Program-made: the position numbers and the translations under genes | Notes under the pieces: generated by a model | Told to the model about the DNA's origin: nothing | Databases searched by the model: none | The model's input: the letters and a program-made list of their open reading frames with translations, nothing else | Part shown: positions 1 to 64,000 of the stretch, one piece after another | How the letters are laid out: every line of letters begins with the position of its first letter | Numbering within the stretch: the first letter of the stretch is position 1 | DNA from: a virus | Length of the DNA stretch: 64,000 bases | Virus record (IMG/VR): IMGVR_UViG_3300027659_000014 | Location: 1 to 64,000 of that record | Direction: 5' to 3' (one strand)

Positions 1-713
1 TAATCCTTATCGTTTGTAAAATATTCTTTATTTTTATTATTGAAGAATGATGACAACATAAGTCTTAACATATACATCACACCTTTGTTTTCAAATCTTC
101 TTGGTGGTGTATATACAATATTGTTTATTCTTCCGAATTTATTTGGTTTGATTTGTTTTGAGAACATATAATCTTCAGCTACTTTAATCTCTTCATCAAA
201 ACCTCCGATTGATTTAAACGTCTCTGAACGAACTAACATATACCCACCGAGACAGAATGGTGTTGACCACTTGGAAAGTGACTGTATTAAGTCAAACGCT
301 CTATATACGTAATTGAATTTTCCATTGTCTGAACGGAACTTTGTTGTTACCAGATCTAAATGGTATCTATGTATTCGTACGATTGATCTTTTTAGTACCT
401 TTGGATCCAATAGGAACACATCTGCATCCATAAACAACACATATGGTGTTGTAACAAGTTTGAATCCGTTGTTTCTTGCTATTGCTGGAAGTCCACCCTC
501 AATTAAATGTAAAACAAACATATCGGTTCTGTGTTGATAGTCCAATCTATCCACCAGATCAAGTTTTGTTACACCATCATTTGATGCGTCACAAACAATT
601 ACTTTTACATTCTTTATGTCAACTTGATGATTTAACAGATCTAATGTTTTTAATATAATATCCTTCTCATTCTTACAAGGTATTACAATCGTTACTAATT
701 TGTTTAAATCCAT
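1..713 (-). CDS. Glycosyltransferase family 2 (runs off window edge; missing from ORF track)
   Basis: Manual translation from ATG at 713: MDLNKLVTIVIPCKNE...VIVCDASND...ARNNG...FMDAD...GGFDE...AED, which are the canonical GT-A/GT2 motifs including DxD. Confidence 0.85.
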   Translation of the reverse strand, partial: MDLNKLVTIVIPCKNEKDIILKTLDLLNHQVDIKNVKVIVCDASNDGVTKLDLVDRLDYQHRTDMFVLHLIEGGLPAIARNNGFKLVTTPYVLFMDADVFLLDPKVLKRSIVRIHRYHLDLVTTKFRSDNGKFNYVYRAFDLIQSLSKWSTPFCLGGYMLVRSETFKSIGGFDEEIKVAEDYMFSKQIKPNKFGRINNIVYTPPRRFENKGVMYMLRLMLSSFFNNKNKEYFTNDKD

Positions 714-780
714 ATATTATAAATATAATTCACATTACACTTAATATATCACTTAACAATTTAATAATCAACTTTACCTA

Positions 781-1602
781 TTACTTTATGAAATTTGTTA
801 CGTAACCCAATGCCCCCCAATGACCAACACCACTTGGGGTATCTGTTGATCCAGAGACAACTCCTTTACCTCTAACTTTAACAGGACCTGTTATAACATT
901 TTTATTTGGAACACCCATAGAGACCGCATCGTTTACAGAACTAAATACACCTGAAGATTTTGCATAAGATTCCACAATAAATAACCTATCTTTGTATTTA
1001 ATTTCTTTTGCAACCTGTGAAGAATATTTACACCCCGCACTAAATAAAACAACATAAGACTCAGGGTTTTTTCTAATAGCATCTAAAACTCCCTGTAGAT
1101 TATTATATCTAAATCCTATAATAGTTTTGTTTAGTAATTTATTTTTTAATACTTTAACTTGTTGGTCTATATTAAGATCTCCAGATCTTGTATCTAAACC
1201 GCCCATTAATATAACATCACCACTTGACACTTCAACTTGTGAATTATCTTCTTTTTCAGGATCATCAACTTTTTTAATTACATCAATTGATTTAGAGTTA
1301 GTATTACAAAAATCAGGTGTTATCCACTCAACTTTTTTATCCTCCAAATCTTTTAATTTACTTTTTGTATCATTACCAACAATACCATCATCGTCAATTC
1401 CCATTTTTCTTTGGAACTCCTGAACACAAGATTTTGTTTGTCTACCAAATTCACCATCTTTATGAATACCTAATAATTCTTGTAATGATCCGACCTCATC
1501 ACCGTTTGATCCTATTTTTAAGATAGATTCTATATTAGATACGGATTCAGTTATTATCCCCATCATTTCTTTTATTCTTTGTATGTTTTCTATTAAATTC
1601 AT
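781..1602 (-). CDS. Peptidoglycan-binding domain protein with leader peptide and uncharacterised C-terminal domain
   Basis: LKIGSNGDEVGSLQELLG...DGEFGRQTKSCVQEFQRKMGIDDDGIVGNDT is a PG_binding_1 signature. N-terminus is MNLIENIQRIKEMMGIITES. Confidence 0.8.
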   Translation of the reverse strand: MNLIENIQRIKEMMGIITESVSNIESILKIGSNGDEVGSLQELLGIHKDGEFGRQTKSCVQEFQRKMGIDDDGIVGNDTKSKLKDLEDKKVEWITPDFCNTNSKSIDVIKKVDDPEKEDNSQVEVSSGDVILMGGLDTRSGDLNIDQQVKVLKNKLLNKTIIGFRYNNLQGVLDAIRKNPESYVVLFSAGCKYSSQVAKEIKYKDRLFIVESYAKSSGVFSSVNDAVSMGVPNKNVITGPVKVRGKGVVSGSTDTPSGVGHWGALGYVTNFIK

Positions 1603-1610
1603 ATTCTTTA

Positions 1611-2213
1611 CTAATATCTTACTTTATTTTTAACAATATTAACAATATTTAAATAAAAATCTTCAAGATCTCTTTCTCCCGTTTCAATTTGATTAATAAC
1701 CTCATCTCTACGATGAAGAGTATTATTAACAATAAACTCAATCATTTCTTCATCAGTAATATTTTCAGGTTTAACTGGTTCAGGAATACAATCGTGGTCT
1801 TTATTAAATGTATCAACATCATCAAAATAAAAACCTGTTTCACCAACTATTTGTTCAAACTTTGGAATCATCGCATCTTCATACCATTCCTCTATTATAC
1901 TCATAACAAAGTTTTTTCTTGCATTAAAAATTTTCATTATTTTTTCCACTAATGTTTTTGATATCATTAATGTGCCATTAACAAATTTACCGTCTTCGTA
2001 ATAGTATATTGCGGTAATAACTTCTTTACCGTTAACACACCAATCCTCAGCAAGATTACCATAATTACGAGATTTTTTACCTATTGTTCTATTACCATCC
2101 TCAATATAATCATCAAGAAATAATGTGATAACTTTTCTAAGACTATCTGTAGATTTGATGTATCTTCGTCTTTCGTCTTCTTCTTTTAATATTTTTTTAA
2201 TTATATCTCTCAT
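1611..2213 (-). CDS. Hypothetical protein with IKKILKEE leader
   Basis: 200-aa ORF starting MRDIIKKILKEE. Confidence 0.7.
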   Translation of the reverse strand: MRDIIKKILKEEDERRRYIKSTDSLRKVITLFLDDYIEDGNRTIGKKSRNYGNLAEDWCVNGKEVITAIYYYEDGKFVNGTLMISKTLVEKIMKIFNARKNFVMSIIEEWYEDAMIPKFEQIVGETGFYFDDVDTFNKDHDCIPEPVKPENITDEEMIEFIVNNTLHRRDEVINQIETGERDLEDFYLNIVNIVKNKVRY

Positions 2214-2216
2214 TTT

Positions 2217-2894
2217 TTAAAATTCTATAGTAATTGTATTAGGAAGTTTAGGTATATGGTTAAAATAATCATCACAACTTTTAGGAATACTATCACCATC
2301 GTCATATTTATTATCAATTAATAAAACATAAATGTCCATCCCTTTGAATGTTTTATGTAATTTTTCATTAATGAATTTTTCGTATCCTTCCAAAGTATAT
2401 TTTTTATCAGTAACAATTACAACTATATAAAATTTATTATGTCCCGCTTGAACGGAAACAAAACAAGGTTTATAAATTGACCTATTTAAATATTCACCAC
2501 TTACCCCCTCAATATACTCAGCAATAAATTCAATCTTTTTTAAATCTGAAGGAGTTACGCTTTTTGTGTTAGATTTTGTATAGTTAAAATCACCTAAATC
2601 CTCAGATTCATTTATAAATTCATCACAACTTAATTGTGCATTATCAAAGTAATCTAAAAACTCATCAAAATATCTTTCTCTTATGAAATGATGTAAATCA
2701 ATTGCAATATCATCGTCTCCTAAATTGTTATTATTTACAAAGTTTTCTACCACCCAATTAGTTATCTCCCTGAAGTACATATAAAATTTATCTTCATCGT
2801 AATCACAAGGTGTTACATCATGGTAAACCTCATCAACAAGATCATCAATTTGTTTCAGTCTCCTAATAATAAACGGATTAAAACGTTCTTTCAT
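2217..2894 (-). CDS. Hypothetical protein
   Basis: 225-aa ORF; TATTTATA motif immediately upstream (2899-2906 on minus strand). Confidence 0.7.
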   Translation of the reverse strand: MKERFNPFIIRRLKQIDDLVDEVYHDVTPCDYDEDKFYMYFREITNWVVENFVNNNNLGDDDIAIDLHHFIRERYFDEFLDYFDNAQLSCDEFINESEDLGDFNYTKSNTKSVTPSDLKKIEFIAEYIEGVSGEYLNRSIYKPCFVSVQAGHNKFYIVVIVTDKKYTLEGYEKFINEKLHKTFKGMDIYVLLIDNKYDDGDSIPKSCDDYFNHIPKLPNTITIEF

Positions 2895-2936
2895 ATAGTA
2901 TAAATATATTTAAAAATTGTTTTAACAGAATAGTAT

Positions 2937-3335
2937 TTGATTATGTTATACGTGGTTATTATAATTGTAATTATGAACCTTGAGAGACGATTTCATTTAT
3001 TCCAAGATTTCTTAATTGAGATGAGTAACGGTGTGGTATATAATGTTAGATCTATCAATCTTAAAAAACTTGATAAACCAACGGTAAAATATGAAGGTAA
3101 ACTATATAGTATCTCGCATGAATTGTCCCATAAATTTTCCAATTTTAATATGTTAGTTGTAACAGATTATGTATTAACAATTGATGTTATTTGTAAATGT
3201 CATATAGATAAGATATGGTGTGATGAATTGGTGAGTATGTTTCGTGGAACATTTAGTTCTTTATTACCACAAAATTGTAAGATTGATATCAATCCATTAA
3301 CTAATGAAGTTACCCCAACTAATTGGTACGCTTAA
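2937..3335 (+). CDS. Hypothetical protein (start possibly at ATG 2973)
   Basis: ORF fills the gap between convergent genes. Confidence 0.5.
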   Translation: MIMLYVVIIIVIMNLERRFHLFQDFLIEMSNGVVYNVRSINLKKLDKPTVKYEGKLYSISHELSHKFSNFNMLVVTDYVLTIDVICKCHIDKIWCDELVSMFRGTFSSLLPQNCKIDINPLTNEVTPTNWYA

Positions 3336-3886
3336 CCCCATTGAACATAGACATCATAAAATTCCACACCAAATGAGTTCGCAGTTGCCACAACAAAATC
3401 TTGTATCATATCTTGTATTTCTGAACTAAGTTCTAACCAAAGATCATCCTCAATTGATTCGTGATCAGTTAAATCATATTCCTCACCGTTTGTCATTAAA
3501 GTAACACTACCGTGAGTAATATCAAAATCAACAAATATCTCAACTTGATCATTTTCTTCTCTCACAAAAACATATGGTAATTTAAATGAAAAATCATACC
3601 CACCTGTATGAATACCCTCATCTTCCATATCGTCTGTGGTTAATTCTTTTTTACTAGTTAGATATCTTTCAAAATCTTTTCTAAGGTCATAAACATTACC
3701 CATATATTCTCTGTAGTAACCCATTATGTCCCTTTGTTTTGTACTAAAACCAAGCCTCTTTACCATTTTCTTATCGTATCTTGGCGTATCACCTAATGAT
3801 TTCTGTTCATCCCAAAGATCAAAGAAATATTTCTTTACAGGATTAACTTTTTCTTCCCTTAATATTCTTCTGATTAAATCTTTCAT
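3332..3886 (-). CDS. Hypothetical protein with leader, paralog of 4111-4695
   Basis: Likely start MKDLIRRILREEKVNPVKKYFFDLWDE at 3886, preceded by TATTTATA. Confidence 0.75.
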   Translation of the reverse strand: MKDLIRRILREEKVNPVKKYFFDLWDEQKSLGDTPRYDKKMVKRLGFSTKQRDIMGYYREYMGNVYDLRKDFERYLTSKKELTTDDMEDEGIHTGGYDFSFKLPYVFVREENDQVEIFVDFDITHGSVTLMTNGEEYDLTDHESIEDDLWLELSSEIQDMIQDFVVATANSFGVEFYDVYVQWG

Positions 3887-3913
3887 ATAAATTATAAATA
3901 TCATAAAAAAACA

Positions 3914-3938
3914 AAACCTGAGACGTAGTTTCTCAGGT
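3914..3938 (-). terminator. Probable intrinsic terminator
   Basis: Inverted repeat acctgaga...tctcaggt followed by a T-run on the minus strand. Confidence 0.65.
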
Positions 3939-3946
3939 CAATGGAA

Positions 3947-4057
3947 TTAATCCACATTCTTATGTTTTCTCTTACGAGTGTAAGATTTCTTGCTCTTCTG
4001 AACAATAGGTCTTGTTGCAGCCCATATTTCTTGAATTGTGATCTCTATAGTTTTCAT
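3947..4057 (-). CDS. 36-aa basic peptide with ArfA-like KKSYTRKRKHK motif (missing from ORF track)
   Basis: MKTIEITIQEIWAATRPIVQKSKKSYTRKRKHKNVD; has its own TATATTTG promoter (4099-4106) and a downstream terminator. Confidence 0.6.
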   Translation of the reverse strand: MKTIEITIQEIWAATRPIVQKSKKSYTRKRKHKNVD

Positions 4058-4098
4058 CTTTTTGTATGTTTGTATATTGTTAGACATAATTAATAATA

Positions 4099-4106
4099 CA
4101 AATATA
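4099..4106 (-). promoter_or_regulatory. Bacteroidota-type -7 promoter element TATATTTG
   Basis: Matches TAnnTTTG consensus, about 40 nt upstream of the small ORF. Confidence 0.6.
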
Positions 4107-4110
4107 CAAA

Positions 4111-4695
4111 TTAATTTAATATATTCACCACAACATCTTCAATATCTGCACCATATTTTATTCCCATATCAACAATAAAAGATTCTACTATTGTTTTAAG
4201 TTCATCTTGAACATCAAAATAAGAAACCATATCATCAATTTCATTATTACCCCTTGAAATATCATATCTTTTTTGATAATAATTATCCTCAATATCATTA
4301 TACTCCGACATATTAATATAACCATCAAGTATGTCCATATCAGCCAAAATTTCTTTATCTTCACGATGTTTATTAATACGAACATTACTCAACTTAAATG
4401 TAAATTTAAAATCCTCATCATCCCATTGTCTGAAGTTTAATTCGCTAGACTTAAATGTTTTATTTGACAAAAAATCTAATAGGTTTTTTTCACCAATCTC
4501 TTTACCTCCAATGTATTCAATATAGTAATCGTGTATTTCATTTGATTTTTTTTTAAATCCAAGTTTACCAATTAAACTAATGTCAATTGTTGGATATTCC
4601 CCTTCGGATCTTATTTCATCCCAATGGTCAAAGAAGAACTTTTTTATTGGGTTCATTCTTTCTTCCTTCAATATTTTTCTAATTAGCTCTTTCAT
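4111..4695 (-). CDS. Hypothetical protein with leader, paralog of 3332-3886
   Basis: MKELIRKILKEERMNPIKKFFFDHWDE; shares LGF, FxFKL and DxDIxxG segments with its paralog. Confidence 0.75.
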   Translation of the reverse strand: MKELIRKILKEERMNPIKKFFFDHWDEIRSEGEYPTIDISLIGKLGFKKKSNEIHDYYIEYIGGKEIGEKNLLDFLSNKTFKSSELNFRQWDDEDFKFTFKLSNVRINKHREDKEILADMDILDGYINMSEYNDIEDNYYQKRYDISRGNNEIDDMVSYFDVQDELKTIVESFIVDMGIKYGADIEDVVVNILN

Positions 4696-5855
4696 CTATT
4701 GTATGGTCTGAACCTCATAGGGTTTGCTTTGACTGCAGACTTAGAGAACCTTAATTTGGATCCCTGAGTTCTTGCATTTTTTAGTGTCCTTGCGTATTCC
4801 CACATTTCTCGTTTATTACTATTCTCCTGTTCTTTAATATTAAAAATAAAACGTATCTTCCATTTACCAATTATTCTATCTGCAATAGTATACATAAAAT
4901 CATCATAATCAATCCAAGCGGATACACTATTAAAAGTTATATTTACATCAACTTCAAACATAGGAATTCTACTTATACCTTTTTTTCTTTCTATATTTAC
5001 AATACTTATTTTATCTACACTATCAACAACATCACAGGTATCAAAATTTAACCAAGCAGCAAAAGAATCGGCATCCAATTCTTCACAATTGTTTTTAATT
5101 TCTTCTAACGTTTCGTCAACAATATCTTGAAATGTACCCACCATTGTTTCTTTACTTAGTTTATCATCATTAATAGATTCTCTCCATAAACTTCTTCCAT
5201 TACCTTCATGTATTAATTCTATTGCTTCTGGTGGTATGTTATCAAATGTTACTATATGTTTTTTAGATGATTCAAAGTGTCTATCTTTATACCATTTAAC
5301 TTTAGGTATCATTTCCGTATTAATTCCCCATACATCATCGTCGTATGTTGAATCAAACCAAGCCCTTTTATTTGTTGAGTTAGTTGCAAATATTGCCGGT
5401 ATACACTTCTCACCATAACCAACATAAGTCGTATAACAATCTCCAGCGCTCACTTCTAATCCAATTCTTAATATACTTTCTCTCCATACAGGACTTGATT
5501 TATGTATAACAATTCTGTTTGGTGTAATTTCTTTACCTGCAGGACTATAATTTTCATTTATATTACCACTATTTTTTCTTTGATTATAATAATACGCCTT
5601 AAGTACAGGTTCATAAGTATCAACCATATATTTAATGAAATCAGAAACATCATATACAGGTACAGTATATAATTCAATTTCGTATTTGTAGTGGAGATAG
5701 TTTTCTAAAGTTGCTTGGACCAATTTCCATTTGAACTCTTCTAAACTTTTGGAATCATGGTAGATATAGGAAATACCTTTCCTCATCATTTTTTCAAATT
5801 TATGGTGGTCAATTCGTCTCTTGAAGAATGGTGGTATATTGTGATCGTTACTCAT
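4692..5855 (-). CDS. Multidomain protein with central ADP-ribosyltransferase/Tpt1(KptA)-like domain
   Basis: VIHKSSPVWRESILRIGL...AIFATN...DVWGIN...DNIPPEAIELI resembles the H-x-(S/T)...SIxxxGL...IPPxxI pattern of ART-fold/RNA 2'-phosphotransferase-like domains. Confidence 0.55.
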   Translation of the reverse strand: MSNDHNIPPFFKRRIDHHKFEKMMRKGISYIYHDSKSLEEFKWKLVQATLENYLHYKYEIELYTVPVYDVSDFIKYMVDTYEPVLKAYYYNQRKNSGNINENYSPAGKEITPNRIVIHKSSPVWRESILRIGLEVSAGDCYTTYVGYGEKCIPAIFATNSTNKRAWFDSTYDDDVWGINTEMIPKVKWYKDRHFESSKKHIVTFDNIPPEAIELIHEGNGRSLWRESINDDKLSKETMVGTFQDIVDETLEEIKNNCEELDADSFAAWLNFDTCDVVDSVDKISIVNIERKKGISRIPMFEVDVNITFNSVSAWIDYDDFMYTIADRIIGKWKIRFIFNIKEQENSNKREMWEYARTLKNARTQGSKLRFSKSAVKANPMRFRPYNR

Positions 5856-5948
5856 ATAGTTTATAAATACTTTGAGTAATAAAAAATGTGTTACCTTTGT
5901 GAGGTTTTACTTGCGGATAAGTAATCGTAATAAGTAATAATATTATTA

Positions 5949-6191
5949 TTATCTTTTGAAGTTAAATACAAATGGTTCATAAGTTTCTTTATAGTAGTTA
6001 ATTTTCATTTTTCGGTTTACTTCTTTATCCGTATAACCAATCATGTAAGCTCTATCAATTAAAGAGATTTCTTCTTCTTTTAAATTATTAATTTGTTCTT
6101 TTAAAGATGTTAAATGTAATTTTAAATCTTCAGGAAAATGTTTTTCTTTTTCCTGAATAATATCAATCATTTTTTTAGTAATTAGTCCCAT
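5949..6191 (-). CDS. Hypothetical protein
   Basis: 80-aa ORF. Confidence 0.55.
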   Translation of the reverse strand: MGLITKKMIDIIQEKEKHFPEDLKLHLTSLKEQINNLKEEEISLIDRAYMIGYTDKEVNRKMKINYYKETYEPFVFNFKR

Positions 6192-6217
6192 ATGTTCTGA
6201 TTTTTAAATAAATATAA

Positions 6218-6493
6218 CTAAACTAAACTATCTTCACACCATATTGGTGTTTTTTCTCCAACATAAGATCCAACAACATTATAATAATAATGTTCTAAGG
6301 CATCTTCTTCATCCATTCCTTCATTAATAAATATTTCAATACATTTTGTTTTTGAATATATAAGTCGGTATGATCCTTCCTCAATACCAATAATTGCATC
6401 ATCAAGTCCATCAGCCTTTAATATTTCTTCATCAGGATAATTTTCAACAATTGAATCTAATATAATACTACCATTTTTATTATTATCACTCAT
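6218..6493 (-). CDS. Conserved phage hypothetical protein
   Basis: ADGLDDAIIG...YS..KCIEI...MDEEDALEHYYYNVVGSYVGEKTP, a pattern I recall from phage proteins. Confidence 0.7.
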   Translation of the reverse strand: MSDNNKNGSIILDSIVENYPDEEILKADGLDDAIIGIEEGSYRLIYSKTKCIEIFINEGMDEEDALEHYYYNVVGSYVGEKTPIWCEDSLV

Positions 6494-6539
6494 ATTAAAT
6501 GTTTTATTTAAAAATAAACATTTTTTTTTAATGAGTCAA

Positions 6540-7913
6540 CTAATTTTTTTCAAACCACTCTCTCATTTCATCTCTGACAGAATTTAATGCTTTTTTAGCG
6601 TAATGTATAATAGCAGGAAAATAGTTTGTATTGTAGAAATCAATCAGTTGTTCAATTGTTTTAAATTTTTGATCTATATCCATAAAGTTATGGATCTCAA
6701 CATCCTCCTCATATTCTTCTATATCATTCCTATAAAAGTCTATGTCCACAGGTAGTATATTGTTTCCATCCCAAAACATTGTGGCATAACCTACTAATGC
6801 TTCAGTTTTATTTTTACCAAAATAAATTGTAAAATCCCATGTGGATGATTGACGATCAATTGCAACATTTATTTCAACCTCATCATCTTTATAATTAGAA
6901 TTCAATTCTTTTTTATCAAAGATATAATAAGTTAATATATCATTACATTGTTGAGGTGTAAATGATTTTATTTTATTTAAACTTAACTGATCATCATCAG
7001 ATGAAATAAAATCAGGTTTAATAAGTTTATTTGCAGCATTAATCGTCAAACCAAACTTTTTTATTGTGTCATAAACTCCAATCTTATCAACAGATTTTGA
7101 AATCATTTCTTTTGTTCTTTCAAAACTATTTTCAGATAATAATTTTTTATCATTAAACATTAACTTTTTAATTTCATTAACATATCCCGATAAAGGATTT
7201 TTTATATCCAATGGTGAGTTCAATATCCAATCCTCAATTTGAAAAAATCTTTTTAAAATCTGATTAATAGATTCATCCATAAATTCTTTTGGTGGTGTTG
7301 GACTTTCAGTTATTTCATCATTACTATATGATAACTTTTCAGTAACCTGTTTGTTTGCCAATCTATAAATTTTTTGAAATAACTCATCATCATTATTTTC
7401 AAACGCCAATGGGATTTCAAATCTTAACCCAATAGTGTAACTATATCTTGGGTTTTCACTTCTAGATCCTCCCATTATATTTTTATAATAATAAAGTTCA
7501 ATAACAGTATTATATTGACGGAAATTAAGTTCAGTTGGGGGGTCTGTTTTGTAACTAACATAACCAACATTTTCATTGTAAGTCACATCTTGAAATTGTA
7601 TTCTATCATTTCCGTCTCTTTCACTAGTAACAGATGTTTTAAGATATTTTAGAAAGGGTATTCTTTTTTTAAGGTATTCTTCAGTAACTTTAATTGATTT
7701 ATCTTCAATTTCATTAACCATATTATAGTTCTTCCAAAACTTATTTAATTCAGTTTTATTATATTTTTTTGACTTATTATCCCAACCACAAGAATGACAA
7801 AGATTAGGATGTTTATCCTTTTTTTCTTTATCCCAAGAGTGTTTACACTTAGAACACTTTATTTTACCTTCTAAAAGTAGTTTTGATTGTTCTTCAGTTA
7901 TAATAATTTTCAT
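6540..7913 (-). CDS. Modular protein: leader, Zn-ribbon, further uncharacterised domains
   Basis: MKIIITEEQSKLLLE then CSKCKHSW...CHSCG; internal VNEIKKLM...LLSE linker. Confidence 0.7.
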   Translation of the reverse strand: MKIIITEEQSKLLLEGKIKCSKCKHSWDKEKKDKHPNLCHSCGWDNKSKKYNKTELNKFWKNYNMVNEIEDKSIKVTEEYLKKRIPFLKYLKTSVTSERDGNDRIQFQDVTYNENVGYVSYKTDPPTELNFRQYNTVIELYYYKNIMGGSRSENPRYSYTIGLRFEIPLAFENNDDELFQKIYRLANKQVTEKLSYSNDEITESPTPPKEFMDESINQILKRFFQIEDWILNSPLDIKNPLSGYVNEIKKLMFNDKKLLSENSFERTKEMISKSVDKIGVYDTIKKFGLTINAANKLIKPDFISSDDDQLSLNKIKSFTPQQCNDILTYYIFDKKELNSNYKDDEVEINVAIDRQSSTWDFTIYFGKNKTEALVGYATMFWDGNNILPVDIDFYRNDIEEYEEDVEIHNFMDIDQKFKTIEQLIDFYNTNYFPAIIHYAKKALNSVRDEMREWFEKN

Positions 7914-8791
7914 TTATCAATTTCTTTAGTAATATTATCTTTAACCATAAATATTACGTATTTTGAGTTTTTTGGATAAATTACTAAATCAACCGCTTTA
8001 TGTTTTCCATTATTATAATCAATAATAAATGTGTCTAGTTGAGATTCGTTTGACTTTGATTGAATTGTACTTATACCTTTTTTTGTTTTAATAATAAAAT
8101 CAACAGATAACAACATATCAATAAAATCGCCGTTTCCACCTTGATATAAAAGTTCTGCTCCATCACTTTTAAGTTTTTTTATGATATTATTTTCTAACTT
8201 TTCACCATAATCACTGTTAACTTTTATATTGTTTGTAAAGTTAAGTAATTCCATAGGTGAGGTTAAATATGTTGTAAATAATTGTGGAATTTTATGTTTA
8301 TGTTTTAATAAAATATTTTTAGATTCCTCATCAGAATCTTTTGAAAGTAACGAATCAATTATATTTTTACTGTTAAGACTACCGTTAGTATATGACCGAA
8401 TAAGTAATTCAGTTAAAATATCCGCAATATCTGAGTAATTAGTATTTAATTTATTAACATAATTCCAAACACCATTAGAATCTATTTCTCCATTATTGTT
8501 AGTGTAAACAAGTTTTCTATTTGGTAAATTTTTAATAAAATCATTATGTTGTATTTCTGAGATATTACCGTTATTTTTTAATAAATTAATTCCAAAAATA
8601 TGTTTGTCAATCTCTTCCTGCCTTATATTACTTTTTAAAGGATCTAATATCTTATCAATAATTTTTTCTATCCCTAACCCTTCTTTTTTTACTAACTCTA
8701 ACCCTTCTTTTTTGTATACCCAACTTTTGTGTAACCAATACTTAAAACTATTTAATCTTCTTTCTATTTCTAATCTTTTGTTTTCAACCAT
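7910..8791 (-). CDS. Putative PD-(D/E)xK family nuclease
   Basis: GEKLE...FIDMLLSVDFIIK...TIQSK matches the E...D...(Q/E)xK arrangement; TATCTTTG promoter at 8810-8817. Confidence 0.5.
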   Translation of the reverse strand: MVENKRLEIERRLNSFKYWLHKSWVYKKEGLELVKKEGLGIEKIIDKILDPLKSNIRQEEIDKHIFGINLLKNNGNISEIQHNDFIKNLPNRKLVYTNNNGEIDSNGVWNYVNKLNTNYSDIADILTELLIRSYTNGSLNSKNIIDSLLSKDSDEESKNILLKHKHKIPQLFTTYLTSPMELLNFTNNIKVNSDYGEKLENNIIKKLKSDGAELLYQGGNGDFIDMLLSVDFIIKTKKGISTIQSKSNESQLDTFIIDYNNGKHKAVDLVIYPKNSKYVIFMVKDNITKEIDK

Positions 8792-8809
8792 ATTATAATT
8801 TTATTTCTA

Positions 8810-8841
8810 CAAAGATAAAAAATTATATTTGATTAATCAAA
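8810..8841 (-). promoter_or_regulatory. Bacteroidota-type promoter (TTTG -33 / TATCTTTG -7)
   Basis: CAAAGATA at 8810-8817 and CAAA at 8838-8841 on the plus strand. Confidence 0.65.
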
Positions 8842-8856
8842 TAAAAAGTATTATTT

Positions 8857-9525
8857 TTAGTCTAAATCATCTTCTTTAATAATGATTGATAAACCAGACT
8901 CCATCCATTCATTACTATATAAATCAATTTCTATTGTCAGATTGTTTCTATCTAAAATAATTTTTCCTGATGATCCCTCATTTATTTCCCAACCACCAAA
9001 TGAAGACTCAAGTTTATCATAGAAAAAATTTTCAAGTTCATCAGGATATCCAATTGTTTCTGATGGACCATCTTCCTCATCACTTCCATTATTATTTAAC
9101 TCACCACTATCTCCTCCACCAGAAAACTTAACTTCAAAGTAATTTATATTATTTTCATCTAAAAAATTTTGAACTAAAGGCATAGTACTTACGTCATATT
9201 CATCGGATTCACCCACCGAAGTTTGTTCTTCTATTTCACTAGTTATTTCCATAGTTTTATTAATGCGATCAACAAGTATAGTAACGTGATAATAATAGTC
9301 TCCATTCTCATTTCGAGAGTTTTCCCAAATTTCATCCGTATATTTTTCAATTATTTTTTCAAAAAATGAGTAAAAGTTAGACGGTATGGTATAACTTTTA
9401 TTACCAACATAAAACATATCTTCAAAATGGTCAACATATCTACCATCCATGCTGAGATTAAGTCTAACCTCATCAACTTTCAAACTTTTTAGATAAACTA
9501 AAAATCCATAAAATTTATTTTTCAT
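8857..9525 (-). CDS. DUF6878-like protein
   Basis: FEVKFSGGGDSG...GWEINEGSSG motif. Confidence 0.6.
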   Translation of the reverse strand: MKNKFYGFLVYLKSLKVDEVRLNLSMDGRYVDHFEDMFYVGNKSYTIPSNFYSFFEKIIEKYTDEIWENSRNENGDYYYHVTILVDRINKTMEITSEIEEQTSVGESDEYDVSTMPLVQNFLDENNINYFEVKFSGGGDSGELNNNGSDEEDGPSETIGYPDELENFFYDKLESSFGGWEINEGSSGKIILDRNNLTIEIDLYSNEWMESGLSIIIKEDDLD

Positions 9526-9547
9526 ATTTTTTTATTATATAAATATA

Positions 9548-9901
9548 TTAATCATCGAATTTAAGATCTAAAGTTCTTGTCATCCACATAGGTTTTTGTT
9601 TATTTTGTATTGCTTGTATCCATTCTCTTGCACTTGGTATATAATCAAAACAATCTTCCTTCACATGTTGTTCTCCAACATATCTTGTATAAACAACTTT
9701 TTCATCACTATTAACAAACGAAGATCCAAATATCTTTTCCATTTCAAATATACCCTCTGAATGATGTCTAAACATTCTGTGATATGAATGACCTACCCAA
9801 GCTTTTGTTTCATCCATCCAATTATGTAAATGAATATAATCTTCAACTTTACCCCCAAACTTTTTAACAGAACTTTTTGAGTGTAATAAAGGATGTGACA
9901 T
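9548..9901 (-). CDS. DUF6915-like His-rich protein
   Basis: HPLLHSKSSVKKFGG..EDY..LHNWMDETK...HRMFRHHSEGIF...EQHVKEDC. Confidence 0.7.
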   Translation of the reverse strand: MSHPLLHSKSSVKKFGGKVEDYIHLHNWMDETKAWVGHSYHRMFRHHSEGIFEMEKIFGSSFVNSDEKVVYTRYVGEQHVKEDCFDYIPSAREWIQAIQNKQKPMWMTRTLDLKFDD

Positions 9902-9973
9902 ATAATATACTTTTATTATAAGTATAAAAAAAATATTTATTATTTAAAGTATTTAATTTTTAAGTATTGACCA

Positions 9974-9981
9974 TATTTATA
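9974..9981 (+). promoter_or_regulatory. TATTTATA upstream motif (representative copy; putative phage late promoter)
   Basis: The same motif lies shortly upstream of start codons at 713, 2894, 3886, 5855, 9525, 15076, 26594, 29763, 35082, 35377, 41317, 42352, 47094, 51208, 51258 and 61702. Confidence 0.6.
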
Positions 9982-9985
9982 TAAT

Positions 9986-10960
9986 ATGGAATATTTAATT
10001 AAAAAAATATTAAAAGAATATGAGGAGGAAGAGGAAAAAGCGTTTCCAAAAAATGTTTCTTTATTTTTTAAATTTTTAAATGGTTATAGAAAAGGAGGAA
10101 ATGTAACACTAAATGCCTTAGGTAATTTTATGTTGTCTAACATGAAAACTTTTGGTTTAAAACCTCAAGAATATCAACACTATTTAAATCTTTATACTCA
10201 AAATTTTAGAGAAGATGGTCAATACATTTTAACCAAAAAAAATGAATTAAATGCCGAATATAATCAATCAAAACCAAAACGAACTTCTAATTCAAAAGCT
10301 TCAGATTTAGTAAGGGATTTACAACCATTTAAAGGATCAAATTTAGAGGGTAAGTGGAAACAGGATTATAAGGGTGATTGGGCATATGTTGTATATTCTT
10401 GGAATTGGTATCCAATATATATGTATAAATATAAAAAATGGTTTGAGGTTGATAATCGATATTCCTCATCAACAGGTAAACATATGTCAGCCACAAGTCC
10501 TGGAAGGTATAACAGTCAGTTAAGAAAAACAATGTTCATTGTTTCACAAGATGAAATGTCTAATCTTTTAAACGGTCAACAAACATCAGAAAATATAATT
10601 AAAAATAAAAATAAAAAATTTATTGACATTGTTGGAAAAGAAATTCATACCTTAAAACAAGTTAGATTAGGTTGGGACCCAAGAGTTAGAATATCATTTA
10701 ATTTTATGAAAGTAAGTATGGAAGAAAATGATCCTCGTATTGATGTTGAAGTTATTAATGTTGATAAAATGGACAATAATAAAATAGATAGATCTTCAGG
10801 TAACTTTTTAAAAGGTGAAATGGTTGGAGTTTCAAAAGAATATATCACCGATTTAATGAAAGAATACATCTCAAGATATTCTTCCTCTATATTAGGAAGA
10901 GATGTTTCAAATGAAATTAGTGTAATCGTAACTTACTTAGATAATCCAAATATAAACTAA
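9986..10960 (+). CDS. Hypothetical protein with LIKKILKE leader
   Basis: MEYLIKKILKEYEEEEE; TATTTATA at 9974-9981. Confidence 0.75.
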   Translation: MEYLIKKILKEYEEEEEKAFPKNVSLFFKFLNGYRKGGNVTLNALGNFMLSNMKTFGLKPQEYQHYLNLYTQNFREDGQYILTKKNELNAEYNQSKPKRTSNSKASDLVRDLQPFKGSNLEGKWKQDYKGDWAYVVYSWNWYPIYMYKYKKWFEVDNRYSSSTGKHMSATSPGRYNSQLRKTMFIVSQDEMSNLLNGQQTSENIIKNKNKKFIDIVGKEIHTLKQVRLGWDPRVRISFNFMKVSMEENDPRIDVEVINVDKMDNNKIDRSSGNFLKGEMVGVSKEYITDLMKEYISRYSSSILGRDVSNEISVIVTYLDNPNIN

Positions 10961-10961
10961 A

Positions 10962-10988
10962 AAATCGGATCTAGTCCGACTTTTTTTC
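10962..10988. terminator. Probable bidirectional terminator
   Basis: aaaa-tcgga-tctag-tccga-c-ttttttt between convergent genes. Confidence 0.65.
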
Positions 10989-11003
10989 ATTAAACTAACA
11001 TAG

Positions 11004-11216
11004 TTATCCCATCATTTCAGTAGCTTTGTACACCGCTAATTCTTTGGTTTTAAACCCACGTTCTTTAATGTTTTTACCATGTACGATTTGATAAGTAGTT
11101 GAAGCAACTTCTTTTTTATCACCTCTACCTGGTTGTTTTCTCATAACATCTGTTGCGTAGACATCTAAAAAACCAACTTTACAAATGTAACGACCTTTTG
11201 TTGAACCTTTTCCCAT
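11004..11216 (-). CDS. Hypothetical protein
   Basis: 70-aa ORF with TATATTTG promoter at 11249-11256. Confidence 0.6.
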   Translation of the reverse strand: MGKGSTKGRYICKVGFLDVYATDVMRKQPGRGDKKEVASTTYQIVHGKNIKERGFKTKELAVYKATEMMG

Positions 11217-11332
11217 TTTTTTATTTTTTGTTTTGATTAATACTTTTACAAATATATAAATTTATTTTCTATTTATCAACAAAATTTTAATTTTATTCTA
11301 AAAGTATTACCTATATTATATATTTAATTACT

Positions 11333-11878
11333 TTATTTAAGAAATTTTAATTTGTAAAGTGTAGAATTTATTAGTTCCTGAATTGTATCTATTTGATTTT
11401 GGATATAACTATCGTCAACCGAATCTCTATTTTCTTCAATCATATTCAATAAACTTGTAAAGTATTTTAATACTTGGTTTTTGTTTTTATAAGATTGATT
11501 CTTAAATGATTTGTAATTAGTTAAAAGACCGTACTTACCTTGATAAGACTCTATTACACCATCAACAAGTACATCAATCCCTTCGTAATATTTTTGTAAG
11601 GCTTTGTGTTCAGAATATGATTTAGTTCCTAAATGGAAAATATGAATTTGTGTTTGTGAATGTAATATTTGACAAACCATTTCACAGAAATCTTCATTAT
11701 GACTGGAAGATTCTGTATCTTCGTCGTTGTTATCCTCTTGATCATTATCGTCCTCATCATTATCGTCCACATCCTCTTCATCATTATCGTCCTCATCATC
11801 TAACAAATCGTCTTGTTCATACAGTCCTTGTTTTTTTAATGTTTCAAAAACTTTTTTAGTTAAATTTTTATCAGCCAT
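11333..11878 (-). CDS. Ferritin/Dps-like four-helix protein (DUF5856-like) with acidic N-terminal extension
   Basis: HIFHLGTKSYSEHKALQKYYE...D..IESYQGKYG...NQIDTIQELINSTLYKLKFL, preceded by a poly-D/E tract. Confidence 0.7.
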   Translation of the reverse strand: MADKNLTKKVFETLKKQGLYEQDDLLDDEDDNDEEDVDDNDEDDNDQEDNNDEDTESSSHNEDFCEMVCQILHSQTQIHIFHLGTKSYSEHKALQKYYEGIDVLVDGVIESYQGKYGLLTNYKSFKNQSYKNKNQVLKYFTSLLNMIEENRDSVDDSYIQNQIDTIQELINSTLYKLKFLK

Positions 11879-11904
11879 AATATTTGTTTTTATTTACTTA
11901 TTTT

Positions 11905-12888
11905 TTAAAACCAGTTCTTTGGGTTCCATTTTGATTTTTTAGCATCTTCCGCAGCTCTATTTAACGCATCTTGAGCGTCTCTTGCTTGTCTATCAAGTTC
12001 GTCTTGTGCCGCTCTCGCTTGTCTATTAAGTTCATCTTGTGCCGCTCTCGCTTGTCTATCAAGTTCTTCCTGTGCAATTCTTGCCAATCTATCACTTTCT
12101 TCTTTAGCCGCTTTTGTTTGTCTGTCAAGTTCTTCTTGAGCTTCTCTCGCCTTTCTTTCAGTTTCTTCTTGGGCTATTTTTGCAAGTCGTTCAGTTTCTC
12201 TTTGTGTTGCTTCAGATAACGCTTGTGCTTCTGCTGCCGCACGTTCTGATTGTTCTGCCGCCAATCTAGCGTCTTCAGCAATTTGATTCGTATCAACACT
12301 CACACTTAGATCAACATCAACACCAAGTAAAACTGCCACTTCACCACTAACTCCGACAGTTGCAACACCATCTACATAAGTAGCTTCACCACCACCACCA
12401 ACACCAACTTGTTCTCCAACCGATACACCAGCACCTGCGGTTACTGAACCTTCTCTTAAATCTAAAGTTCCTTCACCATCTACACCAACTGAACTTCCTG
12501 CCGATACACTTCCATTTGCTACCACTCCTTCATCACCTGCCCTTACTTCTAAACTTGCTTCATTTCCTGTTTTAGCGTAAGCATCTACAGAACCACCAAC
12601 CCCAAATCCTTCATCATTAGCCTGACCCTCTACTGTAACATGAACTTCAGTTGTGTCTGAATAGTTTGCTTCCACATATACATTGTTACCATCTAAACCA
12701 CCATCAACTGATGCTTCTGTCCCAGTTTTAGCGGAAGCTTCAATGCCAATCGAGGCATTTTCATTTCCTGTTTCTATTCCTGCGGATGCAGTAGTTGTAT
12801 TATCAAATGATGCACCACCTGAGGTTTCATCTGAATGTGTTTCGGTTGTTTGATTTTGTTTCATATGTGCGTGTTTTTTTGTTTTCAT
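11905..12888 (-). CDS. Gly/Ala/Val-rich beta-repeat protein with C-terminal coiled-coil repeats
   Basis: GxSVGAG-type repeats followed by 11-aa AQ(D/E)EL(D/N)RQAR repeats. Confidence 0.7.
   Translation of the reverse strand: MKTKKHAHMKQNQTTETHSDETSGGASFDNTTTASAGIETGNENASIGIEASAKTGTEASVDGGLDGNNVYVEANYSDTTEVHVTVEGQANDEGFGVGGSVDAYAKTGNEASLEVRAGDEGVVANGSVSAGSSVGVDGEGTLDLREGSVTAGAGVSVGEQVGVGGGGEATYVDGVATVGVSGEVAVLLGVDVDLSVSVDTNQIAEDARLAAEQSERAAAEAQALSEATQRETERLAKIAQEETERKAREAQEELDRQTKAAKEESDRLARIAQEELDRQARAAQDELNRQARAAQDELDRQARDAQDALNRAAEDAKKSKWNPKNWF
11960..12200 (-). repeat. 33-bp coding tandem repeat (11-aa unit)
   Basis: tcttgtgccgctctcgcttgtctat(c/t)aagttc repeated, with degenerate copies flanking. 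Confidence 0.8.
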
Positions 12889-13520
12889 TTCTTTTTTATG
12901 GGTTTTTTTATTGGTTTTTTAATTGTTTTTTTAATTGTTTTTTTCTTTTTTACTGGTGTAATAACAATTGGTTTATCAAATCTGATTAAAATAACAAATC
13001 CCAATAGTAATAGAACCAAAAAGTATATGTAAATGTTTAATTCAAGTATAGCTCGTTGAAGTTTGTCATTTGATTTTTCATATGTCACATCTCTTAGATG
13101 TTCTATACTAGAAATAATTCTAGTTTTATACGACAAATATTGATCAGTAAAAAATGCCGTGTCATTCATTGCTTTAAATGCCGGAGCCTCTATTACTGAC
13201 GCTAATTCATTACTCAAACTTAAACCTTCATTGTAATATACCATACCTTCAGGTATAATATCAAATTTTAGTTGTTTTCTTCTTTCTAAATGGGAATTAA
13301 ACTCATTAATGAATTTTTCTTTACCAGTGGCCGTATATGCTATTGCCAAATAGGTTAAACTATCCGTAGATGTTCTTAAATAATATGCGGTTCGTTTACC
13401 TAAATCTAACTCTACATGAGCGTCTTCAATATCTTTTATTGCGGACATTGATAATAAGGCCGCTATAGCAACTGGTATTGATATGAGCCAAATTTTACTT
13501 TTTATTTTTTCTAAAATCAT
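12885..13520 (-). CDS. Two-TM membrane protein with chemoreceptor-like extracytoplasmic domain and Lys-rich tail
   Basis: TM, then YLRTSTDSLTYLAIAYTATG...SNELASVIEAPAF...YLSYKTRII, then TM, then KKTIKKPIKK. Confidence 0.6.
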   Translation of the reverse strand: MILEKIKSKIWLISIPVAIAALLSMSAIKDIEDAHVELDLGKRTAYYLRTSTDSLTYLAIAYTATGKEKFINEFNSHLERRKQLKFDIIPEGMVYYNEGLSLSNELASVIEAPAFKAMNDTAFFTDQYLSYKTRIISSIEHLRDVTYEKSNDKLQRAILELNIYIYFLVLLLLGFVILIRFDKPIVITPVKKKKTIKKTIKKPIKKPIKKK

Positions 13521-13876
13521 TCAACTGGTTTTTTAATAACTTTCTTTTTAATTGGTGTTTTTTTAATTGGTTTTTTTTTAACAGGTGTTTTCTCTTCAGG
13601 TTGAGGTGCAACTTGGTTTAAAAATTTATTACTTAATATCTCTACTAATTTTAATCCTAAAAATCCAACAATAAAGGCTAAACCATTTTGTAATTTAGCT
13701 TCATTTAAATTTAACAATTCTACCATTATTGGGGTAAGATAATTAGCTGCCGCCATACCACCAAAAATAGATAATATGGTAGATTTAACACTTGTTTGAG
13801 CGTTTTTGGATGCCATTAATATAGCACCAAATAACCCACTAATTAAAAAACTTATGGTTATACCTATTTCTTTCAT
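13517..13876 (-). CDS. Holin-like three-TM protein with Lys-rich tail
   Basis: Three hydrophobic segments (ISGLFGAIL; GGMAAANYLTP; GLAFIVGFLGL) and a basic C-terminus, near an endolysin candidate. Confidence 0.55.
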   Translation of the reverse strand: MKEIGITISFLISGLFGAILMASKNAQTSVKSTILSIFGGMAAANYLTPIMVELLNLNEAKLQNGLAFIVGFLGLKLVEILSNKFLNQVAPQPEEKTPVKKKPIKKTPIKKKVIKKPVE

Positions 13877-13885
13877 ATTTTTATA

Positions 13886-14185
13886 TTACCAAGTTTTTAT
13901 GGTGTATGTAACTGAGATTCCAAATCTTAAATCAGGTTGGTTTCCATTTATGTAATAGTTAGTACCCGCCCAAGTTCCAAAAGACCACTTTTTGATATTG
14001 TAGTTAAGATTCAAAGATGACCAACCATTGGATTGGTATATAGCTCCCTTTGGTTTAATATTTGATACATTAATATAACCAGCACTTGTGCTTAGAGCCC
14101 AATGTTTTATTGGTTTAGGGGTGCATTGACCATAAACTGTATAACTAAATAGGGTTAATATAATACACGATATTATTTTTTTCAT
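13886..14185 (-). CDS. Small secreted, possibly outer-membrane beta protein
   Basis: Signal peptide, alternating beta-strand pattern, C-terminal FGISVTYTIKTW. Confidence 0.55.
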   Translation of the reverse strand: MKKIISCIILTLFSYTVYGQCTPKPIKHWALSTSAGYINVSNIKPKGAIYQSNGWSSLNLNYNIKKWSFGTWAGTNYYINGNQPDLRFGISVTYTIKTW

Positions 14186-14197
14186 TTTACTTTAATA

Positions 14198-14455
14198 TTA
14201 CTCTTCTGTTTTATCGTTATCTTTTTTACCCCAAATTTTATCTACTGATGCTAATCCTAAACATCCAAATGCCAGCATTGCCACAGCATTTACTAAAGTG
14301 TCTGCAGGTTTTATATCTCCGTGAGTATAGCTGTTTACATATAAAGTAATACATAAAGTAATACCACACAATATACCAATAAATCTTTTAGACGATGGGG
14401 ATCCTTTTTCGTCCTTAAATAACCCATTTATCCAATGAAACATTTTTTTAAACAT
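14198..14455 (-). CDS. Holin-like two-TM protein
   Basis: SSKRF motif followed by two TM helices and a charged C-terminus; adjacent to the endolysin candidate. Confidence 0.55.
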   Translation of the reverse strand: MFKKMFHWINGLFKDEKGSPSSKRFIGILCGITLCITLYVNSYTHGDIKPADTLVNAVAMLAFGCLGLASVDKIWGKKDNDKTEE

Positions 14456-14476
14456 AACTTTATTTTTTTTATTTAT

Positions 14477-15076
14477 TTATTTAATATCTAAACTTTCAAT
14501 TAACGTATATGTAAATGAATTACCGTGTATATCTTTAGCTTTTCTACAGATTTTCATAAATTCCTCAAAATCCGCAGATTTTTTAAAGACTTGACATCCT
14601 TCAGACCAATTTTCCACATATGTTGAATCGGCACCTGCTTTATGAATGTTTATACCAAAAACACCTTCTTGTATTAGTTTTTCGTCATATACCATATCAC
14701 GGTTTGCGTCTCGATATACTTTAACTGGTTTGTTTTGTCCCAAAGCCTCATATTTTCCCCCATGTAATCTAATAATGTGAGAACCTCTGTATTGACCTTC
14801 AACAAGTCTAGCAACTCCAGCTTTATTACCAAATTGTTTTACACCTTTTGTTCCTGGATCTGTAGTTGCCAACCATTCGTGATATTGCCAAACACCTTTT
14901 TCGTTTTTATAACTTAAAGTTAATAAATCATCAAAAACATTTGTGACTTTGTCTCCAACAGATGAATTTCTGATCCCAACAATGTTTACATCATATCCTT
15001 TATTGTTTGTGTCTTCAAACCAAACATAACCTTTAGTCTTTACGGTAGACTCAATATTTTCTTTAGTGTATTTCAT
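14477..15076 (-). CDS. Putative endolysin, L,D-peptidase (YkuD-like) fold
   Basis: TTDPG...VYRD.NRD...FGINIHKAG...WSEGCQV gives the HxxxSxGC-type catalytic motif. Confidence 0.65.
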   Translation of the reverse strand: MKYTKENIESTVKTKGYVWFEDTNNKGYDVNIVGIRNSSVGDKVTNVFDDLLTLSYKNEKGVWQYHEWLATTDPGTKGVKQFGNKAGVARLVEGQYRGSHIIRLHGGKYEALGQNKPVKVYRDANRDMVYDEKLIQEGVFGINIHKAGADSTYVENWSEGCQVFKKSADFEEFMKICRKAKDIHGNSFTYTLIESLDIK

Positions 15077-15170
15077 AATTTTATTTATTAATAAATATAT
15101 ACGGTTACTAAAAAATAAAATTTTTTTATAAATTCACATTTTTTACTATTTTACTAAGGTTATTATAGTA

Positions 15171-15205
15171 AAAAAACCCCCACTCTTATTAGAAATGGGG
15201 GTTTT
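15171..15205 (-). terminator. Probable intrinsic terminator
   Basis: aaaaccccca...tgggggtttt inverted repeat. Confidence 0.7.
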
Positions 15206-15224
15206 AATTGTAGTATAACTTTTA

Positions 15225-15560
15225 TTATTTGTTGGTATAATCACTCCATTCCCAACCTAAAAATAGTTTCATACATTTTCTGTGTAACCAATTTGGTTTT
15301 TTCTCCAAATGGATGTGAAATCCTTTTCCGGTACCCATAAAATAACTACCAACATTTTTATTTGTTATTAGTTTTTTATATTCAACATATGGTCTTTCTG
15401 AATTAACTATTTTATGGTAATTATCAAGTCCAATTTTATCAATTTTAATATCTAAAATTTCTCTTTTCTTTCTAGGTTTATAATATTTTTTCTTTGTTGT
15501 TTTTTTTACCTCAGGGTTTCCTTTAGTAATTGTTTCTTTTAATATAATTTTTTCTGTCAT
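15225..15560 (-). CDS. Hypothetical protein
   Basis: 111-aa basic ORF ending KKPNWLHRKCMKLFLGWEW. Confidence 0.6.
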   Translation of the reverse strand: MTEKIILKETITKGNPEVKKTTKKKYYKPRKKREILDIKIDKIGLDNYHKIVNSERPYVEYKKLITNKNVGSYFMGTGKGFHIHLEKKPNWLHRKCMKLFLGWEWSDYTNK

Positions 15561-15582
15561 TTTTTTTATTTTTAATTTATTT

Positions 15583-16920
15583 TTAATTTGATAATGGTGC
15601 TTTAATTTTTTCGTGTGATCTATAATTACTTAATTGTATATCTTCTTCTAATAAACATTTACAAAAATTGTCATTAGTAAATGAATTAAATATTTTTATT
15701 GCATCTAATAGTCCTATACCACACTCACCTGATTCAGTTGGCCAAAACTCTGTGTTGATGTTTAGGGTTGGTAGTGTATATGGTTCTCTTGTTCGGGTTG
15801 GTACATTCCATTGGTCAATTTCAGAATGTGATAATGTGTTACTGTCTCCACCATTATATATTTGATTAAACATTTCTTGAGTAACCATTTCTCTTCTTTC
15901 ATCTAAATCTAATTCTCTACCAATCTGTTCTTTTGCTTGTTCAACGTGATTCAAATACAAATGTGTATCACCCAAGTTACCAATCAATTCATCAGGAACC
16001 ATATTAACTGACTTGGCAATAATTTCCAATAACAATCCGTAAGACGCAATGTTAAATGGTAAACCTAAGAATGTATCTACTGAACGTTGATTCCACATTA
16101 AAGAGATTGCTCTGGTTGGAATATTAAATTTGTCACATTCTTTATGAACCTCATTATCTAAATCTATACTAACATTACTTTTTATAAAATCAAACAGTTC
16201 ATTTGAATCCAATAAATTAATTTGTTTAGTGTTTTTATACGTGATTCTTTCACTAGCACTCAACTCTCTTGTATAAACTTGAAATCCATAATGACAAGGT
16301 GGAAGAACCATTTGGTCTAATTTACCCACATTCCAAGCATTAACCATTAATCGTCTTGAGTCTGGATTTGTTTTAAGGTCGTTGATTAAGATTGATATTT
16401 GGTCTATAACCTTTTCCCCAACTAATGTATGTAGACCATTGTGTCCTATTGTTACATTTTCACCTGTACCCCAACTTCTCCACTGTTTACCATAAATTTT
16501 TCCAAGGTCACCCCACTTCTTAGCAAACTCATCATCTGTTTTGATTTTGTTGATGAAGTCTTCTTGTGTTTGGTATTTTACTAATTGACCAGCTTGTGAA
16601 GAAATTAAATCAGAGTAGTTTTCTGATTTATAGTCTGGGTTATATATATAATTCTTATAAGCATCACCATCCCAAATATGACAACCATTATCAACAAGGA
16701 ACTTGATGTTTGTATCACCACGTAAGAACCACATTAGTTCTGTAACGATTGATTTCCATGCCATCTTCTTAGTTGTAAGTAATGGAAACCCCTCACTCAT
16801 TTTATGTCTAATCTGTCTACCAAACACTGAAAGAGTACCACCGTTTCTTGTTTCTTTTTTTACACCATTATCAAAGATGTCTTGTAGGAGTGATTGGTAT
16901 TGTTTATCTAGGTTATTCAT
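15583..16920 (-). CDS. thyA: Thymidylate synthase (with insertions)
   Basis: FPLLTTKK, ELMWFLRGDTN, YGKQWR, SRR...AWN, LPPCH, QRSVDTFLGLPFNIASY, GDTHLYLNH. Confidence 0.95.
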   Translation of the reverse strand: MNNLDKQYQSLLQDIFDNGVKKETRNGGTLSVFGRQIRHKMSEGFPLLTTKKMAWKSIVTELMWFLRGDTNIKFLVDNGCHIWDGDAYKNYIYNPDYKSENYSDLISSQAGQLVKYQTQEDFINKIKTDDEFAKKWGDLGKIYGKQWRSWGTGENVTIGHNGLHTLVGEKVIDQISILINDLKTNPDSRRLMVNAWNVGKLDQMVLPPCHYGFQVYTRELSASERITYKNTKQINLLDSNELFDFIKSNVSIDLDNEVHKECDKFNIPTRAISLMWNQRSVDTFLGLPFNIASYGLLLEIIAKSVNMVPDELIGNLGDTHLYLNHVEQAKEQIGRELDLDERREMVTQEMFNQIYNGGDSNTLSHSEIDQWNVPTRTREPYTLPTLNINTEFWPTESGECGIGLLDAIKIFNSFTNDNFCKCLLEEDIQLSNYRSHEKIKAPLSN

Positions 16921-17275
16921 TAATAATCTCGTTTAATCGTTTAATTTCTGATATCACATCATCACCCAATTCAATTTTGGACATCATTGTTAAATCCACT
17001 ACTTGAGAATAAAGTAAGTTTATTAGTTGTTGCTGAGCCGCCATTTTTGAGGACATCATTTGTGGAAAGTTTTGTAGTTCTTCTTCTGTCATTGTTTTCT
17101 CTTTTGTTATTGTATATTCATCAATCATCCACTTTATCTTATCAAACTCACTTTGAATGTCATCTTTTAGTCTATTTAATCGAGTATCTGCCGTTATTTT
17201 TTCTTCTCTATCTTTCATTAGTTCTTTACGTTTTTCAGGATGTCTCCACTTACCATAGTTAGACCATTTGTTCAT
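16913..17275 (-). CDS. Hypothetical protein with C-terminal QVVDLTMMSKIELGDDVI module
   Basis: Likely start MNKWSNYG at 17275, giving a short overlap with the upstream gene. Confidence 0.6.
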   Translation of the reverse strand: MNKWSNYGKWRHPEKRKELMKDREEKITADTRLNRLKDDIQSEFDKIKWMIDEYTITKEKTMTEEELQNFPQMMSSKMAAQQQLINLLYSQVVDLTMMSKIELGDDVISEIKRLNEIINE

Positions 17276-17582
17276 AACTTTCCAATTGATTTTCGTTGAA
17301 GATGTGTAATAGTCCATATTCGTCCATTTCACCTATCACCCGTATTTCACCACCGATTGTTTCAAATACACCTACGATTGTACAAGGAAATTTATAACCT
17401 TTTGGTTTGTGTACCTTATCACCAACCTTAAATTTTGGTTCTGTTTGATTAATAATACCGTTTAGTCGTTTAATCTCAGAGATCACATCATCTCCCAATT
17501 CAATCTTGGACATCATTGTTAGATCCACCACTTGATTCGTAAGGACATTGATTAACTCGTCTTTTGCTTGTTCTCTATTCAT
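17259..17582 (-). CDS. Hypothetical protein: N-terminal QVVDLTMMSKIELGDDVI module plus SH3/KOW-like domain
   Basis: KFKVGDKVHKPKGYKFPCTIVGVF C-terminal domain. Confidence 0.65.
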   Translation of the reverse strand: MNREQAKDELINVLTNQVVDLTMMSKIELGDDVISEIKRLNGIINQTEPKFKVGDKVHKPKGYKFPCTIVGVFETIGGEIRVIGEMDEYGLLHIFNENQLESYEQMV

Positions 17583-17588
17583 AATTTT

Positions 17589-18038
17589 TTATTTACCAAT
17601 AATAAATTTAAGTGCTGATGAGCTTCCAGCCATATTAAAGGTAAAAACTTCAGATGAACAAGTTATATCGTTTACCCTAATTTTTAATACACTACATAGT
17701 TTAAAGTCATTAAGTATATTACTTTCCATTAGATTACTAACGATCCATATAATTTTTTTATCTTCAGAAACTACCATAGGTTCAGAATATTTTACATAGG
17801 AACCGTTAACTAAAAAAGACAAGTCTACCGTGGGGTTTTCATCACACGTATATCCACCCTGCAGATAAAAAAATATTGATCCATCTACATTTTCTAACTT
17901 TAAAACTGATTTATTATTTTCAACAGTATAACATATTCGATAAGGGTCATCAAATCCATTATTAACATTTTTGTTTATCCATTGTGCATTAACATTTAAA
18001 GTTAACATTAACGCAATACTAATCATTAATTTTTTCAT
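17589..18038 (-). CDS. Secreted hypothetical protein
   Basis: Signal peptide MKKLMISIALMLTLNVNA-QW. Confidence 0.65.
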   Translation of the reverse strand: MKKLMISIALMLTLNVNAQWINKNVNNGFDDPYRICYTVENNKSVLKLENVDGSIFFYLQGGYTCDENPTVDLSFLVNGSYVKYSEPMVVSEDKKIIWIVSNLMESNILNDFKLCSVLKIRVNDITCSSEVFTFNMAGSSSALKFIIGK

Positions 18039-18050
18039 ATTTATTATTTA

Positions 18051-18284
18051 TTATTTATTATTTATTTTTAATGAATCAAGAAACTCGTTGAGTTCCACTT
18101 TAGATGGTGGTCTTCCATCAATATCACAACAAGTATTGTAATAATTTCTAATTTTGTCAATTACTTCTCCCATTTCAATCTCTTTAAGTCCGTCTATTAA
18201 GGTGTTGTCCCATAATTTTATTTCGTCGTCATCCATAAAAAAATATCCATCCGAACCTATGTAAGGTGTTGTGTTTTCACTCAT
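18051..18284 (-). CDS. Hypothetical protein
   Basis: 77-aa ORF. Confidence 0.5.
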   Translation of the reverse strand: MSENTTPYIGSDGYFFMDDDEIKLWDNTLIDGLKEIEMGEVIDKIRNYYNTCCDIDGRPPSKVELNEFLDSLKINNK

Positions 18285-18326
18285 AATATTTTTTTTTCAT
18301 TTTTTATGTTTTTAGTAATTTATTTA

Positions 18327-18662
18327 TTATTTGATACCATCTTCTAATTCTTTCTCTGCAAGAACACTACCTAAAAATTGGTTTTCATTTTCTAAGAAAA
18401 TAATATATTCTTTCAACGCCTTATTTCTATCCCTTTGAGATTGAATTTTTTTTAATTGTTTTCCTATTTGAACCTTTATGGAGTCTTCAGGTAATGATAA
18501 CCATAGAGTATCTACATGGGGATTTTTTTTAAGACTGTCGATTATTCTTTCTTTATCTTTTATTAATCTACTAAATTTGGTATTTGCTCTATTATTGATA
18601 ATGGCAGCAAATAGTCCAGTAAAAATTAATGTGATAATAATGATGATTGAAATTTTTTTCAT
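18327..18662 (-). CDS. Membrane-anchored coiled-coil protein
   Basis: N-terminal hydrophobic segment followed by coiled coil. Confidence 0.55.
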   Translation of the reverse strand: MKKISIIIIITLIFTGLFAAIINNRANTKFSRLIKDKERIIDSLKKNPHVDTLWLSLPEDSIKVQIGKQLKKIQSQRDRNKALKEYIIFLENENQFLGSVLAEKELEDGIK

Positions 18663-18784
18663 AATTTATTTTATTTATATATTTTTAATATAATTATTTT
18701 TTATTGTAATGTCAACTCCATTACAATATGTTTACTACTAAATCCTGATTTATACGTATTAACCCACATATACTTGATTTTTTT

Positions 18785-19033
18785 TTAATCGTTTAAATCT
18801 AAACTATAACCATTAAGTATTTCTCTTATTTCGTCACGTATTTTTTGTACAATATCCACCTCTTCTTCACTTGATTCTTTTGATTTATCAAGTAAACTTG
18901 TACCATATTTTGTGGTTCCTCGAAGTAATTGATCTAAATCCCACATAGCTATTTTCCATTTATATCCATCTAATGCGGTTCTTGCATCATTTTTTTCTTC
19001 TTCAGAGTCAAACTCTAATATTATTTTTCCCAT
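18785..19033 (-). CDS. Hypothetical protein
   Basis: 82-aa ORF (ALDGYKWKIAMWDLDQLLR). Confidence 0.65.
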   Translation of the reverse strand: MGKIILEFDSEEEKNDARTALDGYKWKIAMWDLDQLLRGTTKYGTSLLDKSKESSEEEVDIVQKIRDEIREILNGYSLDLND

Positions 19034-19035
19034 TT

Positions 19036-19209
19036 TTATTGTTGTTTAAAATCTAATTCTCTTTTATAAAAATAGGGACAAAACCACTTTGGTTCATCAC
19101 ATTCAAGTTTAACCATCTTGCCTCCATAGCATCCTACTTCTATTACAGTAGCTATTCCTGAAAGATTAGTCTTAACTCTATCTCCTACTTTTAATTCACT
19201 AAATGTCAT
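19036..19209 (-). CDS. 57-aa SH3/KOW-like hypothetical protein (missing from ORF track)
   Basis: MTFSELKVGDRVKTNLSGIATVIEVGCYGGKMVKLECDEPKWFCPYFYKRELDFKQQ fills the gap between co-oriented genes. Confidence 0.6.
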   Translation of the reverse strand: MTFSELKVGDRVKTNLSGIATVIEVGCYGGKMVKLECDEPKWFCPYFYKRELDFKQQ

Positions 19210-19438
19210 CATCTTCTTCCCTATATGTTAAAAATTCATTATATCTTTCTTCCATATGTTTCTTATCTCTATACTTACCACAAGCTAAGTCATCTGCTAT
19301 ATCATATCCAAAATCTATTATCTGCTCCTTCTCCATCTCTTTAGCTTTCTCAAATAATCCTTCAAAAATTACCTCCTGCTCATATGTTAGTCCTAAATTT
19401 ATATGTGTTACTAACCATTCTACTGCTGTCTGTTTCAT
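19199..19438 (-). CDS. Hypothetical protein (MKQTAVEWL family)
   Basis: MKQTAVEWL...AKEMEKEQII pattern. Confidence 0.65.
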   Translation of the reverse strand: MKQTAVEWLVTHINLGLTYEQEVIFEGLFEKAKEMEKEQIIDFGYDIADDLACGKYRDKKHMEERYNEFLTYREEDDDI

Positions 19439-19812
19439 AATCCATTTTGTATCATTGTTAATACTTCTAATTTCTGCTCATCTGTTAATCTAACAGGTAA
19501 CTCATACTCCACTTTATTATCCAACCTACATTGTTCTACCTCTTCCCATAATGACTTGACATCATAACAAATAGGTTTTCCGTCATTAGTAGTTGCTTGG
19601 TCAATTGTTCCAAGAGGGTCTCTCTCCCATAGATACCAATTAATCCAATCTGCTCCATCCTTACCATAGTACACCTCTAATAAAATGTTTATCACTGAGA
19701 TATAATTATCTGAGAAATTAATAGTGTCTATATCTAATACATACAATGCATGTTCCTTGTCTGATTGCTTCCTAAGTCTATTTAGGATTTCTGTAAATAC
19801 TTCTAGTTTCAT
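19435..19812 (-). CDS. Hypothetical protein
   Basis: 125-aa ORF. Confidence 0.6.
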   Translation of the reverse strand: MKLEVFTEILNRLRKQSDKEHALYVLDIDTINFSDNYISVINILLEVYYGKDGADWINWYLWERDPLGTIDQATTNDGKPICYDVKSLWEEVEQCRLDNKVEYELPVRLTDEQKLEVLTMIQNGL

Positions 19813-19813
19813 A

Positions 19814-20167
19814 TTATTTTTTTAGTTTCCATAACTCGTAATTACTATTTTTTGTCTTAAATTTAATATAGTCATCTTGATCCTCAACAATTTCTGTTAT
19901 TGGAGTTGTTTGCCATGTAAAAAATTGGCTAAATGGTGACATAAGTAGTGAACGACCAACATCTGGTTTATCATGTTTTGATTTAAACCTACCTTCCTCA
20001 TTAAATTCCAACCACATTACTTCTTTAGATTGGTTAGTTAATCCATCATGTTCACGAATCATTTTCCAATTGAATTCGTTTTCAATTACTCCCTGATCAA
20101 CAGCAATCTTTAAAACATTATCTTCCGTTAATGTCATTGGTATTTTAGTTTGTTTAATCTTGCTCAT
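19814..20167 (-). CDS. Hypothetical protein
   Basis: 117-aa ORF (FTWQTT..TEI...KFKTKNSNY). Confidence 0.65.
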   Translation of the reverse strand: MSKIKQTKIPMTLTEDNVLKIAVDQGVIENEFNWKMIREHDGLTNQSKEVMWLEFNEEGRFKSKHDKPDVGRSLLMSPFSQFFTWQTTPITEIVEDQDDYIKFKTKNSNYELWKLKK

Positions 20168-20465
20168 TTTTAATTATATTATATGTAAAATCACTAAATT
20201 TTAAACCCCATTGTAGTGAGATCCACATCATTTCTTTTTCAGCACTTTTTGCGTTCATTCGTAGGTTTTTTATTAGGTATTTTTTACCCCATAACTTCCA
20301 TTGATCGTTTTGTTCTGTAGTCATAGTCCATTCCTGAAACCAATTGTCTTTACGATCTTTAATGTCCTCAAAGGTTACCGTATGACCCGCAATTTCAAAC
20401 ATCTTGTTAACTAAATCAATGATTACCTGTACTTTTTTTTCTTGTTTACTTAATCTTTTATTCAT
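20154..20465 (-). CDS. Hypothetical protein
   Basis: 103-aa ORF. Confidence 0.6.
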   Translation of the reverse strand: MNKRLSKQEKKVQVIIDLVNKMFEIAGHTVTFEDIKDRKDNWFQEWTMTTEQNDQWKLWGKKYLIKNLRMNAKSAEKEMMWISLQWGLKFSDFTYNIIKNEQD

Positions 20466-20470
20466 TTTAT

Positions 20471-21082
20471 TTAATCTTGATTGTTTTCTAATTCATTTAA
20501 TTGTTTTTCTAATCTTTCGATGCTACCCCAAATAATTCTAGCGGTTGGATCTATCGATTTAATCTGTTCAACTAATTCGTTTTGTCTGCCTCTGCTGTAA
20601 AATCCAAGTTCAATATCATTAGCCAAGTTTTGGATGTGTTCTGGTGCGTGAATAGAAATACGGAGGTCATAAGATTCCCATTTAGTTTTCCAATCAACGA
20701 AAGCGATTCCCTTAGTTAATTTCCTAAGTAAATTATGTAGAGTCCAATTACGAACTCTAACAATTGATCGGTCACTACCAAATACATGTAAGAACCGTAG
20801 AAACCATCTTTGGCACCATTTTGGTTTTGCTTCATAGTCCATTGCCAACACCAGTGGATAAAGAGCTTTGTAGTAGACGCTGTCTTCTTTATAGAAAGTT
20901 ATTCCAAGATATCCCCACTTTTCTAGTTTCTTTGGAAAAAAGATATACCGTAAGTCATCCAAGTTGATGTTACGAGTGTGTATAATACCTTTTTTACGTC
21001 CTCTCCAAAATATCAGACTTTGTGCAAAAGATTTTACCTTTGTTGCTATAGACCGATTGTCTTTGTAATCAAATTTACTCAT
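20471..21082 (-). CDS. Hypothetical protein
   Basis: 203-aa ORF; TACATTTG promoter at 21101-21108. Confidence 0.65.
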   Translation of the reverse strand: MSKFDYKDNRSIATKVKSFAQSLIFWRGRKKGIIHTRNINLDDLRYIFFPKKLEKWGYLGITFYKEDSVYYKALYPLVLAMDYEAKPKWCQRWFLRFLHVFGSDRSIVRVRNWTLHNLLRKLTKGIAFVDWKTKWESYDLRISIHAPEHIQNLANDIELGFYSRGRQNELVEQIKSIDPTARIIWGSIERLEKQLNELENNQD

Positions 21083-21137
21083 AATTCTTATTTTATTTTA
21101 CAAATGTACAAAAAAATTTTTACTTTACCAAATTTAA

Positions 21138-21839
21138 TCATAACCATTTTATTTCATTTGTTATTGAATCCCATTCAATGTTAAGAGGTAAGTTAGTGTA
21201 ATTATATCTCTCATCTAATACTGAAGCATTAATAAAGTGTGTGTGTCCATTATAATAATATCCTGAACTTCCATGTATGTGTCCAAATACATGAATCTTT
21301 GGTTTGATTTCATCTACTCGATGACGTAACATTTCACAACCTAATCTTACACTTTGTCCTCCTGGAATATCTAAATGTCCAAATGGTGGTCCGTGTGTAA
21401 TCAGTATGTCCGTATCGTCAGGTATATCATCCCACTTTGCTTTCATTACTTCTCCATTTCGAGGTAAATTAAAAGCCCAATTAAAGAACTCTGGTTGCCA
21501 AGGTGACCCATAGATCTTTAAACTACGATCTTCATCCATATCATAAAGACCAAACATCTCATCTTGAAGATAAATTAGATTTGTATAATCTTTGATGGTT
21601 AATAAACTCCAAGTAGGTTCATTTTCTAAAATACGGTCGTGATTTCCTGCAATAAAAATTTTCTTATCGTATCCTTTTATTGTACTAAACCAATCAAGGA
21701 ATTCAATTACCTCTATTTTACTATATCCACCGTTCATAAAATCTCCAGCATGTATTAGTATATCACCACCTGGTAAATCATTTTCACAATACCGGTGTTT
21801 GGTATGTGTATCACTAATAAATGTTATTGTTTTTTTCAT
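21138..21839 (-). CDS. Metallophosphoesterase (calcineurin-like, MPPED-type)
   Basis: SDTH, HAGD, AGNHD, LITHGPP, VFGHIH motifs. Confidence 0.9.
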   Translation of the reverse strand: MKKTITFISDTHTKHRYCENDLPGGDILIHAGDFMNGGYSKIEVIEFLDWFSTIKGYDKKIFIAGNHDRILENEPTWSLLTIKDYTNLIYLQDEMFGLYDMDEDRSLKIYGSPWQPEFFNWAFNLPRNGEVMKAKWDDIPDDTDILITHGPPFGHLDIPGGQSVRLGCEMLRHRVDEIKPKIHVFGHIHGSSGYYYNGHTHFINASVLDERYNYTNLPLNIEWDSITNEIKWL

Positions 21840-21908
21840 GTTACAAATATAAGAAAAATAATTTAAAATTTAAAATAAAAGTACAAGAGTTTTTAACGGA
21901 TTATTTTA

Positions 21909-22289
21909 TTATTTAATTATTTCTTTTTTTCCTATGATGGAACCTTGTAACACTACCTTATCTATTCTTGAATCAATGTATGATTTTGTTTGATCAATTT
22001 CTCTATGAATTTCATTTTCTATCTTGTGATGAAAATCATCCACATTTCTAACTTGATTCATTATTGTTTGTTCAACCATATTAATATCACGATGGGTAGA
22101 TTCAAGTAATTGTTCAGTATGTCTTCTTTCGTGATCAATTGATTGATATACTTCGTCAATCATTTTTTTAATTGTTATTGTTTGTTTTTCTAATTTGTTT
22201 ATCTTAACCATACCTAAAACTAAAGCAATTAATAATAATATTGCTGCAATCGTAAGCATACCTAAAACATATGATGTTATTTCTACCAT
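21909..22289 (-). CDS. Membrane-anchored coiled-coil protein
   Basis: N-terminal TM followed by coiled coil. Confidence 0.6.
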   Translation of the reverse strand: MVEITSYVLGMLTIAAILLLIALVLGMVKINKLEKQTITIKKMIDEVYQSIDHERRHTEQLLESTHRDINMVEQTIMNQVRNVDDFHHKIENEIHREIDQTKSYIDSRIDKVVLQGSIIGKKEIIK

Positions 22290-22371
22290 GTTTTTTAAAT
22301 TTTATTTATTTTTATGTCAAAGAACTCTTGTACTGTATCTATGTAGAATTTTAAATCTACATAGATTTTAA

Positions 22372-22680
22372 TTATTTAATTATTTCTAATTCTATTCTAT
22401 ATTTTTTAATCTTTTCTCTAGTTTTTTGGTACTCATCTTGATCAGTAGCCTTGTGACCATTTAGAACTGCTCTTGTTATTATTAATTCATTTTTTAAAAT
22501 AAAAGATAGTTTTTCTTGATTGGTTAATTCATAAGGGACAACTTCCGTCCTAATGAACTCTCTAATCATTCCTCTAATATTATCAATGTGATCTTTTGGA
22601 TTTTGTTTTGCCCCGTGTACCATAACAGATGTTTGGTATATTGTTCTACTTAAATCTAATATTTTTTTATCAAAACCCAT
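22372..22680 (-). CDS. Hypothetical protein
   Basis: 102-aa ORF. Confidence 0.55.
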   Translation of the reverse strand: MGFDKKILDLSRTIYQTSVMVHGAKQNPKDHIDNIRGMIREFIRTEVVPYELTNQEKLSFILKNELIITRAVLNGHKATDQDEYQKTREKIKKYRIELEIIK

Positions 22681-22693
22681 TTAATTTTTTTGT

Positions 22694-22906
22694 TTAAAGG
22701 ATTTCTTTTCTTTTTTTGTTTAAATAAACCTCAAGTGGATTAATAATATTATATTGATATTCTCTCAAATACTCCACAATATTTTTGTTTTTTAATTGAT
22801 TATCAAAATTATTAATTAATTTATTTGCCGTAATTATTTGTTCTTGAGTTTTACAAGAATTAATAACTTTTTTAATCCATGTCTCTATTTCTGTGTAATT
22901 TTTCAT
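22694..22906 (-). CDS. Hypothetical protein
   Basis: 70-aa ORF (WIKKVINSCKT.EQ). Confidence 0.55.
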   Translation of the reverse strand: MKNYTEIETWIKKVINSCKTQEQIITANKLINNFDNQLKNKNIVEYLREYQYNIINPLEVYLNKKRKEIL

Positions 22907-22911
22907 TTTTT

Positions 22912-23139
22912 TTATTGATTATCAATTAATACATAAGGGGGATTAATTCTTACCTCAGACCCATCACTATTAAAGTAATACGCCGTATCCCCATCAAAAC
23001 TAATGGTATCTGTATACCAAATAGCAGGATGAGGACCTTTATTGGTAATAACATCACCTTTTATTTTATATCTATATTTGTTTTGGTTACACGAGAATAT
23101 TATAAGTCCGAGTAAAACAATAAGAATTAATTTTTTCAT
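22912..23139 (-). CDS. Putative lipoprotein
   Basis: MKKLILIVLLGLIIFSC lipobox; TATATTTG promoter at 23162-23169. Confidence 0.65.
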   Translation of the reverse strand: MKKLILIVLLGLIIFSCNQNKYRYKIKGDVITNKGPHPAIWYTDTISFDGDTAYYFNSDGSEVRINPPYVLIDNQ

Positions 23140-23219
23140 AATTTAGTTAATATGTATAAAACAAATATAATTATTTTTTTTTAATAAATCAAATTTTTAG
23201 TAAAATTTCTTTTACCATT

Positions 23220-23519
23220 TTATATATTATCAAATTTAAGTTCAGATCCATCAAGTGATACATCACATATACCCCCATTTTCAAAAATTAAGTCTATTCT
23301 TGATTCGGGTATATTAACTTTATCTGGTCCACTAACAATTTTATAACTTTGTGTTAATGTTAATCTTGGATTTTTAATTAACGATAAAACAGTTTCGTTT
23401 TCGCAATTCATTTTTGATGGGTATTGACCTCCAACAGTTACAATAACTTCATCACCAATTTGTATTTCTTCATTAGAAACCAAGTAAGGTTTTTTTTCAA
23501 TTAATATTATTTTATTCAT
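23220..23519 (-). CDS. Hypothetical protein
   Basis: 99-aa ORF. Confidence 0.55.
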   Translation of the reverse strand: MNKIILIEKKPYLVSNEEIQIGDEVIVTVGGQYPSKMNCENETVLSLIKNPRLTLTQSYKIVSGPDKVNIPESRIDLIFENGGICDVSLDGSELKFDNI

Positions 23520-23558
23520 TGTTTTTATTTATTTTTTAATAAATTATTTTATATCATG

Positions 23559-23586
23559 AACCCCCACGGATTAGGTGAGGGTTTTA
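23559..23586 (-). terminator. Probable terminator after dnaK
   Basis: Imperfect hairpin aaccc(c)cac...gtg(a)gggtt. Confidence 0.5.
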
Positions 23587-23601
23587 TATTTAACTTAAAA
23601 A

Positions 23602-25458
23602 TTAGATTACCTCTTCAAACTCAACATCAGATGGTTTACTATTTTCTTCTTCTGTTGTTGTTTGTTCGTACAATAATTGACTAATATTTTGAAATTTAGT
23701 ATTAAGATCATTGATATCATTTTCAATCTTCTCAATATCTTTTTTACCGTAAGATTCTTTTAAACTTTCAAGTGCCGTATTAAGTTCGATTTTTTGATCT
23801 TCGGTTAATTTTTCATCTAAATCTTTGATTGATTTTTCAGTTTGAAAAATTGTACCGTCGGCTCTATTTATAACTTCAGCATCTTCTCTTAGTTTTTTGT
23901 CTTGTTCAACATTTAACTCAGCTTCTTGTTTCATTTTCGCAATCTCTTCTTTTGATAACCCAGAAGATGCCTCAATACGAATTGTTTGTTGTTTGTTTGT
24001 TCCTTTATCTATCGCTGACACATTGATAATTCCATTTGCGTCAATATCAAACGTAACTTCAATTTGTGGAACACCTCTCATTGCCGGTGGAAGACCATCT
24101 AAGTTGAATTTACCAATAGTTTTATTATCGGTTGACATTGCTCTTTCTCCCTGAAGTACGTGGATCTCAACTGTTGGTTGATTATCCACTGCCGTTGAGA
24201 ACACCTGAGATTTTTTAGTCGGGATTGTGGTATTAGACTCAATCAATTTAGTCATAACTCCACCCATAGTTTCAATACCTAAAGATAATGGTGTTACATC
24301 TAATAATAAGACATCTTTAACATCACCAGCTAACACACCTCCTTGGATTGCAGCACCTAACGCAACTACCTCATCAGGGTTAACACCTTTAGAAGGTTCC
24401 TTACCAAAGAATTGTTTAACCGCATCTTGTATTGCTGGAATTCTTGTTGTACCACCAACCAAGATAATTTCATCAACATCAGAAACCTTCATCTTAGCAT
24501 TTTTTAATGCCTTCTTACAAGGTTCAATTGTTCTTTTAACCAAAGAATCAACTAACTGTTCAAATTTAGATTTTGATAATGTTCTTACCAAATGTTTTGG
24601 TAGACCATCCACAGGCATAATATAAGGTAAATTGATCTCACTTGATGAGGTTGAAGATAATTCAACTTTTGCCTTCTCAGCCGCCTCACGTAATCTTTGT
24701 AATGCCATTGGATCCTGAGTTAAATCAAGACCGTTCTCTTCTTTGAATTCACTTACTAACCAATCGATGATTGTTTGATCAAAGTCATCACCACCTAAAT
24801 GAGTATCACCATCAGTTGATAATACTTCAAACACTCCGTCACCTAATTCAAGAATGGACACATCGTGAGTACCACCACCACAGTCAAAAACCACAACTAC
24901 CATATCTTTAGACATTTTATCTAAACCATAAGCTAATGCCGCCGCGGTAGGTTCGTTAATAATACGTTTTACTTCTAAACCCGCAATTTCACCTGCCTCT
25001 TTAGTTGCTTGTCGTTGAGCATCGTTAAAATATGCCGGTACGGTAATAACCGCCTGAGTTACCGTTTCACCCAAATAATCCTCAGCAGTTTGTTTCATCT
25101 TTTGAAGTACCATTGCCGATATTTCTTGTGGTGAATATTGTCGTTTATCTATTTCAACTCTTGGAGATCCTCCATCACCTTTAACAATCTTATACGGTAC
25201 TTTTTTAATCTCTTTTTTAGATTCATCAAAACTTGTCCCCATAAAACGTTTAATTGAACTAATAGTTTTATCCGGATTGGTTACAGCTTGTCGTTTAGCC
25301 GGATCTCCAATTTTTCTTTCACCATCTGTAATAAATCCAATGACGGATGGTGTTGTTCGTTTACCTTCACTATTTGTTATAACTACAGGTTCGTTTCCTT
25401 CCATAACGGCAACACACGAATTTGTTGTTCCTAAATCAATTCCAATAATTTTTCCCAT
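23602..25458 (-). CDS. dnaK: Hsp70 chaperone DnaK
   Basis: [58 protein letters not shown]. Confidence 0.97.
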
Positions 25459-25556
25459 TTTTAATTTTTATTTTTATTTTTATTTATTATGACTTTAAAG
25501 TCGTACTATTTTTTACAAAAAACATTCCATTCATAAAATACTGACATTTTGTCAGT

Positions 25557-25877
25557 TTACCAACTATCAACATCTGTCAAATCTAATTCTATGTCAGCCA
25601 ACTCACTAAATACTGTGACAATTTTTCCAATACCATCACTTGAGAATCTGTATTCGTAGTTTCCATAACTCCCATATATTGCCTTTATGTGACTCTGCCA
25701 TTCCTCCAACTTTTTAACTTGATCTTCATCAAGAGTAAAAGTTTTAGTTTTACCTTTTTTTGGTGGAGGTAGTAACATTTCACGATCTTTAGGTGGGGGT
25801 GGTGACATCTCATGATCATTTGGTTCACTGTTTATTCTCAAATACATTTTTTTTATGCGTTCTTGATTCTCATCCAT
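25557..25877 (-). CDS. Hypothetical protein
   Basis: 106-aa ORF ending ELDLTDVDSW. Confidence 0.6.
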   Translation of the reverse strand: MDENQERIKKMYLRINSEPNDHEMSPPPPKDREMLLPPPKKGKTKTFTLDEDQVKKLEEWQSHIKAIYGSYGNYEYRFSSDGIGKIVTVFSELADIELDLTDVDSW

Positions 25878-25883
25878 ACCCTA

Positions 25884-26087
25884 TTATTTTTCAATGATCA
25901 TATTTGTATTAGCAATTGGAGCTCTAAATACTGGAATTTTTTTACCATCAAAATCTTCAACATAAACTTCATAATGTTGGTCCATTACTTTTACTGTTGG
26001 GACGTTGTGTTGGAAGTAAATTATATCTCCTTGTGAATTAATCAAAATTACTTCTTTTTTTGTTGTGTTAAATGTTAATGTTTGCAT
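25884..26087 (-). CDS. Hypothetical protein
   Basis: 67-aa ORF. Confidence 0.55.
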   Translation of the reverse strand: MQTLTFNTTKKEVILINSQGDIIYFQHNVPTVKVMDQHYEVYVEDFDGKKIPVFRAPIANTNMIIEK

Positions 26088-26167
26088 ATTTTTTATTTTT
26101 TTAAAAAAATAATAAAAAAAAATAAAATTGTCAAGTTAATGTGAGTCACTTTTTATTTTCTATTGTT

Positions 26168-26389
26168 TTATCTTAACACGTATCTATGAATTACTACCAC
26201 CAATTTTCCATTAAATAATGCTCGGTCTGTTTGAATGTCAATATCCATCATACCCAAGTCTTCCTTGAGTCTATTAGCTTGGACCCCAACTTCGTGTTCC
26301 GCATCTTTTTCATTTTTGAAGAATCCAAAGTAGGAATCACATTTCCCTGTTTTATCACACACTCCGTAAATCATTTCTCTTTGATCCAT
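26168..26389 (-). CDS. Hypothetical protein
   Basis: 73-aa ORF. Confidence 0.55.
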   Translation of the reverse strand: MDQREMIYGVCDKTGKCDSYFGFFKNEKDAEHEVGVQANRLKEDLGMMDIDIQTDRALFNGKLVVVIHRYVLR

Positions 26390-26546
26390 AACATTCTAAT
26401 TTTATATTTTTAACATTCCACAAATCTTTAACCCCTTCGGTCATATGACAATTATGTTTCTTACCAGTCCTACGACCAAATTCAACAATCATATCATTAT
26501 GACGATTCTTAATAAAGTGCGGACATTCTTTGCATGGAGTTTCCAT
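26355..26546 (-). CDS. Small Cys/His-rich protein
   Basis: PCKECP...HNCHM...ECYG; TATCTTTG promoter at 26551-26558. Confidence 0.6.
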   Translation of the reverse strand: METPCKECPHFIKNRHNDMIVEFGRRTGKKHNCHMTEGVKDLWNVKNIKLECYGSKRNDLRSV

Positions 26547-26593
26547 AAAACAAAGATAGTTATTTTTTTTTAAATAAACAACTATTTATTGGT

Positions 26594-27154
26594 ATGAAAA
26601 TTATTTTAACTGAATCTCAATATTCAACATTATTAAATGAGGTAGTTGATTTTAATTCACTATATAAATCTTTATACCCAAAAATGTATCGACAAGTTTG
26701 TTTGAAATATGCAAATGGAGATGAAGAAAAAGCAAATGATTTTTGTCAATTAGGGTTCATTAAAGTATATCAAAAAATTAGTATGTACAATGAGTCAGGA
26801 CCTATTGAGGCTTGGGTAAAACGTGTAATCACAAATACAGTAATTGATGAATGGAAAAAAGAAAAAAGAAGTCCATACAAAAACCCCATTGACTTTGAAC
26901 GAGCAAATTTAGAAGTAATTGACGACACCCCAGAAGAAAGTTTATATTCATCAAAAGAGATTAAAGATGCCGTTGAAACTTTATATCCTTCACAAAAAAA
27001 AGTATTTGAGATGTTCTTTTTTGAAAATATGAAACATCAAGAAATTGCCGAAGAATTAGGGATTAGTGAAAGCACATCAAAAACTAATTTATTTAAAGCA
27101 AAGGCAAAAGTAAAACAATACCTAATTAATTTAAACAAAAAAAGGGAAGACTAA
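26594..27154 (+). CDS. ECF-type sigma-70 factor with N-terminal leader
   Basis: Region 2 (DFCQLGFIKVY...EAWVKRVITNTVIDEWKK) and region 4 (HQEIAEELGISESTSKTNLFKAK); leader MKIILTESQYSTLLNE. Confidence 0.9.
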   Translation: MKIILTESQYSTLLNEVVDFNSLYKSLYPKMYRQVCLKYANGDEEKANDFCQLGFIKVYQKISMYNESGPIEAWVKRVITNTVIDEWKKEKRSPYKNPIDFERANLEVIDDTPEESLYSSKEIKDAVETLYPSQKKVFEMFFFENMKHQEIAEELGISESTSKTNLFKAKAKVKQYLINLNKKRED

Positions 27155-27166
27155 TCTTCCCCTTTA
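27141..27166. terminator. Bidirectional terminator
   Basis: gggaaga-ctaa-tcttccc flanked by A and T runs, between convergent genes. Confidence 0.7.
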
Positions 27167-27221
27167 AAGGTCGACAACGAATTGTCCGACTCCACCAACT
27201 TGTTTTACTAAACAAGGAAAA

Positions 27222-27701
27222 TTAACAAAAGTCTATTGAATCAGATATTCTTAACCCATCTACATAACGTTCAGGTTTACTCCAAGAATTTCTACTTTCA
27301 GGATATTCCAAATAATATGATTCCGAATCAAAACCATCTTCCTGTCCCCACGAAAAAGACATTTCAATAAATTCATCCTGGCTCAATTCATCCCCATATT
27401 CATCTAAGATACGACCTGATTTAATAAATTCAAGTAATGATTCTTTATCTTTAAAGAACTTATCTTCATTGAAATTCCAAAGAAACTTCCACCCCATACT
27501 ACGTTTACCCAAATGAACTTTTACATTATCAGTAAACTCATCCCAAGGTGACAAATTTTGAAATTGATCAGTACCATCTATTCTAAAATTGTTATTAACT
27601 GATTCCACATTTAATTCCATTTGTCTAATTCTAGACATAAGACGATTTTTCCTTGTCTCCAATTCATTTAAAGTTGGAGATCTATAATAATTTGTTCCCA
27701 T
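27222..27701 (-). CDS. Hypothetical protein
   Basis: MGTNYY...HLGKRSMGWKFLWN...ILDEYG pattern. Confidence 0.65.
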   Translation of the reverse strand: MGTNYYRSPTLNELETRKNRLMSRIRQMELNVESVNNNFRIDGTDQFQNLSPWDEFTDNVKVHLGKRSMGWKFLWNFNEDKFFKDKESLLEFIKSGRILDEYGDELSQDEFIEMSFSWGQEDGFDSESYYLEYPESRNSWSKPERYVDGLRISDSIDFC

Positions 27702-27703
27702 GT

Positions 27704-28153
27704 TTATATTTTTTCCATCCAAAGGTAGTAGTTTGGGGGATTAACCACACCTATTGAAATATCCGTAAACTTACCCCCAATTATAACTCCCATTTCTAAA
27801 TTAACTTTATTCACATTACCAGTTAAGTAACCAAATATTGTATAATTCAATGTTAAGGAATAAACAGTACCCACAGAATAAAAACCATAATTTTGGGGAC
27901 TCATTGAGTTATATGTGTATTTATTTTTTGTAATAAATTTAATTGTATCAACCGGCATCATATCCATTGGTAAACCCATCTCACCAATTCTATATTGTTT
28001 AATAACCCAAGTTTGTCCAACCAAAGAGTATGTACTATCTTGTGTTGTTGGATTTGGGGTTACATATGGTTGATATTCACCAGGTTCAATAACTTGTTTC
28101 TCACAAGATAATAACCCAACTAATACTAATGTTAAAAAAATTATTTTTTTCAT
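27704..28153 (-). CDS. Putative lipoprotein (lipocalin-like)
   Basis: LLSC lipobox; LVGQTWVI motif. Confidence 0.65.
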   Translation of the reverse strand: MKKIIFLTLVLVGLLSCEKQVIEPGEYQPYVTPNPTTQDSTYSLVGQTWVIKQYRIGEMGLPMDMMPVDTIKFITKNKYTYNSMSPQNYGFYSVGTVYSLTLNYTIFGYLTGNVNKVNLEMGVIIGGKFTDISIGVVNPPNYYLWMEKI

Positions 28154-28156
28154 ATC

Positions 28157-28441
28157 TTATTTTGTTACTAATGATTCAATTTTACTTTTAACTTGATCAC
28201 TTATAGAAATATCTTCCACATTACTAATAATTACTGAATTAATTAAAATTTTATTTGGTATATGTACTAAGAATGCGTCTCCATTGTAAAAACTCAAATT
28301 ATTTCCCAATTCAATTGACCCATGAATCATTTTTAAAAATATTTTATATTGAATCTGATCCATAAATGTCTCATCAATTAACACACCCATACTTTCATTA
28401 ATAACTTTTAGTGTGTATCCCGTAATTGTTTGTTTTAACAT
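28157..28441 (-). CDS. Hypothetical protein
   Basis: 94-aa ORF. Confidence 0.55.
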   Translation of the reverse strand: MLKQTITGYTLKVINESMGVLIDETFMDQIQYKIFLKMIHGSIELGNNLSFYNGDAFLVHIPNKILINSVIISNVEDISISDQVKSKIESLVTK

Positions 28442-28470
28442 AATCTATAATTTTTTATAAAGATAATACA

Positions 28471-28803
28471 TTATTTTATAATAACAAATTTTTTACCAAC
28501 TTTTTTTAGTGTACCAACAAAATCATTTTTATGGTCAATACCACCCCAAAAACCACTTCCGTCCGACCAAACTCCTTTTTTATTATTTTTATATACTGAT
28601 TCATCCTCAAAAATAATGTAATCAGGTTGATCATGTTTAGGTAAAGCATATGCTCTTGTCATTTCTCTATGCTCAGATGGTGAGTAATTACCCAACCAAT
28701 CTTGTCGACATAAAAATGTTGCCTGTCCAACAATAACTTCTTGTCCATCAAGAATAACTTTTTTGTTGAATTTTTTTTTAAATGTGTGAATGTAAGTTCC
28801 CAT
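28471..28803 (-). CDS. Hypothetical protein
   Basis: 110-aa ORF. Confidence 0.55.
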   Translation of the reverse strand: MGTYIHTFKKKFNKKVILDGQEVIVGQATFLCRQDWLGNYSPSEHREMTRAYALPKHDQPDYIIFEDESVYKNNKKGVWSDGSGFWGGIDHKNDFVGTLKKVGKKFVIIK

Positions 28804-28853
28804 TTTTTAAATTTTAGACGTTTGAATTAAAATAACTAATATTAATAAATTTA

Positions 28854-29123
28854 TTATAAAGATTGTACTTGTTCCATAATGCCAGTAACCTCTTCTCGAC
28901 TCAAGTAACCAATAACATCATTTGTTATAGGCGTATCATAAGTTAAGTCACCATCCTTACCAAGAACTGCAATCTCAAACAAACCAGTTTTACCGCCATA
29001 TGAATGTGTATGACATACAACAGATACTCCGTATCCATTTTCAAACACCATTTTACATTTCACCCCAATTTGGTACGGAGAATCTTCAATTTTTTCAAAC
29101 TCTAAATCTTCAAATTTTTTCAT
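28854..29123 (-). CDS. Conserved phage hypothetical protein
   Basis: FENGYGVSVV...SYGG..GLFEIAVL...YDTPITNDVIGYL; TACCTTTG promoter at 29153-29160. Confidence 0.7.
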   Translation of the reverse strand: MKKFEDLEFEKIEDSPYQIGVKCKMVFENGYGVSVVCHTHSYGGKTGLFEIAVLGKDGDLTYDTPITNDVIGYLSREEVTGIMEQVQSL

Positions 29124-29321
29124 AATATATTTTTTAATTTTTAATTACAGAACAAAGGTAATACTTTTTTTTAAACTGCCAAACAAAAAATAAAAAATCC
29201 CATAATTTTTTTAAAAAAGTTATGGGATTATCTTTTTGATTAACCATTAAATAACTAAGAAAGAGGATTTTGGTTGTTATTTGTACGATATAAATATACT
29301 ATAATTTATTAAAAGTTAACT

Positions 29322-29741
29322 TTATTGTAAATTTTTAACAATTATTTTATAAAATTCATCTGTTTTATTTGTAATTGGTAATTCATCAATACTATAATAT
29401 CCACACTCACTATGTTCCCCACCATCTTTTGCGTTATCTAGATCTGGATATATCTTATCTTCAACCTCAAGACCATAGACATACATAAAACCTTTTAGGT
29501 AGGTACCGTCTTTGTTAAATCTATCAACAAACCCAACCAAATTTAATTTATCGTTGATTTTAATATTTGTTTCCTCAAAAAATTCCCTACGAGCAGCCTC
29601 TTCAGGTGTTTCACCATCTTCTATTCCCCCACCAGGGATTGACCATTGATTTGGCATTGTGTTGTCACTACTTCTTTTACACAACAATACCTTGTCATTA
29701 CATTTAACTAATATTCCAGAAAATCTTTTGTTTTTTTTCAT
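29322..29741 (-). CDS. Nudix hydrolase
   Basis: Nudix box GGIEDGETPEEAARREFFEETNI. Confidence 0.9.
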   Translation of the reverse strand: MKKNKRFSGILVKCNDKVLLCKRSSDNTMPNQWSIPGGGIEDGETPEEAARREFFEETNIKINDKLNLVGFVDRFNKDGTYLKGFMYVYGLEVEDKIYPDLDNAKDGGEHSECGYYSIDELPITNKTDEFYKIIVKNLQ

Positions 29742-29762
29742 ACCTTACATATTTATATATAT

Positions 29763-30119
29763 ATGGAAGTAATAATAAACAATAATCTTTTTAATGTCAA
29801 ATCTGCAATTACCGATAAAGACATTCAAGATGGAATGAAAGGTAAAAAATTTGATGACGAATTTAACGGTATGTTATTTGTAATGAATGAAGGTACTCAT
29901 TCATTTTGGATGAAGGATTGTACTACTTCTTTAGATATTATTTTTATATCAGATGAATCAATAATAAAAATTTACTCGGATTGTCCACCTTGTCGGGAAC
30001 AAGACGATTCGAAATGTCCCCGATATGATGGTGTTGGTGATATGATCTTAGAGATCAATGGTGGTGACTGTATTAAATACGATATCACCGAGGGTGATTC
30101 AATTTTGATTAAAGAGTGA
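29763..30119 (+). CDS. DUF192 family protein
   Basis: GMLFV...HSFWMKD...LDIIFI...PPC...ILEINGG. Confidence 0.85.
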   Translation: MEVIINNNLFNVKSAITDKDIQDGMKGKKFDDEFNGMLFVMNEGTHSFWMKDCTTSLDIIFISDESIIKIYSDCPPCREQDDSKCPRYDGVGDMILEINGGDCIKYDITEGDSILIKE

Positions 30120-30956
30120 TTTTTGAATTCTAAAAGGTTCAACTCTATCTTTCGCAATTTTTGTGTAATTTGGAGATAACTCAATTCCAACCCAACGTCT
30201 TCCCAATATTTCAGCAGCAACCAAACTAGTTCCGCTACCAGCAAATGGATCTAAAACAATATCATTCTTATACGATAAAATTTTAATTGCCTTTGTTGGG
30301 ATGTCCATTGAGAATGTTGCCTTAGTCATTGACTTAGTATCTGCAAAATAATTCCACTGACCAAAAACAAGTTCCATGAACTCTTTCTTATCATTTTCTT
30401 CATAAACAGTTTTCTTTTTGGTGGTCCCGTCTTCTTGTTCAACATCAGTTGGAACACCTGTCCATTCAGGTTGACCTTTTACTTTTTTAATGTGTTGTTT
30501 TTTATACGCTAAAATTACACACTCTTTTGGGTTATAAATGTATGGGCTAGAAGGACTCATCCAAGAACCCCAAGCGGTTGTTTTACTTCTATGTGGAGAG
30601 TCTTCTTCAAGATCCACAACACCAAAGAAACCATAACCAATTTCTTTCATAATTTGCCACATTTCTGAAAGAAATAAAATTCTACCTCCCTTAGTTTGTC
30701 TATTGATCTCATAAGGAATGTTCAAGGCAATTCGACCGTCATCCTTTAAAACTTTGTAAGCCTCTGTTAACCAATCTTTGGCGAACTCAATATACTCCTC
30801 AAACGCAACATCATCGTCATGTACATCATAATCGATTCCAACACCATAGGGTGGGGATGTTACAATTAAATCCACACAACCTTCAGGAAATGTTTTCATT
30901 ACATCAATACAACTACCATTAATAATTTTACCAGTAATGTCTTCTAAATTCTTCAT
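30099..30956 (-). CDS. DNA methyltransferase, N4-C/N6-A beta class
   Basis: TSPPY catalytic motif precedes VLDPFAGSGT SAM-binding motif. Confidence 0.92.
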   Translation of the reverse strand: MKNLEDITGKIINGSCIDVMKTFPEGCVDLIVTSPPYGVGIDYDVHDDDVAFEEYIEFAKDWLTEAYKVLKDDGRIALNIPYEINRQTKGGRILFLSEMWQIMKEIGYGFFGVVDLEEDSPHRSKTTAWGSWMSPSSPYIYNPKECVILAYKKQHIKKVKGQPEWTGVPTDVEQEDGTTKKKTVYEENDKKEFMELVFGQWNYFADTKSMTKATFSMDIPTKAIKILSYKNDIVLDPFAGSGTSLVAAEILGRRWVGIELSPNYTKIAKDRVEPFRIQKSLFNQN

Positions 30957-31025
30957 ACTTTTTTTTTAATTAATTAAACAATTTTAATAAACCTAACTAT
31001 AATTTTTTTTATTGTCAAATTTTTA

Positions 31026-31310
31026 TTAAACTATTTCTGTAATTATTTGTGCTAATTTATATCCTGCAAATGCTCCCGCAGCGGCTGAACCAGGAAGAAC
31101 TATAAACTTACCTAAAATTGTGTCATATTTTTTTCTGTTGACAATATACGAAATTAAAACGTAATACAGAACATAATTTATTAAAACTAAAAAGTCCAAT
31201 TCTTTTGCAACAAACACAACAATAGAATTACCTAAAAACCCCCACATAAAATTTATGAAAGTTTCCCGTAGTAATTCACTTGGTGTTGTGATTGCGTCTA
31301 AAACTGAAAT
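31026..31310 (-). CDS. Small membrane protein (start uncertain)
   Basis: Three hydrophobic segments in the C-terminal part of the ORF-track 31026-31421 frame. Confidence 0.5.
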   Translation of the reverse strand: MSVLDAITTPSELLRETFINFMWGFLGNSIVVFVAKELDFLVLINYVLYYVLISYIVNRKKYDTILGKFIVLPGSAAAGAFAGYKLAQIITEIV

Positions 31311-31329
31311 TTCTTTACTAAATCCTGTT

Positions 31330-31599
31330 TTATTTTTCGATGTTTTCAATGTGGTGTTGGATGTACCATAGGGCTTTTCTGAGGTCTTCAAGTTCTGTAT
31401 CTTTTCTTTTTTTTCCTGCACGGCTAATATATTTTATTGCATTTCCTAAACTAAACCCCAAATCCCAAGCATCAATAACTTTTATTGCTTCGTATTCATT
31501 ATTTTTTCCCCCATAATGTTGAGGATGATTTACTTGTTCTATTTTTATCGGTGGACACTGACAAAGTCCGGTTCCACCACATACACATTCTTTATCCAT
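31330..31599 (-). CDS. DUF3310 family protein
   Basis: VNHPQHY...EAIKVI...FSLGNAIKYISRAGKK...EDLRKALWYI. Confidence 0.85.
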   Translation of the reverse strand: MDKECVCGGTGLCQCPPIKIEQVNHPQHYGGKNNEYEAIKVIDAWDLGFSLGNAIKYISRAGKKRKDTELEDLRKALWYIQHHIENIEK

Positions 31600-32723
31600 T
31601 ATTCTTCTTTATATTCGTTTAATAATTCATCATTAGAAATTGTACCATATTTACCACTAAGATTATTTGTGTCAATATTTTTAGTCATCATGGTTTTTAT
31701 ATCGTATATTTGTTTTGTTTCGTGGAGTGATTTAACAATCTCAAAAATAATTTTATATGGGTCTGCGTTTGATCCTGGTCTTCTGTCTTCAAGATATCCT
31801 TTCCATTCCTCTGCGGTTTCTTTTGGAACTCTAATTGATGCTCCTCTATCAGAGACACCCCAACTAAACTTATCTATTGATTGTGTTTCGTATTCACCAG
31901 TAAGTCTTAAATTATTGTTTGAACCGTAAGATTTAATGTGTTGACGATGTCTTGATTCAAATGCGTTAAACAATGACATAAAATATTCTTTATTTCCATC
32001 ATTTCTCATAATATCTGTTGAAAAATTTGTATGAAGACCAGACCCATTCCATTTACCATGTGTAATTGGTTTTGGGTGTAAATCAATGTGGTATGAATAT
32101 TTCTCTGAGGTTTTAAAAAGAAAATATCTTGTCATCCAAAGATCATCTCCACTTTTTAATTTTTCTTTAGATAATACTTGGTATTCCCATTGTCCTAACG
32201 CAACCTCAGCATTAACTCCTGTAATATCAATTCCATAATTTAAACACATATTTAAATGTTTATCAACAAAATCTCTTCCAACAACATATTGACCAACTCC
32301 ACAATAATATTTACCTTGTGGTTCCAAGTTGTTTTGATCATGACCTAAAACGCATTTGTTTTTTTTGTCGTATATAAAGTATTCTTGTTCAAAACCAAAC
32401 CAAAGATCTTCAAAACCTTCACCAATACTTGATCTTTTATTTGACTCGTGTGGTGACCCATCAGAATTTAATACCTCACATAAGACATATACGGTTGATT
32501 CCATATCTTTAAAATAATGTCTAACAGGTTTTAAAATACAATCTGAACTTCCTGTTTCAGCCTGTAATGTTGAAGACCCATCAAAGTTCCAAATTGGGAA
32601 ATTTCCATCAAGAAACGCTTCCTTAATAGATTGATAGTCAACTATTTTTACCTTACTTCTAAGATTTGGTTCTGGTTTATATCCATCTAACCACACATAT
32701 TCTAATTTAACTTTCATATACAA
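31599..32723 (-). CDS. glnII: Glutamine synthetase type II
   Basis: EYVWLDG, WNFDGSST.QA, GFEQEY, PQGKYYCGVG, NAEV..GQWEYQ, WNGSGLHTNFST, RLTG.YET, RGASIR.P, YLEDRRP.SN.DPY. Confidence 0.92.
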   Translation of the reverse strand: MYMKVKLEYVWLDGYKPEPNLRSKVKIVDYQSIKEAFLDGNFPIWNFDGSSTLQAETGSSDCILKPVRHYFKDMESTVYVLCEVLNSDGSPHESNKRSSIGEGFEDLWFGFEQEYFIYDKKNKCVLGHDQNNLEPQGKYYCGVGQYVVGRDFVDKHLNMCLNYGIDITGVNAEVALGQWEYQVLSKEKLKSGDDLWMTRYFLFKTSEKYSYHIDLHPKPITHGKWNGSGLHTNFSTDIMRNDGNKEYFMSLFNAFESRHRQHIKSYGSNNNLRLTGEYETQSIDKFSWGVSDRGASIRVPKETAEEWKGYLEDRRPGSNADPYKIIFEIVKSLHETKQIYDIKTMMTKNIDTNNLSGKYGTISNDELLNEYKEE

Positions 32724-32725
32724 TT

Positions 32726-33508
32726 TTAAAAATTTAATTCTTCTTTGTTTTTTTTATAATTTTCAATCATTTGAGTTTGATTAATGTAGGTAATCAATTT
32801 TCTTTTAAACAATGGAAGAAGCGTTTCATTTATTGGGAAATTCGCTTCACATAACATTTCATACAAAGGTAATTTTGATATATTATCTTGATTCCATTGA
32901 CTAAATGTATTTATAATTTTTGTAATTGTCAAATTATTTTTTTTTTCAGAATAAATTAAATTTACTAATGTTTTACTTTCAGGTGATTTTTTATTTACTT
33001 GTTTAACATTAAATTCCCAAACATAAAACAAATTATCTTTTGAGTCTAAATAATAAAAATATCCTTTTTTTTGTAAAACCTCATTTTTGTTTTTTTTTAT
33101 TCTTAAAATTACACTATCAAACACTATTTCCCAAACAGATTTAGCAATGTTAAAATATTCTAACATTCTTGGAGCACTATATGTTAATATTTTGTTAAAT
33201 TCTTCTTTTTCCTCATTGTTTAATATTGGGATGTCTTTTATTTTTAAATCTTTTACTAATAATTCATCATCTATTGTTGTAAATTTTTTATTAGTATACA
33301 TTATTTTTTTATCTCTGATTAAATTTTGAAGATTTGCCACGTGTAATGACAACTCAATGAATCCAGGATAGAGTTCCATATTATCTAATTTTTCCCCCAT
33401 TTTTTGAAAGTAAGATAATAATTTATACTCTTTGTGTTCTTGATCAATGGGTTTTTCAAACATCCATTCAGTGTTCATTAAAAATTCTATTTTTTTCTTT
33501 TTTTCCAT
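32726..33508 (-). CDS. Hypothetical protein
   Basis: 260-aa ORF (PIDQEHKEYKLLSYFQ). Confidence 0.65.
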   Translation of the reverse strand: MEKKKKIEFLMNTEWMFEKPIDQEHKEYKLLSYFQKMGEKLDNMELYPGFIELSLHVANLQNLIRDKKIMYTNKKFTTIDDELLVKDLKIKDIPILNNEEKEEFNKILTYSAPRMLEYFNIAKSVWEIVFDSVILRIKKNKNEVLQKKGYFYYLDSKDNLFYVWEFNVKQVNKKSPESKTLVNLIYSEKKNNLTITKIINTFSQWNQDNISKLPLYEMLCEANFPINETLLPLFKRKLITYINQTQMIENYKKNKEELNF

Positions 33509-33549
33509 TACACATAAAGATAATAATATTATTTCATTCTGTAAAGGTA

Positions 33550-35082
33550 TTAGTCAGTTCTAAATACAATATAGGTATTTGAATTTATATTAACTTCTTG
33601 GTAATCCCCATCATAATGACTTATTACGCTATAGTCAGATTCATCAATTAAGTCACGTAGTAAACTTCTTGTATTAACAAAATTATCATAGTTCATACCA
33701 TAATCATCCAACCAAGATATCGGGTCAGACTCTATCTCATCTCTTTTTTCTTCCATAACTCGTTCAATATCATCATCACTTAAATCTCCATCAGGATTCT
33801 CTTCAATTTCTTCAATTTCAGAATCTATTTCTTCCGCCCTATTCTCAATTTCTTCAATCCTTGATTCATTATCCGATTCATGTTCTCCATCTTCATCTTC
33901 ATCTTCATAAGTTACTGACTCAACCTTTTTATTGTTTTGGTAAATTTGCCATTTATCGTCAGACCATTCAACAACTAATAAATTGTTCATATAATCTTTG
34001 AATTTAAAGTATTTCATACTTTCTATTCCTTCTTCAATAAGAGGAGATCTAGCCCCATTTGAAATTAAATAATTTTCTATCTCAAGAGATTTTTTTTCAT
34101 TTTTAAGGTTTATTATTTCTTGATCTTGTTCTTTACTAGTTTCTTTAGAAATATCATAATCTTCATAATTTTCATAAATATCGTCACGAATCGAATCTTC
34201 AAAATACTCATACACATCTTCACCATCAATGTGATTACTTAGTGTGCTTTTATCAAAATTATTTAAATCATTTACCATATCTTCATAATATTCTTCAATG
34301 GAGTCATCCACCTCACCTTCAGTACCAACAGCATAAGTATTTCCATTTGTATCACCATGAATTGATTTAAATACTGTCATTTTATAGTGAGAATGCCGAT
34401 CTTCGGGAACTAAACCATATTGATCATTATCTTTTTCCTTTAAGGCGTCAATATTTTCTTCTAACTCATCTCTTTCAGTATATAAATCATCTAAAATTTC
34501 ATCATCTTCCTCATTATCAATTTTTTCTTCAAGTTCCACCATTTGTATTTCTAAATCTTCTAATTCTTCACGTTCTCGTCCATCTAAATATCCAATATCA
34601 TTTTGTTGAACCATATAGTCAAAAACTGCGTTTGCCATCTCACTTATTTCATCTGTATTTTTTATATTCCATTCGTCATTTATTCTTCTTTCATTAGCGT
34701 CTTCCCTTTCTTGTTTTAATCTTTTTTTCTCAATTTCATCAGCATATGGTGTCATATGATACGCACCAAGTTTTTCAAATTTTACCCCGTCTAAGTTTTT
34801 TATTCCGGTATAAGGAATATCTAATTGTCCACTTACCGTTAAATCACCTAAACTAGTAATTTGTCTTAAACCATTTAATTTCAAATTACCATTAACTCTT
34901 ATTTTTTTACCTTTAAACATTGGTAATCTTGAAATAACTTTTGCATTAAAATTAACAGATACCAACAATTTATGATATTGTTCCGGGGTAATTTCAAAGT
35001 AATCATTTTCAGATTCTTCAACAATAATATTTTTTATTAAATTTATTAATTTGTTTTCTGTAATTTTTATAATTTTTTTCAT
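33550..35082 (-). CDS. Acidic coiled-coil protein with leader and short LRR-like segment
   Basis: MKKIIKITENKLINLIKNIIVEE; GNLKLNGLRQITSLGDLTVSGQLDIPYTGIKNL. Confidence 0.7.
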   Translation of the reverse strand: MKKIIKITENKLINLIKNIIVEESENDYFEITPEQYHKLLVSVNFNAKVISRLPMFKGKKIRVNGNLKLNGLRQITSLGDLTVSGQLDIPYTGIKNLDGVKFEKLGAYHMTPYADEIEKKRLKQEREDANERRINDEWNIKNTDEISEMANAVFDYMVQQNDIGYLDGREREELEDLEIQMVELEEKIDNEEDDEILDDLYTERDELEENIDALKEKDNDQYGLVPEDRHSHYKMTVFKSIHGDTNGNTYAVGTEGEVDDSIEEYYEDMVNDLNNFDKSTLSNHIDGEDVYEYFEDSIRDDIYENYEDYDISKETSKEQDQEIINLKNEKKSLEIENYLISNGARSPLIEEGIESMKYFKFKDYMNNLLVVEWSDDKWQIYQNNKKVESVTYEDEDEDGEHESDNESRIEEIENRAEEIDSEIEEIEENPDGDLSDDDIERVMEEKRDEIESDPISWLDDYGMNYDNFVNTRSLLRDLIDESDYSVISHYDGDYQEVNINSNTYIVFRTD

Positions 35083-35165
35083 TCAATAATAAATATTATA
35101 TTATTTACAAATTTAATAATATTATAATATTTATATATAAATAAACTATATAAAATTAAATTATT

Positions 35166-35306
35166 ATGGGATGCGGATGTAAAAAAAATCAGTCTGAAGC
35201 GGCTCCTCAGCCACAAACACCAGTTCAACCTCAACCACAAACACAAAATGTTACGGTTCAGGAATCTGTTAAAAAAATTGTTGAGAAATATTATAAAAAT
35301 AAATAA
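35166..35306 (+). CDS. 46-aa MGCGCKK peptide (missing from ORF track)
   Basis: MGCGCKKNQSEAAPQPQTPVQPQPQTQNVTVQESVKKIVEKYYKNK; TATTTATA upstream. Confidence 0.65.
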   Translation: MGCGCKKNQSEAAPQPQTPVQPQPQTQNVTVQESVKKIVEKYYKNK

Positions 35307-35376
35307 TAGTCGTTTATAATATTTACTTGAGTGGGAAATTAGTTTTCTCACTTTTTTTATATTTATTAAAAAAAAT

Positions 35377-36498
35377 ATGACGGTAAACAATATTATAGAA
35401 GAATTTAATGATGGTAATTGGGATAAAATATCTTCTATTTTTAATGGAAGAATTTTAACTTTTTTTAGATTTATAAAAGGAAAAAATTTATTAAATAAAA
35501 TAGATATAAATAATATTCCTTCTGATGATTTTAGTAATGAAGTGTTTGATTATTTGGTTGAAAGTGATATAATATCTAATTTAGAATATGATTCTGTTCC
35601 TGAATCGTTTATAAACAATTATTTACTACATGGTTTAGAACATAACTACGATAATACTATTAAGTATATTACAAGCAACCTTTTAACTGATGTTGAAATT
35701 AGACCTGATGGGTTCTATTTATATTTAGGTAAGGATAGAGATGAGTTGGCTTCTTTTTTCTGTGGTTCCTCCCGTCGTGACATTTCTCCTGAAGATGTTG
35801 CAAAACAAATATTTGACGGAGATGGTTTAAGTGACGATTGGTATTTTGATGTTGACACAAAACCATCTGAAGTTATTGACGATTTAGACGAAAAAAATAC
35901 CGCCCATTTAAAAGATGTTATTTTTAAAGAAATTGGTAATGTTGAATTATCTTTAGAAGATTATGATTCTGATTTTTTTGAAATCTTATCAGAAGATCAG
36001 GGAACTGAAGGTTATTTTAAAATTGGACCTGAAGACTTAAATGAATTAATTAAAGATTCCGAGGCAATAAATGAACTATGTAAAAATGATTTGAGTGAGT
36101 TAGGTCAAGAATTACAAAGTGTTTATTGGAACGCATATAATTCTGCTTATCAAAATGAAATATATGAATTAGTATATAATGGTTTAGATGAATACTTTGA
36201 AGGTAAAGTTGATGAATTCCCAAAAGAATATACCATGTCAGATGGTAAAAAACACTCCATATATGTAAATTATATTAAAATTAGAAATTTTGTTGGTGAC
36301 ATTACTTTATTTTTAGAAAACAATAGAGGCCAATCATATTCAGATTCATATTTAGATTATTTTGGTAGTTATACGACTTTGATGAAACAACTAATCTACG
36401 ATGGTGATTTTGAATGTATAGATTTTAGAACTCCTGATTATCCAGATTGGTCTGATATTCAAAAAGAGATAAACGAAAACTTTGGTCATTATATTTAA
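35377..36498 (+). CDS. Acidic hypothetical protein
   Basis: 373-aa ORF; TATTTATT upstream. Confidence 0.7.
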   Translation: MTVNNIIEEFNDGNWDKISSIFNGRILTFFRFIKGKNLLNKIDINNIPSDDFSNEVFDYLVESDIISNLEYDSVPESFINNYLLHGLEHNYDNTIKYITSNLLTDVEIRPDGFYLYLGKDRDELASFFCGSSRRDISPEDVAKQIFDGDGLSDDWYFDVDTKPSEVIDDLDEKNTAHLKDVIFKEIGNVELSLEDYDSDFFEILSEDQGTEGYFKIGPEDLNELIKDSEAINELCKNDLSELGQELQSVYWNAYNSAYQNEIYELVYNGLDEYFEGKVDEFPKEYTMSDGKKHSIYVNYIKIRNFVGDITLFLENNRGQSYSDSYLDYFGSYTTLMKQLIYDGDFECIDFRTPDYPDWSDIQKEINENFGHYI

Positions 36499-36567
36499 AT
36501 AAACTTTATATTTAAATAAACTATTTATTTATTCATTTATAATCCATATCAATTGTAAAAAAAAGAT

Positions 36568-37263
36568 ATGAGATTAATTAATAAAAATTCAAAAAGAGGC
36601 ATTGTTAATTTATTTGCCGAATTTATTTTATCTAAAATTGATAAAAATAAAGATTCAATAATACAAGTTTCTGATGTGGGATCTTTTTATGTTGTAAACG
36701 GTATAACCACAAGTGAAATTTTTTTAGATATAAATTTAATAAGAGATGAATTTACAGAAAAATTTAAAGAAATATTAATTGAGTTAAATATTAAATTACT
36801 TAATGTTGTTGACGTTATAAACTATAACCAAAAAATAAGTAACATTGAAACAGGTTGGGTTAAAGTTAATAAAATTCCATTTACACAGGAATATGAACCT
36901 TTAAGTGAAATTTCAATTAATTCTGAGTTTCCATATGGTCATAGTTTAAATTGTGGTAGATTAATGGTTTATTATACTCATTATATGTTTAACCAAGTTT
37001 ACAGTACAATTATGACTGATGAGGTACATTTCTTTTTCACAAAAGAATTAAATGACGATGAAGATTTTAACATTAAAATTTTACCTAAATCAGGTTTAGA
37101 TAAAACCATTATCAAATCTTTAATATTAGACTTATTTGACTTTGATTTAAAAGACTTTAAAACTAAAGTGGAGGGTTATGACCTTATTCAGGACATATTA
37201 GATCCTACGGGAGAAAAACCTTATTTAATTCAAGATAGATTGGAAGATGTTATTATCTTCTAA
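36568..37263 (+). CDS. Hypothetical protein, possibly a degenerate MetK-like fold
   Basis: 231-aa ORF with faint similarity by eye (VVNGITTS; LILDLFDFDL). Confidence 0.55.
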   Translation: MRLINKNSKRGIVNLFAEFILSKIDKNKDSIIQVSDVGSFYVVNGITTSEIFLDINLIRDEFTEKFKEILIELNIKLLNVVDVINYNQKISNIETGWVKVNKIPFTQEYEPLSEISINSEFPYGHSLNCGRLMVYYTHYMFNQVYSTIMTDEVHFFFTKELNDDEDFNIKILPKSGLDKTIIKSLILDLFDFDLKDFKTKVEGYDLIQDILDPTGEKPYLIQDRLEDVIIF

Positions 37264-37548
37264 TTACCCATTAATAAATTCTTTAATAATTTTTACTCCT
37301 TCATTAATATCTTCAAAATCTCTATCAGGAGCAAATAATCCAGTAATTGGATCATCATCGGGTGACTCTATTAACATAAATGATGGAACATACTCATTGT
37401 TAGTTACCTCAACAAATAAATTATATTCCTCCTCATATTCATGTATATCACGATCAACATACTCAACATTTTCTTTATCCAACATTTCTTTTAACATATG
37501 ACAAAACGGACATTGTTTCATCGTAAATAATACTACAACTTTATCCAT
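37264..37548 (-). CDS. Glutaredoxin-like protein
   Basis: FTMKQCPFCHMLK...VP motif. Confidence 0.85.
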   Translation of the reverse strand: MDKVVVLFTMKQCPFCHMLKEMLDKENVEYVDRDIHEYEEEYNLFVEVTNNEYVPSFMLIESPDDDPITGLFAPDRDFEDINEGVKIIKEFING

Positions 37549-37855
37549 TGATTAATTCTGTTAACATACCTTTTAGATCTTTTTCATTCAACATTCCCAC
37601 TTTTGTTTCAATAACATTCCCCCCATTTATTACTTTAATAGTAGGAATACTTCTAATACCTAATGATGCTCCAACCTCACGATTTAAATCTACGTTCATT
37701 GTAAACATTTGAACATCGGAAGTATTTTCTTTTGATATCATTTCAAAAATAGGTTTCATCATTCGACAAGGTCCACACCATTCCGCCCAAAATTCAATAA
37801 TTAATTTTTCACCTTTATTGATTTTTTCTTGTAATTCTACACTTGTAATTTCCAT
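37541..37855 (-). CDS. trxA: Thioredoxin
   Basis: FWAEWCGPCRMM...IRSIPT. Confidence 0.9.
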   Translation of the reverse strand: MEITSVELQEKINKGEKLIIEFWAEWCGPCRMMKPIFEMISKENTSDVQMFTMNVDLNREVGASLGIRSIPTIKVINGGNVIETKVGMLNEKDLKGMLTELING

Positions 37856-37881
37856 TTGTTTTATTATTTTAATATTTATTA

Positions 37882-38226
37882 TTAATCAGTTTCTTTTAGT
37901 TTTGATAAATTTTTTATAAAAAACTTAACTTCTTCTAATTGACTTACGTCGTAATAAACTTTTATTTTAAAATTTATCTCAGATAATGTAATCTTTGATA
38001 AATATAAATAGAATCCTGATCTATTTTTAAATATCCCATCGGAGTGTTTAATTTCTCCATTATATTCAAAACTATTAAGATATTCAACTTCAAAGTTTTT
38101 TTTTATTAAGAGTTCAGGTTCTATTGATAAAACACTGTTAACGTTAATTATTGCATATAATTTTTGATGTCTTTCTTTTAGAATATCTAAAAAATTTTTT
38201 TCTTTTGTAAAATATTGTTCTTCCAT
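37882..38226 (-). CDS. Hypothetical protein
   Basis: 114-aa ORF. Confidence 0.55.
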   Translation of the reverse strand: MEEQYFTKEKNFLDILKERHQKLYAIINVNSVLSIEPELLIKKNFEVEYLNSFEYNGEIKHSDGIFKNRSGFYLYLSKITLSEINFKIKVYYDVSQLEEVKFFIKNLSKLKETD

Positions 38227-38232
38227 TATAAA

Positions 38233-38988
38233 TTATAACATTAATTCGGCTGTCTCCCAAAGTTTTGTGTTTAATGTATTTAAAGTAATAATATTTTTTA
38301 ATCCTCTCAATCCTGTTTTACGTCCGGATTGTGATTTATATTCAATTCCACCACGGACAAATTTCTCTTGTACTACATTAAATACTCTCCATAGGTCATC
38401 TCCTTCATCTTCATTACGATTAGGTGTTAACAAGTCAACTAAATCAAGTGTTGAGGGTACTGATCCTGCTGTCCACCTAAGTTTAGATGCTTTTTGAACA
38501 AAATCTATTTTTTCGGACATAGTAAGTTGACGTTCCATCATTCTTCCAACAGACTGTTGAATTATTGGTAATTTTTTTGCAAAACTTTCAGTTAAACTTT
38601 TAACATCGTCAAGTTCAAAATTTTTGTGTCTAAGTTTAAATTGGTCAGCTACTGATGTTGGAACTGTTAATCCATTACTACATACTAATCTGTGAAGTCC
38701 AGAACTCATTGAGAATGAACACATACCATTGTGAGAGTTTCTAATAATCGCCTCAACTAAAGTGTCTCCAACCGATGGAAGTTGTTGATTACGAAACTTT
38801 ACTTCATGTACTGAGTGTATATCCTTACCATTTTGGTTAACTGATGAAATTTCCCACCCTTCTCTTTCAAAATATTCCATAATTTTGTCGGTAGGAACAA
38901 ATTGGTACTTGTTTGTCATTTTTGACGATGGGGATGTTGCAAAAATAGACGGTGCCATTGTTTGAATTAATTCTGTTGTATAGTTCAT
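38233..38988 (-). CDS. DUF932/DUF945 family protein
   Basis: APSIFA...YQFVPT...NSHNG...GLHRLVCSNGL...DLWRVFNVVQE; TATCTTTG promoter at 39012-39019. Confidence 0.85.
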   Translation of the reverse strand: MNYTTELIQTMAPSIFATSPSSKMTNKYQFVPTDKIMEYFEREGWEISSVNQNGKDIHSVHEVKFRNQQLPSVGDTLVEAIIRNSHNGMCSFSMSSGLHRLVCSNGLTVPTSVADQFKLRHKNFELDDVKSLTESFAKKLPIIQQSVGRMMERQLTMSEKIDFVQKASKLRWTAGSVPSTLDLVDLLTPNRNEDEGDDLWRVFNVVQEKFVRGGIEYKSQSGRKTGLRGLKNIITLNTLNTKLWETAELML

Positions 38989-39060
38989 ATTTTTAAATTT
39001 TAATTATACAACAAAGATAGTCTTTTTTTTTTAATCAACAATACTTTTTTTAAAAAAATT

Positions 39061-39357
39061 TTAATTTAAAAATATATTACCAAATTTTGTTTTTAATATA
39101 ATATTTTCAATATTTTTAATATCGTCTTTTTTTTCATTTAAATTGGGGTGTTGAAGTTCAATAACAATATCAATCATTTGTTCTTTAGTTAATATCAAAT
39201 CTTTTTCTTCTTTTACGTTTTTTAAAGATCTCTCCTTCATTTTATTGTAAAAAATTTCTTTTTGTATGTTACCAACTAAGTCTATAAAATCTTTTGGGTT
39301 TTTTTCAAAAAAAGTTATCATTTGACTAATGTAAATTTCAACATCTATATTTTTCAT
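39061..39357 (-). CDS. Hypothetical protein
   Basis: 98-aa ORF. Confidence 0.6.
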   Translation of the reverse strand: MKNIDVEIYISQMITFFEKNPKDFIDLVGNIQKEIFYNKMKERSLKNVKEEKDLILTKEQMIDIVIELQHPNLNEKKDDIKNIENIILKTKFGNIFLN

Positions 39358-39367
39358 AAACTATAAG

Positions 39368-41317
39368 TTAAATTGATGTGATTCCTTTGCAATGTTGTTT
39401 CATATTATCGGGGAATTCTACTAAGAAAAAATCTTCATCTATTGTCATATATTTTCGTAAAACTTCCGGAATTATAATATCTGGATTAGATCCCTCAATT
39501 GAAACAAATTCTAAACAGGTTAAATTTACCATTGATTTGGGTAACCTTTCTAACTCAATGTTATTAGTTAAATTTAAAAATGTTAAATTTTTACATTCAC
39601 CAATACTTTCAGGTATACTTTTGATCATATTATCAAGAACCAAAGTATCTAAATTTTTAAATTTACCAATTGATTCTGGTAAATCTAACAGTATTGGGGA
39701 TGATCCTTTATTTTCAATATTAATGAATTCAATATTTTCTGATAGGGATTCAAAAAATTCTTCAAATCCAAACATCACAATAAATTTAGATGGGTCATCT
39801 TTAGGGTACTGTAATATTACTTTGTTATCCGCAAAAATTGTGTTTAGTTCATTTTTATATTTTCGTTTTAAATCTCTAAAATATGGTCTCATTTCTTGAG
39901 ATAATATTACTGCAATATCGTTTTCTGTTACTTCTTTTAAAGTTTTTGTTAGTATTTTTTCTTTTTTCTTAGAAACATAATATGTCATTGCTGCAGGGGC
40001 TAACCTCTTAACCATGTTACCATCTAATTCATTTCCAAGACCAATATATTTTTTTTGTAATTCTTCAGGTAAATTACCAAATATTTCATCACCATTAGTA
40101 ATATGTTTAAAATCAGGACCTCTTAATTCCATCCATAATTCAACCTCATCTACTGATCCTAATTCTTTAACAGGATCAGAGGTTGTAAGATTAAGACTTT
40201 TATATTTGGTTAGTTTTTTTGTGTCTTCATCAGTAAATGGTTTTGGTACAAGATAATCTTCCTTACCTTCAAGACTAGGAACTTTTTGAGTTATTTCTCT
40301 CCAAGATATTTCTTCTCCTCCCGCAAATCGACCGGAATTTGATCTATCCGCTAATTTCATTCTTCCGTACTTATCAACAAGTATAACAACCGCATAATTT
40401 AAATCAGATTCTTCAAGGTTTTTACTAATAACATAATACAATGTTAAGTTTTGATTTAATCTATAATTGTAATAATAATTACTTGATCCTTCCCATGATG
40501 TACACCATCTTCTATCTGGAGCATATTTTTTTCTAATATTAATACACTTATGTTTTTGATCAGGAGCAAAAATTAATATGTTATCATCTTCATATGCAAT
40601 GTCCACGTCACTCACATCAATTTCAGGCATACTATATTCATCTTCTCCAGCCGGAGTATAACCATCAACAATGTGTTCAAATTCATCAAAAGACATAAAT
40701 GAACTTAATTTTGTGTTTAATGGTATTAATAAAAAATTAGTGACAAATCTTTTAACTCTTGGTAGTATAACTGTAAGTGGATCCTCATCAGGAATTTCTT
40801 TTGCGAATTTCTCAGTCATTCTTTTTGTTAATGCATTTTCTCCGTTCTCATTAAATCTATCAAAATATTTTCTAACAAGACTATCAAGTTGTGATGGGTT
40901 TAAATCTGTAACCGGATTTTTAAACGCTTTATCTTCAGGAAACAATGTTTTCAACTCAAAATATTTTTTAATATTTTGTTTTGTTAGTAGTAAATCCGTT
41001 CCTTCGTATTTTGTAACAAATTCTTGAGCAAAACTATCAAGATCTTTTTTAGTTTGTTGTTTTGTGGATTTATCCTTAATTAACTGTTTTAACTTAATAT
41101 AAGTGTGTCTAAAAATATCCTTATCTTCGTTAGCAAAACCACTTTTAAATCTTTCAAAGTCAGAAATAACTTTTTTTATATCATCCTCACTATCGTCTGT
41201 TTCTAATGAAAATTTATCAACTAATCGTTTAATTGTTGATTCAGGATATTCTAATAATATTTTTTGTATATTTAGATTTTCATTAATTATCTTTGACAAA
41301 ATTTTTACTAATTCCAT
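39368..41317 (-). CDS. Large protein with leader, WCT-motif domain and C-terminal leucine-rich repeats
   Basis: MELVKILSKIINE...ILLE; RRWCTSW...YYNY; LPESIGKFKNLDTL / IPESIGECKNLTFLNL / LPKSMVNLTCL. Confidence 0.8.
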   Translation of the reverse strand: MELVKILSKIINENLNIQKILLEYPESTIKRLVDKFSLETDDSEDDIKKVISDFERFKSGFANEDKDIFRHTYIKLKQLIKDKSTKQQTKKDLDSFAQEFVTKYEGTDLLLTKQNIKKYFELKTLFPEDKAFKNPVTDLNPSQLDSLVRKYFDRFNENGENALTKRMTEKFAKEIPDEDPLTVILPRVKRFVTNFLLIPLNTKLSSFMSFDEFEHIVDGYTPAGEDEYSMPEIDVSDVDIAYEDDNILIFAPDQKHKCINIRKKYAPDRRWCTSWEGSSNYYYNYRLNQNLTLYYVISKNLEESDLNYAVVILVDKYGRMKLADRSNSGRFAGGEEISWREITQKVPSLEGKEDYLVPKPFTDEDTKKLTKYKSLNLTTSDPVKELGSVDEVELWMELRGPDFKHITNGDEIFGNLPEELQKKYIGLGNELDGNMVKRLAPAAMTYYVSKKKEKILTKTLKEVTENDIAVILSQEMRPYFRDLKRKYKNELNTIFADNKVILQYPKDDPSKFIVMFGFEEFFESLSENIEFINIENKGSSPILLDLPESIGKFKNLDTLVLDNMIKSIPESIGECKNLTFLNLTNNIELERLPKSMVNLTCLEFVSIEGSNPDIIIPEVLRKYMTIDEDFFLVEFPDNMKQHCKGITSI

Positions 41318-41362
41318 AATATTTTTTTACTATAAATATCATTTAAATAAAAAAAAAACAAA

Positions 41363-42271
41363 TTATACATAAATATGCTTAAACATATCCAATTGTTCTC
41401 CAACTTTTATTTTTTTAACTTTATTTTCACCGTAATTCATAATTAACAATTCTTCCCCCATATTTTGTTTCACCCCACTTTTAGCTGATGCGGCTTTAGC
41501 AAATTCTTTCATCTCCCACGAGTATTCATCTACTGGAAACCATTTTCTTAAAATTGGAAAATCATAATAACTAAGTGAAAATTTTCCTTTAATTTGTTTT
41601 AAAGAATTTGCCAATCTTTCATGGTCATTTCTATCAAAATCATGGTTTGAATAATAGTTCTCTGTTTTCCAATAGGGTGGGTCAACATAAAAATATGTAT
41701 TTGGTGAATCATACATTTCAATTAATATTTGAAAATCTAAATTTTCAACAAATGTTATCTTATCAAAATGATCTCTAAATTCTTTATTTTTTAATTTATC
41801 CATAAATATTAAAATTTTACATCTGTATTTACCTTTATAATCGGTATATTTTGATGTTTCAGGTTTAGATCCAGAAAATACCTGAGTTAATACATACACA
41901 TATTTTGCTGCAACCTCAAATCTATTATTTTCAGTTATATCAATTCCACTATGAAAAACTTCTTGTTGGAACTGATTAAACATTTCTTCGTATTCTGGAG
42001 GTGTATTTTCAACCCCTACCTGTTGACAAGGGTATTTATTTAGTTCATCCCAAAGTCTGTCATAATCTTTAGAACATCTAAATAAATTGGCATTTAATCC
42101 ATTAAAATCATTATAAACAACAGTTTTAAGGTTTGGGTACTCATTTAACTTTGTTTTAAAAAAAACCCAATACATACCACCAAATGGTTCAACATAAGTT
42201 TCAATGTTTTTTGGAATAAATGGTACAATCCATTTACCAATTCGAGCTTTTCCTCCGATGTAAGATATCAT
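41363..42271 (-). CDS. Dam-like DNA adenine methyltransferase (D12 class)
   Basis: YIGGK, YVEPFGG, YND, FYVDPPY motifs. Confidence 0.9.
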   Translation of the reverse strand: MISYIGGKARIGKWIVPFIPKNIETYVEPFGGMYWVFFKTKLNEYPNLKTVVYNDFNGLNANLFRCSKDYDRLWDELNKYPCQQVGVENTPPEYEEMFNQFQQEVFHSGIDITENNRFEVAAKYVYVLTQVFSGSKPETSKYTDYKGKYRCKILIFMDKLKNKEFRDHFDKITFVENLDFQILIEMYDSPNTYFYVDPPYWKTENYYSNHDFDRNDHERLANSLKQIKGKFSLSYYDFPILRKWFPVDEYSWEMKEFAKAASAKSGVKQNMGEELLIMNYGENKVKKIKVGEQLDMFKHIYV

Positions 42272-42351
42272 ATATATATGTTTTATATAAAAATAATAAT
42301 TTTATATTTATTTGTCAAATATGTAACACTATATTTATTAAAAAAGAAAGT

Positions 42352-42507
42352 ATGAAAACTGAAGCAACACAAGTAACCGGATGTAAAAAATGTGGACAAT
42401 CGCCAAGTAAAACACAAAAATTTGTTTTTATTACTGGAGCAATAATGTTTTTATTGACAATATATGGTTTAGTTTCTTTAATATATGATATTAAATCACT
42501 ATTTTAA
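42352..42507 (+). CDS. Small CxxC plus TM protein
   Basis: Likely start MKTEATQVTGCKKCGQ after TATTTATT; C-terminal TM. Confidence 0.55.
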   Translation: MKTEATQVTGCKKCGQSPSKTQKFVFITGAIMFLLTIYGLVSLIYDIKSLF

Positions 42508-43430
42508 CTTCTATTGTATTTAATATATTGATTTATTAATAAATCACCATTATGTTGGTTTTTATACCCTTTTCCTTTAACTCTTAATGGTGTTGATGTA
42601 TCAACATTATTTGGGAATTTAACATTTATTTTTCCATCTGGATGTGGAACATCAAATGATCCTCTTTTTAAATCATCAAGATTTAAAAAAGCACTATATA
42701 TAAGATTTGTTCCTAATTTTTCAAAGTTACCCTCATTAGTTGTTTTAACTCTAATAACCAAATTACCATATCCCCCGTTTCTATAATCACCAAGTCCTTG
42801 TAATCTTAAAAACTGACCATCATCAATTCCATGTGGTAGTTGGATCTCGATTGTTTTAATCTCATTTTTTGTTCCTTGTCCCCCACAAGCATAGCAAGCT
42901 GCTGTTGTTATTTTACCAACACCATTACAAGTATTACACGCTACTTGGACTATCTGTATAAACATTCCTGAACCCATTTGTTTTACAACAAATCCTTTTC
43001 CATTACAAACATTACATGGTTTTTTCTCTCCCCCATTTCCATTACATGGAGGACATTTATCTTTTCTGTTATATGTTATACTTTTTTTACCCGCTAAGTA
43101 TGATTCCAATACACCAATATTTATATCAATTATGGTGTCGTGAACTCTATTTTGTGAATTACGACCACCAAACATATTATTCATAATGTCATTCATTGAT
43201 TGACCTCCAAAACCGTTCATGTTAGAAAATGGGTTATTTCGTTGGTTGTTGTATTGTGATCTTTTATTTTCGTCTCCAATAGTATCATATGCAGTTGAGA
43301 TTTTTTTAAACTTTTCCTCATCCCCACCTTTATCGGGGTGATTTTCTTTAACTAAATTCCTATAAGCTTTTTTAATTTCGTCTTGAGTTGCACTTTCTGT
43401 AACTCCTAACACATTATAATAATCTTCCAT
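42504..43430 (-). CDS. dnaJ: DnaJ co-chaperone
   Basis: J-domain with HPD, four CxxCxGxG repeats, C-terminal domain; TATATTTG promoter at 43463-43470. Confidence 0.93.
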   Translation of the reverse strand: MEDYYNVLGVTESATQDEIKKAYRNLVKENHPDKGGDEEKFKKISTAYDTIGDENKRSQYNNQRNNPFSNMNGFGGQSMNDIMNNMFGGRNSQNRVHDTIIDINIGVLESYLAGKKSITYNRKDKCPPCNGNGGEKKPCNVCNGKGFVVKQMGSGMFIQIVQVACNTCNGVGKITTAACYACGGQGTKNEIKTIEIQLPHGIDDGQFLRLQGLGDYRNGGYGNLVIRVKTTNEGNFEKLGTNLIYSAFLNLDDLKRGSFDVPHPDGKINVKFPNNVDTSTPLRVKGKGYKNQHNGDLLINQYIKYNRS

Positions 43431-43480
43431 ATTTATTTTTACTAATTTATAATTATACTTAACAAATATATCATAACCAA

Positions 43481-44119
43481 ATGAGTAACTTTATAATTGT
43501 TTTATTTAAAAATAAGATAAAAAAGAAAATAATAAAGAAATTTAAAACTTATAATAACGCAAAAAAATTTTATGATAAAATTTTAAGTGAAAGTAATACA
43601 GTTATTTTTAATATGGAGACAGAAAATGGTAAGTATTGTGAATATGAACTTGGGTTTTTAGAAAGAGGTGTTGCTCACAGACCTTATTTTGTTCGAGATA
43701 AATACGGAAGACAAATAAGGGTTGACCTTGAGGATCCTGATTTTAATTTAAAAATACTTAATGACTATAAAAAAGAAGAATTATTATTTGATATAACAAA
43801 ATCTAAAAGAATTACAGTTTTAACAATGATAAAAGAATATCTTCCAAAAGTAGGAATAAAAATGATTTCTAAACTGAATAATAAAATTATTATTCAAAAT
43901 AACGAAAAAATACATTTGTTTTCATTAAAGACTGAAGAGGATTCAAATAGACTAATAGACACTCTATCAGAATACATGATTAACCAACAAAGGATTGATT
44001 GTATATTAATTAAAGATGGGTCAAAAGAACAAAAAAAGTACATGTATGATCTTTTAAATAAGAATGGTTATGATAAATCAATTCTTTACCGTAAGTTTAC
44101 CACTTATAAAAGATTTTAA
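43481..44119 (+). CDS. Hypothetical protein
   Basis: 212-aa ORF. Confidence 0.65.
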   Translation: MSNFIIVLFKNKIKKKIIKKFKTYNNAKKFYDKILSESNTVIFNMETENGKYCEYELGFLERGVAHRPYFVRDKYGRQIRVDLEDPDFNLKILNDYKKEELLFDITKSKRITVLTMIKEYLPKVGIKMISKLNNKIIIQNNEKIHLFSLKTEEDSNRLIDTLSEYMINQQRIDCILIKDGSKEQKKYMYDLLNKNGYDKSILYRKFTTYKRF

Positions 44120-44386
44120 TTTACCAAAAATACTAATTTTTACAGGTTCTTCTATTTTAATTGTATTTTCTAAAATAAAAACAACTTCAATTCCCGATAA
44201 ATCAATTTTAAACTGATTAAATCCACTATCTATATGTCTAAAATTAGATTGTACTTTTTTAAAATCTTCATAATTTAATTCAAAAACAATAAACGATTTT
44301 CCATTTGGGAATAATGTTTGAATTCCATCGGTTATCAATGCCAATTTTTCTATTACCCCATCAACACTTTTTTGATTTTTTCCCAT
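44078..44386 (-). CDS. Hypothetical protein
   Basis: 102-aa ORF. Confidence 0.55.
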   Translation of the reverse strand: MGKNQKSVDGVIEKLALITDGIQTLFPNGKSFIVFELNYEDFKKVQSNFRHIDSGFNQFKIDLSGIEVVFILENTIKIEEPVKISIFGKLKSFISGKLTVKN

Positions 44387-44559
44387 AATGTTAATTTTAT
44401 TTCTTTTTGGTTTAAGACAATATCTTCTTTTTTTATTTTTTTAATCTGTTCAATAAACCGATTTTTTTCATGTTTTAAATTAAGAATATCTTTTTCAATT
44501 TCATTATTTAACCACTGTTGGGTTTTCTCCGGATGGCTTAATAGTTTCTTCTTTGTCAT
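44353..44559 (-). CDS. Hypothetical protein
   Basis: 68-aa ORF in an overlapping chain. Confidence 0.5.
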   Translation of the reverse strand: MTKKKLLSHPEKTQQWLNNEIEKDILNLKHEKNRFIEQIKKIKKEDIVLNQKEIKLTLWEKIKKVLMG

Positions 44560-44941
44560 CTAATTCAATTTTATTTTCAGTAATTTCAAATTTTAATGCT
44601 TGTAAATTATTTAAATTTTCTTTTTCAAACATTTTTTTTAACTCATCAACTTTTATTTGGAATAATCTTTCTTTTTCTTCTCTTTCTTTATTATATGCAA
44701 TAATATTTTTTATGTTAAAGATTGTTTCATCCACTAACTTTTCACTAAACTCAGAAACAAATGAAAAGGATCTATGTCCTGTGTTTGATTTCTGATTTTC
44801 AATTACTTTTTCTTCGTTAACAAATTTTTTGGGTAATTTCCATGTATCCGGAAACTCAATATCAAAAGATAAATATGATTTTAGTTTCCTAACTGATTGT
44901 AGATACGGAAAAAGTATTGTAAATTCTTTATATATGCTCAT
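44504..44941 (-). CDS. Hypothetical protein
   Basis: 145-aa ORF. Confidence 0.6.
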   Translation of the reverse strand: MSIYKEFTILFPYLQSVRKLKSYLSFDIEFPDTWKLPKKFVNEEKVIENQKSNTGHRSFSFVSEFSEKLVDETIFNIKNIIAYNKEREEKERLFQIKVDELKKMFEKENLNNLQALKFEITENKIELDDKEETIKPSGENPTVVK

Positions 44942-45130
44942 TTATACTTGTATTAAATACGTTATTAAATAACTTAATGATAAACCATTGAATAAAATTT
45001 CCCTATTACTTAAAACCATTTTTTCTGGTTTTGTTTGTAATAGGGAAATAATAAATTTTAATGCTGTTCTCACCAATAAAATTGTTGAGAATATAAAAAC
45101 AAATAAATATATTGTTTCTATATTAGTCAT
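44942..45130 (-). CDS. Small two-TM membrane protein
   Basis: 62-aa hydrophobic ORF. Confidence 0.55.
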   Translation of the reverse strand: MTNIETIYLFVFIFSTILLVRTALKFIISLLQTKPEKMVLSNREILFNGLSLSYLITYLIQV

Positions 45131-45296
45131 TTTTTTTTGTCTCTAAAATTTCTCCACGAAGAATTTGTAATAATGCCTTTAATTCTTGTGATGTTTTTCT
45201 AGCTCTTGTTCCAGCGCTTTTATTTCCACCAAAAAATTTAGTTACATTAAGATTTAGTTCTTCAGTTAGAGAATTGATTTTTTCTAAAGTTTTCAT
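45123..45296 (-). CDS. Histone H1-like Hc1 family protein (missing from ORF track)
   Basis: MKTLEKINSLTEELNLNVTKFFGGNKSAGTRARKTSQELKALLQILRGEILETKKND carries the GNKxAGTRARK Hc1 signature. Confidence 0.8.
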   Translation of the reverse strand: MKTLEKINSLTEELNLNVTKFFGGNKSAGTRARKTSQELKALLQILRGEILETKKND

Positions 45297-45363
45297 TTTT
45301 TAAATTAATAATAGTTTATTTTTATATATTTAAGTTTAATAAAAAAAATGTTGTTTGTAAATA

Positions 45364-45831
45364 CTACAGGACCATATTTTTATCTAATGACTTATAAATG
45401 TTTAATATTATATCTAAATCAGATTTGGTAAACGATTTTTTTTTATTAAATACATCATTAAAAAATGTTTCAATTGTTTTTCTCATTTTATCTTCTTTTT
45501 GATTATAAAACGTGTCTATAAAAAATTGATTAAAATAATCATAATGTTCTCCTTTATCTTTGAAGACTATGTTTTCTTTATTGAAATTATTAATGGTTTT
45601 ATCCCAACACCAATCAAAGTGTTTTTGTTTGTCTTCATTTGACATAACAATTTTAGTTTCATTTATATTATCATCTTCCCCCAAATAAGTTTCAAGTATT
45701 AAATAATATAAAGAAAATGAAAAGTCATAATATAATTCCATTTTTTCAGAAATTATATTATTTATCCTGAACCAGATGTCTACATCTTCAGGTTTAATTG
45801 GTTGGGTTATGTAGTTAAAAAAATTGTCCAT
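45364..45831 (-). CDS. Hypothetical protein
   Basis: 155-aa ORF. Confidence 0.65.
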   Translation of the reverse strand: MDNFFNYITQPIKPEDVDIWFRINNIISEKMELYYDFSFSLYYLILETYLGEDDNINETKIVMSNEDKQKHFDWCWDKTINNFNKENIVFKDKGEHYDYFNQFFIDTFYNQKEDKMRKTIETFFNDVFNKKKSFTKSDLDIILNIYKSLDKNMVL

Positions 45832-45879
45832 AGATTAATACCTATGGACAAATAATAATATAGATTATTTATATGTAAA

Positions 45880-47094
45880 TTATTGAGTCTTTTCTTTGTA
45901 TCCCATTAACGATTTCATTCTGTCAAACTCCTCTTTCAATTTACTTTTACCACCTTTTTTATTTTTTAATGGTATTTCATCATATACTGGAGAAGGTACT
46001 CTTCCGTATGATTCATCTTTCCATTTTGCCAATTGGTCATCTTCAAAATATTTTGAAAATTTATCGTTAACTCCAGTATTTTCAGCATTTGCCCATTCTT
46101 GGTTGTTACCATTAGTAGAACTTCCTTTTATTTGTTTTTCAATTGTTTCTTTTTTAGGTGGTTTTCCGTCGTAATCAGGAATATTCTGTCCCGCAACTTC
46201 CACATTAAAGTCAGTTCCTTCATCATCAATTTCATAAGCCATTTTATCCATTTTAGCCAATTGACCGTTACCTTTTGGAAAATGTTTTGGCTTGGTATTA
46301 AATTTCTCTTTAGATCCACTTTTAGTATAATCTAACATTTTTTTAGAAAATTCTTTCATGTAATTTTCATTTTCTTTACCAGATCCTTTATGTGCTTTTT
46401 CATAAGCTTCCAAACCTGCTGGTGTTTTTCCTTTTTTTATATTACTTTTTTCTTTTTCTTCAATAATAATATTTTCTATCAGATTAATAATCTCGTTCTC
46501 TGTAAACAATTCAGACCCATGACCAGAATTTAACCTATATAAAACATTATTATTTTCTTCCAAGGAAGAATTATCAGTATATTCTTTATTACCAAGTTTG
46601 AATTTTCCACCTTTTGGTGTTTGTCTTAATTTATTCGTGAATGAATTTCCTTCCGCAGTTTCATCTTCTTCCATGTAAGATTTATCACCACACTCCATAC
46701 ATTCACCTTTATTCTCTTTTGTCTCTCTTTTCTTTCTTAAGAGTGTAAAATCTTCTTTATCAATTCTATTATTTTTATTTTTATCTATATTTTTTTGTTT
46801 ACCAAATAATCTTTCGGTTATTTCTTCAATATCAGAATCACTTAATTTATTATTATTTCTATAACTCTTACGAGTTTCTAAAACCTCACTATTTTCTTTA
46901 TATCCACATGATTCACACGCTTCTCCTTCTCTAATTTCTCCACCGCATGATTCACACATTTCTCCTTCAACATAGTCAAATGAAGTTCCAGGTTTATTAA
47001 ATTTTAATTTTTCCATTACTTCTTTTGCTTTATCCTCTAAAGTTTCATTAAGAATTTTTTTTAATAAAACATTATAATAATTGTTATTTTTCAT
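45880..47094 (-). CDS. Charged low-complexity protein with multiple xxE leader-like motifs (possible head core/scaffold)
   Basis: LLKKILNE, LFTENEIINLIENIIIEE and LKEEFDRMKSLM motifs; CxxC pairs; TATTTATA upstream. Confidence 0.65.
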   Translation of the reverse strand: MKNNNYYNVLLKKILNETLEDKAKEVMEKLKFNKPGTSFDYVEGEMCESCGGEIREGEACESCGYKENSEVLETRKSYRNNNKLSDSDIEEITERLFGKQKNIDKNKNNRIDKEDFTLLRKKRETKENKGECMECGDKSYMEEDETAEGNSFTNKLRQTPKGGKFKLGNKEYTDNSSLEENNNVLYRLNSGHGSELFTENEIINLIENIIIEEKEKSNIKKGKTPAGLEAYEKAHKGSGKENENYMKEFSKKMLDYTKSGSKEKFNTKPKHFPKGNGQLAKMDKMAYEIDDEGTDFNVEVAGQNIPDYDGKPPKKETIEKQIKGSSTNGNNQEWANAENTGVNDKFSKYFEDDQLAKWKDESYGRVPSPVYDEIPLKNKKGGKSKLKEEFDRMKSLMGYKEKTQ

Positions 47095-47115
47095 TTTCTT
47101 GTTTATATATAAATA

Positions 47116-47883
47116 TCAATGTTTATTCAATTTTTCCATTTCTAAATAAATTATATTTCTAACATAGTTTTCTGTTATTCCATAAGACTCACTTATATTT
47201 GTTATAACTCTTTTTAATCCTTTGTTTTCAAAAATTTTAAGTGCGTTAATATCCCCTTGATTACAATAAGGAAACTTTTTACATTTTTTCTTAACTTGGA
47301 CAAATTTACCTCCAGGAATTTGAGTGTTACGGCTTGGTCCCCAATCTTTTTTGTTGGTTGACTTTGCCCATATCGAGGGTCCTGAGTATTGACCTGATGA
47401 TACGGTACTTGCGCCTTCTTTTGTTTCAAACTTTTTAGGTCTATTACAAGTACAATCTTTTTCTATGTTTTTACATTTTTCACAATATTTCTTTTCTTTA
47501 ATTTCTTGAGATGAAAAAAGTGCTCCACCTGAATATGCTCCGGCAGATACCGATCCAGTTTCTTTAGTTTCTTCTTTTTTACTTTTAGTTATTTCTAATA
47601 ATGAATGTAGAAAATCGTTAATATCTTCAGGATTTTCTAACATTTTTTTTAATTCAGTTCTTGTTTTACTTACTGACATTTTGTTTTTAACTAATGTTAG
47701 TATGTCATTTAAATTAGTTTTTTTATCTTTTAAATAATCTTGTGGTTTTGTTTTTTTCTTTTTTTCTTTTTCTTCTTCCATTGGTTGGAAGTTTTTTCTT
47801 TGTTTGGACAAGTCAACCCCATTTACCCCCAATCCGTTTGCGGCATTATTATATTCTTTATTAAACATGTTAATCATATCCAT
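47116..47883 (-). CDS. Hypothetical protein with duplicated KE(T/G)xxxS(A/S)GxYSG motif
   Basis: KETGSVSAGAYSG and KEGASTVSSGQYSG; CKKFPYCNQG. Confidence 0.65.
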   Translation of the reverse strand: MDMINMFNKEYNNAANGLGVNGVDLSKQRKNFQPMEEEKEKKKKTKPQDYLKDKKTNLNDILTLVKNKMSVSKTRTELKKMLENPEDINDFLHSLLEITKSKKEETKETGSVSAGAYSGGALFSSQEIKEKKYCEKCKNIEKDCTCNRPKKFETKEGASTVSSGQYSGPSIWAKSTNKKDWGPSRNTQIPGGKFVQVKKKCKKFPYCNQGDINALKIFENKGLKRVITNISESYGITENYVRNIIYLEMEKLNKH

Positions 47884-48128
47884 TATGAACTTTTAAATTT
47901 AGATTCCCAAAAATTTCTTTGTTGGTACATTATAGTATAAAACTCCCTAAACGATTTAATTATTAATTCTTTAACATCTTTCTCTAATTTACCTCGTTTC
48001 ATCTCTTTAGAAATTCTTTCTAATAATTTATCTTCAAATTGTTTAGCTGTTGCCGACCCTAAAAAGTCTTTTATTTCTTTTTTTATTAATGATTCAATTT
48101 CTCTTTTATCCGATTGTGTTAGTGCCAT
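47883..48128 (-). CDS. Hypothetical protein
   Basis: 81-aa ORF. Confidence 0.6.
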   Translation of the reverse strand: MALTQSDKREIESLIKKEIKDFLGSATAKQFEDKLLERISKEMKRGKLEKDVKELIIKSFREFYTIMYQQRNFWESKFKSS

Positions 48129-48129
48129 T

Positions 48130-48543
48130 TTATTTTACTATTATCCCATATGTTAATCCTCCTATAATAGCTGAGGAAATAATCTGAATTATTGTATTTT
48201 TTCTTTTTAATTTTCTATTGTCTGATGTAAGATCTTTATTAATATTATCAACAATTTGAAATTTATCATTTGTTTTTTGAATAATTATTTCACTTGTTTT
48301 AAACTTTTCTTCCATTGTTATAATAATAGATTGTTGTACCTCAATTTTTTTATTTAACTCAACAACCTCATTTTTGGTTAATTTTAAAATCGCGGAAGTA
48401 GAATCCAATTTATTTAGATCCATCATGATCTGTTTTCCTACTTTATAAGGAATACATATTTCAGTAGTATCTTCTTTTTTTGTTGTTTGGGATAAAATAG
48501 AAACCCCAAAAAACACAAATAATATTAGTATTAAATTTTTCAT
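48130..48543 (-). CDS. Secreted/membrane coiled-coil protein (spanin-like candidate)
   Basis: Signal peptide, coiled coil, C-terminal TM. Confidence 0.5.
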   Translation of the reverse strand: MKNLILILFVFFGVSILSQTTKKEDTTEICIPYKVGKQIMMDLNKLDSTSAILKLTKNEVVELNKKIEVQQSIIITMEEKFKTSEIIIQKTNDKFQIVDNINKDLTSDNRKLKRKNTIIQIISSAIIGGLTYGIIVK

Positions 48544-48546
48544 GTT

Positions 48547-48900
48547 TTAAAAATTATATCTTAATCGTAATAAACTATCAATTTGTTTAGGGTTTGAGTT
48601 TTTAATTTCATTACCTTTTTGTTGGTAATAGTTATTAACAACTTCTTTTTTGATTTTAATATTAGATATTGTTGAATCAATTTTATGTATATCTTCATTA
48701 TATTTTGTTATTTTTTCATCTAATTTTTTTTGATAGTTAATCATACTATCAATATCTTTATTAAGTTGTTCAATTTGTTTTTTATCCTCTTTTGACATTC
48801 CATTATCAACTTTTGTCATATCGTAAATAATTAAACCAATTAATATAATAACAAATGTTAATATAATGTATTTGAAGTTTTCATTTAAAAAATTTTTCAT
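48547..48900 (-). CDS. Membrane-anchored coiled-coil protein (i-spanin-like candidate)
   Basis: N-terminal TM plus periplasmic coiled coil. Confidence 0.5.
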   Translation of the reverse strand: MKNFLNENFKYIILTFVIILIGLIIYDMTKVDNGMSKEDKKQIEQLNKDIDSMINYQKKLDEKITKYNEDIHKIDSTISNIKIKKEVVNNYYQQKGNEIKNSNPKQIDSLLRLRYNF

Positions 48901-49526
48901 GTCTCACTTGTTTTTTTTCTTGATGAAACAATTTTAGACCATTTGGTTTTAAATTTTTCATAATATGTTTTTAATTTTAACGACATTTCACTAAATTCAT
49001 CATCAAGTTTGGTCATAGTTCCATTTATATATACCCCATTTGTTTCTCCAATTGAAAAGAAAAAATCTAAATCTAATTCAGTTATTTTTCCTGACCATTC
49101 AACATTTGTTGGATATAAATTTAATTTATTAAAGTCAACGATTTCGGTAACATCTTGTTTAAACTCATCCATACTTTCTTGAAATGCGGACTTATCATCA
49201 GTTGTTAATTGTAAATCTGTTGTGTTTTTACTATGAATAACTAAAATCCCCCCCGATATTCTATATGCCTTTTTTTTATCTGATTTAACTTTATCAAATT
49301 CTTTATCTTCATCTTCATCTTTTTCCGCAGTTTCATACTTATCGTTTTGTATTTTATCCTCAATATCTGTCATTACATCTATTTTATTGTCAGGATCTTC
49401 AACAGGTTGTTCAATTAATAAACCATAATTTTTTTTAATACTCTTAATATCCTCAGTTAATTGGTTACCCCCAAGTAATTTTCTTGATGCTGATAATAAT
49501 TTTTTTATTTCTTCGTAATTAGTCAT
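48897..49526 (-). CDS. Hypothetical protein
   Basis: 209-aa ORF with LTED and LLIE motifs near the N-terminus. Confidence 0.65.
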   Translation of the reverse strand: MTNYEEIKKLLSASRKLLGGNQLTEDIKSIKKNYGLLIEQPVEDPDNKIDVMTDIEDKIQNDKYETAEKDEDEDKEFDKVKSDKKKAYRISGGILVIHSKNTTDLQLTTDDKSAFQESMDEFKQDVTEIVDFNKLNLYPTNVEWSGKITELDLDFFFSIGETNGVYINGTMTKLDDEFSEMSLKLKTYYEKFKTKWSKIVSSRKKTSET

Positions 49527-50118
49527 TTTTTAAATATTTATTAAAAATTTCAAAATTAAAGGCCGGACTAACATCAGTAAAATCACTATCAAAATTACTT
49601 TTAGTTACAATACCTTCAAATTTTTCTATACCGTTTATTTTTGTATTATGTTCCACACTTTTTAATGGGATATTAGTTTCTTTGGTTAACTTAACACACA
49701 ATTTTGAGGTTAAAATAATTTGTTCCTCAGGATATGGTTGCCAAAAAAAATAATCTCTCCATGTTTTATTAAAAACCTTTTGTTTATAAATATCACCAAT
49801 CCAATTAATGTGATAATTTTTTAATGGTTCTTTTTCTAACCAACCTAAATTTTCCAAACAAACAATTACAGAGTTTCTGTTTATAGATGATGTTGTGTTA
49901 TAATTAGTATATTCATCATTGTCCAATAACTGAAGAACTTTACCATCTCTTGTTACAATATAGTTAGGAATTTTATCATATTTACCATTATGTCTATATT
50001 TTAATGATTGTAAAAAATCATTTATGTTTCTAGACGTATTAGTGAGTATAATTTGTGTTTTGTTTTTATTTTTTTTCTCTGATCTAAAATTTCCGTATTT
50101 TATTATTTCATCAATCAT
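49519..50118 (-). CDS. N-acetylmuramoyl-L-alanine amidase (Amidase_2)-like protein, Zn ligands apparently degenerate
   Basis: QIILTNT...NYIVTRDGKVLQL...NRNSVIVCLEN.G...YPEEQI...LC..L...NIP...DVSPAF. Confidence 0.7.
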   Translation of the reverse strand: MIDEIIKYGNFRSEKKNKNKTQIILTNTSRNINDFLQSLKYRHNGKYDKIPNYIVTRDGKVLQLLDNDEYTNYNTTSSINRNSVIVCLENLGWLEKEPLKNYHINWIGDIYKQKVFNKTWRDYFFWQPYPEEQIILTSKLCVKLTKETNIPLKSVEHNTKINGIEKFEGIVTKSNFDSDFTDVSPAFNFEIFNKYLKND

Positions 50119-51208
50119 TTGTTTTAGTATATCTTAAAACTTTATTTTGTGTGGTTGTATTTACGGTGGTTAGTCCTGTACTACCATATTCTATATTTGA
50201 TAATTCAATAATTTCAGGTTCGACTTGGGGGGTGACTTGGGGGGTATAATGCGTGGTATGATGTGTTAAATAACTTTCAGGAATCTCAATCTCATCATGT
50301 ATGGTATCATGTATGGTATCTTCTTTGTGAGGGACACCAGTGTCCCCCTCTAAATTTTCTGTGAATTTTAACAGAGGGACATCCGTGTCCCCCTGTGAAT
50401 CTTCGTCTTTTCTTTTTCCTTTAAATGCTTGGTTTGTTGCAATAACTAACGTAATTGCTAATGGATCAAAAACAAAGATCAAAATTAAAATAAAAAGATT
50501 TGCGGTTCGTTTAATATCCCAATCAAGTAGTTCACTAACATACTTTAAAGCTCCCAACTCACTTCCCGAAATTTCTTTTGATTCCATGTTTAAGATATTA
50601 ATATCAAGTTGGGTGATACTATCATTCATACTATCAATTCTTTTTGCTATTGTGTCTCTCCTTACTTGTGCTTGTGATAGTTGAGATTCAAATAATTTTC
50701 TATTACCGTCGTTGGCTCTTGTAATTACCTGTCCAGTTCTTCTATCCACAGATTGTGTTGTTGTATTATTAGATACCCCGTCTCTTAACTTAGTAATGTC
50801 TCCGTCTAAAATGTTTTTTTCTTTTGTTAATTCGTCTTTAACTTCTTCAAACCTTTTCTTTTTTACCTCAATATTTTTGACTTGTTTTTCGTTAATTTCA
50901 AGTTTTGCAATATTCCCTTGAAATCCTGTACTTAAAAGTCCGTATATTCCAAGTGAAGTTATTAAAGAAAGGGTCACAAGAGCAATGGACATATAAATTT
51001 TTAAAATTCCATATGTTTCTTTCCATTTGTCGTGAAGATATGTTGCAATTGCAATTTTAGATATCTCAAGAAATGATCCCATAATAATAACGGGTAATGC
51101 CACACCAACAAATACGATTGATAAACCAACAACACTATAATATGCTGCGGTTCCTGACAAACCCAAAGCACAAAATAATAAAAACCAAGGTAAAAATTTT
51201 TCTTTCAT
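50111..51208 (-). CDS. Multi-TM coiled-coil membrane protein
   Basis: AAYYSVVGL...MGSFLEISK...ITSLGIYGLLS, coiled coil, LIFVFDPLAITLVIA. Confidence 0.75.
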   Translation of the reverse strand: MKEKFLPWFLLFCALGLSGTAAYYSVVGLSIVFVGVALPVIIMGSFLEISKIAIATYLHDKWKETYGILKIYMSIALVTLSLITSLGIYGLLSTGFQGNIAKLEINEKQVKNIEVKKKRFEEVKDELTKEKNILDGDITKLRDGVSNNTTTQSVDRRTGQVITRANDGNRKLFESQLSQAQVRRDTIAKRIDSMNDSITQLDINILNMESKEISGSELGALKYVSELLDWDIKRTANLFILILIFVFDPLAITLVIATNQAFKGKRKDEDSQGDTDVPLLKFTENLEGDTGVPHKEDTIHDTIHDEIEIPESYLTHHTTHYTPQVTPQVEPEIIELSNIEYGSTGLTTVNTTTQNKVLRYTKTND

Positions 51209-51257
51209 AATAATTCTAATATATTTATAAATACTAATATAAGGTATTTATATAATT

Positions 51258-51677
51258 ATGTCACTACTTAGAGAAACAATACGTAAAGTTTTAATCTTAG
51301 AAAAGAAGATTGCTGAGATCCAAGCAAAACTTACTGTTACCATGAATTTAAGATACCAACAGGTAAATGTACCTGGAATGAAGACCCACGCTGAAATACG
51401 AAAAAAAAGAGATTTTTCAAAAAGTGGTGATATAATTAGAGATTATGATATCTTAAATTCAGTAAAAAAAGTAAAGGATGATATAGTACAATATATTGTC
51501 ATTGGTGAGTTATATGATGGTGTTGAGTTTGTAATTAAAGATGAATCAAGCTTACTTAGTATTGCAATTAGAATAGAAGAAGTTAATCCTTACGAATTTA
51601 ATCTTTTTATTAAAACCGTTATGAGGGATGCTAATTTTTATGTTGGTAGAAATCAACTAGTTATTACCGCAAAATAA
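51258..51677 (+). CDS. Hypothetical protein with leader
   Basis: MSLLRETIRKVLILE; TATTTATA at 51245-51252. Confidence 0.7.
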   Translation: MSLLRETIRKVLILEKKIAEIQAKLTVTMNLRYQQVNVPGMKTHAEIRKKRDFSKSGDIIRDYDILNSVKKVKDDIVQYIVIGELYDGVEFVIKDESSLLSIAIRIEEVNPYEFNLFIKTVMRDANFYVGRNQLVITAK

Positions 51678-51805
51678 ACCCCCACTGGTACCAATGGGGG
51701 AGTGTAATTTCATCTTACATCACGAGTAAGATTGAGGATTTTCACCTAGAGAACATCGTGTCTCATTCCGCCGAGTTGTAAGGGTAATCTCGGTTCAACC
51801 CTTTT
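51677..51805. ncRNA. Candidate structured RNA or multi-hairpin intergenic element
   Basis: GC-elevated non-coding stretch with hairpins cccca/tgggg, atcttac/gtaagat, agg-attttca-cct and ccgag/ctcgg. Confidence 0.35.
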
Positions 51806-51810
51806 TGTAA

Positions 51811-52257
51811 TTAACGATCCTCTATTGTAAATCCTTGAGAATCAACCTCAGGTCCATTATCAATTAACATTTCAACTTTGATTTCTCCATCAACAAATCT
51901 TGACACAGAACAGAATTCAATTTCAACATCCTCATTAAGATTCATTTTAAACTCGTTATACTGTTCCTCAGTTTCAAATGACCCAACTTGACTTGCCGGT
52001 GATTGGTAAACTTTTAGACGATACGAACCAAATGGATTTTTAAGTTCAGAAACTTCCATAATAAGATTATCAAACTTATAATTATCAGTACCATCTTCGG
52101 TTACAAATTTCCCATCATTATCCCTTTTTAATGTTTGAGAATAATGGTACCCACAATTACCACAATTTATATAATCTTCACCTGTTTTGTAATAGAAATC
52201 GCTAAACGCTTCTTGTTTACAATTTGGACATTCAATATAATCAATTACACTTCCCAT
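51811..52257 (-). CDS. Zn-ribbon hypothetical protein
   Basis: CPNC...CGNCG; TATCTTTG promoter at 52273-52280. Confidence 0.7.
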   Translation of the reverse strand: MGSVIDYIECPNCKQEAFSDFYYKTGEDYINCGNCGYHYSQTLKRDNDGKFVTEDGTDNYKFDNLIMEVSELKNPFGSYRLKVYQSPASQVGSFETEEQYNEFKMNLNEDVEIEFCSVSRFVDGEIKVEMLIDNGPEVDSQGFTIEDR

Positions 52258-52310
52258 TTTTTTATTTTTTTACAAAGATATATAACTTATTTTAATTTGC
52301 CAAATTTTTA

Positions 52311-53111
52311 TTATAAATAGTCAAATAATTCTGAACTATCGTTTCTTAATCTTCTTAACGCCTTTTCTTTTATTTGTCTAACTCTTTCTTTTGTTAATCC
52401 AAAATCACTCCCAATATCTTCCAAAGTTCTTGGTGTTCCTGTGATCCCAAAATAATCGCCAATAATTGATTTTTCACGATCATCTAAATTATTTAATAAA
52501 TTTAACATTTTTTCTTTTAAAATATCGTTTGTATTAAAAATGGCATCAGGAGCTTCAGCCTCTTGATTAACAATCATATCAATAAGGGTATCACCGTCTT
52601 CATTTATTTTCATGTCTAAATCAACAATAGATGGTAATCCAGTAAACTTATCATCCATTTTATTTCCAGATTGTTCAACTTCTTTTTTCGCCCTATGTAA
52701 ATCTTGTACAACATTAACTGGTAATCTTATTGTTCTCGAATTATCATTTAATGATTGTAAAATTGATTGTTTAACCCACCATACTGCGTATGAAATAAAT
52801 CTAAGATCTTTATTCCAATCAAAATTTTTAATTGCTTTCAGTAAACCATGATTACCCTCAGCAATTAGATCTTGTAAATCTAATCCTTGGTTTTGATATT
52901 GTTTTGCAACTGTTATAACAAACCTTAAGTTACCCACAAGTAATTCTTCTTCAATTTGTTTTTTTTCAATTTCAGAAATATTATCTGATTTCATTTTTAT
53001 CGCCAAAGTTTTTTCCCTTTCTGGTGACATAACTTTAATTTTTCTAATATCTTTAAGATAGTAATATACTTCTTCTTGATTAATTGGGATTCCTAAATTT
53101 TTACTTTTCAT
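52311..53111 (-). CDS. RpoD/RpoS-like sigma-70 factor (lacks region 1.1)
   Basis: YLKDI, NLRFVITVAKQYQNQGL..DLIAEGN.GL, RFISYAVWW, RTIRLP, TLEDIG..FGLTKERVRQIKEKALRRLR. Confidence 0.92.
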   Translation of the reverse strand: MKSKNLGIPINQEEVYYYLKDIRKIKVMSPEREKTLAIKMKSDNISEIEKKQIEEELLVGNLRFVITVAKQYQNQGLDLQDLIAEGNHGLLKAIKNFDWNKDLRFISYAVWWVKQSILQSLNDNSRTIRLPVNVVQDLHRAKKEVEQSGNKMDDKFTGLPSIVDLDMKINEDGDTLIDMIVNQEAEAPDAIFNTNDILKEKMLNLLNNLDDREKSIIGDYFGITGTPRTLEDIGSDFGLTKERVRQIKEKALRRLRNDSSELFDYL

Positions 53112-53117
53112 TTTTTT

Positions 53118-53615
53118 TTAATTTAATTGTGAATATTCGTCTAATTTTTGTTTTTCTAAATCTGTTAAAGATTCTAAACCACTATCTATAATTTTATCCA
53201 ACAATTCATCTAATGTTAGATTACAACGTTGATTAAAGTTCTTAATTAAATTAAGAAAATCAAATGGGTCATTGTCAAAAAAATTAAGTTCTTTTTTTTG
53301 TTTTGGTTTTCTTGTTTTTTTCAAAGATAAAAGATAATCAAGATGCTCTTTTGGTATATTAGAAGAGGTTTTATTTGGTTTTGGTATTAAAAAATATTGA
53401 GTACTGCCCAAGTTGATAAAAATAAAATTAACCCATTCTGACACATATTCAATATGTAAGTCTGATGAAAAATGGATAATTGCATTTTTTTCACCAGAAA
53501 TTAATTTGGCTTCGTTTGATGTCATTTCTTTTGATACTTCAAATGCGATCTCTTTTGTTTTTTCTTCTGAGTTTTCTATGGTTTCATCGTAGAAAATAAA
53601 AAGTAAGTAATTCAT
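53118..53615 (-). CDS. Hypothetical protein with C-terminal LDELLDKIIDSGLESLT motif (DUF6576-like)
   Basis: Likely start MNYLLFIFYD at 53615, after TATATTTG promoter at 53639-53646. Confidence 0.6.
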   Translation of the reverse strand: MNYLLFIFYDETIENSEEKTKEIAFEVSKEMTSNEAKLISGEKNAIIHFSSDLHIEYVSEWVNFIFINLGSTQYFLIPKPNKTSSNIPKEHLDYLLSLKKTRKPKQKKELNFFDNDPFDFLNLIKNFNQRCNLTLDELLDKIIDSGLESLTDLEKQKLDEYSQLN

Positions 53616-53665
53616 ATGTGTGTTTTTAATTGTTTTTACAAATATAGGAATAAAATTATAATAAA

Positions 53666-56038
53666 TCACAAAACTTTTGAAAAATTATTTTCTTTTTTAA
53701 TTTTAACCACATGATCCCCCCATGTACCCACAATACTATTGTGACTAATAACAAAAATCTTTTCAAAGTAATCCTTGATCTTTGTAAAGAACTCATATAC
53801 CATCTCTAAGTTGTCATTGGCAATTTTTCCAAACACCTCATCTAAAACCACAAGATTTGGTTTTGGTAAACTTGAGATCTTGGTAAGAACAGATCTTAAA
53901 GCTAAAGATGAAATTGTCTTTTCAAATCCTGAACCTGAAGTCATTAATTTTTCAATACCCGTTTCATTATCGGTCATAATAAACTCGACTTCATTTTTAT
54001 CGTTGATTCGAACTTCCAATTTAAAGTAACAAGAATCTTCCATTAATCTTTGTAGTTCAGAGTTTATTAGTGGCATCATGGTTTTCATAATCATTTTAGA
54101 TATACCATTCTTACCATAAATTTCTAAGTAAATCTTATATATTTTATCTTTTTTCTCTTCTTCTTTTATTGTTTCAATTTTATTTTTATTAAGATCAATT
54201 TTTTCTTCAAGTGATTTAATTGATGATTCACTTGTAGTAATTGAATTACTAATTGTTCTTCTTTGGATTTCCAAATCATCTAATCTAATGTCAGCTTTTA
54301 TTAATAATGAATCAATCTTTTGGTTTTCTTGAATTTTATCTTGTATCTCTTCCCACCTTTTAATCTTATCGTTTAATGATTCAATTTTTAAATCACAACT
54401 TTCAATACTTAATTCATACTTTTCTTTAATGAGTTTGTTTTTTTCATACTCATCAAATTCTTTTTTAAGTTGTACAAAACTTTGTTCTTTGCTTGATAAA
54501 ACATGCATAAGTGTCGTTTTTGTGTTTTTTTGCACAATTAACCCATCAAGTTCTGTAATTTTTGCGTTGGTGATCGATGCGTTCATTAACTCAATTCCAC
54601 AATGAGAACATTTAATTCCTCCCTCTACTTCTGATTTTAATTTAGTTATTGATTCAATTTCAGTGTCAAGTTTAATTGTCTCTTTATAAACTTCATTATA
54701 TTGTTCTTTAACCTCGTCATGTTTATTTTCATAATAAAACTCAGATGGTTCAACAACTTTGATTTCGGATATTTTTAATAAAAAACCATTCTTATCTCTT
54801 TCAATTTCTTGTATCTCAACTCTTGTTTTATCAGGTTTTAACAAACTTAACTCATGATTAATATTTGTATGTTTTTTCTTTAACATATCATCACGATATG
54901 ATTTACCCTTTGTAATTGCATCATTAACATTAAACAAACTTTGTTCATTAGTTTTAATTTGAACCTTTAATTCTAAAATTGATTCTTGATGTGTTTCAAT
55001 CTCACTTTTTAATTGTTCTGAAGAATAAATGTTTGATATCTTTTGTTTTGAGAAATCCCCATATATTTCTTTGGCAACTTCTTCTTTTCTTTTTAAAAAT
55101 TCAAGACCCATAAATCTTGACAATACTTGTCCTCTTGATGTTGGTTTTGCTTCTAACAAATCTTCAAGATTTGATCCTGTTGTTAGAATTGTAGTTAAAA
55201 AATCTTCTTTTGTTCCAATTGAGTTTTTAATAAAAGATTCAGTTTCTCTTCTTTGTTCTCCAGTAAAGTTTAATAATGTTCCATCTGATAATTTTTTAAA
55301 AAAATCCAACTCTGTTTTAACATTCGATTCATTTTTTTTGGATATTTTTCTTTCAATGTTTCTAACAATAACATAATCCTCACCGTCAATTGTAATTTCA
55401 CCTTTAACATGAACCTTGTCTTTGTTTGAATACCTGTTAAATATTTCTTCGGCTTTTGTGGTCTTGGTTGTTTCATTAAAAAACAAGAACATTAATAAAT
55501 CTACAGTAAGAACTGTTTTACCACCAAAATTTGGTGGATCAGACTCAACAACCACAATACCATTTAATTTATCAAAATCTAATTTTTGATTTTCACCATA
55601 TGATAAAAAGTTTGAAAATTCAATGTTTCTAATATACCACTTTTTAAATTGAGATTGATTTTCTTCATCACCAGACATTTTGTTTTCAACCATATTATTA
55701 ATTGATAACACATCTTCTGTCATATGATTATAATCTTTTGAAACAAGAAAGTTTTTTATAAGATCCAACTGATAGTTTTTATCAGTAATATTAACGGAAA
55801 CGTCAATACTTTGTGTTATATCAGTTTCAAATATTTTTGATTTAGTCAGGACATTAACATTAGTTGTGTTATATTTTTTTTGAAAGTAATATTTAACACT
55901 TTTGATCTTGTCTTGTGTAAAGTTTTCTGGTAAATCCTCCCAAACAACTTGAACTGTTGGGTTTTCAAATACAGAAAAGTCTAAATTTTTTATCATTATA
56001 TTATAATTAAATAATTTTGGGGGATTAAATAAATCCAC
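53666..56038 (-). CDS. SbcC/Rad50 (gp46-like) ATPase
   Basis: NFLSYG, Walker A NFGGKT, CSHC zinc hook in coiled coil, SGSGFE signature, Walker B VLDE, ISH. Confidence 0.9.
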   Translation of the reverse strand: MDLFNPPKLFNYNIMIKNLDFSVFENPTVQVVWEDLPENFTQDKIKSVKYYFQKKYNTTNVNVLTKSKIFETDITQSIDVSVNITDKNYQLDLIKNFLVSKDYNHMTEDVLSINNMVENKMSGDEENQSQFKKWYIRNIEFSNFLSYGENQKLDFDKLNGIVVVESDPPNFGGKTVLTVDLLMFLFFNETTKTTKAEEIFNRYSNKDKVHVKGEITIDGEDYVIVRNIERKISKKNESNVKTELDFFKKLSDGTLLNFTGEQRRETESFIKNSIGTKEDFLTTILTTGSNLEDLLEAKPTSRGQVLSRFMGLEFLKRKEEVAKEIYGDFSKQKISNIYSSEQLKSEIETHQESILELKVQIKTNEQSLFNVNDAITKGKSYRDDMLKKKHTNINHELSLLKPDKTRVEIQEIERDKNGFLLKISEIKVVEPSEFYYENKHDEVKEQYNEVYKETIKLDTEIESITKLKSEVEGGIKCSHCGIELMNASITNAKITELDGLIVQKNTKTTLMHVLSSKEQSFVQLKKEFDEYEKNKLIKEKYELSIESCDLKIESLNDKIKRWEEIQDKIQENQKIDSLLIKADIRLDDLEIQRRTISNSITTSESSIKSLEEKIDLNKNKIETIKEEEKKDKIYKIYLEIYGKNGISKMIMKTMMPLINSELQRLMEDSCYFKLEVRINDKNEVEFIMTDNETGIEKLMTSGSGFEKTISSLALRSVLTKISSLPKPNLVVLDEVFGKIANDNLEMVYEFFTKIKDYFEKIFVISHNSIVGTWGDHVVKIKKENNFSKVL

Positions 56039-56042
56039 TTTT

Positions 56043-56279
56043 TTATTTTTCTATGTTAATATTTTTTTCGTCTATAACTATATTATTTTTTACCTCTTCA
56101 ACAACTTCAAAACCTAAATCTTGACCATTCAATTCAACATTTAAGTTTTTAGTTTCTGACATCATTTTTTGAGCCTCAAACATTTTTTCAATTGCCTTTT
56201 TCATTGCGTATTTTTCTACTGTAATTTTTTGGTTTCTTTTTTCTACTTTTGCTCTATGAGCTTTTGACGACTTTCCCAT
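56043..56279 (-). CDS. Hypothetical protein
   Basis: 78-aa ORF. Confidence 0.55.
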   Translation of the reverse strand: MGKSSKAHRAKVEKRNQKITVEKYAMKKAIEKMFEAQKMMSETKNLNVELNGQDLGFEVVEEVKNNIVIDEKNINIEK

Positions 56280-56302
56280 TTTTATTTATTTTATTTTATT
56301 TA

Positions 56303-56665
56303 TTACTCTTCAATGTTGGTGTTTGGTCTATTTTCTTCAAACCATTCAATTATTGCGTTAATCCCCCAAACTGATCCAGCGGATAACATTCCATCAAAAA
56401 ATACGGAATAATATTGGTTAAGTCCAATAAAATGTGAAATAGGTGAAAAAAAACATAAGGATAAGAAAAAACCAACCCATGTGCTTGTACACAATATACA
56501 TTTTATTAATTCAGACACAAAAGAAAACACAGGTGTAAATAAAACCCACCCAGTGTTTGGTTGTGCGTTTTTGTGTATCCATTTTCTCAACCCATTAAAG
56601 ATTGACCCGTAAACAAGTATTGTTGTCATACCATATGCAACAATCATAAAAATTAAAACTTCCAT
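56303..56665 (-). CDS. Membrane protein with CxxC..W motif (DUF1360-like)
   Basis: IFNGLRK...ELIKCILCTSTWVG. Confidence 0.65.
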   Translation of the reverse strand: MEVLIFMIVAYGMTTILVYGSIFNGLRKWIHKNAQPNTGWVLFTPVFSFVSELIKCILCTSTWVGFFLSLCFFSPISHFIGLNQYYSVFFDGMLSAGSVWGINAIIEWFEENRPNTNIEE

Positions 56666-57303
56666 TATATTCTATTATTTAAATTTGATCCCCTAAGATA
56701 AACAGCTCCTTTATTTGAACTGAGATTCTCAAGATCTCGGTTTATTTTTTCTAATTCTTTTATTCTTTCGTTTTTTGTTTGAAGTTCTTTCCTGAGAGAT
56801 ATTAATGTTTCTTGTAACATTTCCACCCTATCATTTGGTTTCTCAACTTCTTTGATGACTTCAACTATTTTTTCCACCTCTTTGATTATTTCAACTGGTG
56901 GTTCGTCTAAAGTAATGTCTAAAATAATGTCTAAATTACGTCTAAGTTCGTCTAATTTTTCATCCTTTTTAGACATTTCTTCTTCCAACTGTTTGATTTT
57001 TAATAACAGTTCATTTTCACCACTTTTGTCACAAATGTATTCTATTTTTGTGACAATTTTCTCAACCTCCCTTATAACTTCAACGGGTACTTCCACCCGT
57101 ATTTCCTCAATCTCACCTGTTTTTAAGTCTTTTTCTCCTTCATTAAGTGTTTCCCCCAAAAGGCCAAACTTCTTAATGTCAAAACCTTGTTTGAAACAAA
57201 GGTAGATAAAATTGTCTTTATCCTCAATATTGTTTGCATCACAAAATGAAGACACCGACTGCATTATTGTTTTATTAAATATTTTGGAGTCTTTCTGTTC
57301 CAT
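56665..57303 (-). CDS. Coiled-coil protein with EVIKEVEKIV repeats
   Basis: Repeated VEVIREVEKIV / EIIKEVEKIVEVIKEVEK; start uncertain. Confidence 0.6.
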   Translation of the reverse strand: MEQKDSKIFNKTIMQSVSSFCDANNIEDKDNFIYLCFKQGFDIKKFGLLGETLNEGEKDLKTGEIEEIRVEVPVEVIREVEKIVTKIEYICDKSGENELLLKIKQLEEEMSKKDEKLDELRRNLDIILDITLDEPPVEIIKEVEKIVEVIKEVEKPNDRVEMLQETLISLRKELQTKNERIKELEKINRDLENLSSNKGAVYLRGSNLNNRI

Positions 57304-58054
57304 TCTCAATATCTTCAAATGATTTTATGGTGAACTTTAAAAATGGTTTTGGATTTGGTAGATCAACATAATCATAACCTTTTGTCACAACATCGTATAT
57401 ACCATATCCGTGTTTACCAATACTTTCACCAATATTTTGTTGTATTGGACTTCCAATCATATAACCTTTACCCGTCTTAAACTTAAATTCTTGTCTTTTA
57501 TGAATGTCCCCACATAATACGGATTCAAGTCCATTAAACTTTTCTACGTCATAAGCCTCCTCACCAAAATCAAATCCAAGATCCGTTTTCATTCCTTGAA
57601 TTGGACCGTGAAACAACCCAATTCTTTTTCCTTTAGCATCTGTTAAATCAGGAGGAATATTTCCTTGATACTGTGAATACACACACCAACTAATGTTTTC
57701 ATCTTCGTAAACACCTCTATCTTTATAGTAAACAATATTATTACTATTTAAAGAATTTATAATCGGAGATAGTGCGTCTAACCTTTCTGTATTATTTACT
57801 AAAAAATCATGATTTCCAGGAATTATAATTATTTTACAAATGTTAGAACATTCAGTTAATAACCATGAAACAATATCTATTAGTTCCGGTGTGAGTTGAT
57901 TTTTAGAATGAACAAGGTCACCCGTAAAAATAATCCTATCAGGTTTTAATTCTTTCCATTGATCAATCGCCGTTTCTAATATTGATCGATACAAATCGTG
58001 GTCTTTGAAAAGACGGATGTGTAAGTCAGAAAAGTGTACTAAAGTTTTAATCAT
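57275..58054 (-). CDS. SbcD/Mre11 (gp47-like) nuclease
   Basis: HFSDLH, TGDLVH, PGNHD, FHG, GDIHKRQ, GSPIQQN.GE; likely start MIKTLVH at 58054. Confidence 0.9.
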   Translation of the reverse strand: MIKTLVHFSDLHIRLFKDHDLYRSILETAIDQWKELKPDRIIFTGDLVHSKNQLTPELIDIVSWLLTECSNICKIIIIPGNHDFLVNNTERLDALSPIINSLNSNNIVYYKDRGVYEDENISWCVYSQYQGNIPPDLTDAKGKRIGLFHGPIQGMKTDLGFDFGEEAYDVEKFNGLESVLCGDIHKRQEFKFKTGKGYMIGSPIQQNIGESIGKHGYGIYDVVTKGYDYVDLPNPKPFLKFTIKSFEDIENGTERLQNI

Positions 58055-58229
58055 TTTTACTTCTATTAAATGGTTCTTTCTTAAAGAAATATCCGGAGAT
58101 ATCAACATACCTTAATAGTTCAATATTACCTTCAACAGTTGTTGTTCCTTTTGATGATTTAAGCATTGCAATTTTGTATCCAAATCGGTTCGATAACCAT
58201 TTAATAAATAATGCGGGGTATCTTTTCAT
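58047..58229 (-). CDS. Hypothetical protein
   Basis: 60-aa ORF. Confidence 0.5.
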   Translation of the reverse strand: MKRYPALFIKWLSNRFGYKIAMLKSSKGTTTVEGNIELLRYVDISGYFFKKEPFNRSKND

Positions 58230-58341
58230 ATTTTATATTGTTTTATTTTTATATCTTCAACACACAAAAAAAATTTTGGTTATCTAAGTTTTCTTAAAAT
58301 ATATTTTAATAATTTGTATCTTAATTTATATATCATATTAT

Positions 58342-58791
58342 TTAATTGTTCGGTTTAACCGTTATCGTATATTTTCTAGTATAACTAGAATCCTCATTTT
58401 TTACTAACACACCTAACACAGGTGTAAACCCATCTGGGTCATACATAACTGGCGTAATAACAACATTTATGTTAGAGTTTTCTAATTGGGTTTTAATTTG
58501 TTGGGTTATTAACATCTCATTAATTTCTGTAATTACATACTTATCCTTTAACGGTGGTTTGTAACCATATTCCGTTTCTTGTCTCCGCTTCAACCAATTG
58601 TTTGCGGTCAAGTATAAACTTTTATAATTAGTATTCTTTTTAAAATTTTCGATGTTATTTAGAATGTCGTCAATTTGTTGTTTAGAATATTCCAACCTTA
58701 ATTTATTAAATTCATCGACGCTTAAACTTAAATGTGCGAATGCCCTATATGTATTTTCTTTATTATTCTTGTTTGTTGTTATTTTTTTCAT
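58342..58791 (-). CDS. Hypothetical protein
   Basis: 149-aa ORF ([14 protein letters not shown]). Confidence 0.6.
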
Positions 58792-58809
58792 TTTTAATTA
58801 TTTGTTTGT

Positions 58810-59142
58810 TTATTCTATTATTTTTTCAACATAAGTTGATGTCTCACCTTCAGTAAATCCTTTTTCAATTAATAATGGTAATGAACCTGGTTTACACCAA
58901 GCATATACTGTATACCCACTATAACGAGTTTTAACATATTCCCATCTAGTATCCCATAACTTTCTAAAAATACCTTTTAGTCTATGTTCCTCATGTACCC
59001 AAGCATCTAAGAATTTTATTTTATTACTCTCTTCTCGTTCCATATATATGTGTCCCACAATCTCACCATTTAACATGGCAATCCATGTTTCAAGTTGTTG
59101 AGCATTACTCTTAAGATGAATAATTTTAATATCTTCAATCAT
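58810..59142 (-). CDS. GNAT family acetyltransferase
   Basis: AWVHEEHRLKGIFRKL acetyl-CoA motif; LIEKGF. Confidence 0.8.
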   Translation of the reverse strand: MIEDIKIIHLKSNAQQLETWIAMLNGEIVGHIYMEREESNKIKFLDAWVHEEHRLKGIFRKLWDTRWEYVKTRYSGYTVYAWCKPGSLPLLIEKGFTEGETSTYVEKIIE

Positions 59143-59144
59143 AA

Positions 59145-59363
59145 CTACATTACTATTTTTGGTGGATATCCCAAATCATTATCTATTGGGAATGGATTAA
59201 TAGGTATTGGTATTGACCTATATGGTTCCGCAATACCAAATTTACTTTCTTCTTTTACTTGACCCATTTTTTCAACAATAGGTAAAATTTCTATGTGTTT
59301 GTTTTCAAGTTTACCATAAAGATAACCTTCTAACCAAATATAAAATTCTTTGTGTGTTAACAT
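59145..59363 (-). CDS. Hypothetical protein
   Basis: 72-aa ORF (EFYIWLEGY). Confidence 0.6.
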   Translation of the reverse strand: MLTHKEFYIWLEGYLYGKLENKHIEILPIVEKMGQVKEESKFGIAEPYRSIPIPINPFPIDNDLGYPPKIVM

Positions 59364-59503
59364 AATTCTCTACTATAAAGATTTACTAAAATAATTCTTG
59401 CAAACTTAAAATCTTTTGCTCTGTTTAATTTTAAACCATACGCCAACGCCACACTATTAAGGTGTGGATATGCTTCAGTTAATGTCATTTTACCAATTTC
59501 CAT
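59357..59503 (-). CDS. 48-aa hypothetical protein (missing from ORF track)
   Basis: MEIGKMTLTEAYPHLNSVALAYGLKLNRAKDFKFARIILVNLYSRELC abuts both neighbours. Confidence 0.5.
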   Translation of the reverse strand: MEIGKMTLTEAYPHLNSVALAYGLKLNRAKDFKFARIILVNLYSRELC

Positions 59504-59721
59504 TATTCAAAAATTAAAAATTCTTCATTTACAAATCCACAACTATTACACATATATGTAGGAAACGGAACAATTGTATCTTCGTGACTTCCTGTTAATA
59601 ATTTAGGTACTTTTTTTAACATACTTACTTCTTTAAAAAACTTTGAACCACACTCTTCACAGATTATAGTTGGTTGTATTCTAAGATCAATTTTAGGTTT
59701 TATACTGTTATCTTCTCCCAT
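59503..59721 (-). CDS. Zn-ribbon hypothetical protein
   Basis: CEECG...CNSCG. Confidence 0.7.
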   Translation of the reverse strand: MGEDNSIKPKIDLRIQPTIICEECGSKFFKEVSMLKKVPKLLTGSHEDTIVPFPTYMCNSCGFVNEEFLIFE

Positions 59722-59829
59722 TTTATAATATAATTTATATTTATTTTAATTGTTGTATTGTCCCAACTTGTGTTGGTGAACCAAACTGGTGTAATTATAG
59801 TTTTCATACTCAATAATAGTTTATTTTTA

Positions 59830-60684
59830 TTATTTTGTCAAATACTTTTTCATATCCATTTCAAGAATTGTGTTAATCGTTTTCTTTAAGACTCTATGTT
59901 CAACATATTCTCTTTCTTCCGTTAATAAAACAACAATACAACCCATCAATTTAATGTTCTCATATTTCGTACCCTCTAACATCTTCAATAATAACTTACC
60001 GTAAAATGGTAATTGAGTGTTGTAGTGACCAAGAGCGTTATCAGGTAAATCTTCAAATGGTTTCTTCATTGGTTTTGTAAACTTATTCTTTTCAAAGTTT
60101 TTAGGTTTGTTTGTTTTCCAATCCGTAATTAAAATACCAAGATCACCATTTGTACCAATAATTAACCATACCTTATCGGGTTGCCCTGTATAACCCAATT
60201 CAGGGTGACCCAAAACCATTTCCGTATCAAGTAAAATACAATTACGTTCTTTAAGTAAATCAATGTATTGTTTACCCGCAACAACCATAGTATCTCCTTT
60301 TACAATCTGTTCGGCATCACATTCATAAATTGGTTGTCTAACTTCTTTACTAATACCAAATTCTTCTAAGGTATGTTTTTCTAATAAGAAGTGAACACGA
60401 GAACCCATGTTTGTGGAATATGTTCCAGCGGCAGCCCATTCCTCCAATAATCGTTGTTGTTCATAAGGATCACCATTCGCCTTTCTAAATGAAATTCCTT
60501 CAGAATCAAATTCCGTATAGAAATATTTCATCAATTTAGAAACAGAAGGGAAATCGTCTCTTAATTTACCACTAACATCCAACATTGTGTACTTGTGAGC
60601 ATCTTCTTCAAATGTTAATTGAAACTCTTTTTGTTTTTCTGATATAATTTCTCTGATCTCTTCAGATATTTTTTTTAAATCCAT
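59830..60684 (-). CDS. PD-(D/E)xK (RecB/Cas4-like) exonuclease
   Basis: H.Y...PSVS...GSRVH...E...GQPD...ITDWKTNK...Y..QL..Y; TATCTTTG promoter at 60705-60712. Confidence 0.85.
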   Translation of the reverse strand: MDLKKISEEIREIISEKQKEFQLTFEEDAHKYTMLDVSGKLRDDFPSVSKLMKYFYTEFDSEGISFRKANGDPYEQQRLLEEWAAAGTYSTNMGSRVHFLLEKHTLEEFGISKEVRQPIYECDAEQIVKGDTMVVAGKQYIDLLKERNCILLDTEMVLGHPELGYTGQPDKVWLIIGTNGDLGILITDWKTNKPKNFEKNKFTKPMKKPFEDLPDNALGHYNTQLPFYGKLLLKMLEGTKYENIKLMGCIVVLLTEEREYVEHRVLKKTINTILEMDMKKYLTK

Positions 60685-60726
60685 GTTTTTTTTGTTTTAT
60701 TTTACAAAGATAATACTTTTTTTTTA

Positions 60727-61626
60727 TTAATCCCTAATTTTTACAAAAAAATCTTCAATGTTTCCTTTTAAGTCACAAACATCTTGATCCATAGGTAATC
60801 TAACAATTTTTATTCTATCATATAGTTCACCCCCATTTAACTCTCGATATAATTTAACCGCATTATTAAAAGCGTCACCATCAAGGGATATAATTATATC
60901 TCTTTTAGCTTTATTATATATTTTTTCAAATAAAAGTTCTGACATATGTTTACCTAACATTGGAATTGAGTTGTCCAAGAAAAACCCATCAAAAACCCCT
61001 TCGACTAAGTAAATGTCTTTTTCCCAATCTATTAATCTTTCGTTAAATATAATCTTATCTTTTTCTTCCTCAGGGTTTTTATATTTAAATTTACTTTTTG
61101 TGTCCCAACTGCGAGCAACATAGTAATTTAATTCCCCATTAATATTATATGATGGGACCACAATACGTCCTATATGACTACCACGATCACAAAAACCAAT
61201 ATTATATTTGGTAATGATTTCATCCGTTATTCCCCTACTTTTTAAATAATTATACGCTTGTCTTCTTACTGGGTATACCGGACTTGAATCCGTAAATAAA
61301 GTGAAACCCTCAGGAAGTGTTAATTTTTTTGTTCGTTTTTGTTTTGGCTGTACCGTCTCAGGTTTTAAGATATTATATAATTTCTTTAATTTTTTGTTTC
61401 CGTACTTATCAAAAAGTTTTCCCAAAGATCCGTGAGTTCCATTAGTGTCCCCACACGACCAACATTTGTACACATTATTTATATAGTTAATCTCTAAATT
61501 GTGTTTATTTTTATCGTCATCACAAACCGGACAATTAAATGAAATTTGACCACGATTATGGTAATGTAATCCGTGATCCCCTAAAAGTCCCTCTAATAAT
61601 TCAACAATTGCATCACTTTCTTCCAT
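60727..61626 (-). CDS. DNA primase (Zn finger plus TOPRIM)
   Basis: CPVC...CWSC, YLKSRGI, RIVVP, KYKNP, LVEGVFD, SLDGDA. Confidence 0.88.
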   Translation of the reverse strand: MEESDAIVELLEGLLGDHGLHYHNRGQISFNCPVCDDDKNKHNLEINYINNVYKCWSCGDTNGTHGSLGKLFDKYGNKKLKKLYNILKPETVQPKQKRTKKLTLPEGFTLFTDSSPVYPVRRQAYNYLKSRGITDEIITKYNIGFCDRGSHIGRIVVPSYNINGELNYYVARSWDTKSKFKYKNPEEEKDKIIFNERLIDWEKDIYLVEGVFDGFFLDNSIPMLGKHMSELLFEKIYNKAKRDIIISLDGDAFNNAVKLYRELNGGELYDRIKIVRLPMDQDVCDLKGNIEDFFVKIRD

Positions 61627-61701
61627 TGTTTTAAAAATATAAATAAAATAAAAGAACATATCAACTACACAAGTTTTTAATAAGTTCTATATTTATAAGA
61701 T

Positions 61702-61947
61702 ATGCCAACAAATATAACAATTAATAACGTTACGGGAGCACAACCATTTGATATCTATGTTTGTGATTCACCAATTACTACTTGTATTTATGTCTCAACT
61801 ATTAATACGGTTGACACCTCCAGTCCCTATTATCAGACCCTACCATATAGTTTTGATATTCCTTTAGTTTATTCAAGTTTAACTGAATTTGTTGTTAAAG
61901 TGGTTGATAATAATGATTGTATCGTTACAGATACTTTAAATATATAA
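61702..61947 (+). CDS. Small beta-rich probable virion protein
   Basis: 81 aa, Thr/Val/Cys-rich; TATTTATA at 61690-61697. Confidence 0.65.
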   Translation: MPTNITINNVTGAQPFDIYVCDSPITTCIYVSTINTVDTSSPYYQTLPYSFDIPLVYSSLTEFVVKVVDNNDCIVTDTLNI

Positions 61948-61948
61948 T

Positions 61949-63559
61949 ATGAGTTGTAGTACAGATATTTGTGTTGTTAATTCCGGAATATATAATGATA
62001 ATTATACATTCAGTGGTCAATATGGTGGTATAGATTATTTTGAAAATTCAACCTCATCATATTACATTTTTTATTCTCAAACAGAATTAAGGTGGTGTTT
62101 ATCGTCATACATAGGGGATCCGTGTATTTTATTTGGTCCAACAAATTCCGTTGATCCATGTCCTGATTTTTATTCTGGAATAATAGTTAACGGTTTATGT
62201 CCAACCCCAACTCCTACCCCAACATTAGCTTGTGCTATTGATTTTGACGCAATGTTTGATTGTGATGTATTTGTAACTCCAACTCCAACTCCAACTAAAA
62301 CAAAAACCCCAACACCAACACCAACACCAACAGTAACTAATGTTTGTGGGGGTGTTTCTTTATCTGTTACAGGAAACACATATTCACCAACACCAACTAC
62401 AACACCAACTTTAACTCCAACACCTTCAATTCCAATTGATAGACCATGTAATTTTGATGGTATTGCCAAATTTAATAGTGTTGATGGGTTTATTGTATGT
62501 GCAACCAGTAAAAAATTTGAGGATTGTTTTACTGGTATAGAATACTATACAACACAAACATTATTTGATTCTTTAGGTAATTTATTAGTTGTTGGTGACG
62601 TTTATGGTGGAACAATAAACAGAATATCTTCATGTTTTATTTTTCAAACAATTGTAGATAACATAAGTGGTGGTGACAAAGTTGTTATTACCACAGAATA
62701 TGGACCTTCTAGTCAAGGTAGTTGTTTAAATTGTTTCCCAATTAGTAATACTCCTACATTAACACCTACTATAACACCAACCCCAACAACACCTTGTTTA
62801 TGTTTGTCATATAGAATTTCAAATATAACTGGAAATCCCAACAGTGGTGGTATAGAATTTATGAGTTGTGATAATAAAGATGTTTTATTAAGACCTGGTT
62901 CTATGGGTTGGGATGATTGGTTAAATCATGTTCTAATTATTTGTTCTAAAGATATACCGACACTTAATTCAGGATCTGCAACTATTACAAATATTGGTGA
63001 TTGTTGTAATGGAAATTGTATTCAATACTTATTATTTAATACATCCACAACAGTTCAATCATATGTTTATACAAATTTATTAGGTGTTGTTATAAACCAA
63101 ACATTAAATTCTAACACAAGTATTTTAATTAATTCATTTTCAACACCATATTCTATATATGGTGGAATAAATGTAAACCCCACAGGAAGAGATTGTTTTT
63201 CAACACCGGGATTGACTCCTACCCCAACTAATACACCAACAAAAACTCCAACGCCAACTCCAACGCCAGCTAATCTTCCTTATATAAGTAGTCTTTATTT
63301 TCCTATGAATACCGGTATTATGGTAAATATCTGCATAAATATTAATAACGATGGTGGAAGCCCAATAACACAATGTGGTGTGGTTTACAATACAACAGGA
63401 AACCCAACAACAGCAGATAATATAATTCCATATAATATTCAAATAGGGATTCAATGTCAGAATTTTATTAGACCAATACTAAACCAACCATATTATTTTA
63501 GTGCGTTTGCTACAAATTCTGTAGGAACATTTTATCGTATTTACCCAAATCCAGTATAG
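61949..63559 (+). CDS. Cys-rich protein with Pro-Thr linkers and C-terminal FN3-like domain (probable virion surface protein)
   Basis: Five (PT)n tracts; DGGSPITQCGVVY...YYFSAFATNSVGT. Confidence 0.75.
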   Translation: MSCSTDICVVNSGIYNDNYTFSGQYGGIDYFENSTSSYYIFYSQTELRWCLSSYIGDPCILFGPTNSVDPCPDFYSGIIVNGLCPTPTPTPTLACAIDFDAMFDCDVFVTPTPTPTKTKTPTPTPTPTVTNVCGGVSLSVTGNTYSPTPTTTPTLTPTPSIPIDRPCNFDGIAKFNSVDGFIVCATSKKFEDCFTGIEYYTTQTLFDSLGNLLVVGDVYGGTINRISSCFIFQTIVDNISGGDKVVITTEYGPSSQGSCLNCFPISNTPTLTPTITPTPTTPCLCLSYRISNITGNPNSGGIEFMSCDNKDVLLRPGSMGWDDWLNHVLIICSKDIPTLNSGSATITNIGDCCNGNCIQYLLFNTSTTVQSYVYTNLLGVVINQTLNSNTSILINSFSTPYSIYGGINVNPTGRDCFSTPGLTPTPTNTPTKTPTPTPTPANLPYISSLYFPMNTGIMVNICININNDGGSPITQCGVVYNTTGNPTTADNIIPYNIQIGIQCQNFIRPILNQPYYFSAFATNSVGTFYRIYPNPV

Positions 63560-63681
63560 CGGTATTACTAAATTATTTAGTCCTTCAACAGTTTTATGTG
63601 TATTTGTAATTAAAAATATAAGACAAAAAAAAATATCACCTAAAAAGACGATATTTTCAATTATCGGTTATTTAGACGATA

Positions 63682-64000
63682 TTAATCCCAAATTTTTTTA
63701 CTTCTCATATAACCTAAAACACAAGCATAAGCATCTGTTTGGTCAAAATTTTCTTTCTTTAAAGTATTGTTTTTAGTGTAATGCCATTGTATTTGTGGTT
63801 CTTTTTTTGCAACTAAATCCCAAATAATCATTTTTTTGTCTATATCTTTAGGAAGTCCTCCAAATAAAACATGTTTTTTTTTATCGTTTTCTTTTACTAA
63901 TTCAGGAAACGCAAATTTTCTTGAGTTATATGTAGATATGAATTCAGGAACAATACCTATCATATCATAAATTGTTTTACATATTAATGTATTAAATCTT
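63682..64000 (-). CDS. RuvC-like Holliday junction resolvase (5' part beyond window)
   Basis: SRK...KK.I...NFDQTDAYACVLG C-terminal DxxD motif. Confidence 0.55.
   Translation of the reverse strand, partial: RFNTLICKTIYDMIGIVPEFISTYNSRKFAFPELVKENDKKKHVLFGGLPKDIDKKMIIWDLVAKKEPQIQWHYTKNNTLKKENFDQTDAYACVLGYMRSKKIWD

Follow-up and report, generated by a model that had tools for sequence, protein, structure and literature searches.

Introduction

Injected phage proteins act ahead of any phage gene expression, and those of T4 include anti-defence and host-takeover factors. To our knowledge, injected proteins have so far been findable only by virion proteomics of cultured phages.

In T4, the prohead protease gp21 cuts after L/I-x-E, and an Asp at P1 blocks processing (PMC9026906). 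Six residues are removed from Alt at ITE-6 (PMC5694885), while in the T4 record both IPII and IPIII begin with MKTYQEFIAE/A and the IPI propeptide ends with TITE/A (the slash follows the last residue of a tag or propeptide). The internal proteins of T-even phages are diverse, the targeting sequence being their sole common part (PMC3012670), and their gene arrays have been interpreted as anti-defence cargo (PMC3012670, PMC9026906). For phiKZ-like phages, it has been suggested that propeptides direct their proteins to the prohead (PMC5694885, PMC9026906).

Here, we analysed a stretch of 64,000 nucleotides (the window) from a 36%-complete fragment (a 106-kb record, 33,111 residues) of an uncultured T4-like phage of about 300 kb. 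From the sequence comparisons below, we propose as the probable explanation that capsid-targeting and processing tags of the T4 kind are used here on a greatly enlarged scale, on fast-evolving cargo; the approximately ten tagged proteins would most likely be packed into the phage head and be trimmed inside it. The clade consists of widespread, uncultured giant Bacteroidota phages with genomes of about 300 kb; no cultured member was found, the nearest phage being Flavobacterium phage immuto (41% capsid-protein identity). The phage encodes Hsp70 and DnaJ.

Tagged genes in the window

A preliminary description of this DNA had recognised one leader shared by at least ten proteins. All eleven N-termini that it listed are present in the sequence (Table 1) and ten of them carry real tags, the one starting at 51258 being doubtful. 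At least four leader families are represented instead of one, and some leaders had probably been drawn too long. Family A follows the pattern M[KR][DE]LI[KR][KR]IL[KR]E, family B MKIIITE(SQY..L.E) and family C MNL.ENI.RI..MMG.I[TN]E, and families D/F end in IINE/IIVE. As had been claimed, the bodies are unrelated by BLASTP save for one pair of paralogues, 3332-3886 and 4111-4695 (32% identity). No tag is present on ThyA, Hsp70, DnaJ, glutamine synthetase or a Rad50-like protein. No Sec, Tat or lipoprotein signal peptide was recognised on the tags: they carry charges, are amphipathic and have no hydrophobic h-region of about 10 or more residues behind a basic n-region. Genuine signals of the lipoprotein type are found elsewhere in the window, for example on 27704-28153.

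Table 1. Tagged genes of the window, with their leaders and the positions of the leader codons.
Product	Coordinates	Strand	Family	Leader	Leader codons
PG-binding-domain protein	781..1602	-	C	19 aa ending GIITE	1546-1602
ORFan body	1611..2213	-	A	MRDIIKKILKE/E	2181-2213
Paralogue of 4111-4695	3332..3886	-	A	MKDLIRRILRE/E	3854-3886
	4111..4695	-	A	MKELIRKILKE/E	4663-4695
Three-module protein (Zn-ribbon, middle, C-terminal)	6540..7913	-	B	MKIIITE/EQSKLLLE/	
	9986..10960	+	A	MEYLIKKILKE/Y	9986-10018
ECF-type sigma factor	26594..27154	+	B	MKIILTE/SQYSTLLNE/	
510-aa ORFan	33550..35082	-	D	MKKIIKITENKLINLIKNIIVE/E	35017-35082
649-aa protein, C-terminal leucine-rich repeats	39368..41317	-	F-like	MELVKILSKIINE/N	41279-41317
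404-aa ORFan	45880..47094	-	A (A-like)	...NVLLKKILNE/T	47044-47094
139-aa protein, doubtful member	51258..51677	+		MSLLRETIRKVLILE/K, loose motif only	

Pfam places PG_binding_1 at residues 46-83 of the 781-1602 product, whose leader is retained in an 85%-identical orthologue; PG-binding homologues in loci L021 and L030 begin at the domain itself, without leader. The leader of 1611-2213 is near-unchanged in homologues with a body identity of only 27-30%. The true start of 3332-3886 is 3886, with TATTTAT immediately upstream of that ATG; the same heptamer stands at -12 of 9986-10960 and at -11 of the sigma factor gene. The sigma factor has the Pfam domains Sigma70_r2 (residues 24-92) and r4_2, and its MKII[IL]TE is kept in about 60 homologues with identities down to 45%. 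In the relative G002, the homologue of 9986-10960 (37% identical) begins with MRDLIKKILKE/Q, that of 33550-35082 (27% identical) with MSRKIRLTEEGLYRFIKTIVE/Q and the syntenic homologue of 39368-41317, a protein whose leucine-rich-repeat matches are weak and under Pfam cut-offs, with MKITSVLSNLITE/Q, while the homologue of 45880-47094 (36% identical) reads ...NLVSKILNE/T at the same position.

The three-module protein has an internal LLSE (residues 257-260; 7134-7145) at the start of a module that stands as its own gene in a relative: locus L008 encodes the C-terminal module alone, starting with MIISE and aligning from LLSE. Locus L048 has only the Zn-ribbon module in common with this protein. 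The product of 51258-51677 gave no Pfam match and no homologue in G002 or loci L006-L072; because it also lies outside every leader family its membership is doubtful, and chance similarity is possible for this protein only.

The terminal glutamate and the head protease

As had been noticed, the tags end in the T4 gp21-type motif L/I-x-E (as defined in PMC9026906), although a short [IL]-x-E occurs in about one quarter of any 25-residue windows of this proteome. Residue 7 at the end of B-like tags, a position that the search pattern did not select, is Glu in 131 of 142 cases and Asp in two, and all eleven exceptions retain a second [IL]-x-E near residue 16. The swappable module of family B is probably the 7-mer MKIIITE, the site near residue 16 being a second, optional one. 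Six relatives share an invariant LINE/A in their major capsid protein, with a variable stretch behind it; alignment sets it in register with the maturation region of T4 gp23, and this LINE/A is the predicted maturation site. The N-terminus of the clade protease similarly contains ILIE, to be compared with LIE-9 of gp21 (PMC9026906). A gp21-type (Peptidase_S77) head protease is encoded by every relative that is at least 86% complete. It occurs in all five large A-bearing records and in 18 of 48 B-bearing records (versus about 16 expected from completeness), including the three that are at least 86% complete. The search for a prohead protease was thus positive in relatives and negative on this 36%-complete fragment, and since the fragment contains neither the head module nor an S77 gene, the tag-protease link is drawn from relatives.

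We propose that the tagged genes would be expressed together with the head genes, and that the short amphipathic N-terminal peptide would dock the protein to the scaffold core while the prohead assembles. Once the shell is closed, the gp21-type (S77) protease would cut after the Glu of the terminal [I/L]-x-E, thereby freeing the mature cargo inside the head, from where it would exit with the DNA at the next infection. Core docking, cleavage, presence in the virion and injection of the tagged proteins are all inferred steps. In its fullest form, this proposal describes a capsid-loading code on a scale without precedent: Bacteroidota phages of ~300 kb would use at least four interchangeable families to fill their heads with some 40 or more different proteins per genome, all rapidly exchanged and destined for injection. 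Among these would be Acb1-like anti-CBASS enzymes, an ECF sigma factor and polyproteins of several modules whose internal [I/L]-x-E sites are cut; we put this fuller version forward tentatively, as slightly more likely to fail than to hold. Set against the head-cargo reading are that one would not readily expect sigma factors or PG-binding proteins as head cargo, that conservation in families B and F runs beyond the first Glu (SQY..L; S-x-x-QIL), that 40 or more cargo types per genome go far beyond anything shown for T4, and that beyond [I/L]-x-E the tags have no sequence homology to the T4 targeting sequence.

The tags could instead be address or docking peptides for a target other than the capsid interior, be it a membrane, some other late assembly or the Hsp70/DnaJ chaperones that the phage itself encodes. 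They could also be pro-sequences that hold the proteins inactive prior to cutting, with no packaging involved. The two chaperone genes of the phage speak for this reading, as does the amphipathic nature of the tags. Tag A consists of a hydrophobic core with basic flanks, like DnaK-binding peptides; furthermore, cargo such as the sigma factor could equally act within the producing cell. However, the basic flanks are missing in families B and C, and a chaperone or membrane tag leaves unexplained the near-invariant terminal Glu (E:D 131:2), the module boundary exactly behind it and the identity of the motif with the predicted maturation site of the capsid protein. We therefore regard this alternative as unlikely.

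Upstream motif and codon usage

Each leader gene, or the gene that opens its run, has the heptamer TATTTAT upstream, where the preliminary description had claimed this for most of them. TATTTAT is the most enriched upstream 7-mer (8-fold), and it precedes 45-50% of leader genes versus 16-18% of the other genes. It also precedes scaffold, protease, portal and tail genes. In leader genes it usually begins 11-13 nt before the ATG, leaving almost no 5' UTR. We infer that TATTTAT is a late promoter and that the tagged genes are expressed late, with the head genes.

Such short mRNA leaders, together with the A-rich tags, could mean that the common first codons merely adapt late mRNAs for translation initiation, with no protein signal. 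The Ile codons within tags are indeed biased to ATA (33 of 39, versus 33% genome-wide), which implies some mRNA-level selection too. The tags are nevertheless selected at the peptide level: synonymous codons vary freely, with AGY as well as TCN codons in use for Ser, all four codons for Thr, and both codons for Glu and for Gln. In addition, several unrelated peptide families replace one another, the head and tail genes preceded by TATTTAT carry no tags, and a conserved Glu with hardly any Asp is senseless at the RNA level. An initiation effect is thus improbable.

Modularity of the tags and evolution of the tagged bodies

The tag families are interchangeable. Among orthologous bodies (50-62% identical), an A tag on one is matched by a C or a B tag on another, with homology restarting directly after the tag Glu, and P0066, a homologue of the sigma factor (40% identical), lacks exactly the seven residues MKIIITE. 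The idea of a portable tag, present on some homologues and missing from others, is thereby supported, and the tagged set is fast-evolving and varies from one relative to another. Tagged bodies are on average 34% identical to their counterparts in G002 (other genes, 56%), and the cargo of relatives includes Acb1-like anti-CBASS enzymes, superoxide dismutase, and LRR and EF-hand proteins.

The likeness of the tags might be residual common ancestry within large paralogous families, or a functionless recombination linker. Small tagged genes do form tandem arrays (L012, L029, L035), and 3332-3886 and 4111-4695 are clearly paralogous; the ITENK group of family B (proteins of about 100-130 aa) may be one family of true paralogues. 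Yet BLASTP finds the bodies unrelated, and folds known to be distinct occur among them (sigma, PG-binding, SOD, Acb1); the tags are conserved far above the bodies, and tag DNA differs between genes at 8-9 of 36 positions, more than homologous recombination would allow. Ancestry or a linker is accordingly a very improbable source of the likeness.

Distribution of the tags

The motif hydrophobic-hydrophobic-x-Glu, by which the leader had originally been defined, is enriched at N-termini (only 2.4-fold, p=1e-4) and is not specific. The loose motif, found in 35 of 132 N-termini versus 143 of 1097 internal 25-residue windows, is unspecific alone because it also matches the RNR small subunit and a thioredoxin, whereas [IL][ILV][TNKS]E is 4-5-fold enriched at N-termini. 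In the scan of the whole record (33,111 residues), the tight motif [ILVM]2-[KRNS][KRNE]-[ILV]2-x-(x)-E has seven occurrences, every one of them among the first 25 residues of a protein. The signal is far stronger in G002, the sole complete relative fully surveyed, where N-terminal pairs scoring at least 40 number 107 and internal segments three. Across G000 and G002 (together about 132,000 residues), the family patterns match 40 N-termini versus two internal sites, one further apparent internal match being a mis-called start.

In IMG/VR contigs, the same tags head more than 200 ORFs, all on fragments of ~300-kb phages. DNA pattern A has 91 matches there at 67 loci, nearly all true ORF starts, with about 41 distinct bodies, against about 0.005 matches expected by our estimate from composition; DNA pattern B occurs at more than 120 loci. 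In 596 Gb of cellular genomes, pattern A had no match and pattern B two, one of them a phage fragment binned in a Flavobacterium MAG. The tags are therefore virus-specific and strictly N-terminal. A chance product of K/I/L/E-rich composition in an AT-rich genome, suggested by the merely ~2-fold enrichment of the loose motif and its matches to housekeeping proteins, has a negligible probability and is refuted for families A-D by the N-terminal position of all seven tight matches, by the 91 exact pattern A matches and by the lack of pattern A matches in cellular genomes.

Implications and comparison with described systems

Should the tags indeed label head cargo, each genome would yield dozens of candidate first-strike effectors, such as the sigma factor and the anti-CBASS-like enzymes, directly from metagenomes; were they a true loading code, sequence alone could suffice to predict the injected proteome of uncultured giant phages. 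The interchangeable tags would also supply a system other than E. coli with packaging signals that are short and portable, and the T4 targeting-sequence principle would be extended from a five-protein curiosity to a general loading code.

The T4 targeting sequence (CTS; on IPI, IPII, IPIII and Alt, and removed by gp21) resembles the tags in several ways. In either system a short N-terminal peptide (6-19 aa in T4, 7-22 here) heads otherwise unrelated, fast-evolving proteins and has an M-K start, an amphipathic hydrophobic pattern and an [I/L]-x-E end, the endings being FIAE, TITE and ITE-6 in T4 (PMC5694885) and IITE, LITE, IINE and ILKE here. The clade likewise has an S77 protease, and the same motif occurs at the predicted maturation site of its capsid protein. 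Compared by eye, however, the tags show no homology to MKTYQEFIAE, the likeness being limited to M-K, the spacing of hydrophobic residues and the [I/L]-x-E at the end, so the tag system appears to work like the CTS without being its homologue. It also differs by its at least four interchangeable families (one or two in T4), by about 40 or more tagged genes in G002 (five in T4), by a cargo that includes sigma factor, PG-binding, LRR, Acb1-like and SOD proteins and possibly multi-module proteins, and by its Bacteroidota host and ~300-kb genome; its targeting and cleavage are putative.

The phiKZ-like giants (phiKZ gp175, 201phi2-1, SPN3US gp245) similarly possess many inner-head proteins matured by a gp21-related protease cutting after Glu (PMC5694885, PMC9026906). 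Their motif is S/A/G-x-E or A-x-E instead of I/L-x-E, and their propeptides are mostly long (>100 aa) and unshared between proteins, whereas the tags described here are short, stereotyped and shared. The hypervariable internal-protein loci of T-even phages are also alike, as small, fast-changing gene arrays with a constant N-terminal tag (PMC3012670, PMC9026906), but the present system is larger in scale and occupies several genome regions, with several tag families that are swapped between orthologues.

Several families of N-terminal tags

All eleven N-termini on which the preliminary description rested were found in the sequence as described, and BLASTP confirmed that the tagged proteins include a single paralogue pair. 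The proposal that they share one common leader did not hold, as clustering of the N-termini yielded several families instead: A, M[KR][DE]LI[KR][KR]IL[KR]E; B, MK[IL][IL]ITE, often followed by SQY..L.E; C, MNL.ENI.RI..MMG.I[TN]E; D, MKK..[RK][LI]TE..L..[LI][IV]K..I.E; and F-like, M....L..[IL]I[TN]E. Every family ends in [I/L]-x-E (ILKE, IITE, LITE, IINE or IIVE). Ten of the eleven proteins fit a family; the one starting at 51258 fits none and has no homologue in G002, a complete relative, or in loci L006-L072. In families B and F conservation extends beyond the first Glu, and part of family B may consist of true paralogues. The core enzymes inspected carry no tag, as had been claimed (see the table).

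The [I/L]-x-E motif is short and common in the proteome. In the looser form used in the preliminary description (two hydrophobic residues, any residue, Glu) it is enriched only 2.4-fold at N-termini, and it also occurs on housekeeping proteins, so that it is not diagnostic by itself. A stricter regular expression, built on the LIKKILKE-type core, matched seven times in the 33,111 residues encoded by the record, each time within the first 25 residues of a protein.

Locations of the features discussed
Feature	Sequence	Positions	Observation
PG-binding protein	window	781-1602	untagged homologues exist
Three-module fusion protein, 457 residues	window	6540-7913	C-terminal module starts at internal LLSE, residues 257-260
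Thymidylate synthase, 445 aa	window	15583-16920	Pfam match in two parts; an insertion or extra domain is probable
Overlapping minus-strand ORFs	window	16913-17317; 17259-17582	common 41-residue stretch, 80% identical; may be a direct repeat of ~120 nt or a duplication with a frameshift
Full-length Hsp70 (DnaK)	window	23602-25458	untagged
Glutamine synthetase-like protein	window	31599-32717	untagged
DnaJ with zinc-finger domain	window	42504-43430	untagged
Acb1-like body	G002	29610-30173	
Two S77 proteases and two capsid-protein-like genes	G019	31291-34973; 233494-237944	second capsid-protein-like gene 45% identical over C-terminal part

Distribution of the tags

The tag phenomenon is much more general than the window alone suggests. 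A degenerate DNA pattern for tag A gave 91 matches in 67 IMG/VR loci (chance expectation about 0.005, estimated from base composition), nearly all at the first ATG after a stop codon; they precede about 41 different bodies, and the genes are frequently arranged in tandem. The tag B pattern was found in more than 120 loci among the IMG/VR matches listed, and all 48 B-tag records searched were estimated, from their length and CheckV completeness, to be fragments of genomes of about 270-330 kb. Across 596 Gb of bacterial and archaeal sequence there was no match to pattern A and there were two to pattern B, one of them in a mis-binned phage fragment.

About 40-45 of the 401 ORFs of G002 are tagged. 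In this genome, 107 pairs of N-terminal 24-mers scored at least 40, versus three pairs of internal 24-mers. The family regular expressions matched 40 N-termini and two internal sites in G002 and G000 (a genome scanned alongside it) combined, one more apparent internal match being a mis-called start. The N-terminal confinement of the tight motif, the IMG/VR excess over chance and the absence of pattern A from cellular genomes rule out a pure composition effect.

The tag as a portable peptide module

The tag is a portable module that operates at the peptide level. First, its conserved residues are encoded by varied codons (AGY and TCN for Ser, all four codons for Thr), with an additional bias of Ile codons to those ending in A. 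Second, different tag families sit on orthologous bodies in the three body families compared: the ESKKD family has tag C in G002 and tag A in L016 (bodies 61% identical), an Acb1-like family has tag C or A (50%) and a third family has tag B or A (53%). In each alignment homology restarts directly after the tag Glu, as in ...GLITE/ESESKKD versus ...RILRE/ETESKKD for the ESKKD family and MKIIITE/NQQESIK versus ...KILKE/ESLKQ for the B/A family (the slash marks the presumed cut point). Third, the MKII[IL]TE start of the window sigma factor is kept in about 60 homologues, down to 45% identity, while one homologue (40% identity) lacks exactly these seven residues. Tags differ at 8-9 of 36 nucleotides, which rules out a nucleotide-level recombination cassette, and they have no hydrophobic core, which rules out signal peptides.

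Tagged bodies evolve much faster than the remainder of the genome: their mean identity to G002 is 34% (56% in the case of other genes), and a G002 homologue exists for just 5 of the 11. The tags themselves are almost unchanged.

Putative cargo bodies

Most tagged proteins had no match in Pfam and PHROGs annotation. The recognizable domains are those of a PG-binding protein, an ECF sigma factor, a Zn-ribbon multi-module protein and an LRR protein in the window, and of two Acb1-like (anti-CBASS) proteins, a superoxide dismutase, and EF-hand, LRR and L5-gp82-like proteins in the relatives. On the Acb1-like bodies (anti-CBASS 2H phosphoesterases; L013, L027, L055, L065 and G002) the tag is A or C, depending on the relative. 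The T4 gene for Acb1 (57B) adjoins ipI.

The C-terminal module of the three-module fusion is a separate gene starting with MIISE in a close relative (L008), which hints that internal [I/L]-x-E sites could separate cargo modules. This polyprotein idea rests on one case here, because regular-expression scans found almost no internal tag copies and LLSE was the only module junction found. The Zn-ribbon module of the same protein occurs alone with a different body in L048.

Source genome, relatives and host

The window covers the opening 64 kb of a 106-kb IMG/VR record (about 28% GC, estimated 36% complete). Baseplate wedge proteins of the T4 type (gp6- and gp25-like) are encoded in the record, and the genes of the window include those for ThyA, Hsp70, DnaJ, glutamine synthetase and a Rad50-like protein. 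The head module is absent from this fragment. The contigs of this clade stem from freshwater sites. The relatives, phages of 230-326 kb, have a head module of the T4 type (gp23-like capsid protein, scaffold, S77 protease and portal); among them G002 is complete (322 kb) and has a baseplate protein 77% identical to that of the record. Another relative, G019 (269 kb, rated 100% complete), has duplicated protease and capsid-protein-like genes, suggesting either two sets of head genes or a chimeric assembly.

Cultured relatives are absent from the 50,697 phage records searched: neither megablast with 20 kb of the window nor tblastn with a tagged ORFan gave a match, and tblastn with the sigma factor retrieved only distant crAss-like sigma factors, none of them tagged. 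The nearest capsid protein in this set is that of Flavobacterium phage immuto (41% identity). The literature search returned T4 and giant-phage background, and nothing on these tags or this clade.

The TAnnTTTG box (-7 box) is typical of Bacteroidota promoters, and it is enriched upstream of non-late genes. A 4-kb contig (L216, CAZSZH010000105.1) that is a phage fragment of this clade was binned into a MAG labelled uncultured Flavobacterium sp.; this gives a weak clue to the host, unless it is an artefact of binning. From the box and this fragment, the host is probably a Bacteroidota bacterium.

Probable co-regulation with structural genes

TATTTAT, the most enriched upstream 7-mer (8-fold in G002), precedes scaffold, protease, portal, tail and baseplate genes, and we infer that it is a late promoter; TAnnTTTG marks a distinct, presumably early, gene class. 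TATTTAT lies upstream of 45-50% of tagged genes versus 16-18% of the others (p = 3e-4 in G002), and in the window every tagged gene has it upstream, either directly or at the head of its gene run; the preliminary description gave it for most of them. From the start of TATTTAT to the ATG is 11-13 nt in many tagged genes, versus 20-36 nt in head and tail genes (G002 L078-L094 and window), so that tagged genes may be transcribed as nearly leaderless mRNAs. Together with the Ile codon bias, this short spacing leaves room for an additional translation-level constraint.

Head protease, cleavage motif and capsid protein

T4 gp21 cleaves after L/I-x-E, and processing fails when Asp replaces the terminal Glu; the internal proteins have propeptides of 10-19 residues that serve as capsid targeting sequences (PMC9026906). 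Alt is shortened by six residues at ITE-6 (PMC5694885). The T4 record gives the N-terminus MKTYQEFIAE/A for IPII and IPIII and a propeptide ending in ...STITE/A for IPI. Of 142 non-redundant B-like N-termini that the search pattern had not picked out, 131 have Glu at residue 7 and 2 have Asp there (proteome-wide, E 7.1% and D 6.5%), and all 11 exceptions retain a second [IL]-x-E near residue 16.

The S77 protease (Pfam PF03420) was found in all five large A-tag records, in 18 of the 48 B-tag records (about 16 expected at one copy per genome) and in all three B-tag records that are at least 86% complete. In G002 the protease gene occupies C1:242014-242739 on the minus strand. The N-terminus of the protease in this clade, ...GILIE/E, resembles LIE-9 of T4 gp21 (PMC9026906).

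In six relatives the capsid protein contains an invariant ...LINE/A, followed by a variable Ser/Thr-rich stretch and a conserved PIVRRVF block, which aligns from residue 86 onward of T4 gp23, with ENQA upstream opposite T4 ENQE. We take the T4 gp23 cleavage site to be ...SFLTE/A at residue 65/66. Its position is fixed by the 456-residue mature chain (PDB) relative to the 521-residue precursor. LINE/A is a predicted capsid maturation site; conservation in six relatives supports it, and it stays predicted rather than mapped because the N-terminus of the G002 capsid protein aligns weakly with T4 gp23 directly (E = 0.01-0.2). A complex prediction for the G002 scaffold and the first 45 residues of a tagged protein scored 0.00, without controls, and counts neither way.

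Comparison with the T4 system

Once the single leader is given up, the capsid-targeting reading of the preliminary description remains the best available. By analogy with T4, we consider it fairly probable that the tags are a T4-type head-protease signal on head cargo, whose packaging, cleavage and injection are putative. Such a system would work like the targeting sequences and gp21 of T4, although the T4 tags have no sequence-level homology to those of this clade. It would also differ from T4 in its scale, in its several interchangeable tag families and in its cargo.

Follow-up and report, generated by a model that had tools for sequence, protein, structure and literature searches.

A portable N-terminal tag on a phage ECF sigma factor, a candidate capsid cargo of a T4-like jumbo phage

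The window analysed here, 64,000 nucleotides of a 106,180-bp IMG/VR virus record (28.7% G+C), encodes an intact two-domain ECF-type sigma factor whose leader is a genuine, portable N-terminal peptide tag. The sigma gene is an accessory gene in a cassette, which consists of a late-type promoter (TATTTAT, 4 nt, ATG) and a leader of 16–18 codons. By analogy with the internal proteins of phage T4, the sigma factor may be a capsid cargo, packaged and injected as T4 cargo is; we hold this as a serious possibility, at a little less than even confidence.

The sigma factor, its control region and its genome

Pfam searches of the 186-aa product (P0001) returned region 2, region 4 and ECF models only, and the protein matched PHROG 1740 ('RNA polymerase sigma factor') with an E-value of 5e-25. 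Regions 1.1 and 3 are both absent, as is characteristic of ECF (group 4) sigma factors. An AF2 model built from 127 sequences (mean pLDDT 81.5) has two confident helical domains, with pLDDT above 90 in region 2, and between them a disordered, low-confidence linker at residues 95–114. When the model was compared with VIA-align to AlgU, sigmaE, SigH, SigL and SigW, Z-scores were 11–12; region 2 of sigmaE superimposed with an rmsd of 2.4 Å over 81 residues, and sigmaE region 4 bound to −35 DNA gave a Z-score of 11.6. An intact ECF sigma with regions 2 and 4 had been called in an initial sequence-only reading of the window, and Pfam, PHROG 1740 and AF2 agree with that call, in which all coordinates check (Table 1). 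The same reading described the gene as standing alone on the plus strand, and it is indeed the sole called plus-strand gene of at least 100 aa between 10960 and 29763. Many ECF sigma factors, though not all, have a cognate anti-sigma gene beside them and recognize their own AAC/CGT-type promoter. A cognate anti-sigma gene was not found next to this one; the claim that none is adjacent stands in the sense that the two neighbours, 26355–26546 and 27222–27701, match no Pfam family.

Table 1. Features of the sigma locus and related genes (positions in the window unless a locus is given)
Feature	Position	Strand	Remark
ECF (group 4) sigma factor P0001	26594–27154	+	Pfam, PHROG, AF2 model, VIA-align
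Leader MKIILTESQYSTLLNE, codons 1–16	26594–26641	+	I/L-T-E at residues 5–7, L-N-E at 14–16
Sigma region 2, residues 24–92	26663–26869	+	PF04542 (Sigma70_r2), E 1.3e-11, above cut-off
Sigma region 4, residues 122–172	26957–27109	+	PF08281 (Sigma70_r4_2), E 4e-15, above cut-off
Divergent control region, 47 bp, between zinc-finger gene (−) and sigma gene	26547–26593		T9 run at 26563–26571
TATCTTTG, host-type Bacteroidetes-like −7 box (TAnnTTTG)	26551–26558	−	4 nt before ATG of gene 26355–26546
TATTTATT, late-type promoter core	26583–26590	+	then GGT, then ATG at 26594
G+C-rich hairpin overlapping last codons and stop of sigma gene	27140–27165		fold −10.6 kcal/mol, z −1.8
P0002, unrelated, 457 aa, same leader class then Cys4 zinc-ribbon	6540–7913	−	ATG overlaps stop of upstream gene
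Second-leader-class proteins	1611–2213, 3332–3886, 4111–4695, 9986–10960	−, −, −, +	N-terminus comparison
Lysozyme-like protein, 273 aa, LysM-like C-terminus (read by eye)	L157:2238–3059; G002:C1 about 46998–47819	−	sigma promoter and leader

The control region separates the sigma gene from a divergent minus-strand gene for a 63-aa zinc-finger product (26355–26546). Fourteen IMG/VR loci retain it, the most divergent at 61% protein identity, as does a syntenic lysozyme locus of the relative G002 (see below). As read initially, TATTTATT lies 3 nt upstream of the sigma ATG. At the other end of the gene, the proposal that sigma has its own terminator held in part: the hairpin does cover the sigma stop, but the plus-strand tail behind it is weak (CUUUAAAGG only), and its proper T-tail is on the minus strand, where it serves the convergent gene 27222–27701. 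As a terminator the hairpin therefore suits the convergent gene better than sigma, and a shared or bidirectional terminator is the better description.

Of all 7-mers, TATTTAT has the strongest intergenic enrichment in the record (6.1-fold). It lies 4–23 nt upstream of 21–25 genes, among them tail fibre, baseplate and giant tail genes, several leader-bearing genes and sigma, and no fixed −35 element accompanies it in this record. A separate box, TAnnTTTG, precedes 20 genes, including RNR, DnaJ and the SbcCD operon, and the two gene sets hardly overlap. In G002, 96 of 377 genes have TATTTAT in the 40 nt before them; these include genes in the head-module region (beside the gp21 and gp23 matches) and large genes of structural size, such as a homologue of the 1906-aa protein. 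From this gene content we infer that TATTTAT marks a late-type promoter class, in agreement with the sequence-only reading: it precedes tail and baseplate genes in the record and head-region genes in G002.

Which promoters the sigma factor itself serves is a separate matter. We considered that it might recognize TATTTAT and so regulate its own gene, and rejected this idea. The complete relatives G001, G002 and G003 gave no match to sigma or to Sigma70_r4_2, yet G002 uses TATTTAT widely; the sigma factor is thus not the factor that reads TATTTAT, and its target promoters, as judged from these genomes, are not of that class. The canonical ECF promoter, GAAC-N15-18-CGT, was not found upstream of any gene in the record, nor was a third enriched intergenic motif that might represent a sigma target.

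The record is 36% complete according to CheckV and carries genes for a baseplate wedge protein, a UvsX-like recombinase, a gp32-like SSB and DnaB, as well as SbcC-like genes. Its baseplate wedge protein is 82% identical to that of G002, 68% to that of G001, 65% to that of G005 and 63% to that of G003. The genomes G001–G003 measure 281–296 kb, and G001–G004 are 96–100% complete. All four of the latter encode Peptidase_S77 (the gp21-type prohead protease) and a Gp23 capsid protein; in G001–G003 the protease scores above cut-off and the T4 gp23-family capsid protein has an E-value of about 1e-64. The prohead protease of this clade matches 2188 T4-like phage records. For G004, which has no baseplate match, the tie to the record is the sigma homologue alone, at 43% identity. 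Head genes of the gp21 and gp23 types were found in the relatives and not in the 36%-complete record itself, and the fragments G006–G010 (6–25% complete), which carry sigma orthologues, showed no capsid gene. Considering the T4-type head genes and sizes of the relatives together with baseplate identity, the source is, as judged from gene content, a T4-like jumbo phage of about 300 kb, the head genes of which would lie beyond this fragment. A crAss-like phage with a 2181-aa virion polymerase was considered and rejected: the 2181-aa protein matches a tail family, the gene set is T4-like and the record is a fragment of a jumbo phage. A cultured close relative was not found, the best baseplate match being 28% identical. 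The assignment of the host to Bacteroidota in the sequence-only reading is not supported as written, its basis being the TAnnTTTG boxes only.

Several other genes of these phages deserve mention. In G004, a complete 269-kb relative with a sigma homologue, the gp21-type protease and the gp23-type capsid gene are each present in two copies at distant sites (G004:C1 31291–34946 and 233494–237899). The window encodes a 445-aa thymidylate synthase (15583–16920, minus strand) that matches Pfam in two stretches, the best one aligning residues 6–218 to positions 1–155 of a 266-position profile; its unusual length suggests an insertion. There are also a glutamine-synthetase-like gene (31599–32717, minus strand; Gln-synt_N and Gln-synt_C) and two DNA methyltransferase genes (30099–30956 and 41363–42271, both minus strand) of the N6_N4_Mtase and D12 classes.

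A leader shared by unrelated proteins

The sigma leader MKIILTESQYSTLLNE resembles MKIIITEEQSKLLLEG of P0002, as the sequence-only reading had pointed out, with nine of 16 residues identical. The ungapped BLOSUM62 score over residues 2–16 is 33, which makes this the third-best pair of N-termini in the genome, while the best of 30,688 internal windows used as a control reaches 28. In the 106-kb record, a strict DNA pattern for MKII[ILFM]TExQ matches no genes but those of sigma and P0002; the reversed control pattern has zero matches in the record and zero in five genomes. In a tblastn search against cultured phages, P0002 had no match. Its gene belongs to an operon headed by 7910–8791, which has a TAnnTTTG box, and in this operon TATTTAT lies 33 nt before the ATG. 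The Cys4 zinc-ribbon of P0002 (...C.KC.H.W....D..P..CH.CGW; 7820–7913, minus strand) follows directly after the leader, and a zinc-ribbon is found in the same place in short IMG/VR proteins (L028, L033, L036, L040, L041, L056, L099, L120 and L122).

The resemblance extends far beyond this pair. A scan of IMG/VR for DNA encoding MKII[ILFM]TExQ identified at least 120 loci with at least 154 gene starts, and the leader heads at least 140 distinct genes in at least 55 families; among the matches listed, the 122 complete tagged proteins group into 55 families by their bodies. Lysozyme-LysM proteins, DHH phosphoesterases and zinc-ribbon proteins are among them. The consensus is MKIIITE-x-Q-(Y/L/F)-x-x-(L/I)-x-x-E. 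Across the at least 140 genes, conservation extends to positions that the search pattern left free, with Y, L or F at position 10, L or I at position 13 in 93%, and abundant E at positions 15–16. Meanwhile, the Ile, Thr and Ser codons of the tag vary, with Ser encoded by both TCN and AGY. Since codons vary while residues stay the same, selection acts on the peptide and not on the DNA. The same variation argues against conservation at the nucleotide level, whether for translation start or through gene conversion, which we had considered as a candidate explanation. The earlier suggestion of a transferable leader on unrelated proteins is thereby upheld. Searching the literature for the leader strings, we found no paper that prints them.

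Among sigma orthologues the leader is nearly invariant across about 60 clusters of 45–97% identity, and down to 45% identity it ranks among the best-conserved parts of the protein. Synonymous changes occur at T6, S8 and E16. Residue E16 is replaced by K in four clusters (P0054, P0058, P0059 and P0061) and by Q in one (P0067). At the end of the tag, a motif [LIVMF]xE ending at positions 13–18 is present in 85 of 122 tagged proteins, compared with 9–24 of 122 in shifted control windows, and this enrichment has to be read with the caveat that hydrophobic-x-Glu is very short and the proteome rich in K, I, L, E and N.

Tagged genes also have a characteristic promoter arrangement. Among the listed loci, 45% of tagged genes have TATTTAT in the 35 nt ahead of them, compared with 24% of other genes (p = 3e-6), and 43 of 52 leader genes elsewhere show the arrangement TATTTAT-N4/5-ATG. 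A spacing of 4–5 nt suggests leaderless mRNAs, and the sigma mRNA, as its sequence indicates, is probably leaderless. The IMG/VR scan revealed tandem arrays of three to five tagged genes. In G002, about 19 tagged genes are spread genome-wide with no clustering at the head module; one of them lies two genes upstream of the prohead protease.

Leader and sigma body are separable. Distant sigma homologues (37–47% identity) start either with the MKIIITE leader or with a second class of leader, M(R/K)x(L/I)I(R/K)(R/K)(I/V)L(K/R)EE, which is found in P0073, P0074, P0076, P0089 and P0091. In the form M(R/K/E)x(L/I)I(K/R)(K/R)IL(K/R)E(E/Y), this second class heads four window proteins without a Pfam family (Table 1), so that both leader classes also head unrelated proteins in this genome. 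Other homologues (P0090, P0093 and P0095) are leaderless and start at the sigma body, and in P0077 (DHH-sigma, 640 aa), P0078, P0083 and P0084 another domain is fused before it. A hydrophobic-hydrophobic-x-Glu sequence stands 2–12 residues before the sigma body in these four fusions and in P0074; P0089 and P0092 fit the pattern poorly. The domain fused ahead of the sigma homologue in P0077 is a DHH phosphoesterase. Proteins of about 500 aa from a DHH-type phosphoesterase family with the motif YFHQDLDGV also carry the MKIIITE-class leader themselves (L021, L024, L037, L043, L116, L121 and L127).

The sequence-only reading had regarded the leader as an addition to a cellular ECF sigma factor. 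Its absence from cellular homologues is confirmed, as their N-termini have a different sequence, ...E(L/I)I.GC..(D/N)..AQ..LY. However, there is no extra length. Residue 27 of the query aligns with residue 26 of the SigW chain, and in about 100 cellular-type homologues query residue 22 aligns with residues 17–29, which excludes an extra N-terminal extension. Because cellular N-termini are equally long and different, the leader replaces the usual first helix; a MAFFT alignment places residues 9–16 opposite cellular helix 1. In the AF2 model the leader has a pLDDT of about 60 with a helix at residues 7–14, and it is neither docked nor freed; VIA-align alignments begin at residue 13–14 after trimming.

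Occupying the place of the first helix of region 2, the leader could be structural. This bears on the reading that the protein is an ordinary intracellular phage sigma factor, active in the cell that makes it and directing host RNA polymerase late in infection to a small set of phage or host promoters, with a leader that either is a lineage-specific substitute for the first helix or is a late-protein tag with a non-capsid role in stability, folding or expression level. We give it a real chance, distinctly below even. The equal N-terminal length and the position opposite helix 1 speak for it, ECF sigma factors work without packaging, and ECF-like sigma factors are common in phages: apart from the PHROG 1740 match, the 'sigma-W factor' genes of crAss-like phages share the architecture of region 2 and region 4 at 26–31% identity, although their tblastn matches start at query residues 4–27, mostly 20–24, and do not cover the leader. 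Yet an ordinary sigma factor leaves unexplained why the same peptide stands on at least 55 unrelated families, why two leader classes are swapped, why leaderless homologues exist and why hydrophobic-x-E is enriched at the leader end. Nor is the protein the factor for the promoter class that it carries, since G002 uses TATTTAT without an ECF sigma.

The accessory nature of the gene is also apparent at the syntenic site in G002, the closest complete relative. There, the same divergent promoter and a leader, MKIVITENQHKMLIESVV, precede a body of the lysozyme-LysM type. Similarity of the DNA between the window and G002 spans the intergenic region and ends near codon 18, which identifies the leader end as a module boundary. 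With sigma absent from G001–G003 and a lysozyme in its place in G002, the sigma gene is accessory cassette cargo and not a late-promoter factor. The lysozyme-LysM family is the second largest among the listed tagged proteins, with 13 members.

An exchange of sigma and lysozyme bodies behind identical promoter-plus-leader DNA at one locus might also mean that the promoter and the first 16–18 codons are simply a recombination cassette, providing DNA homology for the shuffling of accessory genes (compare the regulatory cassettes of T4-type phages and the IP locus), in which case the peptide would be functionless in sigma. The tandem arrays of tagged genes would fit, as would short DNA matches to window positions 26540–26635 at several further sites in G002 and G001. 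However, synonymous codons differ freely, TCN against AGY for Ser, while the residues are fixed; the leader is conserved among sigma orthologues to the extent described above; and more than half of the tagged genes at the listed loci lack the TATTTAT promoter. A functionless peptide is therefore unlikely. Shuffling through a cassette is in any case compatible with a functional tag and not an alternative to one.

Capsid cargo in the manner of T4

T4 offers a precedent for short N-terminal peptides with a function in the capsid. Its prohead protease gp21 cleaves after L/I-x-Glu and removes N-terminal propeptides that range from 7 residues in Alt to 65 in gp23; the first 10 residues of IPIII are enough to load foreign proteins into the T4 head and thence into the next cell; and the cargo protein Alt modifies host RNA polymerase (PMC9026906; PMC3012670). 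In the present clade, the capsid protein contains ...YENQASFLINE/ATGEG... (slash, candidate cut) ahead of the part that matches mature T4 gp23 in the alignment, and FLINE/A would be the equivalent of the cut that frees the 65-residue propeptide of T4 gp23. The sigma leader ends in LLNE/VV, and LTE is also present at residues 5–7. In T4 IPIII, exchange of the Glu for Asp prevents trimming while loading still proceeds.

If the tag acts like the T4 capsid targeting sequence, sigma would be made late as a pro-protein and would dock through the tag on the prohead scaffolding core. The gp21-type prohead protease would then cleave after LLNE16, perhaps also after ITE7. What is left of sigma would begin near V17, where the conserved body has its first helix, and would be ejected with the DNA; once inside the next cell, it could associate with host core RNA polymerase ahead of any phage gene expression. 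That a capsid-loaded pro-sigma is held by its tag on the prohead core, possibly in an inactive state, and after trimming and injection captures the core RNA polymerase of the host in the opening seconds of infection seems to us quite possible, at clearly less than an even chance. Several findings speak against capsid cargo: E16 is substituted in five orthologue clusters, the end motif is very short, the leader could be structural, tagged genes in G002 are scattered away from the head module, and the record yielded no candidate target promoter for sigma.

Alternatively, the tag could be a recognition peptide for another partner, such as a phage Hsp70/DnaJ pair, a modifying enzyme or a degradation system, which would time the activity of tagged proteins. 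The leader does consist of a hydrophobic stretch beside Lys followed by an amphipathic helix, and a gene for a full-length Hsp70-like, DnaK-like protein of 618 aa (23602–25458, minus strand) ends 1.1 kb from the sigma gene. A protein encoded at 42504–43430 (minus strand) starts with MEDYYNVLGV..., which resembles a J domain and makes it a candidate DnaJ partner. As for a modifying enzyme, none was identified with Pfam among 30 neighbouring or tagged proteins, and recognition by a partner of any of these kinds leaves the Glu enrichment at the tag end unexplained. We consider this reading improbable.

Relation to known systems

The likeness to T4 IPI, IPII, IPIII and Alt has several components (PMC9026906; PMC3012670). 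In both cases a short N-terminal peptide is common to unrelated accessory proteins, the peptide ends in L/I-x-Glu, the tagged genes are hypervariable and shuffled, and a gp21-family protease accompanies a gp23 capsid protein, here in relatives of the same clade. Moreover, Alt retunes the RNA polymerase of the host after its injection, and a sigma cargo would be alike in this respect. The differences are in the sequence of the tag and its length (16 residues here, 10 in T4), in the far larger number of families, with about 19 tagged genes in one complete genome, and in the cargo, as a sigma factor is no known T4 cargo type.

A short N-terminal pro-sequence on a sigma factor, as proposed here, has a cellular parallel in pro-sigma-E and pro-sigma-K of Bacillus subtilis, where removal of the pro-sequence by a dedicated protease determines when and where the factor is active. 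Both belong to the group 3 sporulation sigma factors and are cut by the membrane proteases SpoIIGA and SpoIVFB. To our knowledge, their pro-sequence is not common to other proteins, and no capsid is involved.

Injection of a transcription protein together with the genome, to set the infection programme going, has a parallel in phi14:2 gp66 and the N4 vRNAP, which are whole RNA polymerases delivered by the virion and independent of the host enzyme (10.1101/2020.03.07.982082). The present protein differs in being a specificity subunit that needs host core polymerase, and its phage is not crAss-like. A search of the literature for a virion-packaged sigma factor returned nothing relevant. If the proposal is true, virion delivery would be known for a sigma-family protein for the first time, and it would be a new route to takeover of host transcription, beside a modifier (T4 Alt) and a whole polymerase (N4 and crAss-like phages). 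Sigma would then be one item in a plug-in cargo system together with lysozyme, DHH phosphoesterase and zinc-ribbon proteins. A tag that acts as a capsid-loading signal would also mean that widespread uncultured aquatic jumbo phages have generalized the three-protein trick of T4, such that any gene placed behind a 16-codon leader becomes injected cargo; in principle, the tag could load foreign proteins into capsids. If, on the other hand, the tag has another role, sigma would be an ordinary accessory phage regulator and the finding a modest one.

With the tag as a simple sequence marker, lists of candidate injected effectors can also be drawn up from metagenomes. A tagged family of about 148 aa (MKIIITENQYKLIKENISLKEKL...) has at least seven copies in G002 (C1 78977, 116814, 166712, 238754–242200 and 283644), four of which stand in tandem, each preceded by TATTTATCAAT. 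In the window, looser leader-like N-termini are seen in two further minus-strand products, one with PG_binding_1 (781–1602) and one with leucine-rich repeats (39368–41317).
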